This document shows, piece after piece, positions 1 through 64,000 of a stretch of 64,000 nt of DNA (position 1 is the stretch's first letter; each line of letters opens with the position of its first letter). The DNA comes from Kudoa neothunni (lineage: Eukaryota; Animalia; Cnidaria), in the NCBI GenBank assembly GCA_964304625.1, contig OZ199838.1, positions 15,899,864 to 15,963,863 of the forward strand, read 5' to 3'. The notes under the pieces were generated by a model. That model made no database searches. It saw nothing but the letters and a program-made list of their open reading frames with translations, and was not told the origin of the DNA. The position numbers and the translations under genes are program-made.

Positions 1-32
1 GAATAAACCATATCTAAATTGGAATTTCCAAG

Positions 33-248
33 AAATACGACCATGGATTGATGTATGGGTATGCTCTCACAGATCCTCTTTATCCCGATAAAGTACACAT
101 CTACGATCTTTGCACCAAACCTGGATCACTCTCAAAAGGAGCTATCGCTGGTATATCAATTTCAGTTATTTTAGTTATATCAGTAATCACTGGGGTTATT
201 GTGGCAAAAATCTATAAATGGGCTTGTTTTGCTCTTCCAGAGGCGTAA
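33..248 (+). CDS. Pseudo-NTPDase (GDA1/CD39-like) family copy A, terminal exon only; rest of the gene lies upstream of the window
   Basis: AG acceptor at 31-32, then KYDHGLMYGYALTDPLYP, a TM segment (GAIAGISISVILVISVITGVIVA) and KIYKWACFALPEA*. Same last-exon pattern as the other copies. Confidence 0.85.
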   Translation, partial: KYDHGLMYGYALTDPLYPDKVHIYDLCTKPGSLSKGAIAGISISVILVISVITGVIVAKIYKWACFALPEA

Positions 249-749
249 ATGAAACTGTCAGTGCGTTTCGAAAATTTCCAAAAGGATGATTCACTAAACA
301 ATATATTATCTGGTAAAAAACATTAATTTAGTTATTTTTTCTTTATAAAGTTAAAATCTCAATTTTTCTAGTTCATTTGTGTAACCTATTTACTTAATTG
401 AATATTTTGATTTACTTTCATCAATGTTTTCTGCTTTCATTATTTAGTTAAGTCGTTTGTTACATAATTATGTAGCAATTTATTTTTTAAACTTTTTAGT
501 TTTATTACAAAAGATAAAATAAAATATCGTTTAAAAATTAAAACACATTTCATTAATGAGTAATAAGAAATATGAAGGATTTGGAATCAAATGCAATCAT
601 AATAAGTTGGTTGTCTTTTGGGAATTTCTTAAAGTATTTCCGGTTTTTATAATAATTAATTTGTCAACTTCCGGGTAATTTAAAATTTTAGTTAATGACT
701 TCAGTAGACTCAATAATTTGTTTGATAATTCATAAAAAATTTTTGTTTA

Positions 750-1310
750 AGAGAAGTTAATTATATTTATATGTGAGGAATGAAATATTAATGATATATA
801 TGAATTAAAATTTATTGTCCAGTTATAATTTCTCAAATTCAATAAAATTGTATAAAACAAATGTGTTGAAGATAAATCATTGAAAAAATGTATTTAAAAA
901 ATCAGAAAGAAAAGAATTTTAAAGTGATTATGATATAAAAATGATACGTCGCTCTAGGGTTTCGTTCCTTTGATTATATTGAAAGAAAAAATGAGCTTGC
1001 AATAAATCATTCTTTACAATTTAATGGATAAATTTTATTCTTTTATTATTCTATAAATTATAGAGGACCAATATCTAATGTAATAAATAGGTAGTAAGAA
1101 AATATTCTCATCAATCAATATTCTTCAAAAACTATGAAATATTTAAATTTCTCTTATCCAGATCTTTTTCTATTTATAAACATCATATAAATTCAAACTT
1201 TTTATTCTTGACTTATGAGTGGTTCGCGAGCTATTTTCTCAGAAGCATTAACCAAATAACACCGGTCCAAAAATATTTTGTTTTATATATTTTTACACAA
1301 CAAGCTTGAA
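750..1310 (+). pseudogene. Possible heavily eroded relic of another family copy
   Basis: Family-like fragments occur in the correct order with stops and deletions: ILMIYM (~786), SLKKCI (~877), LGFRSFD...LQFNG (~954), AG-IFF (~1162), LTYEWFASYFL (~1208; compare LGYEWMHSYSL). Confidence 0.3.
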
Positions 1311-2879
1311 AGCTAAGGTAATTGACAGTGACTATTGCAACGGATGGGAATATCTACTAAATCAGCGCTTGTATCAAGATTTTAATTGCATAAATACATA
1401 TAACAATAAATGAGTTATTATTAAAGAAATTCTTAAAAGAAAATAAATTAGTTGATTTTTTACCTCTAAGTTGGCCAACTATGTCGACTGTGTTTAATAG
1501 TTGTCTTCAATAAACTCATATTTTAGTTAATGTATAAGGGATTTTCAAATCTTTGTTATGTTGATTTTATAAAACAAGAATTTTCTATAAACCACATACA
1601 TTAATTAGGAACGCATGAACTTGTGTTAATGTGGGTTTGCAACAATGATTATAAATAAACTGCGTTACGATATGATTTCAATTAAATTAATTAATTTTCC
1701 ATTTAATTGCTGGTTTAAATTTTTATAATGGGCCTTATCGATAAGATCTCCATTTATTGCTTAAATATAAATGTCAACTATACGTAACATTACCACTTAA
1801 TTTGTTTTGAAAAGATATTTCCTGTCCTTGAATATATATATTCGGAGTAATTTTCCATTTAATAACCTTTCAGAGACCCCATTTTTCTGAAATCTGTGTT
1901 TTGGCCTATCAAAACTCTAAATTCTAGCTTATATGTTTATTTAATCTCCTATAATTATTCAATTTTTTTTACATTCATTTTTTTTAAAAGAAACCTCATA
2001 TGTTCTCGTAAAAATGTGTTCAACGGGCCGTCGGTTTATTGATTCGCCTTAGAAATCATTTTTTAAGCGTAATATCAAATGTTTTCTTATTATACAGAAA
2101 TAAAGTAATTACAACGTCAAAAATCAATAAACAATGTAAGGTGGACGTTATAGTTATTATTTCTCTCACGTTGCATAATATGATTCTGATGATGTAAAAG
2201 GATAGGATAGTTTTAGTGATTCACGTTAATACTTACAAAAACGTGTTAATTCCCAATAATTAAAGGAGGTATCATATTTTTGAAATATTTTTATAACATT
2301 CATTAATGTTTTTCATTTATTAAAATATCACGCTTCAATTTTTCCTAGAATGTCCTTACATATTTTCTTTCCATGTACTGTATTATCAAAATGGATTAAA
2401 TTATGCAATTTCAATTTCAATATTTAATTAGTGTGGCGCAAAAGTAATTGAATGTAGAAATGAACAAACTAATTTTGAGAAAGTATAAATTAATACGAAA
2501 ACCTGAAAGTAAATATTAATTAAAACTTGAATCATAACATACATTTTTATTGCTTTCAGTGAATTAGATCAAATATAAGCCATCAATCAATGTAGAGACT
2601 ACCGAGATCAACTGTGTGTCTGTGTGTATAACCCAGGGGATGCATTGCCGTTTGTGTAATTATTTGCGAAAAGAATTTGAAGTATTTTTGTCTATCTTAT
2701 AACTTAGCAATAAGATAAATTTTAAGAGCTTATATTGGTAACGCTTAGTAAAATGTTCTTGAAATTTCCTATTGATTGATTTATTAATTTTATTATTCGA
2801 ATAACATTTTTAATAGTCATAAATATACTATTTGCAAATTTAAAAAGTTAAAAGAAAATAAAATCGCTATCATAGAAAA

Positions 2880-2950
2880 CTTCTGGGGTATCTGAGGTAC
2901 CTCCATGGTTACTCGCGTAAGTTTATTGAGCGCGGTCCTTCGAGGGTTAA
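2880..2950. mobile_element. piggyBac-like right terminus; left end not resolved
   Basis: Subterminal GGGGTATCTGAGGTACCTC palindrome-like motif followed by ...CTTCGAGGG-TTAA. Confidence 0.35.
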
Positions 2951-3562
2951 CCCAAAATTTTATAAAGAGGTTTGCTTCGTTGATCCAATACCTCAAATTA
3001 ATTAAAAAATAATGGCAATTATTCACAAGATATACTGTCGATCGAATCTACAAAACTAATTATTTAGTTTTTAAATTAGCTAATAAGCGGTATAAAGTTA
3101 AAAAGGCAGTGGTTATTCTTACAGTATGGAATATCATCTAAAATAGCTAAGATATTACAACACTGATTTTAATGATGTGTAAAGCTATTTTTTATTTTCA
3201 CGAAAGTAAAATTTCATAAAAATATCTTTTTATTAAAATTCGTTGGTGAGATTAAGCGTTATATCGTAGATTTTTCTTAGATTTTGACTATATATACAAA
3301 TATTTGTCAACATAACACTTAGTGAGGGCCTTTATTTTATGGAAAAAAATGCTTTATTCATACTTTACGTGTTCGTTGAATTTGAGTCACGCACGATTTC
3401 GTCTGCACCCACGTAGCCGGTACCAGGGCTACCAGCGAAGTTTTCATAATACCCAAGGTCGAGAAAAACATTAGTATAAAGTACAAGAAAATAGAATCGG
3501 ATTTATCAAATTTTTAAACATTCTTACAATTCAATTATTACGTCTTCAGACATTAAATTTAA

Positions 3563-5978
3563 GGCAGTATCTATTGGTTAGTACAAATTTGGTTTACCGC
3601 TGTCAAGCAATCTATTTTAATTTACGATCACATAAAAAAATTACCTAGTATATTATATATTAATATATAATAAATGATAGATATTGGTCCGCAGGAACAT
3701 GCGTCGAATTACTTTACTTAGGATAAGTAAAAAAATATTATTCTTGTAATTTAACACAATAAATGATCTAGTTTACTAGTAGATTCAATTTTAAATTTTT
3801 AATGACTTATTTTTAAAATTTTATCTTCAGAATATCTATTACCTCTACATATAAAACAATAAGAAGTTGTTGATATAATAAACTCGTGATAAGTTTATGA
3901 TGTAATAAATTCACTAATAAAATCAAATTATTTATAGTTATAAACTTTTTTATGTGGATCCAAGTCATTGTGATGATTATAATTAACTCAAAACTTTAAA
4001 GAACGCTGATTGTCTAATGTTGATTTTTTGGCGTTGATCTCTATATAGAATAATTCAATTTTAGTATGTAATGAAAATTTATTATTTTATTAATATCAAC
4101 TATAATTATGTAATTTATACCTTAATTTAACTCAAACAAATTATGATTATTTTTATACTCACTTATTTAGAGTTTGTATTTAAAGTGTAATTTTGACAAT
4201 ACTAATTGAAATGTTACGTTCTGAATAAACACGTTAGTATATGATTATCCATCATTTAACTTTAATCCATAATTAAAATATTGTTCAACAAATCTTGATA
4301 TATAACTACTTATTGGCAATTTAATTTAAAAAATGTTGACTTGTGATCTTTATATTATGTATCAAAAAGTTGTTGCCATGACTGATGTTGCATATAATTT
4401 GAACTATTAAAATAAGGCTAACATATTTCAGAACGTGATAAAAACATAGTTGCGAATCTGCGGTTGGAAAAATTTATTCTATGACTTATCGTTCCACTAT
4501 GTCTTTGTCCTTAAGAAAGACTTTCGTGTTAATTTCCATTATTCAGTTATATTGTTTTAATAAGTCAAGAGAAAACTTCTTCGGTCACTTATACAAGTGT
4601 TCCGGTCGCCCCTATCTCAGTTGGTCCCCTAGGGTTGGTGATTGCAACAAAATACACAGGAGCTTTGAAATCTAGGAGCTTGTAGTAGCATCGATAAAAA
4701 TAATTTCAGGGTATGTTTCAAGGATTTTTTCATGCTAAAATCTTGAATAAATAAAACTTTAAAGTTTTTTCTGTTTTCCAAGATTTCTACATGTTAGTAT
4801 CGCGCGAAGATAGAAACCCAATATAATAAATAACAATGTAATTGACATGGTAGTGATAGAGACCGTATTAGTTAGAATAACGATAACTAATTAATGATGA
4901 TGGAAATTAGTACGTTCAGCTGTTTGGATGTGATAATGTAGGTCCATAGTAATAGTTTCCTTTGTGATCATAACACTAGAAATTTAACATGTTTCTTTTT
5001 TAGAGTCTGTACAAATTCTACATTCTTTGAGTGGGCTTTCACTTAATATGTCATGTTGGTTTAATTTTTTAGAGAAATAAACTTCCTTTTTCTCGAACAA
5101 ATTTTATGGGATAACCTTTGAACTTCAATAAATTAAAAAAGTTGTGAAATAAAATCAACTACATCATTAGTTAATCTTTTTTATTTAATTACAATTTTGA
5201 TGAAAAATTGGAGGGATCATGATTATGGGGAATGCCGAGGGATTTTGACACAAACTTTTCTTCGCCCCCACTTATTGATAATTTTAAAAACGTAGGACTT
5301 ACTCTAAAATTAGAATTTTTATTTTTTGACCGGAAGATCGCTTTCACTAAAATAATAGACAATATTACAATAAATATTCATACATAAATTCAGTTTTTTG
5401 AGAAATTTACATTTTTTCAACCATGAATACAACAGTATTTTATCTGGTAGTGTTGAATAGTTAGATTTATTACTCTACCACATCGCTTCTTCGTAGTTTC
5501 AATGGTTTTAGAATCTATGAATAAACTTCTCGCGCCATTTTATCCGAATTCCTCAATTTTCAATTTTAGTTCTACAAAACTGTTAAATGAAACTTCAGTG
5601 TAAAATGAATTATTTTCAGAAATAATATTATTGGGGCTTGTTTTATTCCTTCAGTATTCATTCCACGCAAACACGTTACGAATTAAATTCACATGTTTTC
5701 TTCCATTAAAATCAGATGTTTTGAGATAGAAGAATTCCATTTTTTCTATTATTAGTGTTCACATTGAAATATCTCTCTTTTATACAATTATTTTAAGTTA
5801 TATCATCAAGTGATGAATACACTATTTTTATTTTATAATAAAATGAAGTAATTATTTTATCAATATGAGCTTTAAATAAACTTTGAAATGTTCATTTAAA
5901 TCCGAAAATACACATTTTGAATAATGGGAAATTCGAAAATACAATAAACCGAATTTGTACGGGCCAATAGACACTGCC
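3563..5978 (-). mobile_element. Decayed Mutator-like (MULE) DNA transposon
   Basis: About 40-bp imperfect TIRs (GGCAGTATCTATTGG..TACAAATTTGGTTTA / TAAACCGAATTTGTAC..CCAATAGACACTGCC). Perfect 9-bp TSD TAAATTTAA (3554-3562 and 5979-5987). Minus-strand remnant ETYPEIIFIDAT matches the first MULE catalytic Asp motif. Confidence 0.85.
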
Positions 5979-6379
5979 TAAATTTAAATTTATCGAAGTA
6001 TGATTGCAGCGTTTTGCCACGAACACTCACTCATACTTAACGTCTAGTGAAGATCATTACACTCACAATTTATTACTTCGTTGTCCAAAATATATTTTGA
6101 AATAACGTTTAAATTTCCTAATAATTTTTGACAATGTTTACTGAGTAATTATGTAATCATACCATGTTAAACAATCTAAAGTGTTGCCGTTTAGTAACGC
6201 AAATGTTTAAAATATGCACGACAGTGGTTCCTGCGCCTCTAAGAGTGTGAACTATGGGCTTGGGGTTGCGAGATTCGATCACAATAGAAAACGATTTTTG
6301 AGAAATTTTGAGTCAGTTACACCTTATCGTATGCAAGCGGATGCGAATTTGGTTTTGTCATCTAATGGGGGTGTGAGTC

Positions 6380-7662
6380 CAATTTTAGTTAGGAAGCGCT
6401 GAAATACATGGTATTTGCGTAAGCGCGTTATGTACAGAAAACAAAAATTTGTTGAGATTAAAATAACTAGTAATTTCAAATTGTTTGCACCATTTCCGGA
6501 TTATTTCAGATATGAATTCCAAAACTTTGTGCCTTGAAAATAATGCCGTTAAGTTTTCTAACAAAAGTTTTCTGATTAAATTAATTGATTGTTTGAGTCC
6601 CGCAGTTGACACAAACGCTTCATCTTTTTAAAAAGTTTGATCGATATTTTCTCGAATTTTATCAGCTGCCTACGTTTTAGGTAAAACCATTGATTCCTCA
6701 TGTATTTTTCCCTTTTCTTCAATATTGATCGTTTCATCATATTTTTATTTAGAGATTAAAGTTGATAAACAATTAAATAATATAACGAAATTTTCAACAT
6801 TATTTTCAGAAAAATCTTGAGATAAGTTTTCATTATCTATTAATTAATCTTTACTTTGGTATATTGTGGTATCAATGTACAATGCTCAAAAAGTCTAGAT
6901 ATTCTAAATGAGTTCTGAATTATAGTCGATGATACGTTTTTCAACGCATGATTTAAAGTTTTAATAAAACCAAAATGATATACTTAATTAAATTTGAATT
7001 AACCACACTTATTATGTTGTACCCTTGGTATCGTAGTGAATTTTTTTTTAAATTAATTCCAAATCTATTTTTGTATTCGACTAACCAACGGTTACTACCG
7101 GTAAATTTGTCAATACCTATGGATTTAGCGATACTTTTTGTCATTTCAACGCTTAAGTAAGTAGGAACAAATTTTTTTTCATTTCGCATCATAGTTATTC
7201 ATGTATACAATAAATTAACTAACTCCGTATAATTGTCTTCTTTTAAATATTCTCTTTTTAAAAGCCGAAACAATTAAATTAATGATATCATTTTGAGAAG
7301 CTAAAATTCTATTAATAGTGGAATGCCTTGCAAATATGTTATGTTGGGATTAGATAATTTTATATTATTCGATTATTTCAATGCTTTCAGCCAGTGTTCG
7401 TTGATTCCTTACCATTTTTATTTCGCAAAATTCCAAAAAAAGATTAATTGAGGATTAAACTGAACAAAATGTTACGCAGTGACGAGATTTTAGTTTTAGC
7501 ATACTAGATAAAATTTATACATCCTTAATAAAAACTTGTTATTTTCGCTTGTTCAATTAACATTAATTTAAATAATATAAAAACAATGTTTGAATAAAAA
7601 ATTTTAAATATCCTTTATATTTCAATGAATTTGTGAAATTACGCAATATGCAGGTTCGACTG
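6380..7662 (-). mobile_element. Decayed pogo/Tigger-type element with CENP-B-like HTH; left boundary approximate
   Basis: ORF 6953-7192 contains KSIAKSIGIDKFTGSNRWLVEYKNRFGI (HTH_CENPB-like). Terminus GCAGGTTCGACTG-TA at 7650-7664. Confidence 0.7.
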
Positions 7663-7671
7663 TAGTTTTAA

Positions 7672-10220
7672 CCTTCCGAGTGATTCTGGGGTCTATTAGA
7701 CCCCATAGCCTGATGGAATGATATTTTGGTGCATTTCCTGATATAGAGAACTTTAGATATACTGTCTATTCTTCCAAAAATATTACTTTTCTATAATGCT
7801 TAATTAAATTAAAAAATTTTTATCTGGATGATTAAAAAAACTGTTTTTATTCACTTAATATTTTTGAGGTCTATTAGACCCCATCATTTTATTTCACCAA
7901 AAAGTGAAGAAAACCGTTTTTTAATTAATCTTAAAATTTAAAAAAATTCTACCGATTAATTAAATAGAAATTAAAGGATCAAATATATGGACATTTGCGA
8001 GAAGTGCCGAACACTGCCCGATTCTAAGACATTAGTGATTACGGTTATATCTTTTCGAGTGAAAATGATGGCGATTGCAATTAAAATCGTTGACACTGAA
8101 GAATATAGTGATTTAGAATATTATCCTCCAATTCTTATCATAATGTATGTGTCAATACACCTTCTGTGTATTTAAATAAAAATAACGAGTCATAGTTTAC
8201 CGAAATACCCACATCTTCAAAAACACGAAATGAGAATATAATGAATAAGGCTCCGGGCATTACCGCCGATGCAGCGAACAGAATAATAGCGTTAGTTGAC
8301 TGCCTGCGTATATTTTTAGACGTCATTTTCTGCGATATTATTGTCAGAAATACAAATAAATTTGGATTTCAACATTATCTCGAATCATGGAATGAGTTAT
8401 AATATTTATAATATCGTGCTTACATTGGGATTCTTGTAAACATGGCGATTTATAAATCTAAACTAGAATCTATTAAATCCTTATGGAGTGTAAACAAAGG
8501 TGGACCGATATTTCGTACAATAGTACCTTTACGTAGATTTGTTAAAATAACAAGGGCTCTACATTTTGGTGACTTTGAAACGAGACTTCAGCGAAGAGAA
8601 GAGAAGGCGATAAGTTTTTCCTGATTCAATAAATTTTTGAGAATTGGAAAGGGGTACTGTCAAATGCCTGATTCCTCATGCAGACCTAACTGTCGATGAG
8701 CAATTAGTAGCTTTTAGGAGTAAATATACATTTACGTAGTACATGCGTTCAAAGTCGGCGGTTTATGGCATAAAATTTTGCTGTTGATTGATCCTGCAAC
8801 CAATTGTTGTCATAATATATCCATTTTCGTAGGTAAAGTCAATAATCAAAGGGAAGAATGCTTAGGAGAGAGTGTTGTATTGGATCTCGTTTCTTATTTA
8901 GAATCTAATGGCAGAAATATTGTTTTCGACAATTTTTTTACCTCAATACCCCCCTCCCCTTTTCCGATAAGTTATTACAGCTTCGACTCACAATGCTCGG
9001 TATCATTAGATGTAGTAAACGAGATATTTATTCCTGAGTTAATGAAAGCGAATAGACACTGGGATTTATACAGTTCACGTTTTCTTTTGAATGACAAGAA
9101 AATGTTGCTATCATATGAACCCAAAAAAATAAGGCGGTTTTAATGTTGGCAACGTCAACAAAGAATACCAGTTTATCTAATGATATATACAGAAAGTGAG
9201 ATGTCATTAACTGTTACAACAAAACAAAAGGTGGGGTTGACACCATCGATAGAATACTCACGTCAATTAGCGTTGAGAGATATTCAAATCGATAGCCAAC
9301 AATGGTTTTCTTCAATATCTTAGATATAAGTATAATTAATGCATTTTTCATATATGAGATCGTATTCAATTGAAATAGCGCAAATAGATAAACGATCTGA
9401 CAAGTTTACTACTGTTATGTTGGTAGATTAATACAGAAGATTAACAAACCATTAGCTAGGGGCGCAATTATTATTATTGTTGTTATTGTTGCTTTGTGGT
9501 GTCTCTCTCTCTCTCTCTCTCTTGCGTTTACAACAACTACAACAACTATCGATCAAGTTCGTGACCGCCATTAATACTAAGCAGATTCTTGCGGCCGTGA
9601 TGGATATCACGATCTCACTTATTACATCAATGACAATAAAATTACAAGATCCAAGTTCCTCGAGAATTTAGCAGATGAGCTTGTCAAACCAATTTTGAAC
9701 ATTAAACGACCTAATATTCCAGCAGAAACTTTTAATAGAACCAACGAAAACTTATCAAAATTCAGACAAAGATGCTAATTATGTTCGGGAGGTGGTGACA
9801 GAAAATCATGAAAAATCTGTTCGGTACGCTTACAGTGTTGTTGTGAGCAACATTTACATGTTTTAATAGTTCATTAGAGATCAATAAATAACTCAATTTA
9901 TTTAGTAGAGTACACATTTATGTGATTTAAACATTCCATAATTTTTTATTTGCGCTAAAATAGGAATTATTATGGATTTTAACAATCCATAAGACCCAGA
10001 GTTTAATGATTGGTAATATTATTTTTGTTCTCGGCGAAACTCGTGTTGCTTCGCAAGAAAAGTTTATTATGCTAACTTTTAAACTCTTCGATAGATTTTT
10101 TAATAAATATTGAAAATAAGTTTATCACAATTTTTACAGCAAATAGAACCAATAAAAACGTGGGGTCAAATAATCCCCAGAAGCGGCAAGTGTATAGTGT
10201 TTTTCGAGGCGCTCGGAAGG
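7672..10220 (+). mobile_element. piggyBac transposon with pseudogenised transposase
   Basis: TTAA on both sides, TIR CCTTCCGAG/CTCGGAAGG, subterminal GGGGTC..ACCCC palindromes. Broken transposase motifs LTVDEQLVAFR, GYGIK, RNIVFDNFFTS, YNKTKGGVDTID. Confidence 0.92.
9395..9655. repeat. Simple-repeat-rich insertion [(TTA/TTG)n, (CT)n, (ACA)n] nested in the piggyBac transposase
   Basis: Interrupts the transposase before FLENLADELVKP; CAAGTT occurs on both sides. Confidence 0.5.
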
Positions 10221-10967
10221 TTAATTAAGTAATCAAATATTTAAAAATAAAATAGAAAGCTATATGAACATTATTTGTGTAAGTATAATCAATTTGAATT
10301 AGATAAATTAGAATTATTAATTAAATGTCATTATTGTAGCGATAAATACTATGATAAAAAATTTCTTCATCATTTCAGATATAAATATACTTTTATAATA
10401 TTTTATTTAATAATATATAAAGTTAAATATTTAAATTATTAATAGTTGAAGTGTCAAAGTATGACTATTGGTTTCACAGTTATAAATATGAGATAAGATT
10501 AAATTTTGCCAATTCATAATCTTAGTGCATTTAAAATTAATTATATGTATTACATTTTTAATTAATTATTTATTAATTTTATCCGATTGACATAAAACAT
10601 ATTAACATTTGAATGAACGTATAGTTCACGATAACTACGGATGTCGTCGAGATATTACTATCGGGATTATTTTTAGGAATTAATTTTTAATTTCTAAACA
10701 ATAAAAAGATAATTGTTTGTTATAATATTATAATATTGTATTAAATAAACAATTAATTATAAAAAAAGTTTTCATTACAAAATTATTTAAAATATGAATT
10801 ATTTTTCGAATAAAAAAATTTAAAAGAAAATCAATTATTTAAAAATACAATCAATTAAATACTTGTATACATATTATATATTAAGTAAAATCAATTTTAA
10901 AATAATGATAATATTAATCAGACTATTATTTTTTAAGACAAATAAGCCGATCTAACTGACATTGAAA

Positions 10968-12756
10968 ATGAGGCCATGGCGATTATTGTTGATGAACTTT
11001 TTCTTTATATGCTGTTTGAATCAACTTGATTATGAAGTAAAAGATTAACATTTATCTATCACTAATCTATATACTATAGTATGGGGTGTTAATGTATGAG
11101 GGGGATCACAGAGTTAGGGCTTTTGGCTATAAATTCGATATATCAAAGGCAGATTCCAAGATAATTGAAGAATTTGACGAAAATTGTCCTCCAAGTGACT
11201 TAACCACAAATAATTTGATTCACTTTACGATAAAATCATTATAGATCTATTGTATCTTTATAAACTAGAAAGGTGGAAAGATTCTATCAACCAATGTGTT
11301 AATTATGTGAACACTGAGAAACTTCCTAACAAGGAGATTCGTTTCGAATATGTGGGTAGAGAATTTTTAAGAGAATTAAGGTAGTAAACAATAAAACTAT
11401 TTAACTTGATTATTTTAAAGGGAAAAAGATAAAAGTTCTTTTAAGGCGACTGTGAATACGTTTAAAAATCTATTTCAATCTAAAAATAAAATCAGTGAAG
11501 CCAACTTTGTAACTGTGGTCAGCCCAGGAGTGGTAGTAGCATCTAGAATAATTTATATTCGTTCAAATGAGGTGGGCTTTTTAATTGTTGCCTTAACTGC
11601 ATAAATTACATCGATGTAGTTGTTGGCGGCCGAATATGACGGGTTTTTATCTTTTGAAAATCAACACACTTTGTTGGGTTATGGAATTAGAAATTTTTCC
11701 GAACAATCCGCTGGAATACATCAAATGTCAATAGTGTCCGATAATGGAGTAGACTATATAGTTGCTGGTCTGGTTGGTACAATGTCAGAAAATTATTTCC
11801 TAAGAGGGCATGAACCACACGTAAAATTTCTCAATAACAACAATAAATAGATTTTTATATTTTTTAGTATCCGTACCACTTCCGACTGGATCATTTAAAT
11901 GAAGGCGATTGCCTTTGCATTAAAATGGGTGTTATATTTGATGTGTGGATACATTCTAAAGAAGGTTCTGAATGCAAGTTTGACTCATCTGATCAAATAA
12001 ATCTGTATGTGTTTGGAAAAGGTGATACCTTTAAGGAGGCCGATTGCAAAACAAAAATTTTCAATGCCTACAAAAATGATAAGATGTTAAAAGCAAAGGT
12101 GTGTGGCAGTAACAATCTTATTACCTACCCACGTGCGATGAACGATAAAAAGCTATTGGTATACAAATACAGGATATCATTCATGTAATTGAATTTCAGG
12201 TTTACTTACCACTCAAGTATGACGCTTTTGATGGACAAACCACATTAAACATGTTCCAACAACATGCGGATTCGCAATGTTTACGATACAAAATAGAAAC
12301 TAAAATTGTAAACTAATTAATTAATTATTTATACATTTTTATGGGTTTTTTTCGTTCTCTATAGGGAGCTATCAGATTCTGGGTTAAGGAATGTTTAGCT
12401 GTACAAGAGTATTTACACTTTTTAAATTCTTTCATCAATAGTCATGGTATTATCTACACTTTAAAAGTATGATAACTGTGTTAATATTAATTTGTGCTCC
12501 TTTTAACACAATTTAGAAGCTAGACTACAAATGGATTAATGGTTACGCTTCCACCGATCCTCGCTATCCGAACACAGTAAACATAACGGAATTTACTCCC
12601 GATGTTGTACAATCCAAATCAACCAGGATAGGAATGGTGGTAGGAATAGTGGTTGGGGTCGCATTGTTCATAATTTTTGGTGTAGCAATTGTCGTGCCGC
12701 TTGCAAAACGTCATGGCCGGCTTTGTTGGAAACATAGGGATATTGCTTTTAGTTAA
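10968..12756 (+). CDS. Pseudo-NTPDase (GDA1/CD39-like) type I membrane protein, copy B; 9 exons, 470 aa
   Basis: Exons 10968-11036, 11080-11194, 11245-11380, 11421-11571, 11620-11820, 11868-12158, 12200-12307, 12365-12466, 12517-12756. All introns GT-AG, 40-57 nt, and the frame is continuous. ACR-like blocks: YGVLMYEGDHRVRAFGYKF, IRFEYVGREFLREL, VVSPGVVVAS, YDGFLSFENQHTL, KWINGYA. Confidence 0.88.
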
Positions 12757-12803
12757 ATTCATTTGCATCTTCATTATTATTCTTCTTTATCTATTATCTA
12801 CCA

Positions 12804-13761
12804 TCTACTGTATATATAAGGCTGAGTTGAGTGTCCGTGTCAGCAAATACACATAAGCGTCAAATTTTTTCCTTATAGAGAGATATTTATGAGATTTTTT
12901 AAAGTTCGCAATGTTTCAAAAAATCGCTAAATCGTTTTTACACCACCATATGTTCTTAAAAGTGTTCAGAAATGGTGATTTTGTCGATTCAAAGTTTATT
13001 TATAGGATTATTTGGGTTCAACTATAGGATTAACATCTGCTGGTGACCTACTGGTGGTTGGTTGAAGTTAACTTCCCTCTTTATATGCTTCATTAAATGT
13101 TGATTAACTGCTGTCATCTGACTTTGTATATAAATTTAGTGTGTTAATTTAGGTGTTTATGCGAATAAACTCATTATTTTTTAACTTTTAATATATTTGG
13201 CATGATAAATACACTTTAAGTTCTATAGGTTGCATTTAATATAGCAAAAATATGTGTATTTTCTATATTAATGAAAAATTTGAAGCATATGTTATAACCG
13301 GATGGATTCAATCGCTACATACTGAAAATAGGTCCCCAATTTTCGTTATAACGCCTGTCAAACTTAATTTTGAGCAACAAGATTTAATGTATAGATTGAA
13401 ATCTTATTTCATCTAATTATTTAAATATTTTTGTTCACTTTAAGAGGATATATAACGGTTTTGTGGAAAGATTGTATATAAATGTGTCGGATAGAGATAT
13501 TAATTTGGCCAATCAGAATAAATCATCGTATGTTAATATCGAGTTATTCAGGTTTTTCTCCTTTAATTAACTCTCTAAAATGATCTCAATTTTTTATTAT
13601 GCCCATCACAGTCGTTAAAAGAATGATATACAAATAAAACTTTTACTTAATCTCTCCTCAGGGCTAATCAAAATAGTCTTATATTTCTTTATTTTTTCTG
13701 ACATTATTCTTCTATGATGAAATTTTCTCAATCTAATGTGAAGCCAAGCAGTTGGCGTTAG
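12804..13761 (+). mobile_element. Possible non-autonomous Helitron-like element
   Basis: A|TCTACTGTATATATAAGG..TGTCCGT 5' end and GAAGCC..GGCGTTAG|T 3' end (degenerate CTAG). Confidence 0.3.
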
Positions 13762-14162
13762 TATTAAATATATTTCGTTCATTTTTATTTTTAGAAAATC
13801 TCTTTTTGATCTGAGAACTTTGAAAGATAATTGATCAGCTTATAATTTTATATTCGTTATAAAATATTTAATATTTCTGTATATAGACTATTCTTTAAAC
13901 TGAGAACAAAAAACAAAATATTATTTGTTTCATGTACTTATTCAAACGTAATTATTTCTTGAAATAATTTATTAAATTAATTCCTATTATCTTCGAATAT
14001 TGATTAATATTTATATTTAATAGTTTAATGCTTCAACTATTAATGAATTATATTGATTACTATTATTAATCATAACAAAACTTATGTAACGGAATTAAAT
14101 AATTAATTATAAAAATAGTTTCTTAAATTGTATTTATTAATAATTATATATATATATATATA

Positions 14163-14311
14163 CAGTCGAACCTCGATTATCCGGAAAATTTGGTACCAGC
14201 GAATTTCTCTCTGAATAACGGGGTTCCGGTTGATCGAACATGTATCGGCACGTAAAGTCAATAAAATCCAAATAAAATTTAAATTTCTTCCGGATATTCG
14301 AGGTTCAATTG
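14163..14311. mobile_element. Tc1/mariner-pogo type MITE (149 bp)
   Basis: TA flanks; TIR CAGTCGAACCTCGATTATCCGGAA / TTCCGGATATTCGAGGTTCAATTG. Same family as 41030-41577. Confidence 0.85.
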
Positions 14312-15423
14312 TATTTGCTTAATTAGATGTGAATTTGTAGTTCTTTCTACCATCTAATAAAATTAAGACTTGAAATATAGTTCAACCACGTTTATCCAAT
14401 AATCGAGGTATCCGAATTATTTCTAAAAAGTTTTATTTAATTGATATAAATTCTAAACAAAACAACTTCGACAAGTCGTTACTATAAATAATGTAATTTG
14501 AAAAAAAATTTGAATTTTCAAAAATTAGAGTGCATTCTGAATTAGATTCTGACTATGCAGTCACGTGGTCTAATGATACATTTGATCGTTGAATATTCAA
14601 CTTAGATTTATATTTTATTAATAGAACCAAAATTACATATATAATATTGTATTATTTATGTTTAAAATATAAAAATCTTGATCAATATTTCGTACAGATT
14701 AATTTTAGTGGGATTAGAAGGTATTCAGTTGGGAAATAAAAACTAATTTTCGTAAGTTATCTTCTAGTTACTGTAGTTAACCGATTGTTCCTACTTTCAA
14801 ATTTTTCATAATTTTTAAGGTTTAATATTTGTATAAAAAATCATAAAATTACTCAAATATGAAAATGTTCATTCATGAAGAAACTATTTTCAATAAATAT
14901 ACCAAGAAGTTATAAAAAATCGAATAATTATTTTATATAATTTTCACTATTATTTGGATCTCACTGAAGTAATCTTAATATTAATTTCGACAATCACAAC
15001 TGTTAAAAGTATCATAATATAAAACATTTTTATTTTAATCCCTGTTATGTGATAATTGAAATTATCATTGCTTTTTTGGATGGGTTTAACAGATTTTTCA
15101 ATATAGATTATTCCAAATCTCTTACAATGTTTAGTAGTTCGCGATAATAATAATATATTAAATAGAGTTAGTATTTGATACTTTACAAATAAAAAATATA
15201 TCTTGCGATATATTAATTTAAAAATGTTTTTATGACTAAAATAATATGTGTAAAATCACATAATAATTAAAATTGAAATGTTACAATATCGAACGTTATT
15301 CAGTGGATTATGATATATTGTTAAAATCGAAATAAAACGTCAACAAACTCGTAATAAAATAAAAGCTGGAGCGATACCTCAGCGGTTTTTATAATATATC
15401 CACCAAAAGGTTTATTCGGCTTT

Positions 15424-18011
15424 ATGAACATCATTTTAAGTATCTTTCAAACACTATTATCTTGTTGTGTTTACAATTCTATTCAATCATATAACATAAA
15501 CGAAGTAATTTATAATTATCACGATTTATCGTAACTGCCAAAAGAAATACGGAGTATACTTGTACCAACACAAGTACAGAATGAAGCCATACGTATACAA
15601 ATTTGATAACTCTGAAAAGTTACCAACTAAAGTTGATATTGGAATGGAATATTGTCATAAAGGTATCAATCTCATTGAATTTGAAATATAAAGTGTATTC
15701 AATTAGGTTATATTGAATTCTACGCAATAGACAGCTGGAAAAATCGTATTCGGGAATGTATAACAGAAATAAACAAGGTTCTGAGCCAAAGTGATGTAGC
15801 TCAATCGAATATTCATTATGAATACTTAAGCCGTAGACGATATTTAGAGACTGGGTAAGGACCTATAATATATGCATTATTACAAATTAGTGCCTCATAA
15901 AATAATTAAATGTTAATAACAAATCATGTATATTTTAAAATAGAGATGAAATCCATGTTAGATGGTATTTATGGATAAAACGAATAAATTATGTGTTATT
16001 ATATTTAATTATTACCATGTTTGTAATTTTTAAACTAATTCCGAATATTTTTTAGCCAATTTTACGGTTGAAATAGTATTATTCATTTCATAATTATTTT
16101 TTCCTCTAGTCTTTATATTATCCTATATTTCATTAAATGATTGTATATCAATATTTTATTTAAAAAGCAGTTATTATGTTAGTAATCCACCTAAAAATTT
16201 CCAAATATTTATTCTAATATTTTCATATAGTTATAGTTGATTTAAATTAGAATTAATTACTGTTCGAGTCGATTAGATTATTTTCTTCATGTTTGGGTTA
16301 TAATAAATTAGATATTTGAGTTATTAATTAATAATATTTAAAATTTTATTCTTTGTAAAAATTATGAATCATTTTAATCTAACGATTAATTATTATTTAA
16401 TAAAATAATAAACTATTGATTAATTTCAACAAGTTATGTTAGAATTTGATAAAATAAATAAGTCCATGAGCTATATAGTTTGTATATATTATTTTATCTA
16501 AAATTGTTCTTATTTTTATATATATATATTAAATTTGATATCCTATTTTGTTTATGCAATCGTTTTAAGAATTAAATATTATTTTCCGTGGGACCTTTAA
16601 AATATAACTTTTGATAGTTATTAAGATTATATTTTCACATAAAAAAATAATTAACATAATTTCAATAAATTAAATGAATTGGTATATATTTTTTAGAATT
16701 GAAGAAATAATCAATAATGAATTCCATAATTATCCAAAAATTAATGGTGAGACTTTTGTAAGATATGTAAATGCAGCAAATGAAACTGCTTTCAGAATGC
16801 TTTATTTTCAGCTTCAACCGGTATTTTTTATGACAGAGTGGACAGTTTACGTGAATTCGTTTAATAGAAATTAAAAAATAAAGTTTTTGGCTTTATTTCA
16901 TTTGACGGAAGGGATTTTCTGAGTGGTTACTATTATAACGATAAAATCAAGATGAGACAGAATTCGTCAAAAATATTAATTTCCTGGAATGGCGTAATCA
17001 ACACAATTGTTACCAATAAAATTCCAACATTTATGTTCCACAAAATATCAGAAAATAAACTAAAAAAAGTAATATATTTTTCGAAAACGATTAATGCCAC
17101 TAATTAAAGCATTCTGATTACACAATATTTCCGAATTCAGAACTGCCTTCATGTGGAGCAAACCTATTGAGTGTTATCTTCCCTGACTTAACCACATTAA
17201 ATCATCGTACGAAATGTGCTTTCACCATAGAGGACAATATCAAAATCTATCCATTCAATGCTCAACTAAACTTTATCGATGTTAAGTGCAAAGAAGAAGT
17301 TGTGGAATACATTAACAAACAAGGTAGATTTCAAAAAAATTATTGCCGCGCCAAAAAATATTTGAAAAACACAGAATATAATGAAGCAAGAAATGAAATA
17401 AAAGTAAATAACCATTAGGATCAAAATTGTTTCACCAACTTAAGATTTATTTTCCTCTCAGTCGTTATTATCGAAACTCCAGTTTATTTCCACTTAAATT
17501 GTCAGATCTTTGGAATAAAATTAATTACATATGTGGACTTATCGAAAACCCACTCCAAATGTATCTTCTATATTGAAGCAAATAAATGTATGGTTCGTAA
17601 TATTTAAATATAGCTGAGTTATGTTCAGGTTTTTATTTTTCCTGTTTACTGATACCCCATTATTTGCAATATGTGGGTAAATTTGTTGAACAACACCAAA
17701 TGTCATATTCAAATCGAGGTATAATAAAAATAGAATGACATTTTCTCAATAATTTTAGGACCTGAATCATGAATGGTTGCTTGCTTATGCCTTAAGAGAT
17801 CCACGTTTTCATAACCAAGCAACCATTAGTCATATTAAAACCAGTTATTCTATGAAAAAATTCATTATCATTGGAATCTTGTTTGGGAATTTTGTTGGTG
17901 GTTATCGTTGGTTCCGCATTTATTTTCTTCAAGATCAAAATATACCGACTATTGGGTAAGCACCGTGGAAATCACATTCTTGAAGATTATCATAAGCAAT
18001 TGATGTTATAA
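15424..18011 (+). pseudogene. Pseudo-NTPDase family copy C, frameshifted (pseudogene or assembly indels)
   Basis: Same exon layout (KYGVYLYQHKYRMKPYVYKF, IRECITEI, VNAANETAF, FGFISFDGRD, EWLLAYALRDPR). Exon 4 is interrupted by about 0.7 kb (~15980-16696). Frame breaks around 17560-17720, and an extra G at 17885-17887 falls inside the TM segment. Confidence 0.75.
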
Positions 18012-18037
18012 AAATCACAAATAATTCAGTTAGACTC

Positions 18038-18071
18038 CTCATTCATTCATTCATTCACTCATTCATTCATT
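18038..18071. repeat. (ATTC)n microsatellite
   Basis: cattcattcattcattcactcattcattcatt. Confidence 0.9.
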
Positions 18072-18420
18072 GTTTCGTTTAGTACAGTTATTTTATCTAG
18101 TGTTTATTTATGAAATGATTAGATATATTTCTAGCAATGATAAACATTTTTCTTATTTATATTCACATTTCTTAATATTATCGCTCTTATAAATAATTAT
18201 AAACATTTTCATCATTACTACATTGTGCTGTCTTCATAATACCAGAGGTAACTTAAATTCGTAAGCCCTCAAAATTAAAAAAATACGAATTATTGGGCAC
18301 TGACTTAAACTCACTGCATATGTTGATCGCGGTGAATAAATATTAGCTAAGTTGTTGTTAATTTTTCCAACAAAATGAGTTAGTTTATTCTTTTATAAAT
18401 AGATAATACAAATTAAAAGC

Positions 18421-19849
18421 CAGGGGTGGTCAAAAATTAATTGATTGCAATCAACTTTATGATTTCTATAATTGATTTCAGTGCGCGAAGTTAACTTCAA
18501 TTAATTGCTATTATGACTTTTTACAAAAAATTAATAATAAGGTATAATTTAAATCGAAACATTTCTGTTCTATTGAATAAATTCACTTCTATGAGACTTG
18601 TTCTGAAAAATGATGCCAAATGATACCAAATATTTTCAGTAGAGTTGAAATTGTTAGTAGATACGAAAAGATAAAGTGTTATCTAGCTGAACTTGCTTTT
18701 ATCAATAAAAAAGTAAGATGAATCAATTTTGGCGCCAATAGAAAATTTATGAATTTCTGTGTTGCATAGTTATTTAAAAAAGTCCTATTCAATAATCTTG
18801 GCTCTACAGAAATCGATTATAATTATTATTATAACGCATGAAAATTACTTTTCGATTAGATTATTATTATTATTATTTAAGGCCTATCCAATATTGTATG
18901 AACCTCTATGTAAGAATACAAACATTATACATTCAAAGAGTTCTGAGAACGGATCTTTCAAAATTTATGAGGATAGAATTGATGAATTAACCACTGAAAG
19001 GAATCATGCTGTGTTCAATCTAAAATTGTCCGAGTAAATTTTAATAGAAGAAACCGACCCTTATAATGTCACCAAAAATTGAAATTCCTCACCATATAAA
19101 CACGAGATTTATTCCATCATCCTCTAACCTGGTTGGAAGATTATTCAGCTACGCTGGTTATACCTTTGACGACCTTCGCCAAAATTATTCCTCCATAATC
19201 TCGAAACGCAAATATTTCTAAAATCCAATAAAAGATTATGAATCAAAAAAAATTTTTAGGTAGGTTATTTCATTAAATTTACAATTTATAGTTCATTTTT
19301 CTCTATTATATCGTTCTGCTATTATATTTGGTTTATGTTATGTGTTGGCATTTATTATTATTTACGTAAAAGTTAAAAATAAAACGAACGGCAGAAAACC
19401 ATTTGTTTAATTTTATTTCAATTTACATTGGACTATGTGGTTTCAATAAATGTACAAATATGGGCTGCATGACGTGGTTCAAATTTTAGATGCTATAAAT
19501 AAAGAAAACTTTTATCAATAAAAATATTGAACCCTTCTCCTTATAAGGTTTCAAATATTATTATTCAGACATTATACCCACTACTTAACTTTTCTACTTA
19601 AAACTTTATATTAATGTTTCAAAATAAGAGAGGTTTCTTGCTACTTTTATTTTTTATTTGAGAACCAAATAACTAATGGAAAATTTTTATGCCCCCGTAT
19701 ATAAATGAACTTCAGTGATGTTGGATTATTTATCTCCCACAGTTGTCCAATAATTGGAATATTTATTTTGCAAATATGCGATTAGAATTAATCGATTGCG
19801 CATTATCTAATTGATTTTTAGGATAAAAATTAGTTTTTGATCACCCCTG
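18421..19849. mobile_element. Non-autonomous hAT (Charlie/Buster-type) element
   Basis: TIR CAGGGGTGGTCAAAAA / TTTTTGATCACCCCTG; TSD degenerate. Confidence 0.75.
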
Positions 19850-21454
19850 TTTAAATTGTTTAAATAATTTAAATTATCAATTTCAACCAACCCACATTGC
19901 GGTCTTTTAAGGTGACAATTAATTCTAACGTTTTATTTAATATCTTATTTTCATTTTAAATTCTAGTGCTTTGGGTTTTAATTAGAAATAAAACAATTGT
20001 TTCCATGAAGTTTTACTTAACCCTTATAGGAAGGACAAGATATTTTAGGAACCCCAATTATTTTATTTTTCGAAATTTCCATTTGTACCTTTTTATTTTC
20101 TATATAATTTTTCATGTAATCTTTTAATATCAAATTAAACTAGCAAAATGTTTTCCTTATGAATATAAAATAATAAAATATTTTATCTAAAACGAACCAA
20201 TAGTATTTAATATTTAAAGGCCTTTGAATCTCTTATATTTATTATTTATTTAATTTTAAGTAACAATTAAAAATTAAATTTTAAATAAATAAAAGGAATG
20301 AGAGTATGACCAAGTTTTGATTCAATTTCCACCCCAAGAATCCGACATGCTTCGAGATTATCCATATAGTATTGTAGGACATGAGCGCTCTTAGTAGTAT
20401 ATTAATTTGGAAAATAATGATCTATTAAAATTTAATTATGTTCCAAACCGGTTTCCTTTATACATCAGCCATGATTTTTACTATAGAATAAAAATAATAA
20501 CTGAAAAGGAAGTATTCCTACCATTAATACCACGATCTCAGAATGAGAATAATGAAAATTTTTAAATCTTTTTTCGTGGCGGTTTATCGGTTATTCCTTT
20601 CAGATGACAAGTTCACTTGAAAATCAACCTTAAGTTTTCTACTAATTGGTTAATAGCTTTATGCAAACATTATCTATATTTTTGAGGAATTTCTTGTTTA
20701 TTCTTGCTTTTTTCCTAGCTGATTAAATATCTCTACATTTTGGCTGTAACTATTATTTTAAATTAAGTAATAACCATATAAAATAAATTTTTTGTCGCTA
20801 CGAGCGAATTAATTTGAAAAACCTCTGGAGTACCTTCCCCTCCCCCTTCGGCACACGCATAAGTTTTTCGGGTTACAAGCAACGTTGACTAAATTGACTT
20901 GTGGTAATTTGACATCCAGTGTGTGGATGGGTGTTAAGTATTTTTTAAATATTTAAAAAATTAAAGTATATTTGTTAATCTCATCTGATAATACTAATAA
21001 TGACCTCATAAAATAACATTTGTTTATAACAAAATTATAATAACCTGGAATTCGTAAACACGATATTATAAAAATAAAATCAAGTATATTATATTTATAC
21101 ACATTCGATAATAAAAATATAGTGACTAATGGGGATAAATTTTAATATTTTTTAATTAGACAAAATATAACATTAAACACGATTATCCCCATTTGGTAAA
21201 AATAATATAATAAGATTATCGAAACAATAATTGATTGACATTAAAAAAATGATTAATATCGGGGATACAATTTATTATTTAATTATTTCGTAATGATAAT
21301 TTAATTAAAATATATTTATATGTATAGAACATTATATTTTTTATTCTAAAGTAATTTTTTGATATATTCACTGAAGTGATGACAAAATTCTCTTTATTTA
21401 CACCTTTAAGATAAATAATTTTTCTAATTAAAAATGCCATCTTCTCATCATTAA

Positions 21455-22789
21455 CTCTCCTTATCAGAATCGAGGTAAATTGGGGACCCCAATTTCATTA
21501 TTTTTCAAGTCACTCCAAAAGTGAACTATTGATTTCCTAACTGTTCCAGGAATGTCTCTATAAGGTTATTTAGTTTGTAGAAAAACTATAATTTTTTTTC
21601 TACTTTAAAAAATACGCCGTAGAGATTATATTTATTTCATAATCCGAATATTTATTCTTATAAAATTTCAATAAAAATTATCCATTATATATATATTAAT
21701 CTATTTTCCTTACTTACACTTATAAATTTTGTTAAATTGATTCTAAAGACGTATAGACGTAAGGTTTATATATACTTCGACTTGGTAGGGGATTAGCGAG
21801 AATTAATCCTTACCCCGCTTCTTGATTAGTAGGCATTTGTTTCTCTAAAGAATCTCTGTTTACCGGCGATAAACTAGCCCATGCTTCACTATATGTAATA
21901 TAACTATTAGAATCTTTGTGTATTATCAGGGGAATCCGTAATTTTTATCCAGTGAAATATAAATTGATAGATTATAACGTATTTGGAAAATAATTGTTCG
22001 ATCGCAAATTTATTTAAGCAATAGCTCTTTCAATAATTTCAAAAAATAGTCCGAAATAATGGCTATTTATATTTGAATTGAGTATATAATTGTAGTTCAA
22101 GCATCGTGTATTTATTAATTATTGAAATCTCGACATGTATGTGCTACGGATTATTCGTATAGAGGCGTTAAACTTATGTTCCAGCAATTTGCTATTATGG
22201 ATACCAAAATATTTAAACAACTTAGGTTTCCTTAAATTAAATTCTTTAATCTAATCATATTAACTCTTAAATATGCAAATAATTTACTATAAGAAATCCA
22301 CCTTTTATAATTTTTTTATTTCACTTTGAAGAAATTAAAACGATGTGAGTTTTTCAAACATCCCTTTCTATGAAATCTCAGAGTAAACTGCACGCGTGGA
22401 TACATTTAGTACTTCCGAAACAGTCCTATAATTTCTAGAGAACGGCACTTAGCTGGATCTATGTTTGATCATCATCTATTAATTTTTTATGGTTCCTACT
22501 CAGCAAAATTATATATTTATTTCATTTGGACATCTTCGAAACCTTTAGTGCTGAAATGTATGCGTTGATTTCATCACATTGGACCATCACAATAAGTTCA
22601 TCTTGGTCGTATATCTGCATTTTAAGCTACTGGGGAGAGCTTGATTTTGGTTTTTTTACTTATAAATGTCTTTAAATAATGTCACATTAGTTTCGTAATA
22701 ACTGATGACGTTTAAGATCAATTTAATAGGGGTCCAAAATGGACCCCATCGGCTCACGCGTAATTTTTTCGGATGCAATACGAGGAGAG
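21455..22789. mobile_element. Non-autonomous piggyBac-type element
   Basis: TTAA flanks (21451-54, 22790-93), TIR CTCTCCT/AGGAGAG, subterminal GGGGTCC..GGACCCC palindrome. Confidence 0.8.
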
Positions 22790-22956
22790 TTAATAATATA
22801 TTACTACATTTTACGTAGTTATATAGCTGAGACAAACGTTCTTGTTATTTTTATTGTCATAAATTATCTAGTTTATATTATTTTTAATCAGATTAATTTA
22901 ATAATTAAATAAGAGATTTAGATGAACGAAAGTTAAGTCTCCTATTCTTGCGTTTA

Positions 22957-24747
22957 ATGATAAAAATATTAGTGATTCTGATAATGTCTTATTTCCTTCA
23001 AACCTCCAATGCCGTTGACAACAAGGTATGATTTTATGTGTAACCGGAATATCAACATTCTAAAATATAGTGTGGAATAATCATACACTCAGGAGGGAAA
23101 AATCTGATGGCCTACATATATACGTTTGACGCATCTGACGATAACGCAGTTCCAATCAAAGTTTCCCATTCTATATGCTACAATGGTATCACATTTGAGA
23201 GATCAAATCATTCAGAATATAATTTAGAGCGTTCCTTCATAATAGAAATGTCCAGCACGGATGATTATATTAAAGCTATCAAGAAATGTATCCTAAAAGT
23301 AATGGGGATATTGGAAGAAAAGGGAATATCAATTGATGATGTTCGTATGGAGTATTTTGATCACAATCTTGCTTCAATTCCATCGTAATAATGTTATTCC
23401 TAATCGCTAATATTCACACCAAACTATATTCTAAGAGAGTTTATTAATGCGAATGTAACCCATAATATTGAGAAAATTAATGAAGAATTTAAAACCTACA
23501 ATCCTATTCATGGTAGTGGATTCTACAATAATATAAGTTCTAAATATGAGTCTACCTACACATTGCTTTACCACCACATAGAGAAAGTATTATTTACAAT
23601 TATTGATGCATTTTTACTCCATTAATGGATAAATGTAATTTTTGGTAAAAATTAGCATGATTTTGACGGGTTTTATTATTTCAATGGATGGAACATATTA
23701 TCTGCCTACATAGTAGACTACCTTGGTAACAAGCCCGAAGGAGTGCAACTCTATAGAATAAAATGGAAAGGACGAGAGTTTAGATTGGTTTCATGGGATT
23801 TTATTTCATCAGATGTTTATCACGGCAGATCTCTGCGTATATTTAACGTAACTTAATTTGATAACTGGATTATATATCTCATTCTCTACAGTTATCTGCA
23901 GAATTTGAGAAACTTCAGAAACGTGAGTTGAAAAGTGGTGATTGTGCGTGCAGAAGAATGAGTACGCTGGTTTTAAGTTGGTTTTCTTCTGATGCTAATG
24001 CATGTTCTTCTTGGACAAAAGATGATATAATTATATTTCCATTCAATCGAGCATCCTCATTTGATGAAGCAAAATGCAAAGAAAAACTTGAAAAGCGTCT
24101 TAAGAAAAATCCATCTTTTATGATGGCTGTTTGTAAAATGTTGCAAGGAATTAATTCTTTTCATATCTTTAACAAACGGAAGAAATTTGCAGTACTTATG
24201 TAATAGTGGTAGATTTTATGGTTAAAATCAAGATTTATTTCCCTTTACATCTACCTGCGGGCTTAAAATTGCCGTCAACTTTAGAAGAAATTGAAAACCA
24301 GTTGAAACTAATTTGCCAATCGTATGAAAAAGGGAGTCACGTAGATTTATAGTTTGCGGGTTGTTTGTCATTAATTCTTTTCAGGCGTTTTTGGAGGAAT
24401 GGGTTATGAATTGCGCTATTCCACAACTCTATTTAAGGACTTTAAACAATTCGGTAGTGGCAAATAAAATATCTTACACTATTAAGGTTGATTACCAATC
24501 ATGATTGTATTATACATATTTTTTGTAGAAAATGGACTATCAATGGCTGGATGGATATAAATGGACTGATCCGCGCCTTCGAAATCGAGCAGAAATATTT
24601 GTTTCTAGTGGATTTTCGTATAGAGTATTATCCAAAGCTGCTATTGGTGGAATCGTTGGGTCAATTCTGATTGTGATAATAGTGGTTTCGGTTATAATTC
24701 TGATAGTTTTTAAAAAATACCGACGACATCGAGGTATATGTGTATAA
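22957..24747 (+). CDS. Pseudo-NTPDase family copy D; 9 exons, intact
   Basis: Signal peptide MIKILVILIMSYFLQTSNA. Blocks CGIIIHSGGKNLMAYIYTF (ACR1-like), VRMEYFDHNL (ACR2), ISSKYESTY (ACR3), FDGFYYFNGWNIL (ACR4), QWLDGYKWTDPR (ACR5). TM followed by KKYRRHRGICV*. Confidence 0.88.
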
Positions 24748-25712
24748 TCGCCTGATTCGGAAGTATAAGTTGAAAACAGAAAACTCGAGCTAATTATCGG
24801 CTATAATTTTCTCCAACACACTACATATTATATTATTTGTTCCAATTAATACATGTGTTGAAATATTATATTTACTTATTTCTCTTTTTTTGATAATAAA
24901 TATAATAATAGGTATAATATAATTAGGGCATGAAATTTTGGACGTTTATTTTTAGGTGAATCGATGATTTAAATCGACGACGTCTATAAATAAACATCGA
25001 ACTTGTCACCGCTTTTATGCAGTAAGGATATTTACACAGATACGCGCGAGAATCTCTATGAAGAAAAAAACACGATTTAACATTACATATAATATAATAA
25101 ATTATGTTAAATTTCACTACTTTAATATAGTTGTAGTATTATAGAGATTTTTCCTTTCGAAAGAACATACCTAATCCCCACAAAATTTTAATTGCGATTA
25201 AAGACAACTATTTGTTTAAACAATACTATCGAAATAATTGGCATTGCTAAAATGTTTTATTCAAACAGTGTAGATAAGTGTTTGTTAACAAAAGTTTTAA
25301 AATTAGAAAGTGAACGTGCTGAATGCCAATATTTTTAGGTAATACTTCTAGGTCTTGTGTGATTATCTGTTATTTAAATATTGCCCATCATACACATCAG
25401 CTAAAACAAGATAAACCTTTATTTTTTGATTTTTGTGATCTCCAAATAACAAAAGGGACTACGAGAGATATGCTTTAACGATTTATCATTCAACGGTGTT
25501 TCAATAATGCAAAATGTTTCTGTACATGGTTTTGTTTTTTAGGTAACTTTCACTTGAAGGATTTGTGAACAAATTCATTTTAAATAATTCTAAATAAATT
25601 AACTCAATCCTCAATAAAACTCTCCTAATCACATCTTTTTCAGCCATTTCTTATTGAGACGCCCTGTTCGAAACACATCCAAAAAATAAACTTTGAACCA
25701 TCTTGATAAGAT

Positions 25713-26803
25713 TAGACCTTTAAACAATCGAGGGTAAATTTTGAAAGATAATTCATCTCTATAATTAATTATATTAGTTTAAAACGCTTGAAACATGTAG
25801 CCACACAGAAATGTTTAAGTAAAATATGAAATATGACGCCATATTTCACTTTATATTCAAAAACTAGATAATAAATGTTTATATTTATATTGTTGAGAAA
25901 AGTAATAACAAAATGCTTAAAAAACGTATATTTTGATTTTTGACGATTGCTCTATTTTAAATTTAATTTTAATTAAAAAATAATTTGTTAGTATTTTTTT
26001 TTAGTTACTTAATGTATATAAATAAAAAGACAACTCAATAAAATAAATTTAAAATTTTCATGTTTGCATTTTTGAACAAATATTGTTATAACATTTTTTT
26101 AAACATGAATAAACTAAGCAAAAAAATTTATAAACTAAAAACCGCACTAAGTTACGCCATAGTTTAATTGAAACATTTTAATTCTAATTTTAAATAGAAT
26201 AGATTAGAAAGTTCTCTTTTTAAAATACGAAGTCAAGATTGAACAGCTACTAACTTATTACCAACAGGTAGAAACAAAAAAATTCAGTGAACAATTAATG
26301 ACTGCAAATTTGTTAAAATTATGGAGAAATAATAATTTTTTGGATGTATTTATCAACAACATAGAGATTCCATATGTTGTGCTCGACTTAAGATTTATTT
26401 CCAGTTTATAGATTATTCTTTTTTGGCTGAAATTAACTGCCTAATGAGATTTTTGTGATAAGATAAAAAATTTAAAAACTTTTGAAAAAGAAGTGAACTA
26501 ACAAGCCGAATTGTAACAAATGACTTTATTTCCGATTTTGTATGAGACACCGCCCCAAGTTTGTACACAGATACTGTAGTACTGTATTACTGTAGTTTAA
26601 ATGATATTTTAAAAGGAATAAAATAATTTATTCCAAAAAATAACGCGCGGTTAAATTTTGATAAGAAAATTCCTCCTAACATTGATTACAAAAATCCACT
26701 TTGACCGAATTACACAATCTCTTTAATACGTTGACTTAATCTCTTCGAAATAGAGGATAATCCCTATACCCTCGAAATGAACCCTCGATTTTTTGGAGGC
26801 CTA
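25713..26803. mobile_element. Non-autonomous hAT-like element, copy 1
   Basis: TIR TAGACCTTTAAACAATCGAGGG / CCCTCGATTTTTTGGAGGCCTA; near TSD GATAAGAT/GATAAATT. Inverted homologue at 50705-51917. Confidence 0.8.
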
Positions 26804-27646
26804 GATAAATTTGGAAATTATATGTCATAATTTTAATGAAATTTAATATTATTGTCTGATCCAAAAGACAATTATTTAATTTATGTAGTATATGTTTTGT
26901 TGTTTTCATATAATATATATGGTCTCAAGTTAGCAATATTTCTAATGAATTTAAAATAAATACATTTTAGTTCTGTTATTTAATAAAATTCAAAACTCTG
27001 ACATGCCTGATACCCATTTTAATTTTAAATGAATGAATGAAAGAAAGAAAGGAGTGCACCTACATAACGCGCTATGATGAATATTCTCTCACTATTAGTT
27101 TAAGTATATTTAAGTGATTTTCGTCTGTTAACAAGTAAATTATAATAATAGAGCGCGTTTTCAAAAATTTGAATTAATGCCACTCCGGCCAATAAAATTT
27201 ATTTTTATGCATAATTGTCATGTATTTCATAAAATATTTCTTTCAAAATATAATTTTTAAAATTTTTAAAATATTTATGTATATAATTAAATAACTTAGA
27301 AATTTATATAATTAGTTATAGGGGAATTATTCTTATGTACTATCAAATAAATTATAATTGTCATTATTTTTAATTATATAATATATCCACTTCAAGAAAA
27401 AAAATATATACACTAAAACTCTCTCAATATATAAAAATATTTAGAATCTTTGGCCAGAATTATTTTTAGATTTGGAATAATTTTATAAATGAGAAGTGGG
27501 CATGAAAATTTGTCCACATACGCCTACAAACTAATTGAAGAAAGGCTATTGACTCTATCGAACCATTGTTTACAACTTGGATAAAAACAAATTTTCAATT
27601 TATTTTAAAGTTAGAGTGAAATTTTTACATGATTATTGTAATGAAT

Positions 27647-27727
27647 TGTCCTGGGTGGGGATCGAACTCTTGAGTCGTATCTCTCTTGAGCCAATCGCGC
27701 ATACATTAGCTTTGGTCACATCCCATA
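27647..27727 (-). other. Degenerate tRNA-like or SINE-head sequence
   Basis: Minus strand has a B-box-like GAGTTCGATCCCC, a CTCAAG anticodon-like loop and a weak A-box. The stems do not close properly. Confidence 0.25.
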
Positions 27728-29080
27728 TTTAGCCAACTATTACAGTAATGATACATATGAATAGGTTTTTATTTAATTTCAATTATTCCTTGCAATTTAT
27801 CGATAATTACTGAGAGAATTTTATAAATATTTTTACCTTTTGATTCTTTTTAACTAAAATTATTAACCTAATATATTAATTTCGGATTTCAAATACAATA
27901 TTGGAACTATAATAAAGTAAAAACATTGACGTTTCAGCGCGTTGGACTTATTCTCGAAAAGATAAGTAGTCGATGATTCAAATTTTCTTTTTTTTCCTCT
28001 AAATGAATTCGCAAAATTATTTATTGTAATATTTAAAATTATGAAATTCGAAAGTTCATTTTTTACATAAGAATATTTACTTATTTATTCAAGATTATTA
28101 TCAGTATTTACGAACTCTATCGAACATTATACAAACGCAATTAAATGTAGTTTGTGTTCATTCGTTTCATGAATATTAAAAAAAAATAACAATATTCTAT
28201 TTATTGATTATATATATTTAATTTTACATTCTCATCACTGTTCAATGAATTCCTACAAAAATTTTTAAGTTTATATATTTTAATTATTAATAATATTTGC
28301 ATTAATTATATTTGTTTAAATTGTTGCGGCTAATATTCATAAAATTATCAACGAAATAAAACAACTCATTCACTTAGAGTTAACAGTAGTTTATGTATAG
28401 ATGTAATTTATTGTTATCTTGGGGATTCTTAAAAGACAAATTAATGGTCTTTATTACCACTTATTAGAATCCCTCAGGTATTCATTCAATATGCTTAATT
28501 CATTAAATTTATTGCAAAGTAATAATTTTATTTTAACTATATTTACTTGATTTGAAATAATTATTTAAATAATTGTGTATTTTTTCAGATATTAAATAAT
28601 TTAGTCGATGTATGAATATTTTAGGTACATTTAAAGTTTATAATCTATCATATTAATTTTAATTTTTTGTGATGCTATTTATTGAAATCATTAAAGTAAA
28701 TAAATAATCAATTTAGGATTAATATAGTTGTTTTGGGAGCCTAAGTGAAAAATAATATCTATTAATTATATCATTTAAAATTTTTTATTTTTAAACAATA
28801 ACTAATTATTTTTAGCGTGAATATTTGTAAAAATTTCATCTTTGTTAATTTATTGGTATCGAATTAAAATAGTTGTTTTTTTAAACCACGTAAAACTTGA
28901 AAATATTTTTTAAAGCAATATTTTTATATTTCTTATTGAATAGAAACTATTTCACTTAATCTAATAAGTTAATTCAATCTCAGTGTACACACTTTACATT
29001 ATTTTCCAAACGATGTTACTTATCAGTTGGCGAGGGATTTATTTAAACGAAAATTAATTCTTCTTCCACAAGCTATTAAG

Positions 29081-30902
29081 ATGATGATACTTGTGAGGAT
29101 AGTGTTTGTTTATCTGTGTCGAAAAATCGCTTCTATCGATAATCCGGTAAAGAAATGTATTTAAAATATAGCTTGAATTTTTATGTTAGGTGGGAGTAGT
29201 AATTCATAGCGATGGAAACGATTTGATGGCCTACATTTATAAAATTGTTCAATCCGAACCGTCCCCCTCAATAATCGTCGTGTCTCATGATAAATGTCAT
29301 AGCGGTATTAAAATACTCAACTAAAAACCTGTTAACAATTATTATAGAGCGTTACTACATAGTTGATGTAGATGGACCAAATAATATGATCAAAATGCTT
29401 AAAAAATGTATCATTAATGTGAAAAGCGTGTTGAATCAGAATGGGCTCTCAATGGACGGAATCCGCATGGAGTATTACGATCATATATTCAGAGTAGTTT
29501 TGAGGTATTGGAAGTTTTAATTCATTTCTGTAATCTGTGTGTCATTATTCAAAGACACAAAATAAAAGGAGTACCAAATACATGGTCAGACGATATCAAA
29601 GCAATAAATAATGAATTCAAAGAATACACTCCGATCAATGGTGATAATTTTTTCAATTATAATAGTAGCCAATTCGAGGTAGCGTATACGATGCTTGGGC
29701 TAAAAAAACAGCCAGTATTACTTCGTCTTTAAAACTTTGTTATTAATAATCTCAACTATAAGGATCTCATGAAAGATTGTGATGGCTTTTTTTATTTTAA
29801 CGGCTGGGGACTGCTATCTGGATATTTGGTTGATCATACCTATAATTTACCTCCTGCATCACATCTTAATATTATTTCGTGGAATAATGAGAAATTAAAT
29901 TTGGTTGACTGGAGTATGCGTTCATCACTAGCTGATCAATTTGATCGATTGTTGATTTATAATGTTTATTTATTATTAAATTGAATATTATTTAATATTT
30001 CCCATTAACAGATCACCGAAGAGTATGGTCAATTGGAGGTTGACGAACTGAAAAAAGATTATTGTAGCTCTTTATACATTGGCGTAATATTACGTAATTG
30101 GTTTTATTCTGATGGTGAAAGTTGTTCGCTCGAAAAATCAGATCAAATAAAATTATACCCCATTGGGAAGGGCGATAACTTTAATTTTGCTCGCTGTAAA
30201 GAAAAGTTGCTGAAACATTATAACAAAAATCCGGAATTTATCAAAGATGTATGTAAATATCTCGTGGAGGCTAGCATTCGCCCGATATCTGAGAAAAAAC
30301 GTAAATTCGCGGTAAAGATAGGATTACTAATCGTTTAAAACAAAATACTAAAATTAAGATCTTTTTCCCTTTTAAAGTCCCTCTCGGTTCACAGACCGTT
30401 AAATCATTAGACCAACTTCAACGATACTTCGACACATTATGCCAAACTTATGAATCTGCAAATGAGGTTTTTAATAGGTTTCAATTTTATTTTATTTCAA
30501 ATAAAGGATTTATTTGATGAGTGGTTATTCAGATGTGTTCTGCTTCAACTGGGTTTTAGATTTTTGAAAAGTTCCATTGAACAAAATAAACTTGACTATG
30601 TTATTAAGGTATGATTTTAGATATACGTGTAGTATAATATTATTGATTTGTTTGAGTAGAATATAGGATACGAATGGCTGGATGGTTATGCGTTAACCGA
30701 TCCACGTCTTGAAAATGCAGCTAATATTACTGGATTTCTCCCAACACAAAAGCATTTGTTATCAGCCGGTGCTCTGGCAGGAATTGTCGTTTCAATTCTA
30801 CTTATCGGAATCATTGTCTCTGTCATTATTTTGGTGTTTTATAAAAGACGCCAAAGGGATCAATTACCAACTGGCGATGAGCCTCACAGCGATCCCATCT
30901 AA
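29081..30902 (+). CDS. Pseudo-NTPDase family copy E; 9 exons, intact
   Basis: Blocks VGVVIHSDGNDLMAYIYKI, IRMEYYDHIF, YNSSQFEVAY, CDGFFYFNGWGLL, EWLDGYALTDPR; TM GALAGIVVSILLIGIIVSVIILVFY. GT-AG mini-introns at the family positions. Confidence 0.88.
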
Positions 30903-32068
30903 ATTCAGTTCAGTTCACCTTGATTGATTGATCAATTTGATCTAAGAAAATTAATTAATTTCTTCATTTAACATTTATTTGAAATATTATTCTTTTTAAA
31001 AGTACTTTTATATTCTGCATAAATAAATAAGATATCAGTCCTTATTTTCTTTATTTCAACTTTCCAGCTATTCTGTAATAAACAAATATAAATAGTCTAA
31101 TTGTTAGATTTTGGTTGGATTTGAAAATATAAATTTTATTATATGACTGGTAAATGTTTAGCTATTTTCATTTCATATTTCTCCACTTTATTAATTTATT
31201 TGAGAGATACACATAGATAATTTAACAGTGATTAAACTACATTTCTTGATTATTGTTTGTTAATGTATAATACGTCACATAGATAAAAACGCGAATAATC
31301 CAACAACACATCGGTAGACTCCCTTTTCAGCTATAGGATAGATATTAGATACAGTTTTTGTTAACACCGTTAATTATTTTCTTGCTTAATTTTTTTTTCG
31401 CCATTTGGAAATAATGCATTGTGTTAAATTGATTATTTATAATGATTAAAATGTAAAAATGACCACAGAAAATTTTTTTAGTCATTATCATCAGATTAGA
31501 GGAAGAAACTAAATTATATATAAATCCTATTAAAATTTGTCATAATGATGTGAATATTTCACAGTGTGATTAAATACATTTCGGATTCATATTTATCCAT
31601 TTTTTATACATTAATTTAAAATAATTAATATATTTATATTGATGAATTTGGTTTGCGCCTGCGCACATTTATATATGCCGATTGTTCTTTTTCAAACTTA
31701 TTCCACATTTTAAAATATATAGGGCTATAGCTTTTAATTATTTTTACTTAGGAGCGAATTTTAGTATATATATTTTTTTCATACCTTATATGATCAAGGA
31801 ATATTAACAATAATGACTTATTCGACAATTACACTAAAATAATCCCTGAAACCTTCTAAAAATTAATCTTAAAACCTAAAAATTACAAATGAATAATTTT
31901 AAACTATTGTAAATAATATTTAAAACAATATTTAAAGGAATACATTTTTATTATGGATAAAAATAAATATAATTTTAAAATAGTCCTATCTACAAAATTT
32001 TTTAATGCGATTTATATAAGGAAAAATTAATATATTATTTTATAATTATTTTTGGAGAGGAAATTTAA

Positions 32069-32602
32069 CTCTTTAAGGATTTTGCGGTGAAATTCTTCTC
32101 AACAACGTTTAAATCCTACATATATTCTTTCATTCTTTGTAATGTGTATGAAATTATTGTTATAACTATAAATTTATTTGAGTAAAATTTGTAAGTGTTT
32201 GATTTCTAAAAAAATATGTTTTTAGTTATTAAAAACTAAAAAACAGTTTCCAATGATTTTAGGGTGAAATTCACCCCAACATAATTTGTACTTAATTTTT
32301 CATCCAAAAAATGTGTTGATTGTTCAAAATAAATTCTATTCTAGCTTATAATATTAACAAATTAAAATACATCACAGTTACATGTTTTCCTTTTGTGCAT
32401 TGTGCATTGCGCATTACTGAAGAGTAGGTGACTTATGACTTAAGCCTTGAAAAGTTTTTCTCTGAATGTAATGTGTCAAACCACATAATGTTTTAAAAAT
32501 AAATTTTATAACAATTTATTGTTTAAATTTATTCAAAAAACTCTGGGGTGAATTACAACCAAAAACCATTAGAGGCAGTTCGTTGTTTGATACCTTAGAT
32601 GG
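32069..32602. mobile_element. piggyBac-type MITE
   Basis: TTAA flanks, imperfect TIR CTCTTTAAGG/CCTTAGATGG, GGGTGAAATTCACCCC palindromes. Confidence 0.55.
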
Positions 32603-33633
32603 TTAAAATAAAGCGTTATGGAGATGTAATATTTTTCTTTATTAATATAATCTTTAAATGAGCCTAATGCAGGTAAAAGTTAATTTGGCGTCGAATCCTT
32701 ATTTCCCACTACAAAAATCTGTTTCTTAATGAGATTTCCGCATCGTATAAAATGATAAAAAAATAAGAGCTCATTATCAACATTTTCTCACTTTAAACCG
32801 GGATCTATTGGAATAAAGAAACCTCAAGTTTCTTGTCTACTCTAAATTCATCCTGGGATTTTCTCGAATATTATTATATAAAAAAATTAGGTTTTAACAA
32901 ATATTATACAAATCATAAACTCTCATATTTCAATGAGAAGGGAATATTTATTGTCCAATGTGTTAGGTATAATTTTATATTGGAAATATTAAAGTTACTT
33001 AAAAATTTACAAAATAAGATGGTACATTTAAAACTAATATATATTTTGGCACATCCACGACATCTGCGAGTTTTTGGAATAACTCCAATTAGATTATCTG
33101 TAAAAAGGAGATTAAAATTCCTTGTTTGTGTTTTATTGCAGTGATGTCATCTAAGGTAATATCATCAACGCTAAGCGTAGAAAACCGCAATCTTTTTGGT
33201 ATTTTCGAAGATATCCGAATTCAGACGAGTTCTAATCTTTTCTTTAGGTCAACCGACAAACTAATTATAATCGAGAAATGATATGAATATATATTTATTT
33301 ATATTTATACGAAAAGCCTGATAAAATTAACGTTTTCAAAATTTTCCATTGACTTTAGGCATATTACCATGAGTATTGTTATTTGGAGGGTTAATATCCG
33401 CCGAAGATTTACTTAATCTAATCATTTAATATTTTTATTATTTAAAAATGTAATAAATCAATATAAATATACATTATTAATTTTATTATCATTATTATCA
33501 TTATACTGGAAATAAACATTTTTTTGAATATATAACAAATTAAATTACACAATTAATTTTTATTTTATTTTTATTAATAAATAATAAGGATTAATTTCCA
33601 CTAAGACTAAATCCTATTTCACAGAATTAAAAA

Positions 33634-35460
33634 ATGATATTATTGGTTTCAATTTTATTTAGTCGCTTTTTTTATGCCTTATTTTCAGATGATCTAAAAG
33701 TAAGATAATATGTTTTTAAAACCATATTAATTGTTTCGAAAAGTACGGAGTGATAATACATAGCGCAGGGCAATCTTTGATGGCCTACATATACAAGTTT
33801 AATTCATTTGATGAAAATGCTGTTACATCCACATTATCCCATGAAATTTGTCATAGGGGTGCCTCTTATGTGATTATGGAATAAACTAACAATGTATTTA
33901 GAAAGACATTACATATGGCATTTTGATAACCCAGATAATATTATAAAAATTATTAGAAAATGTATTAATACAGTAAAAGAATTATTCACTAAGCAGAGCA
34001 TACCAATGGACAACGTTCACCTGGAATACTATGATCAATGGCATCGCGTGCTTTTAAAGTAATTCAATTAAACTTTCTATTTTATAAATATACATGCTCA
34101 TATATTAAGAGAGAGTTTACAGACAAATTTTGAGCAGTCAATTAATAAAATAAATGAAAACTTCCGTGAATACACTCCAATTCATGGAGATAAATTCATT
34201 AATCTTAAAAATTCAAAGTTTGAGGTTGCATACATAATGCATTATCTTCAAGAATTAGAGCGTGTATTTATTTTTTCTATAAGATATAAATTAGTGAAAT
34301 TCTAAAATTGTAGAATTTCAAGGATGATGCTGATGGATTTTTTTATTTTGATGGATGGGACCTGCTAGCTGGATACTATTTTGACAATATCGATAACAGT
34401 ACACTTCCTCATAGAACACAGCTAAGTAATTTTTCATGGAATGAGGACATAACAAAGTTTGTATCTTGGAGTGTTCGATCATCGTTATTTGATCATAAAG
34501 AAATCTCATATTTACACATTGTAACTTTATATTTATAGATGATTTTAAAAATACATTAATTTATTGAGGTATCTAAAGAAATGGGTACATTAATGGAAGA
34601 TGAATTGAAAACCACCGAGTGTAGAAGTTTATACATTGGAATTATTTTTCAAAATTGGTTTCGCCTGGGCCGAAAAAAATGCTCAGTCGAATCTTCAGAT
34701 CAACTGAAGCTGTATCCCTTTAAAAAGGGAAAAACCTATAATGATACTTTGTGTAAAGATAAGGTTATGGAGTACTACGATAAACATCAAAACTTTTTGA
34801 ACACAATGTGTAATGTTTATTGGGATGCTAAAAACTTTAGGATAATAAACGACAGAAAAAGATTTGTGGTATTTTGATGCAAAAAAAGTCGATTTCGAGC
34901 ATTTATTTAGATTTATTTAACATATAAAATACCTGTCGGATTACATTACCCACCTTCATTAGAAACGTTGGGAAAGGTGTTTGAATCTTTGTGTCGATCG
35001 TATGAAGAAGATACGCTAGTATTATATAACTATATAGATAGAGTCCAATTTTAATTTATTAGGCCTTTCGTGATGAATGGGCTTTTAATTGCGTTCTGTT
35101 CCAGACCTATTTTCGATTTTTAAAAAGTGTTGTTAACCAAAACTATATTTCTTTTTCTATCAAAGTATAATAGTATTAAAAAAATTGTGTAGATATTCCT
35201 TTTTTATTTTCTCATAGAATCTTGGATATGAGTGGATGCACAGTTACTCGCTGACTGACCCTCGTCTTTCAAATAGAATAAAAATATCGGATTCTATTGT
35301 TGGTTCGAATAGTTTCAAATCAAAATCCAAAACTATAATAATAGCTGTTTCAACAATATTAGTTGGTATCGTAGTTTTAGTTTCTCTTCTGGTAATCGTA
35401 TGGAAATATAAGAAAGGTGAAAACTTAATAACGTGTGGTTCTCGGTCTAACCCTCGCTAA
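33634..35460 (+). CDS. Pseudo-NTPDase family copy F; 9 exons, intact
   Basis: Blocks YGVIIHSAGQSLMAYIYKF, VHLEYYDQW, LKNSKFEVAY, ADGFFYFDGWDLL, EWMHSYSLTDPR; TM IIIAVSTILVGIVVLVSLLVIVW. Confidence 0.88.
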
Positions 35461-37815
35461 ATATTGATTCCTCTGATTGTTTACCCAAAAATCGTGATAT
35501 TTTTCATTTGATTTCGCGAATTTTTTTAGATGCCAAATAGTATTTTTTATCGCACAGCTTTCATTATCTGTATGTTTTGAACGATATTAATTTATTTACC
35601 ATAGCTGATAGCAAGCGGTAACACTCAAATTTTTTATTTTGTCTTATATTTGCAACTCTTATTCAATTTTTTAATATTATTTCTTAGAAATTCATTAACT
35701 TTTGTTATTTTAACATTTATCGAATTTCTTGGAACTTACAACTGTCTCTCTGTTTCTTATTTTTTCTATTTAAAGGAAATATTAAATTCTAATGTTCATC
35801 AATGAATCATTTAAAATAGTTTTATTTTATTTTAAAATCTTCTTATTATTATAATAACAATAATAATTAATAAATGATAGTAATATGGTTTAATTATTAT
35901 GGCTAAGGTTTGATCATAAAAAATGTATCAGAAATTTAGGCTTATAGATACTATTTATGTTTTTACAAAAGAAGTTTTAATTCAGCCTTATATATTTCAT
36001 GAGGGTATGTGAAAAGTTTGATTTTCTGATCCATAATTTTTTAGAACATGCGGTGTCCATTGGGAAAAATGAATTCAACATTTTAATATTCTTCAATTTA
36101 CAACAAAGCAAATTTTATTGCGGAACGTAAAGAAACTTAATTTCATACTTCTAATAATAATAATATGCAGAATTTTTTATTTTATCAATGAAAAACGAAC
36201 TATTCATCCAAATCCATCTCTATGATCTGTATGTTAATTCTAATTTATTAATCTACATAGAGCTTTTGTGTTTTTAGAAATGAACAATTACAAATGTTGA
36301 CATTTAAATTTTGTCATACAAACAAAATATAGCATTTCATTGCATTTTGAGAAGAGAAGTATGCCCTCTATATAATAACTTCATTCTAAATAATAATAAT
36401 ATTCCTATTCTAGAAATGAAAAAATATTTTGACAATAGACTCATCAAGTAATCGTTGATAAAAGGAATTGTCCGTTTAATATTTGATAATTCGGCTAAAT
36501 CATCGTTTTAGCAAAGTAATTACAGTTATTGAATTTAATTATTCTTAACAATGTTAGTTTTACCAATGAAATTGACGCGTTTCAAAATGGTAGGTTTTAC
36601 GGGGGCATAAAAACACCCAATGGTTGGGTTGGATTAGTAATTACGTTTTCAAACCTGCAAGCGCAATTACGTACGTTGATCATTCAAAATTATAAAATTT
36701 AAAAAGTTATGTGACGTATAAATTATCCATTTATAAACAATTATATATTTTTGCAATTTACTACATTTGCGCCTATATTTCTTGCTCAAAACTATTCTCA
36801 ATCGTTCCAACTATATTAATACTGTTTCCTTATATACACAAAGTATAGAGAGGTAAAATATTAAATGTTTGATTGTTACTTAATTTCACCGCCAATTATG
36901 TAAATTTAAAACCACTTAATTATTTTGTATTTGTCTACAAAGGATCTGACATTATTTGAGGTTTCTGCTTCATTTATATATGATAATATGTGTAAAGTAA
37001 ATCTAAATTCAACCCAAAGAAACAAACGATACGTTAGCAAACGAAAACTGGAGTAAAACATCTAGAATAATTTTAAATCAACCTAAATTAAAAAAAAGTG
37101 CTTAATAAATGTATTATTTAAGTAATGTGTAGATTTTTCATTTCTTTTATGAATTTTTTTTTTGTGAAAATATAAAGTTACCAACCATGTGTCACTATGT
37201 ACCACATGTCGTCCATGGTAATACCACAATGGGATATGTATGTTTAATCGATAACGAGATTCGATCCAACAGAGTAAGTACCTATATTTGCTTTAACGAA
37301 TAAATTATTGTTTATTTAAGTATCTTGTATTTTAATTAATAAATACACACAATCATTATCACATAATTTGATATATATATTAAGTTATAGGTCTCAGATT
37401 TCATTCCATGATTCGTTATTACGCAAATATTTATAAAAATAATACAACTCCTTATCACAAATAATTTTTTATATTTTTATGTCTCATAAATGAAACAATT
37501 GTATTAGATATCGAAAGTGGTGAAATTAATATATAAATATATATAATTTAAGTTAGTATTGAAATACTTTTCGGCTAATGAATTCAAAAACGTCTAAAAT
37601 GAGATGAAGTTTATATTTGATAGAGAATTTATTATATTTAATTTTCCTCAAATTTAAATATACTTTTAAGAGTTTAATTTTTATATTAATTAAAATTATT
37701 AAAAAGTCCCATGTCGTTTAAATTTTAAAACATGCACAATGATTCTAAACAAAATATAATGGATTAAATTCCATTTTAAATATAATATCATTCAGTAATT
37801 ATACAAATCCTCATA

Positions 37816-38814
37816 CAGTAAGTAACCAATTTCACGCACTTTTTAAAAACCTATTTAATTGGAATATTGATCGGTCACTGTTTACATAATATTTTTCTTA
37901 TAATATTTCAATCAAAATTGTTATTATAATTATTTTAAAAAGTTGTGAAATAATGTAATTAAAAGTCATGTGGTCGGCCGATTTCAAGCACTTTTTTCAG
38001 GTACTTCTTGTTTATTAATGAATTTAGTCAATATTCAATGCCAAAAACTCCTATAACCATACCTATTGCCGAAAAGTACAATATAGCTTATTCTCATGAA
38101 TATCTCCTAGCTAATGACACAAAAACTGCCACTGTATCATATTTTAAAATATCTATTATATTCTAATGGCATCCTAGAGATGAAAAATAAAATAATCAAA
38201 ACCTATACATGTTGTTAGAATCCAAAAATAGAAATTATTAGCATACAGGGCAGTTTAATTCTATTTATGAAGATTTATATGAATGGATTAGGTAGGTGGA
38301 CACGAAGCAGAAAGATTGTAATAAGCGTCGTCACTATAATCATCAAGAGAAACCAATCAGCCAAAGAAAAGGGTTTACCTTCATGTGCAATTCGTGGAGT
38401 GTTTCGTTGTTTTTAAAAAAGTTCCAACATTTAAAAATCAAATTTTATTAGCTAATCTGATGATGCTACCTACTTCATAATAGACCAATCAAATCAGAAC
38501 ACTTTTTAAAAGATATCCTGAAAATTTTATTTACAATGTAGACGAAACTGCCTTATTCTACCGATAACAACAAGAAAAGTATCTTATAGATCGTTGAAAA
38601 ATAATTTTGTTCTGTTAACACGTTTCTCGAGTTTTAGTTATCGTTTAAAAATTAATATATAGTTAATTAACCTTTTTAAACGCGACTTAATTATTATTAA
38701 ATGTTAATTTTTTCTCAAATAATTTCGCGCGCAAATGCGTGAAATTATACGTGACCGAGTTGAGGCATTTTTTTCTTGGTTCCGAGGGGATTACGTGAAA
38801 TTGGTTTCTTACTG
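37816..38814 (+). mobile_element. Internally deleted pogo/Tigger-type transposon
   Basis: TA flanks; TIR CAGTAAGTAACCAATTTCACG / CGTGAAATTGGTTTCTTACTG. Remnant IYNVDETALFYR (first Asp of DDE_1) at ~38529-38565. Confidence 0.85.
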
Positions 38815-39064
38815 TATAAAGTAAATAATACCTTTATTCTCGACAACATTTATTGGATTAATCATGTAAAAAAAATAAAATAAAAATATGGCATTTCTAA
38901 ACATAATTTTTTAAGATAGAAATAAATTTTGAACGAAATGTTAGCAAAAGATTAATTTAATAAGGATTATATTATGTTTTAATTAAAATTTGTTAGATTT
39001 ATTGAAATATACATTTTGTAAAGAAATTAATTTATCGTAATATTTACGAAATTAGTACTTTACG

Positions 39065-39095
<31 letters not shown>

Positions 39096-39099
<4 letters not shown>

Positions 39100-40008
39100 C
39101 GCAGGGTTATTGCACACTTAGAAATATTGTCGAAACTTCAAAATATGCAAATTAATTATAGATATAAATCGTGAGATAAGAGTAAAATATATCGATAAAT
39201 ATAATTATAAAGTTAAGAAATAATTTTTTTGCTGCGGAAATAGGAGTACATGCTTATTTCGCACCTGAAATATGTTGTTTGGCTACATTGGCATGGTTAG
39301 TACGCAGTAGGAAAATAGGAAAAATTATCGCTTACTAGAAGAAAACGTATAGATTATTAAATAATTGGAAAAATTAGGAATTAAGAGTGGCTCTAGAGCG
39401 AACATCGTTAGGCGCTCTAGCCTTAAAACAGTCATCAAATTTAATACAATTGTATCAATAAAATCATAAATATTTGCAGACTTTATTTCAAGTGATTTAA
39501 GATTTTATCGCAAAACTCTTATAAACAAAATTTGAACTACTCGATATGAGATATGAGAATGAATGGATCAAACTTTCGATAACGAAATGTATAAAGTTGT
39601 GCAGAGAGTATAATATAATAGGAAAATAAATTGGCCAATGGCATAAAGGACGACAATCCTATAACTGTCGGTCGAGGATAGTTCCATGGGTTTGCTTCGA
39701 GAGTTATTCTAAAAATGAACAATTTAAATAGAAAATCTAAAAGAAATATAGAAATGAAGAAATTATTCAAAGTCTACGGCATCGAAATGCTGAATCACAT
39801 TACAAAGTTAAATTTTTCACATCTCTCTATTAAAGTTATTATTAGTGCAACGAGAGAATAAATAAAAAAGCAGAAAAGTGGTCGCGCACCCACAAAAATT
39901 TCCCATATATGTGCATATGTGCGGACGCTAAAGCGTGGATATTAAATAGTGCAGGGTTATTATACACTTGAGTCCTTGTTTCAAAAATGTTCATAGAATC
40001 CCTGCACA
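39096..40008. repeat. Unclassified element embedded in a (TA)n microsatellite
   Basis: (TA)n on both sides; about 50-bp direct repeats GCAGGGTTATT..ACACTT..TTCAAAA at ~39100 and ~39950; inverted CCCTGCAC at ~40000. Confidence 0.5.
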
Positions 40009-40402
40009 ATTGTACATATATATATATATATATATATTATAATAAAATTCATTTATTTATTCAAAATGTATCGTTTAACTATAATGAAGTTCAAAATATA
40101 TTCCAAAAAAATAGTAAATATTGCTTTGTATTAATATAATAAGATTAAAACACTTATTAATGAAGAGCGGATAATCATTATGAATATATATATATATATA
40201 AAATTTAAACAAATGAATTGATGAAGTTTACTTTTGCTCTGATTAAATTAAGATATTTCATGATTTATTAATTATTGTTATTTTATTAACTATCTCAAAG
40301 TTTACTTTATAGTTATCACTTTTATTAACAAACAAAGATATTTTTTCGGCTAATCAAGTTTTAACGTGGTCAATCTAGTAAATACCCTGTTAAAAGCTTG
40401 TA

Positions 40403-42780
40403 ATGAAATTGCCTGTTTTATTTTTCCTAGTGTGTTTTGGTTTGAATACTGAATGTAATGGAAAAATAAAAGTAAAACAGTGTATTTTTCATGGGATAAT
40501 GTTTGTTTTGATAGTTTGGAGTAATAATCCATTTTTTCGATAATTTCTTAATGTCATTCATCTACCAAATAAATTACGACACCAAACCTGCAACAATGAT
40601 AGTAATATCGTTTGAACCTTGCTACGAAGGTATAAAATCTGTCCATTATTTATGAATAAAATATCCCATTCAGGAGATTATACCATAGAACCATTAGACA
40701 GATTAAAAATGATTCTACATACATGTATCGACACTGTTCTCCATATGGATTTAATGGCGAGAGTAAAATTGTCAGATATTCATATTGAATATGTTGGTAC
40801 GTATGAGTGGGCAGAAAAAAAGTATATTTAATAAAATTGGATCAGTATATTGTTAGAATTGTACAGGAAAAATGATTTAAAAGGATATTATAAATATTTG
40901 AAAGAATTAAATCAGTTATTTTCAAGACATTCCCGAATTCCTGATAAGAATTTCGCTAGTGTAATCGATGCAAACGACATGTTGGGATACCACCTGCTCT
41001 TCCTTGAAAGCCAGCTAGTAAGACAATTACAGTCGAACCTCGCTCGATTACTCGGAAAATTTGGGACCAGCGATGTTCAGGCTAATCGAACATAAGCTAT
41101 GTTTGGTGCGTGTATCCTTAAAATGTTCTACTTAAAGGGTTGTCCACTTGATTTATAAACAATTTTTACTATTTACGAAGTAGAATATTTTATCTTATGC
41201 AACTTATTTTAAAATACATTGGCATATCTATTAACTAATAATATGGATACGTACAAGAAAAACAATACATAATCATGGGAGAGAAACACGCCTACAAAGG
41301 AGTAATCCAATTATTTAAATAATCGGTAGTTAATTTTTGTTTAATATACATACAAACGTAAGTTCAGGTATAGTACATATTTAAATAAGAACTGAATGCT
41401 TAACTAAAGTATTAAAAGAGAAATTTTTAAATAATTAACCTAGAAGTATTTTTATTTTAAATATTTTACATATTGCGATGTTATATACGCTACATTGTAT
41501 ATGTAATACGGTGATGGGTGGCACTTTTATCCGGAAATATGATTAAATAGTTGTTCCCGATAATCGAGGTTCGACTGTATTTTTTTAATGAAGGCTTGAT
41601 CAAATTTATGCATTTTAGGGGGAAAATTCGATGCCTTATGGGATCATTGCATATGATCACAAGAAATTGTTGATGAGTTCCCGTATTATAAAACCGTTAT
41701 CCTTGGTTCTGAATTACCCAAAAATAAAGATACATTGGAAAGGAAATCTTAAAACACATATCACCAAGTCGATCAATAACCTACCTCTCTATGAAGCCAT
41801 CGAAAGTAACCAACCACATGTATTTTTAAATTTGTTAGCCGATATTAAGCTTAAATCTTAATTTAAGAATCCTAACTTGAACACTATACCAGTGTTGGAC
41901 TTGGAAGATTGTGCATCCCAATATTTGAGTGTTTTATTTACAGATTGGAGACGTTTCGTAGATCCAAAACAATGTTCAATTCCTACTGTGAACCAAATCA
42001 AGTTATATCCATTCCAAATGAAGACCTCTTTTAAATTTGATGAGTGTAAAGAAGAAATTATAAAACATTTCAGAAATAATGCAAAATTTCTAAAGAATTA
42101 TTGTGAGTCTGGAAATCGTTACTTTCTTCCAGAAGCCGCATTAAATAAATCCTTCTACGTATAAAATTAATTATAAATCATTGTTTTAAATATTAATCTT
42201 AGTGTTATATGCCGGAATCTGATCATACTATTGAGAAGTATGTGAGTGAGAGCGATAAGAAAAGATCAAAATACTACAAATATCAAAAATTGATCGACAC
42301 CGAATGTGTTACCTACCATAAATTTGTTCCCCTCATTAAGAATAAGGTAAACAATTCTGCGAAAATTTTACAAAAACTGCAAATAAAAATTAGACACGTA
42401 ACGACTGGTTTGATATGTGTGTTATCTCGGCAAATTATGTGGTATACTTGGATGGTCTAGCCAAAACATATCAACTTACCTGTTCCAAAAATGTTATTTT
42501 ATTATACGTCCATAAATTTATTTATTATTAACTAATTAATTAATTAATAATGTAGGATTTACATGAAAGATGGGTGGAAGGTTATGCGTTAACGGATCCA
42601 CGTTACCCAGAATTCGGTTTAGTATCCATATTATACGCTGCCTTATCATCTGCAGTCATGATCGGGATGATTATTGGATTATTCGGGATTGGTTTAGTCT
42701 CTCTTGTCATTACGATTTTGAGTGAGAAAAACAGAATAAAAATATTATGCCCAGTTTCTTTACCGATAATAGAAATTTAA
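40403..42780 (+). CDS. Pseudo-NTPDase family copy G; 9 exons, intact, intron 4 expanded by a MITE
   Basis: Signal peptide MKLPVLFFLVCFGLNTECNG. Blocks FGVIIHFFDNFLMSFIYQI, IHIEYVGTY, IDANDMLGY, YGIIAYDHKK, RWVEGYALTDPR; TM. Intron 41018-41618. Confidence 0.85.
41030..41577. mobile_element. Tc1/mariner-pogo type MITE (548 bp) inside intron 4 of copy G
   Basis: TA TSD; TIR CAGTCGAACCTCG / CGAGGTTCGACTG; shares GGAAAATTTGG(T/G)ACCAGCG with 14163-14311. Confidence 0.9.
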
Positions 42781-45069
42781 TGTCGATCCAATTAAAACCG
42801 GAAACTTATTCACTATATTATCCAACTAGGCGTTATTTTCAATAATTTGTCTCCTCATTATTGATTTCAATATTTTATTGTTAATAAAATAAAAATTATT
42901 TTCCCTTACTTAATTATTTAAAAAATATATAATACTGTTGCCCTGATACCCACTTTTTATTAAACAAGCACTAAAATCCTCAGTATTGCCGATACCATAT
43001 TCTATGAATAACTGGATTTAGGGGTCTAATTACGTGATAATCCGACTAAATTTGTTTTAAAAAATTCAATTACATTTTTTTGCTTAAATGGAAAATCCAC
43101 ATTAATTTTTAAAATTCGATATTCCTGATAGATGTTCCGCAACTTGTCACAGATGAATTTATAATTTCTTTTATTATTTTTAATTGTCGTTTTTAAAAAA
43201 TATTTGCTCTTTTAATTAGTCACATAATTTCAATTTAAATGATAAAATTTCAAATCACTGATTAAGCAGGATTGGACATGCCGGAATCAGTTAAACCGCA
43301 CCCTGTATTATGGGAAATCCGAATTTTCTCTTTAAACAATTATTTAAAATTATTATTCACCAAGTCGAACATTGGTAAAGCAGTGCACGTTTTTAGAATG
43401 AAATTAAAGGCTTTAATGTATAAATCTCTATCAAACTGGTTTTCAAACTTTATAGTTATGTCGATTCTCATGTGTACTATTGAAATGATCGATAAAAAAA
43501 CTGATGGTTTATAAAAATTATTTCTGCACGGATTTACAAAATAATTTGACTTTTAAAATATATTTTTTATGTACAAAATTCAACTTAGATCGATATTTAC
43601 GTTTGACAATTTGTGGATAGAACTGGAAAGTTTTACCTCACTCAGAGAGACATACGATCATTTTTTATTATAGTTTTGGTAAAGTTTTTATTTTTTGGTT
43701 TTTGGTATTCGGCATAGTTGAGAGCCCTAATTCGCATATTTGTTCCGTTGAAAACTTCAAGAAATTAAAATTAAACTTATTTGGCATTGATGTGTACTCG
43801 TTTACAGTTTATATCCAATGTCAGATCAGCTTATGTTCAATGCGCTTCATTCTAAGAGTTGTGGTCCACCGTTGTCAACCCATATCGAACAAGTCAGACT
43901 TTTTTGTAAAAACTGAACTGATATTTAATTATATGTATAAATATTATGCAGATTGATAATTAACACAGGAACTTAAAAGTTACGACGTCACTTGGTCGAT
44001 GTGTTCAAAATTCTCTCATTCCAATAAGATAATGTAATGTTATGTAGAGCACAACATTCTATTTTTTCTAATGGTTTAGGGGGTTCCAGAAGAAGAAAAT
44101 GCGCTTTGGGCAAAACGTCAATCAGAGTTAGATAAATTAAAGATGTGCTGTATTTTCCGATAAACATTACTCCAAATGACGATTATTGAAATTTTAAATA
44201 ATCAATCTTTTATTTGAGAAAATTGTTTCAAATATAATTCGGCATTAAACTGCAAAATATGAGGAAAATTCAACGAGTAAATTTTGAATAAATGACCAAT
44301 TATTAAAGTTATTCTATGCGCGCATATTAATATTGTTACATTTCTTTGCATTATGATTGTATAAGTAGGTGTATTTATGGGGTTTCTTAGTTTTGACATT
44401 TTATTAAAGTTTTATAACAGCTACAAATTAATTTTTCTTATTTTAAACAACGCAGTGTAATTCATGTATTTTTAATGCCTCTACAGCACGAAACTAAGAA
44501 TATTGAGTAACAGTTTTCACATATGTTTTTGGATGCTCTCTACAATGTAGGAATAAGCAAATTGACGAAAAGTCATCGTATTTTGAATAACTGAAAAAAA
44601 CATAATGAGAGAATGAGGAGCTACCGTTATATTCTGGAGAGAACGACATGCTGATATAGATATCGATGTTGCGTATACGGGCTGGCATCGCATGTATAGA
44701 GCTTCATTATTTACTCGTTAGAATTCCCCTAAATTTTTAAAAATCTCATGTATAAATATTTTAAATAATTTTACTTGGAAGGTGTTTTTACATTAAATTT
44801 TTTGATATATGACAAACAAAATTTCAATTCAATTTTCTGAAAGCTTTCATAAAGGTAAAAGATTACAAAAAGTGGAGAAGAGTTACGTTCCATTTATACA
44901 CTATAATATTGTTGGCAAATTTCACCCCATTTTATTTAGAAGGTTAATCAATTGCTAAAATTTCGGATAGGTGCCGAAACTAATCATTCAGAATTTCGAA
45001 AAATTCATATTTAATCTTAGTAAAGAAATCCAGCAGTTCTTATCTGAATTCTTAAAATCGATATAACTC

Positions 45070-45900
45070 TACATCCTGAGAAAGCCATTGGACTTCAGTA
45101 TGAAGTAAAAGAGTGGCATGCTAAGTATTCATGCATTCACAAAATTAAACGAACTCATGATACTTTACTGGTCTTGATTTTAAATAATTAACTATCTTGG
45201 CCATCATGCCATGTATATCTTTTAGCTATGCCAACCACGGTTTGACGACCAATAAAACGGTGATTTGTTGAAATATTTGATTGAAATCGTTTTAAAGTGT
45301 AAAAAACGTGCTAATCCTGCAGTCACTAAGGAGCAATCAACTCTGCATATTCCAGCACACTTCTCTCACGTTATGTTGAAACGATTCAAGATTTAAGTAT
45401 GAGGTAAATGCATCATCATATAATCTTTACTTCTTGTTAATTCTTGCGATTCCCTGCAACATAAAATACCCTTGTTAATAATGACATCATTCTCAATAAA
45501 CCGAGTAAATGCAATCCTAAGTGAGTTCCCATTCGAATAGAAAAATAGGAGCAGCCTTCAATTTTAATATAACACGATTTTTGATATCAAGTGACATATC
45601 AGTAATCCGCCCATTTGTTATGATGCCAAATAGATGAATATTCATAAGTTCAGAAGCAATATCTGAAAAAATATTTTTGCAATCGCAACGCATGCTGGTA
45701 ATATATATGATTCCTCAATTGCGTATGGTTTCAACTATTGGTGTGCAGTCTCTTCCACAACAAACCTTGTTTGGATTGCTCGTAGCTAATCTTGATCTTT
45801 CTCAAAAATGCAGGAGATGACTTTGAAGTTTATTCATTTAAACTAAAATTATTCTCTGGTTTTCTCGACTAAATTAGGATGTTGTTTATCGTCTGACGAT
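45070..45900 (-). mobile_element. Decayed hAT (Buster/FAM200-like) transposase fragment
   Basis: Minus-strand remnants DMSLDIK, EKCAGIC, KIVNYLKSRP, HATLLLHTEVQWLS, with stops. Confidence 0.8.
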
Positions 45901-45910
45901 TCAACTTTAA

Positions 45911-46734
45911 CCCTCTAATGGATTAGGGGTACTAATCTACCCAAATGAGACTTTGTTTATTGTATGATTCGTTACTTATAATTTCAAACTTACTGAGATT
46001 ACTGTTATTCCTTCAAAATAATTTTATTTACATATTAAAATAAAATAATAATTATTATCTATTGTATTGGTGGAAATATACATTTTCCATCCTCCGATGG
46101 ACTTTTAGGGTAGAAAACTACCCCACAATTTTTTCCCTTAAAATTAAAGAAGAAATAATTTTGAACGAAGACGATGAGTTTGAGGATTTTCTATATTCTA
46201 GATTCTACGACACAACGCTTATAAACTGTAAATAGATCACGTGATTCCACAAAAAACTCTTTTTGATGATGATATTTTCCGGAGGGAGTTATTGAAATAA
46301 TGGCGAGAATCATGACAACAAACGTTACGTGCGCAATTTGCAATAAATTTTGGTGTTAGAATCACCTAATGAATGTTTGTGAATCTTGTTTGCATGAAAT
46401 GGGGTTTATTTAAAGCATAAAAAATAGGCTAAGGAATTACATCGACTAACATTTTAATTTTAAAAGCTTTAATTAGAACAACACACAACCAATCTAAATC
46501 AGAATTAAAAACTAATACGACGGTTGTTGACCAAAGTGATATTCGTAGGATTACATTAATAAATCAGCGAATTTATTTGAGTTATAACTCTTTATTATTT
46601 TTTTGCATCCATCAAAATATTCAATATTTCTTCTTACAGATTTTTTTCATAACAAGGGATAAAATTAAAATCTGGGGTAGTTTAATACATCAGCGTCCAT
46701 CGGAGAGTAGTCGATTTTAGGTGCATTAGGGGGG
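45911..46734 (+). mobile_element. Internally deleted piggyBac element
   Basis: TTAA flanks, TIR CCCTCTAATG/CATTAGGGGG, Cys-rich C-terminal remnant TCAICNKFWC*NHLMNVCESC. Confidence 0.85.
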
Positions 46735-47067
46735 TTAATGACAATATTGAATTATCCGAAAATCCTCCATTATAAACTTAGCAATGTTAAGTTAGCATAA
46801 TGCTGATAAACAAGTATCATCATAGTTAACATTCGACTATAATGTCATAATCTAAATCAAATAATGGAGTTTTCTGTATTATGATAATTTTTACCAATTT
46901 TTTTCTTTAAATTCAGTTGTGAACAATGAATGACAAAAATTTTAATGAGTATCTAAATAATCAGAATTTTAAAGAAAAAAATTTATTCTCAAAGTAAAAA
47001 AATAATTTATAAATTCCCCTTAATCTCGCGCAGCATTGTCAAAAGTAATCGTGGCTAACTAAAATAG

Positions 47068-48072
47068 ATGGTTTATTATGGCCAGGTTGTAGTTGGACCT
47101 CCATCCTCTGGAAAATCCACATATATTCTTAAAATGAAACAATATCTTGAAACTATTAACAGAAAGGTTCATATTGTCAATCTTGATCCGGCCAACGATG
47201 TACTCCCCTACAAAGTTGACGTGGATGTGAGAGATTTTATTAATGTACAAGACGTAATGGAGTTGAACAGTATTGGTCCCAATGCCAGTTTGATATATTG
47301 TATCGATATGATTTGGAGTAATATTCAATGGCTTTGTGACCAACTCAAGTGCTTAACTCCGAATGACTCCCAAGATAACATTTATTATTTGATTGATTGC
47401 CCTGGTCAGTCCGAATTATTCACCCATAACAACTCACTAAGTAGAATTATGAAACATTTTTGTGAGGAAACCAAACAATACAGCGTAATTGTATTGTGGA
47501 AAGTCGAATATTCTATTGAATCTAGTTCGCGTGTGTTTATATGATTGATATCCAACATTGTTGCGATCCATCCAAATATTTAAGTTGTACATTGGATTCG
47601 TTATTAGCAATGATGCATATACATCTACCTCAGATTAATGCCATCTCAAAATTTGATCTACTTCCTCAATACTATAATGATTTAGGTTTTTTACTTAGGG
47701 TTGAGGTGACAGATGTTAATTATCTGTCTTAAGATTTCAATATGGATTATTACCTTAATGTAATGGATTTGGATTATTTGATAAAAACAATGCAAAATCA
47801 AGGAGTGACGCGATCTGACAACAACCCCATCTCACAAAAATTCTACTCTAAAATAAGTGAGGTCATCTCCGATTATGCGCTTGTATCGTTTGCTCCATTA
47901 TGTTCCTATGTATCATATTTTCGTCTTTCTAAATTTGTTGTTGTTTTTCACATCATATTTAATACAGGACACGTCTTCTCTGTTCAATATTCTTGTGAAG
48001 ATTGATAAAGCCAATGGATTCATGTATTCACAAACCAATGTTGAATTTGTGGCTGAGAACAAAAATAAATAA
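47068..48072 (+). CDS. GPN2: GPN-loop GTPase 2; 4 exons
   Basis: Exons 47068-47484, 47526-47685, 47734-47909, 47968-48072. Motifs GQVVVGPPSSGKST (P-loop, GPN2-type), VNLDPAN, GPN, DCPGQSELFTH, FNMDYY, IDKANG. Confidence 0.92.
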
Positions 48073-48588
48073 TTAGTTCCTGGTCATTAGTGCTTATTTA
48101 TTGTGAATAATTTTGTATAATTATTTGTTTGGTTTGATGTTTTCTTGCCGAAATCAATCTATCTTTCATAAATGGTTTTTTATGATTTTAAACAATAAAA
48201 ATAATTCGATCAATAATTTGGTTTTCCCTAGAAAAAAGTTTTCTTCCATTACTTCTGAATTTGGATAAGGCAAAATTTTAAAAAAATTAATAAATTGTAT
48301 ATGTTCATTAACCCTTTTGGGGATGACCATCGGACAATCACGTAAAGGTTGAACCGGGCTGCAAAAGTCCGGTCAAATTAGTTTAGTCGTTTTAAGACTC
48401 AACGATTGATCGGTTAGATCCTGCAGGCATTATTAACCCTCTAACGGGCTTGGGGTATTTGAGACCCCAAAACGATTTTACTCTGTTCACGTAATATTTA
48501 ATAATTATCTTAGATACTTAACATTTCGTCAATTCTCCTAGATTATTTTAATAAATAAATTCATGAAAAATTTTATGTGGAATACGGA

Positions 48589-50505
48589 CTACCATAAATC
48601 CTCATGTATAAACAGCACCCGCGATGCCAAACTAATTTTATCCGTCATCCCAATACATTCTCACATCCATTTAACACACTTAATTTAATCTAGTCACATA
48701 AGTCAATCGCCAAGTCTACCGTCTTTGTCTGTCGTCACACACACGCGTTGGCTGACGGAGTTGCAATCCGCCAAAGTGTTTTCTCACCTTTGCTGAGAAA
48801 GTGTTAAGTCTGTAGTAAATTATAGTAAGTAAGTTCGCTAATGGAAGAAAGCTCAAGATAGCTTGAAGATGATTCCGCGATCAAAGTGTGCGAGAAGAGG
48901 AAAACATTGTCAATGACCCGAACTAGAAACTTCCTTAGTTGCGTGGGTAACAGAATGAAGGAATGCGGGTTTCATCATCACCAGAAACAACATTCAAATT
49001 GAGGCTATGAAGTAGTCCAAGAAGAATCGTGAGTTGTGTCAATATTTCCAAGCTTTGCGTGGTTGGTTGAGCAAATTCATGACAAGAAACAATTTAGTCT
49101 TACGCCAAACAAAGAAAATTGCTCAAAAGCTACTTAAAGAATTGGAAGATGAAGTAATTTCATTTAAACAATTCATCATAAAACATTGCAAACATCACAA
49201 TCACTTTCTCAACATTATTGGAAATATGGATGAAATTCCAATGTTTTTCGATATGGTTGGGAACAAGACGGTCAACAAAGTCGGAGAAAAAGAAATATGC
49301 TTGAAATCAACAGGGCATCAGAAGAGACACTTCACTGTGATTTTAGCTTGTTTAGTCAATGGTTATTTTCAAGAGGAAAACATTTTCTCCAAAAGAAAAG
49401 TTTCCTACCGGCATCGTTGCCCATGTACAGGAGCGTGGTTCGATGGATGACGAAGGGTGTTTGAATTGGATTAATGACGTATGATCTACAAGTCCTGGTG
49501 GCTTATCAAAGAAACGGTCGCATTTGATGTGCAACAAATTCAAATCTCGCCTTTTTGAACGTGTCGAGCAGCGTTTGCAGCAAAATAACACAGACATTGC
49601 TGTCATTCCTGGTGGTTTGACCTCAATTCTCCAGCCCCTTCTTTAACCACTGTGTGTCAATGGATTCTGCAGGCCTGGATGGATTTGAAGCCCGAAATAA
49701 TTTAAAATCCTTCAAGAAATGTTGCATCATCGATGCAATGTTTGGAACAGAGGACGATGTCTTTGGGAGCATGACGAAGAAATTTCACCTTCTGATTCCG
49801 ATGAATTCGACCCTTACTACGATACAGTTTTACCCCATGATTGGAATCAAGTGTTAGAGATGCCGCATGATAATGACCAAGACTAATTACCTCATTACTT
49901 GAATACGAATGCTGGATATTTCATAGTGTCTTATTGTTGAATAAATTATTTGTTGCATTTGTGCATTCTAAAAGGTACGTTAACCCCCAAATATAGTGAC
50001 AAGTTTATAGATATAATTTTTAGACTGCGGTTAAAATGTAGAATAGTGGCCGTAATCCAAATCAGCGACCACGATAAAAATCGAACCTGTTGATTATTCA
50101 GATTTGTTGTATTTATCATTATTTCACCGTCAGTAGGTTATTTGCGGCATTGTATTTGTTATCGATGGAGTAAAGCATGCTTTATTTATCCTAAAATTTG
50201 AGTGACAACTATGATTTTTTTTGATTGTCATATTTCATCATTAGCGACTGCCTACTATTAATTCTATGTCTGTAAGAGTAAGAAATTCATATTTTCCGTG
50301 AGCATTACGTGTTAAATTGTATCAGACGCATAGCGTTAATATCAAAAATAATTTATTATAATTAGATGTTCAAACATATCTCATGCTAATTTTAAAAATT
50401 TTCAGGATTAATCTACGAACTAATTATAATTATTAATCGGAAAATGTGGCCACTATTCTACATTTTAACCAGAGTGCGTGTATAAGCTGCACCCCAAGCT
50501 TTTAA
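48589..50505 (+). mobile_element. Decayed pogo-like transposon (HTH_CENPB + DDE_1)
   Basis: Remnants RGWLSKFMTRNNL, GNMDEIPMFFDM, STGHQKRHFTVILAC, VIPGGLTSILQPL; terminal GTGTATAAxCxGCACCC repeats. Confidence 0.85.
50029..50470. mobile_element. MITE with perfect 23-bp TIR, possibly Merlin-type
   Basis: GGTTAAAATGTAGAATAGTGGCC / GGCCACTATTCTACATTTTAACC; near TSD AGACTGC(G)/AGAGTGCG. Confidence 0.8.
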
Positions 50506-50704
50506 ATAAAATTGTTTCCCTCCAACGGGCTCTGAGGAAAAAAGACCCCAAAATTTTTTTCAATCAATGAACGCACCAAATTATTACTAAACAATATGGA
50601 AGATTTTGAAGAATTCTGCCCAAGAAATACTGAGAAATTGAATGATTACTATTCGCTATAATCCACAATAATCCGACAAATTACGCGGTGTCATATGTCG
50701 TAAG

Positions 50705-51917
50705 TAGGCCTTCAAAAAAAAAGGTTTGGTTTTTATTCTTTACTTGGAAGAGATTAACTCAATATATTAACAAGATTGTTTGATTCATTCACAATGGTTT
50801 TTTGTAATCAATCTTAAAAGAAATTTTCTCATTAAAATTCCGCAGCGCATTATTTTTTGGAATAAACTATTTTATTTCTTTTAAAATATCAGCTAAACTA
50901 CAGTAGTACAGTATCTGTATATGAACTTAGGGCGGTGTCGCATACGAAATCGGAATAAAGTTATTTTCTACAATTTGTTCTGTTAATTCACTTCTTTTGA
51001 AATAGTCTTTTAATTTTTGTTCTTATCACAAAAAATTATATTATTTAGTTAAATTCAACTTAAAAAGAATCAACCTATAAACTGGAAATAAATCTTAAGT
51101 CGAGCACATTCGAATTCACGTGGAATCTCTATGTTGTTGATGAATGCATAAAAAAATTATTATTTCTCTATAATTTTAGGAAATTCGAAGTCGTTAATTT
51201 TTTAATGAATTTTTTTAATTTGTATATAAAAAAATAAGTTCGTAAATGTTCTATCTTGTGACTTCGTAATTTAAAAACAGAACTATCTGATTTATTCTAT
51301 TCAAAATCATAACGAAGATGTTTTAATTTAACTATAATATTTCTTTATGTGGGTTTTAGTTTATAAATTTTTTCTCATGGTTTATTCATGATTAAGAAAA
51401 CGTTTTAAACAATATTTGTTTCAAAATTCCAACATGAAAATTTTAAATTTATATTATTAAGTTATCTTTATATTTATATACATTACATAACTAAAAACAA
51501 AAATATTCAATCATTATTTTTTTATTAAAATTAACTTTAAAGTAGAATGATCGTCATAAATCCCAATATACGTTTTTTACATATTTTAAGTAAAATCAAT
51601 TATAAATGTTTATAAATCAATAACATTTTTTTATTACTTATCTCAACAATGTAAGAATGTTGTAAAACCAGAAATAAAACATTTATCACATTTTTTTTTA
51701 TAAAATGAAATGTTTCGTCATATTTTATAATCTATTTCAATTTTTTTATGTGGTTGAATGTATCAAGCGTTTTAGAATAATATAATTAATTTACTGAGAT
51801 GTATTATCTATCAAAATGTTTGAAAACACCAGTACTAACTACGAAACGTCGGAATCATGAAATCCTTAATAATTTTCACTTCAACACATAATCACCCCTC
51901 GATTTTTTAAAGGCCTA
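50705..51917. mobile_element. Non-autonomous hAT-like element, copy 2 (inverted relative to 25713-26803)
   Basis: TIR TAGGCCTTCAAAAAA / TTTTTTAAAGGCCTA; perfect 8-bp TSD GTCGTAAG. Confidence 0.88.
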
Positions 51918-52830
51918 GTCGTAAGCCATCGTTTTAACAAATATTATGACGCCAGTGTTTAGTGTTTTATTATCCAAAACAAACAAAATTATCCATGTTA
52001 CTAGACCGCTGACGATAAATATCCTCCAATACAACGGCAGCATTCACCAATGAAAGAATATGGTTAACTCCATAAGTAATCCTACAATTATAAATTTGAA
52101 TCACGTGATTTTCATTAAATAATTTATTTTTGGTTTTAACGTTAAACAGTTGCTATAACTGAGTATCTAATGTTTGTACTAAATATGAAATTCTCATTCT
52201 AATAAACTTCTACATTTAATGATAGGTAACCGCCAAGGAGAAATTGTGACAACACAGAAATCAGTTGTATCACTTAAATTTTAAAATACATGAAGGATGC
52301 TTTACTCAATTGAGTGTTATGGCCTGTAAAATGATTATGAGGGATTAGGAGATACATAATAGATTACAATTACTATCGTATACATCTGAAAGATAATATT
52401 AAATGTAAATTCATGTTAGATTAAAATAAAAAAAAATAAATTGTTCATCATGGTCGTCGATTTGGTTCGTTGTAGCTGTTTTTGATTTCGGTCGCTATTC
52501 TGCATTTTTTCTGCATAGAGTGTGTTAAATAGAATTTATACTTTATTTTTCATTAAGATTTTTGTTTGTCGTTATTTCAAATGAGGCAAAACATACTTAA
52601 CGTTCTAATCACGAGTTATTACGAAATAATACTTAATCTTATCGAAGCAGATCACCGAGGATTAATTATGCAGTAATTGATTGTTTTCTCAATATTCCTT
52701 GGGTAGAATCTCCCCATATTTTTCTCATTACTTTATGATAATTTTCTAAATATATTCAATGAAAAACAACCCTGGAGTCTTTTTTACCCCAAAGCACGTT
52801 TTAGGTTGGTTGTTTTTTCATCTATTAAAG

Positions 52831-55581
52831 CAGGAGTTCCCAAACGGGGGTAAACAGTTGAACATCATAGTTGAATATAAAATATTCATGTATAATAAAA
52901 TTAATTCCCTACGACATTGAAATGAGTATTAACAAATTTATTTTTATTCAATAACACCGGGCAAGGTGCTTTTACACATTCAAAGTAAACAGAATTTTAG
53001 TCACATGCTCAGCACCAACTTAAATCTGTTTAAATTTTGTCATGTCGAAGAAACGCACGTATCTGTATTCGTATATACAGTATGGGTTTGATCTAATTGT
53101 TGTGATGGGGTCGAGGAACATCAATGTGTTTTGTGTTCAAAGATCCTTGGAAACGGTCTATGAAACCTTCGATTCTAAAGCAACACTTAGAATCCTTACA
53201 TTCTACTCATGCATCTGATGATCGAACAAAATTTGGTTTCATTCAAGAGAAAAACCCAATGCTTGCAGCGTCTTATTACATAGCACAAAGTAAAGTGAAA
53301 GAAAAGAAGCCTCACGACATTGGTGAGAATCTTATTAAGCCTTGTGCCCTAGACATTGTGAAGCTGGTATGCGGTGAAGAAGCACGGATGAAAATTCAAG
53401 CCACTCCGCTCTCTAATAATATAATTCCACAACTTATTGTTTTTGTCAGGTTCATAAGTGTAAATATTTTAAAAAATGAATTTTTATTCTTCGATAACTT
53501 GAAAAAGACCACCAAAAATGGCTGATGTAATGAGAAAAATACAAGATTTTTATGAAACGCACGCTCTTATTTGGGAAATGGTTGGGTCAACCTGTAGTGA
53601 TGGAGCTCCAGCTATGATGAGAGTAAGATCAGGTATCACCGCGCTTGTTAAACAACAAGCACCAAATGTGATAACAACACATTGGGTTCTTCACAGATAT
53701 GCTTTAGCTTAAAGAACCCTCCCCAAAAACCTGAAAATTTTATGGACAACTTTGTCGAGACCGTGAACTTCATCCAATCCAGAGCATTGAATAACAGCTT
53801 GTTTAAACCTTTTTGTGAGGAGATGGACTCTGAACATACCGTTTTTTACTCCATAATGAAGTGGAAATTTATCTTCGCGAGCGCGATTCTGACTTTTGTG
53901 ACGACTTCGCTGATCCTGAGTTCATCGCCTGCTTAGCGTACCTTTCAGATTTATTTAAACATCCCAATCAAATTAATAAGCGGCTTCGAGGGATAGCAGA
54001 AACTATTGTGGAAGCACGCGAGATTATGACGGTTTTACAAACAAAACTAGATTTATGGGAACGTAGGGTTCTACAAAATAAATTCGCAAATTTTACAAAC
54101 ATAGATGAATTAAAAAATAACAGATCTGTATAACTTACTCTAGTTAATTAAGGAATCGCTGAGAATTCGTAAATTTTGAGGAATCAATTTAATGGCTACT
54201 TTTCCAAAGATGATTCCACCGAGAAATGGATTTTGAGACCCTTTTCAACTTCATTCTCAGAAATAGAAGATAATGATCCTGCTATAGACGACTGTTTGAT
54301 CTTCAATCTTCCTCTATTCTCAAAATGAATTTGAGTAGATCGGTGTAAATTTTTGGTTGAACCTTTCAGATTCATTTACTCTTCTCATCCAATGTGTCTA
54401 CTTATCATTGTGAATAAGGATTTTCAACATTGGTAACAGTCAAAACAAAGGCCAAGAATTGCTTGAACACTAGTAATGATACGAGAGTAGCATTGTCGTT
54501 AACAAAACTTGAGAATAGACAAACTAATTTCTTTAATAAATGAACGGTGTTCTCACTAAAAATTGTCTTAGCCTACATGTATTTCTTTGTTCTTTCTTTA
54601 AATTGGACGCTAATATTTTTTAGTGTCTTTGAATGTGTTATTAAAAACAGTGGCTACTACTTTTTACTCTTTAATTATATTGAAATGTTCGGTATAGAAA
54701 TAATATAAAATTCCTTGTGTGTTTTTATCATATGGATACTTAAGCTCTTCATTGCAATTCTTAACAGAACATATTCTATTTTTATGATGGCTACACATTA
54801 AACTTAACTGATTCCAGGGTTATATCTTAGAAAATACAAATGTTTGAATTTATATTGAGTTTAAATAGGTAATCAATTTTTGGTGATTAAAAAGGATATT
54901 TAAATTTAAAAAAATAATATTGGCATTAATATTTAAGATTTTTGTTTGTAGGGAAATAATTTAACCTATCAATTAGACAGGTCAAAGTAAATGAAATTTA
55001 ATAATTATAAAGTAATTTTCTATTTCGCAATTTGGTCACTATAAATTAGCAATAAAAAAACAGTGAATTTGCGTCGAAGATCCCAACTTTATAATCTAGC
55101 AACCTTTTTTAATTTTAAGCCGTCCACTAATTTTGTTAATTATTTAATTATATAAAAAGTTTTAAAGCTTATTCTTCAAGGCAAAATGAAACTTTGCGTG
55201 TTACATTATTTCGATAAATTATATCCAATATATTATTTCATAATATGAAGTTTTTTTCAACAACATATTTCTTTGGAATATATTTAAGCCTTTAATATAA
55301 ATAAAAATAATTGTTTTGATTAATTTAAACAATATTTGATATTATATATTACGAAAGGTAATATATCGGTTTTAACCGCTAATGGCGTCATAAAACAAAA
55401 AAGTTTGAATATTTTTTAAACTTTTTCAATTAAAAACCTTATCGTTTTAGTAATTATCAAGATATAGTTAAAAATAATTTCTCATTATAAAGATATTTAA
55501 TGCTATTTGATGTATTATAATGGAAAAGACACCCGTTATCGGTTAAAGGGGTAAATGGTGAAAAATCGGTTGGGAACTATT
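52831..55581 (+). mobile_element. hAT Buster-type transposon with a frameshifted ZBED8/FAM200-like transposase (~53042-54558)
   Basis: TIR CAGGAGTTCCCAAAC / GGTTGGGAACTATTG. Remnants MSKKRTY..YGF, KKPHDIGENLIKP, CSDGAPAM, HWVLHRYAL, LAYLSDLF, terminal SH*. Confidence 0.9.
55376..55542. mobile_element. Small TTAA-flanked MITE nested in the Buster element
   Basis: TTAA-CCGCTAATGG ... CCGTTATCGG-TTAA. Confidence 0.45.
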
Positions 55582-55589
55582 GATATTGA

Positions 55590-56665
55590 GTCTCTAATTT
55601 CAACAAAATACACAAAAGCTCTGAAATCTAGTAAACATATAGTTAGCATCGATAAAAATAATTTCGGGGTATGCTTCAAAGATATTTTTCATGCTCAAAT
55701 CTTCAAAAAAACTTTATAGTCAGTCTTCCGTTCTCCAATATTTGTATCCATGTCTCTTGTTTCTTTTTTAGAGTTTGTAAAAGTTCTACATTCTTTGAAT
55801 GGGATTTTATTGAATATTTCATGATGATTAATTGTTTTGTGAGGAAAAAACCTCATTTTTCTCAAAACAACTTATCTTGGATAATCTTTGAATTCTCATT
55901 AACTTATAAAAGTTGAGAAATAAAATCAACTTCGTCATTAGTTTGTTTTTTATATTTAATAACAATTTTGATGAAATATTTAAGGAATCATGATTATGGA
56001 AAAGGTTGAGGGTTTTCAACACAAGCATTTCTCCGTCAGTATCTATTGAAAACTTTAAAAACATAAGTATCCCTTTAAAATAAGAATTTGAATTTATTTG
56101 GTCAGAAGATCGCTTTCTCTTAAATAATACAAATTATTACTGTAAATATTCATACATATATTAAATTTTTTAAAATGTACATTTTTTACAGCACGAATAC
56201 AACAGTATTTTATTTGGTAATATTTAAGAACAGAATTTAAAACTATACTACGTCTCTTCTTTGCAGTTTCAACGGTTTTAGAATCTGATATGGATAAATT
56301 GTGCACACCATTTAATTCGAATTCCTCAATTTTCAATTTTAATTATTCAAAATTGTTACATGAATTTCCGATATTGAAGGAATTGTTTTTAGCAATAATG
56401 TTATTAAGGCTTGTGTTATTCCCCTTAGTATTCATTTCACACAGACACGAATTTCATTACGTAATTTCTTCTACAATAATCAGATATTTTGAGATATAAC
56501 AATCCCATCTTTTCATTATTAATGTTAACGAAGAAATACCTCACTTGTATACAGTGATTTTAAATTATATCATCAAATGATGAATACAATATTTTTATTT
56601 TACAATAAAATACACACTTTGAATAATACTTAATTCAAAAAAATAGTAAACCGATAGCCACTGCC
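55590..56665 (-). mobile_element. Truncated MULE, same family as 3563-5978
   Basis: Direct-repeat homology to ~4650-5978. ZSWIM3-like N-terminal remnant (YYQIKYCCI, LKTLNLFHNH), YPEIIFIDA motif, terminal CACTGCC. Confidence 0.8.
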
Positions 56666-56795
56666 TTTTATTAATCTACAATTAATAATTAAATCATTGT
56701 AATTTTATAATCAAAACTTAAAACGCGTAAAATCAATGACTACAATAACAATAACAACAATAATAATAAATTATATTACTTAAATAAATTATATA

Positions 56796-59700
56796 CTAAC
56801 TTTGGGATTTTGCAACACTTTTGGTTGAAAATGTTGTCATTTTTGTGCTAGATCTGATTTTGCTACTTGACGAAGAATACTTGCTAGTGGATAACCCCAA
56901 TCTCCAGCTGGAGGAAATATGCTTTCTCATCTCATTGTTACCAACAACAAAAATGAAAAATGAGAAAATTCCAATTGAAGTGTTTATGACATTGGAAACC
57001 AATACAATAAACTCACTATAGAACAAACTGGACACCAGTTGAAGAAGCATTGGAAAACCTAGCAAAATAAACAGGAACAATAATTGTTTCGCACGTTTTT
57101 TTATGGAGGCTTTCTTATTTTTGGTGCATTCAGATTTAAATATTGTTTTCAAAACCATCACAAATACTATAATATTGAACAATAATATCATTTCACCGGG
57201 AATAGTTATTGTTGCGAGTTTTAAATACCCATGTGGTATACAACTATAATACATTTCAGATATAAATTAGTTACTTACTAATCAGGAATAAACATATACT
57301 TTTTATCTTTAACGTAATACTTTCGACAAAATTTACAGCAGAATAGTACGGTAGCTACAGGAATCACTAAAACAACATTACAAATTTTATGCATAGATTA
57401 ATCTTTACCCATGATCGTAAAAGTAATCGCATTCATAATTTTGGAATTTATTTTCTTCATTGTGAGGACCAGATTTTTAAGCAATAATAGCGAATGCAAT
57501 AATAGAGAAAAGTATTGACTCATAAGAGCATAATGTAGAAATACTGCAACATGAAAGCAAGAACTTTCAACCTTATTGAATATATTTCCAAGGATAAATG
57601 AAAGATGAAACATGAAAAGAGAGGCACACATCCACAATTGGGTCAACAATTTTATTTTGAATAGATTTCTATCAGTAAATTATTTAAACCGGTTGGTATA
57701 GGAAATATTTATAAAATTACTTTGATGTCAAAATACAAACTATTGTAACGACAAGAAAAAATAAGGAAATCGTTGTTAATGTTAACGATATTTTTTGTTG
57801 ATAATATTTATTTGTGGAGAAATCCTCGTCGAAAATGTCGAAAATAATTGCATAGCTTGTTGTGTGGTTGCAAGTACATGTGTAATTAGTGAGTGAATTC
57901 GACAAGGTAACCTCCCTCAATATGTAGCAATAACTTGTTTCCCATGACAGCTTTTTATCTACAAATATAAATATTTAATTATATAATTAATATTTTGTTG
58001 AATATACTGTGTAATGTGCAACATCTAAAATTTTTCTTTTTATCACCCACTTTAACAATTTGACTGTAAGTTATATTCAACTTTTTAGTTAAGCTGTTTG
58101 ATATTTTAACCACGATCACATCACCCGCAATAATATTGGACTTTTGAACTGTAATGTTAGTTTCTTTGTTTTTAGTCACAGCTAGTACAATTTTGTTTTT
58201 AGGTTCATCTCCCGCTGTCGAATCGGTGTCCGAAAAACCCAAGCTCAAGTAGGTGGATTGCAGAGTCTCATCGGATTTATTTATTTCTTTCGAATTTTCA
58301 ACAATATCCATTATTTCCGTGTTGTCTAAGGGCATTGAAAAATACAACGATTCCGAAGTTTTTATCGAAGTGAATGATTTTATTTTTATATTATCTGATA
58401 TCAATTCTTGATTATCCTCCAAATTCAAGATGCTTTTATCAAGAAGATTGATTTGTTTCAAAAACCTTCAGAATAACATCAAAACGCAGAAACGAAAAGT
58501 TAATTACGTGTCATTTTCTTCTATGTTGGTTTGATTTTTAGGAATATCATTCGATGCTATATATTTAGTTAGATAATAATTTATTATATGGATTTATGAG
58601 GTAATTACTAGTTTCATTTTTCTGATATACAACCATATCCCAAGCTTTTATAAATAACCCTGTATTCTAAATCGAGCACATTATCATTGTCCTCAAATTT
58701 TCAACAATCATACCAAAGGTTCATCAGATTTTGATTCTAATTTCGCTTCCAACTCTTCTGTGTCTATTAAAATAGCTTCCCAGTTAACTAAAGGTTTCGT
58801 TATAATTTCATTTCAATGTATGAAAATCCATATTACACAAATTGGGTTAACGTTTTAAAGACACTAATACTTTTATGAGCTAAAAAAATATTCTTTCCAA
58901 AAAGTACTAGATAACGATAAAATTTAGTTTAATTAGTTTTAAAACAAATAAATAATATCCCTAATAATCCATAATCCTCAGAGTACATATACTGTTAACA
59001 ATCGCGGTACTCTTTTCTTAGTTTTACGTATTATTTACTAAAGTTACAATTTTAAAATTAACAAGTATAAACAAAAAAAAATTTATTTTCTAATTTGGCA
59101 TAGATAGTTAATCAGACGAATTTATTTCCAAATTTAAATTTTTACAGACTGGAGATTAGGCAAGCAGTCGTTAAGTATCAATTTTAAAACGATACCATTA
59201 GTTTAACGCCTAGTTTCCCTTAGGAAATGTGTTAATTCCGGCCTATAAAAGTAACGTCGGTGTTCGAGTACCCTTCTATTAGTGCTCGTGTGTCTAAATT
59301 TTGGTAATGGTAGTTTGTTTGAAGTAATACAAATCAAAAACATTTAAAAACGAGAAAATTGACATGAAAATACAAATCATAGTCGGGAAAGGATTTATAT
59401 TTGGCACATATAAGTAGGAAATATGAATTTAATAACTAAAATATTCAAGTATCAGTTTTTCAACATTCAAATTCTTGATGTAACAATAAATGAAATAAAA
59501 TATAGATGGCGTATTCGTTTATGATAATACAATTATAATTAGTTTACTTATCTATCTAAATAGTATAAGTTAATTACCTTCTATGGTCAGCTTCTTCACG
59601 CCGGTTAACTGTAAGGATTCAAATAAAAATTGATAACTTTTGGATTGGTCTAGCTTTCCCAGAGTTCTCATTAGGCACATTTTCTTTTCACATGATAATT

Positions 59701-60489
59701 TTTCGAATTCCTCGTTTGAATTTTTCACCATATTTTGGTGTGTATCATGTAGAGACCATTTCAACGAAATATCAGTAAAATCTTGATCTAATGTAAATTT
59801 TATATTTATAACATTATCATTATCGTATGTATATTCGATTTGGAATGTGCTTCGGTCTAAAACATTTATTATACCATTGAAACAAGTAAAATAATATGTT
59901 TGATATATAATTAGATCCAAAAATATAAAATGTTTAGTTAGTGATTTTGAAATTCATATAAATAAAAAATATATTTGTAAAAAAAAAATTAGTGGAGTTG
60001 TACAAATCCTGATGGAGTGTGTCTTAAATTTCGTCCATCTAAGTTAGCATTATATAATATATTGACAACCATAACGAAGGATCAATTTTGGAATGTTATA
60101 ATGCTTGATTTAACGATAAATGGAAATAAATATAGCAGACGTATTTTATGATGATGTAAAATGATTATAATTATTTCCATTTATTTATTATGATAGTGTA
60201 AGATAATTACCATCTATCTTCAACTTCTTAACGCCGTTCAGTTGTAAAGATTCAAATGTAAATTGATAACTCTTGGATTGGTCTAGCTTTCCCAGAGTTC
60301 TCATTAGGCACATTTTCTTTTCGCACGATAATTTTTCGAATTCCTCGTTTGAATTTTTCACCATATTTTGATGAGTATCATGTAGAGACCATTTCAACAA
60401 AATATTATCAAAATAATAATCTAAGGTAAAATTAATATTTATGACATCATCTTCATCGTATGTATATTCGATTTTGAATGTGCTTCGGC
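56796..60489 (-). CDS. Adhesion-class (secretin-like 7TM, GAIN/GPS) GPCR, multi-exon; N-terminus unresolved, may extend to ~60.9 kb
   Basis: GPS WETSYC...YTCTCNHTTSYAIIF. TM1 ISLTLTTISLFFLVVTI, TM3 CFHVAVFLHYALMSQY, TM5 ILLFNIIVF, TM6 LFILLGFP, TM7 NTSIGIFSFFIFVV, Ser-rich tail. GAIN-like exon 57979-58461. Confidence 0.85.
59578..60489 (-). repeat. Tandem duplication (633-bp period) of a 279-nt phase 1-1 exon encoding an FN3-like domain
   Basis: Exons 59578-59856 and 60211-60489, each AG..GT flanked, with identical core LKWSLHDTHQNMVKNSNEEFEKLSCEKKMCLMRTLGKLDQSKSYQF. Confidence 0.85.
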
Positions 60490-62023
60490 CTAAAATAGTT
60501 ATTATCCCACGGAAACAAGTATAATAATAGGTTCGATATATAAATTAAAAAATATGTTAAAAAATATAATCATAGTTTGATTATTTGAAAATTAATATAT
60601 ATATAATAAACATATTTATTAGGAAGATTTTATCAAAAAATACAAATCCTAGTTGGAGTGTTTCACATTTCGCTCATCAAAATCAGAAATATAAATTTAT
60701 AACAACAAACATAATCGTATTTGAATTCTTCATTATTCAAACCCTTTATTTAACAACTAGCGCGAACTGCCTAGTTTTGCGCGGGATAGAGAATACTTTA
60801 TCGTAGTACATGTATATAAATAGAGAAAAATATGAATTTTTCGATTGATTCAGAGAAGAAGTTAAATAAACCTTTTTTTCTAAATTCATATTTTTAACGA
60901 CTTTGATATACGCAGTTAAAGTTAAGATCATCTTTGGGAGATAATAAAAATAACTGTATAACTCTGTGGCAACTAGAAGCGATTAGTTTTTATTGCTTAA
61001 ATTAATATATTTTTATCCGGCACATTTTTACACTCTCTTTCCTCAAAACAACTATGAAACCTTAAATACACACAAAAATATTTAAATAATTAGAAAACGT
61101 ACAATTTCAATCCATACATTAAATCTTAATGCTTAAAATATGTATAACGGGCGGTTTAACGAAATTTGTGGACTCAGCTTCAGTAGTAAAGGCTTGAATC
61201 TATCCGATTAAAATTAACGCAATAAATTATTCACTAATTTTTTAAATTTACATATATTTGTTTTATCTAATGTCGTCTATAGAACTTTGATAGTGTTCTT
61301 ATAAAGTCATATATATTAAAAGTCCCAGTCCCAATATAAGGAGCGTATCTAGACACATATCCAAATGGACACACTTTCTTTATATATACAGATAGACAAA
61401 GGATATAAGATGTATCTTGAAAGCATGGTGCTATGATTAATGCCCAAGAAATAACCAGTATCAAACACGCAAGAATCCACCGCAATGTACCCACGCACTA
61501 TGTCGGATAAACACATGGATATAGAACTTAAATTTTATCCACTAAAAACACTTGTAATAACTTGCAGAAGTTTAATATAGATAAATGTCGTCACGAATAG
61601 TTAGATATACTACTATTATTGAAACCGCGTAATTCCTTTAACAAATCTAACATCAACGCAACACAATTTCCTATATTATTTTTTAACTTCTGTCAGTGTA
61701 ATAACAAATAATAAAATTTTTAAATTATCATAAACTATTAACAGTTACATAAATATCTATCTAAACTTAAAAAATATTGCAAAACGTGTGTATTTAGGTC
61801 ACCCGCACGCATACCGACAGTCCTCCTTTATACAGTAGGTGACTGCTCGTGCGCCTTACCACTCGTGATCACCTGCCATAATTTAATGACTTATACAACA
61901 CTCTTACTAATTAAAATGAGTCGAATAAACGCATAACAATTATAATAAGTTATTAAAACCTTAGTTTTTGTTTTAATTCGCTGTAAATAAGAATGCACTC
62001 AAATTTACCACTCGTGGGCACTT

Positions 62024-64000
62024 GAAGAGAATCAAGCAGTTTAGTTCTTTGAAAGATAAAATGGATATAATACCATATTATGAAAGAATATCGAATGGAA
62101 TAATAATTACAAATAATCACAAAACATTAAAAAAAATTCACTATTTCTAAGAAGGATGATCTAATTTATTTGAGCAAAATGTACAAATTTTTCAGAAAAC
62201 GAAATTATCAAATGTTATTTTAGGTCATAAATCTAGAAACGACGGTTTACGATTCAACAAAATCAGAGCTTTACCAGTAAAATATTAATAATTTTTTCAA
62301 AGCAAAATCCAACTAATAAGTAAGATAAAAACTTTTATTTACATTTTATTGAGTATATTAAATTTATTTTATCACTAACTCTTACTCCTACTTTTCTTGA
62401 GTACAGAAAATAATTTATTTGTTACGAAACACTTCCTTAAAATATAATAATTCATTAAGAAGATTTTCTGCATGTTTTTATTTGAAATTGTCCAAACCTT
62501 ATGATGAATAATTAAAAATAATTTTTATTATAATAAAATAGGATGTATTATTTGCATTTATTTTTTTAAAATTCTTGTTGACAGAAATCATTAATATTAT
62601 CATCAAGTTGTCTAAATGGTTTTTTATACAAATAAAGTCAAGAATCGACTAGGTTAATCGCATTGAACCTTTACATCATTTTTATAAAAAAAATTGTTTT
62701 TATTAATATACTATCGAATATAAATGCAAAAATAGTGGTAAATAAGAGACTAAATTGCAAGAGCCCAAATTAAGATTTTACTTTTTTTGGCGCAGAATAG
62801 ATCGTTTTTACACGACACCAATGGCCAGATCATTTATTAATCTATTGATTAGTCGCCATGTTATACAATTATTGCCACATCTCTTGATTAATATTTTAGC
62901 AAGTATTTTGCATTTTACGAATTCTGGTTTTAAGGAACTGGTTTGTTTTGATTGCATTCATCAATAAAAACATTCTTTCGACATTTGCAGAAGAATGAGA
63001 CATTATTGTTAGAATTCGTTATAAGATATGATAAAATCGAGAATTTGGAATTTTCTAAACCATCTTTTATTTCCTTCAATTTGAACCAATATCGAGGAAT
63101 GATCTCACGAGAAATCGGTAGTTTCACAACAACTAAACGATAGCAACGCCATTCATCATCAAGTTCGTTTAAATTATCATCAGATAAAAGTTGGGAAAAT
63201 GGATAGCCAATGGTATAATTGATAGTGAGGAATATTGAATATGTCGAGATCTGTCAGGATTTAATACATTGAACTTAGAGACAGAATTATTTTCGTCCAT
63301 GTTAAATTGGATTCTTATCTGATTACACAATTCAACCAGAAATCTTAAATAACCTCGTTTGAATCTTGTCTCCTTTACGGCATCGAAATGATTATTTATT
63401 AAATACGCAGTTGCATTTCCACCAAAGTATATTTCGGTTGTTGGCTTATGATGATTAATATCTGCGGGATCAATTTCTGAAAGTTTTATCGATTGTAGCA
63501 TTTCATCTTTAATAAAAAAATTCAAAAGGTAATTATATTCAGATGACAATAATTCATAAATGATGCAATCTAAATTCTTCAGACTGAAATTCGCAGTTTA
63601 ATCTATTGATTCTTTTCAAAAAATATTGGAGAAAAAGTAGTATTAGTTTGGTGGAGTGATTTATAAAAATTTTAAATATTTCGTTAACGTCGTCTATTTT
63701 CTCGGGGTTTCCTTCGCCTTGAAAGTATTATAATAGATCCTCATATTGGTCCAACGGATAACAAATGACATTCTCATGCGACAACCATATTGTTTGCGCT
63801 AGTTTTGGTATTTTGTGGGAAGAAACATTAACAGACTCTTGAATAAGAGAGAATTCTCGTTGTCGTTTGCTGCTTTGCGAGAAATAAAGAGTTAAGTTTT
63901 TTAGGAATGTTTCTAGGTAGGATAGTAGCAACTTAACCGCATTACTTGCACATAAGGCGATTGAATGGCAAACACATCCCATGACGATAACGGATGCAAT
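62024..64000 (-). mobile_element. Decayed hAT (ZNF862/Tip100-like) transposase running off the window
   Basis: Remnants CVCHSIALCASNA, SQSSKRQREF, TIWLS (TRWLS), ELDDEW, with frameshifts. Possible terminus CCACTCGTGGGCACTTG at ~62008-62024. Confidence 0.8.

What the first reader, a model, noticed from the sequence alone, without database searches (positions are those of the whole stretch)
33..42780. Tandem array of at least 7 highly diverged 'pseudo-NTPDase' (CD39/GDA1-fold) surface proteins
Seen: the same 9-exon architecture repeats head-to-tail every 5-11 kb (signal peptide, 8 conserved Cys, WxxGYxxTDPR, TM), and 5 copies have fully open frames despite strong divergence. Knowledge: the blocks align in order with CD39: YGVIIHSAGQSLMAYIYKF ~ YGIVLDAGSSHTSLYIYKW (ACR1); IKKCI ~ LTDCM; ISSKYESTY ~ ITGQEEGAY (ACR3); FDGFYYFNGW ~ TFGALDLGGA (ACR4); YRIKWKGREFRLVSWDF ~ LQFRLYGKDYNVYTHSF; WLDGY ~ WTLGY (ACR5). 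Length (470 aa for copy B) also fits. Inference: an ecto-apyrase scaffold has been amplified and repurposed as a non-catalytic, rapidly diversifying surface family (variant antigen, adhesin/receptor or nucleotide decoy), plausibly at a parasite-host interface. I do not know of a described family like this.
Basis: partly seen in the sequence, partly recalled or inferred. Interest (0 to 1): 0.92.

Follow-up and report, generated by a model that had tools for sequence, protein, structure and literature searches.

The report
Dead apyrase-derived surface proteins, fish parasite
A fish-muscle parasite (Kudoa neothunni) carries about 18 very different copies of a membrane-anchored protein that most likely descends from an ATP-degrading surface enzyme (CD39/apyrase type) and has lost that enzyme's phosphate- and metal-binding loops, so it probably binds something at the host interface instead of cutting ATP; what it binds is unknown.

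Summary
Observation confirmed. The window holds seven head-to-tail copies: five intact nine-exon genes (470-483 aa, 20-40% identical), one frameshifted, one cut by the edge. The genome is Kudoa neothunni; it has 18 copies in three clusters, and relatives occur in three other public samples.

NTPDase descent is well supported but indirect. A motif-intact NTPDase gene in the same genome has the same nine exons and intron phases, matching exon lengths (r=0.98) and weak exon-to-exon matches. A fold of exons 2+3 is an ASKHA domain, with NTPDases among the tied top hits (Z about 5.4; atlas rank 1 GDA1_CD39). No Pfam or PDB sequence hit was found.

Neither DXG aspartate survives in any copy, but the ACR3 catalytic glutamate is kept in 12 of 19. 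Paralog subtypes are shared with other samples' sequences and dN is below dS, which favours old, stable receptors or adhesins over switching antigens.

The joined-protein search and fold were left out. This scan noted the family before on other DNA of this genome. I found no paper describing it.

The parts
18..247 (+). Copy 1, last exon only (TDP motif, TM); exons 1-8 lie upstream of the window
   Evidence: L012
10968..12756 (+). Copy 2, intact, 9 exons (10968-11036, 11080-11194, 11245-11380, 11421-11571, 11620-11820, 11868-12158, 12200-12307, 12365-12466, 12517-12756), 470 aa
15424..17990 (+). Copy 3, probable pseudogene: exons 1-6 open (exon 4 short, 841-nt third intron), frame breaks at exons 7/8, 8/9 and within the exon 9 TM; end approximate
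   Evidence: longest branch in the exon 6 tree
22957..24747 (+). Copy 4, intact, 9 exons (22957-23025, 23071-23185, 23228-23384, 23436-23586, 23656-23847, 23892-24191, 24233-24340, 24385-24486, 24529-24747), 470 aa
29081..30902 (+). Copy 5, intact, 9 exons (29081-29146, 29190-29304, 29348-29504, 29555-29714, 29763-29963, 30012-30311, 30359-30466, 30507-30608, 30660-30902), 483 aa
33634..35460 (+). Copy 6, intact, 9 exons (33634-33699, 33744-33858, 33902-34058, 34110-34263, 34314-34520, 34569-34868, 34911-35018, 35063-35164, 35218-35460), 483 aa
40403..42780 (+). Copy 7, intact, 9 exons (40403-40471, 40515-40629, 40674-40821, 40867-41017, 41619-41819, 41868-42158, 42203-42346, 42394-42492, 42556-42780), 480 aa

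Best explanation
An old Kudoa gene family of type I membrane pseudoenzymes derived from a CD39-type ecto-NTPDase. Shown: tandem intact genes, a signal-like N-terminus plus one TM and a short tail, gene structure shared with a motif-intact NTPDase, an ASKHA fold for the N-terminal lobe, and loss of both DXG aspartates. Inferred: the duplicated ecto-NTPDase kept its two-lobed, disulfide-braced ectodomain, but the two phosphate- and metal-binding loops were replaced (ACR1 Asp mostly by His; ACR4 Asp mostly by Ser, followed by an acidic residue where Gly is needed), so it no longer hydrolyses NTP/NDP. The copies are displayed on the parasite surface, and each long-lived subtype binds a host or parasite partner through its cleft or surface (adhesin or receptor role), while the motif-intact genes still do the nucleotide breakdown. 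The short tails suggest binding or adhesion rather than signalling. The ligand is unknown.
For: L003 (G000:C1 about 885 kb) has all five ACR motifs, a Pfam GDA1_CD39 hit (exon 2 E=3e-4), 9 exons with phases 0,1,2,0,0,0,0,0, and internal exon lengths that follow the family (r=0.983, permutation P=6e-4). Family exon profiles score best on the same-numbered L003 exon for exons 3, 4, 8 and 9 (pairwise E 2.6e-4, 1e-3, 7e-3; exon 9 is confounded by its TM); combined shuffle P for exons 2-8 is about 0.004. The AF2 model of a natural exon 2+3 read-through is b1-b2-b3-a1-b4-a2, pLDDT 81. Nearly all of its top 50 structural matches are ASKHA proteins; ENTPD4 and a legume NTPDase rank 2 and 3 (Z 5.4 and 5.3, rmsd 3.0-3.1, N-terminal lobe), and a GDA1_CD39 cluster ranks first in the atlas (TM 0.52). 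ACR1 Asp 0/17, ACR4 Asp 0/19; PMC12489842 states that these two aspartates engage the metal cofactor in all productive complexes. Foreign sequences nest among the paralogs, and dN is below dS in exons 4, 5, 6 and 8 of the closest pair. TcNTPDase-1 has been tied to adhesion (PMC8630654).
Against: No Pfam or PDB sequence match. Structural Z scores are middling and show ASKHA/RNase H-like topology, not NTPDase specifically (a non-NTPDase ranks first in a tie). Exon 6 alone matched nothing. Exons 2, 5, 6 and 7 give no significant pairwise match to L003, so the ACR4 register rests on one conserved Gly and position in the exon. The ACR3 Glu is kept in 12/19 and a new Glu is invariant (18/18), which allows residual or new chemistry. 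No expression, location or binding data.
Confidence: 0.55

Rival explanations
1. The family is NTPDase-derived but still an enzyme with a rebuilt site: the conserved His (ACR1 Asp position), the invariant Glu on strand 4, the ACR3 Glu and the acidic residue in ACR4 bind a metal and act on another substrate.
For: His 12/17, Glu 18/18, Glu 12/19, Asp/Glu 17/19 at these positions despite 20-40% overall identity. From my own knowledge, ASKHA members such as TsaD/Kae1 use His-based metal sites.
Confidence: 0.17
2. Variant surface antigens or decoys switched or diversified to evade fish antibodies.
For: 18 copies in three tandem clusters, low identity, type I topology; in the closest pair exon 6 differs at 24% of bases while exons 2-4 differ at 2-4% and the compared part of exon 9 at none, a mosaic that suggests gene conversion; at least two broken copies.
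Against: Other samples' sequences pair with particular K. neothunni paralogs instead of grouping by sample (one exon, moderate support); dN below dS in the most diverged exons; few recent duplicates.
Confidence: 0.15
3. Non-hydrolytic nucleotide or phosphate-compound sponge or sensor that masks extracellular ATP in fish muscle.
For: Scaffold ancestry; ACR2 Gly (13/18), a new Arg next to it (9/18), ACR3 Glu and ACR5 Trp are partly kept.
Against: The glycine-rich loops whose backbone holds the phosphates are replaced by bulky or acidic residues in ACR1 and ACR4; a stoichiometric sponge does less than the enzymes the genome retains.
Confidence: 0.07
4. The family is unrelated to NTPDases; the resemblance is a common RNase H-like topology plus chance.
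For: No significant database sequence hit; Z below 6; exon 6 has no fold match.
Against: Same exon number, all eight phases, exon lengths, Cys positions and motif order as L003.
Confidence: 0.06

Closest known systems
Cell-surface E-NTPDases (CD39/NTPDase1, 2, 3, 8; Pfam PF01150 GDA1_CD39)
   Same: Length about 470-480 aa, ASKHA N-terminal lobe, order of ACR-like blocks, ACR5 Trp before a C-terminal TM, Cys pair in exons 2 and 3 and in exons 7 and 8. From memory, not verified here (papers not held), the coding introns of ENTPD1 have the same phase series.
   Different: Both DXG motifs absent; below Pfam detection; one TM with a signal-like N-terminus instead of two TMs; eight shared Cys instead of ten; 18 copies.
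K. neothunni motif-intact NTPDase gene L003 (G000:C1:884-886 kb) and its paralogue at C3:5.318 Mb
   Same: 9 exons, same phases, similar exon lengths, signal-like exon 1, C-terminal TM.
   Different: L003 keeps ACR1-5 and has a Cys in exon 5 and five in exon 6; the C3 paralogue is 43-55% identical by exon, and its motifs were not read.
Parasite NTPDases with host-interaction roles (T. cruzi TcNTPDase-1, tandem Toxoplasma and Neospora NTPases)
   Same: NTPDase scaffold at a host interface; adhesion role reported for TcNTPDase-1 (PMC8630654); tandem repeats in Neospora (PMC4915099, title and abstract only).
   Different: Those are active enzymes in a few near-identical copies, not 18 copies at 20-40% identity without DXG.
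Parasite pseudoenzyme expansions (e.g. Toxoplasma ROP5 pseudokinases, inactive T. cruzi trans-sialidases; from my own knowledge)
   Same: Enzyme scaffold amplified in tandem, catalytic residues lost, presumed binding role.
   Different: Different folds; no sequence relationship.

Membership tests
E-NTPDase (GDA1_CD39) | Match to Pfam PF01150 above cut-off | tested here: not met
   No hit for exon pieces; the six-frame genome search with PF01150 finds only L001 and L003, no family locus. Tested exon by exon only.
E-NTPDase (GDA1_CD39) | ACR1 DXG aspartate and glycine | tested here: not met
   His 12, Tyr 4, Asn 1 of 17 at the Asp position; Gly 2/17.
E-NTPDase (GDA1_CD39) | ACR2 (G/A-T-A-G-x-R) | tested here: not met
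   Gly kept 13/18 and final Arg 9/18, but the Thr position is Arg, Gln or other.
E-NTPDase (GDA1_CD39) | ACR3 catalytic Glu | tested here: inconclusive
   Glu in 12 of 19 sequences at the position three before the conserved Tyr, in register with L003; absent in window copies 2 and 7.
E-NTPDase (GDA1_CD39) | ACR4 DXG aspartate and glycines | tested here: not met
   Asp 0/19 (Ser 10), first Gly 0/19 (Asp, Glu or Asn); register inferred from one conserved Gly.
E-NTPDase (GDA1_CD39) | ACR5 Trp before the C-terminal TM | tested here: met
   Trp aligned with the L003 ACR5 Trp in most copies.
E-NTPDase (GDA1_CD39) | Cation-dependent NTP/NDP hydrolysis | not testable with these tools
   Needs purified protein.
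ASKHA superfamily fold | N-terminal RNase H-like lobe b1-b2-b3-a1-b4-a2 | tested here: met
   Z up to 5.7, so topology-level support.
ASKHA superfamily fold | Second, duplicated lobe | tested here: inconclusive
   Only exon 6 could be folded by reference (pLDDT 69.5) and matched nothing; the joined protein was left out.
Homologue of the genome's own ecto-NTPDase gene L003 | Shared intron number, phases and exon sizes | tested here: met
Variant surface antigen family (var/VSG/VSP-like) | Species-specific rapid turnover and positive selection | tested here: not met
   Foreign sequences interleave with paralogs; dN below dS where diverged. One exon and one pair only.
Variant surface antigen family (var/VSG/VSP-like) | Mutually exclusive, switching expression | not testable with these tools

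The most novel reading that the evidence does not exclude
The NTPDase cleft has been rebuilt, family-wide, into a new His/Glu/Glu/Asp binding or catalytic site, giving Kudoa an undescribed class of ASKHA-fold surface receptors whose ancient subtypes recognise different host ligands (for example in muscle or nerve tropism): an ecto-apyrase scaffold turned into a receptor repertoire.
Probability: 0.25. Interest if true: 0.82.

Novelty: new variant of a known kind. Interest (0 to 1): 0.6.

Why it matters
Myxozoan genomes are full of orphan genes, and almost no Kudoa surface proteins are known. This gives 18 orphan genes (of about 5,300 predicted, PMC12239612) an ancestry, a topology and testable residues. 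It shows expansion in a genome known for loss, and it supplies candidates for how a muscle-dwelling fish parasite attaches to or senses its host, and for diagnostics or fish vaccines. I found no paper on an expanded non-catalytic NTPDase family in any organism (open-access library only).

Tried and rejected
- Pfam and PDB sequence searches with exons and exon profiles: no NTPDase hit; the weak hits to nsp12, SMN and ICT1 are chance.
- Atlas feature search: tRNA-synthetase hits at low recognition score, rejected.
- Fold of exon 6 alone: no match.
- Profile-profile test against a small Kudoa NTPDase set: L001 was read in the wrong frame, so that part was discarded; only its Fisher figure is used.
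- The search for homologous proteins with L001 found just two relatives, so no outside CD39-type protein or gene could be fetched.
- Sphaerospora molnari as source: rejected (40 contigs, 14 kb mitogenome).
Full report
Source. The window is G000:C1:15899864-15963863 of a 40,260,978-base assembly in 4 contigs. The three large contigs leave 18,219 bases, exactly the mitochondrial contig reported for Kudoa neothunni, a myxozoan from yellowfin tuna with three chromosome scaffolds and 40.2 Mb (PMC12239612). The short introns fit (49 bp reported).

Observation. Working from coordinates, exon by exon, five copies are intact nine-exon genes with GT-AG introns, identical phases 0,1,2,0,0,0,0,0, 470-483 aa and 20-40% pairwise identity. 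Each has a hydrophobic N-terminal stretch, one C-terminal TM, a 12-22 aa tail and 1-3 N-glycan sequons counted within exons. Copy 1 runs off the left edge. Copy 3 is open through exon 6 but out of frame at the expected exon 7/8 and 8/9 junctions and inside the TM, so it is probably a pseudogene.

Family size. Exon profiles find 18 copies: ten on contig 1 (15.849-15.943 Mb), six on contig 3 (8.516-8.548 Mb) and two on contig 2 (11.458-11.467 Mb). The copy at 15.849 Mb has a stop in exon 6. These counts are lower bounds. An exhaustive profile search of 1.84 billion proteins gave six convincing exon-sized relatives, from three other samples (ERZ28624939, ERZ4740346, SRR33529766). One of these contigs keeps the same exon series, and its best match in K. 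neothunni is 38%, so it comes from another organism, presumably another Kudoa; I could not identify it.

Ancestry. No exon or exon profile hits Pfam GDA1_CD39 or a PDB NTPDase sequence. The Pfam model does find two other loci in this genome. L001 is an ENTPD4/7-like gene with different introns. L003 has a signal-like first exon, all five apyrase motifs and a C-terminal TM. L003 has nine exons with exactly the family's phases, and its internal exon lengths follow the family's (r=0.983, permutation P=6e-4). Family exon profiles prefer the same-numbered L003 exon for exons 3, 4, 8 and 9; exon 3 (E=2.6e-4) aligns the first disulfide Cys and the ACR2 strand, and exon 4 (E=1e-3) aligns ACR3. Exons 2, 5, 6 and 7 are not significant alone; the combined shuffle P for exons 2-8 is about 0.004. 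Independently, a natural read-through frame of exons 2+3 folds with pLDDT 81 as three strands, helix, strand, helix. Its structural neighbours are almost all ASKHA proteins, with ENTPD4 and a legume NTPDase tied at the top (Z 5.4 and 5.3, rmsd about 3 A, N-terminal lobe); Foldseek lists Ppx/GppA, glucokinase and NTPDase1/2 without significant E-values; the atlas ranks a GDA1_CD39 cluster first. Exon 6 alone matched nothing. Together I put descent from a CD39-type NTPDase at about 0.9.

Active site. In register with L003: the ACR1 Asp is His, Tyr or Asn in all 17 sequences; the ACR4 Asp is absent in all 19 and the following Gly is Asp, Glu or Asn; the ACR2 Thr is replaced, often by Arg; the ACR3 Glu is kept in 12 of 19; the ACR5 Trp is mostly kept. 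The exon 3-5 tallies include one or two foreign sequences. Both DXG aspartates engage the metal cofactor in every productive NTPDase structure (PMC12489842), so normal NTP/NDP hydrolysis is unlikely (about 0.8; inference). A Glu on strand 4 is invariant (18/18) and has no counterpart in L003; with the His, the ACR3 Glu and the ACR4 acidic residue it could form a new site, but I could not measure distances. Of ten Cys in L003's ectodomain the family keeps eight. One copy (L012) lacks the second and fourth Cys of exon 6 together, which hints at a rewired disulfide; another lacks only the fourth.

Evolution. In an exon 6 tree the contig 2 and 3 copies form one group (98/98) and the contig 1 copies another, and foreign sequences sit next to particular contig 1 paralogs (one exon, several forks under 95). 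The subtypes therefore seem older than the species split. The only recent pair shows dN below dS in exons 4, 5, 6 and 8, with differences concentrated in exon 6 (24% of bases) and none in the compared part of exon 9, a mosaic that suggests gene conversion. This fits long-kept, specialised surface proteins better than a switching antigen repertoire, without excluding immune pressure on exon 6.

Mechanism. Most likely (0.55): a duplicated ecto-NTPDase lost its phosphate- and metal-binding loops and now serves as a type I surface binding protein (adhesin or receptor) in several old subtypes, while L001, L003 and probably the L003 paralogue at C3:5.318 Mb keep nucleotide hydrolysis. Rivals: rebuilt enzyme (0.17), variant antigen or decoy (0.15), nucleotide sponge (0.07), unrelated fold (0.06).

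Prior knowledge. The K. neothunni genome paper and the S. molnari preprint do not mention apyrases, and my literature searches found no expanded inactive NTPDase family. Active parasite NTPDases with adhesion roles are known (PMC8630654). This scan has already noted the same family and other pseudo-apyrase-like genes on other DNA of this genome; those notes agree but are not independent evidence. Several of the loci they name were not found by my profiles, so a wider set may exist.

Verdict. Real, intact, undescribed in the papers I could search; not a member of the E-NTPDase family by its defining motifs, but very probably descended from it. New variant of a known kind (parasite pseudoenzyme expansion on a new scaffold). 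Interest 0.6.

Noticed in passing
L003 (G000:C1:884130-887228, minus strand): Nine-exon NTPDase gene with all five apyrase motifs, a signal-like first exon and one C-terminal TM; barely detected by Pfam. Best candidate for the parasite's working ecto-apyrase. A paralogue lies at C3:5318106-5319240.
   Followed up: partly
L001 (G000:C2:7277245-7281069): ENTPD4/7-like NTPDase with intact motifs and an N-terminal TM; relatives at 52-54% in two Logan assemblies.
   Followed up: partly
window 47068-48050 +: GPN-loop GTPase (GPN2-like; Pfam ATP_bind_1 E=4e-43) right after the array; a possible synteny anchor for finding the array in other Kudoa.
   Followed up: partly
   Followed up: no
window 7680-10200 +: Decayed piggyBac-like transposase (Pfam DDE_Tnp_1_7) between copies 1 and 2.
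   Followed up: partly
window 48862-49883 + and 53106-54325 +: Decayed pogo-like (Pfam DDE_1) and probable hAT-like transposase fragments.
   Followed up: partly
window 4686-5844 / 55644-56611; 25763-26760 / 50733-51791; 59548-60480: Dispersed non-coding repeats of about 1 kb at about 80% identity (one direct pair, one inverted pair) and a 633-nt tandem duplication; probably old non-autonomous elements.
   Followed up: no
L036:2541-2921 and L037:2-424 (contig 2 copies): The two contig 2 copies carry a longer Ser/Thr-rich stalk between the ectodomain and the TM.
   Followed up: no
L031/L032 (G000:C3:8520-8531 kb): Recent pair with near-identical ends but 24% nucleotide difference in exon 6, suggesting partial gene conversion or focused diversification.
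   Followed up: partly
L024:6906 to L025:502 (G000:C1:15857-15860 kb): A 3.6-kb intron between exons 4 and 5 in one copy; window copy 7 has its only long intron (601 nt) at the same junction.
   Followed up: no
G000:C3:10369949-10370095 -: Weak lone match to the exon 3 profile (E=0.003); possibly a more distant member.
   Followed up: no
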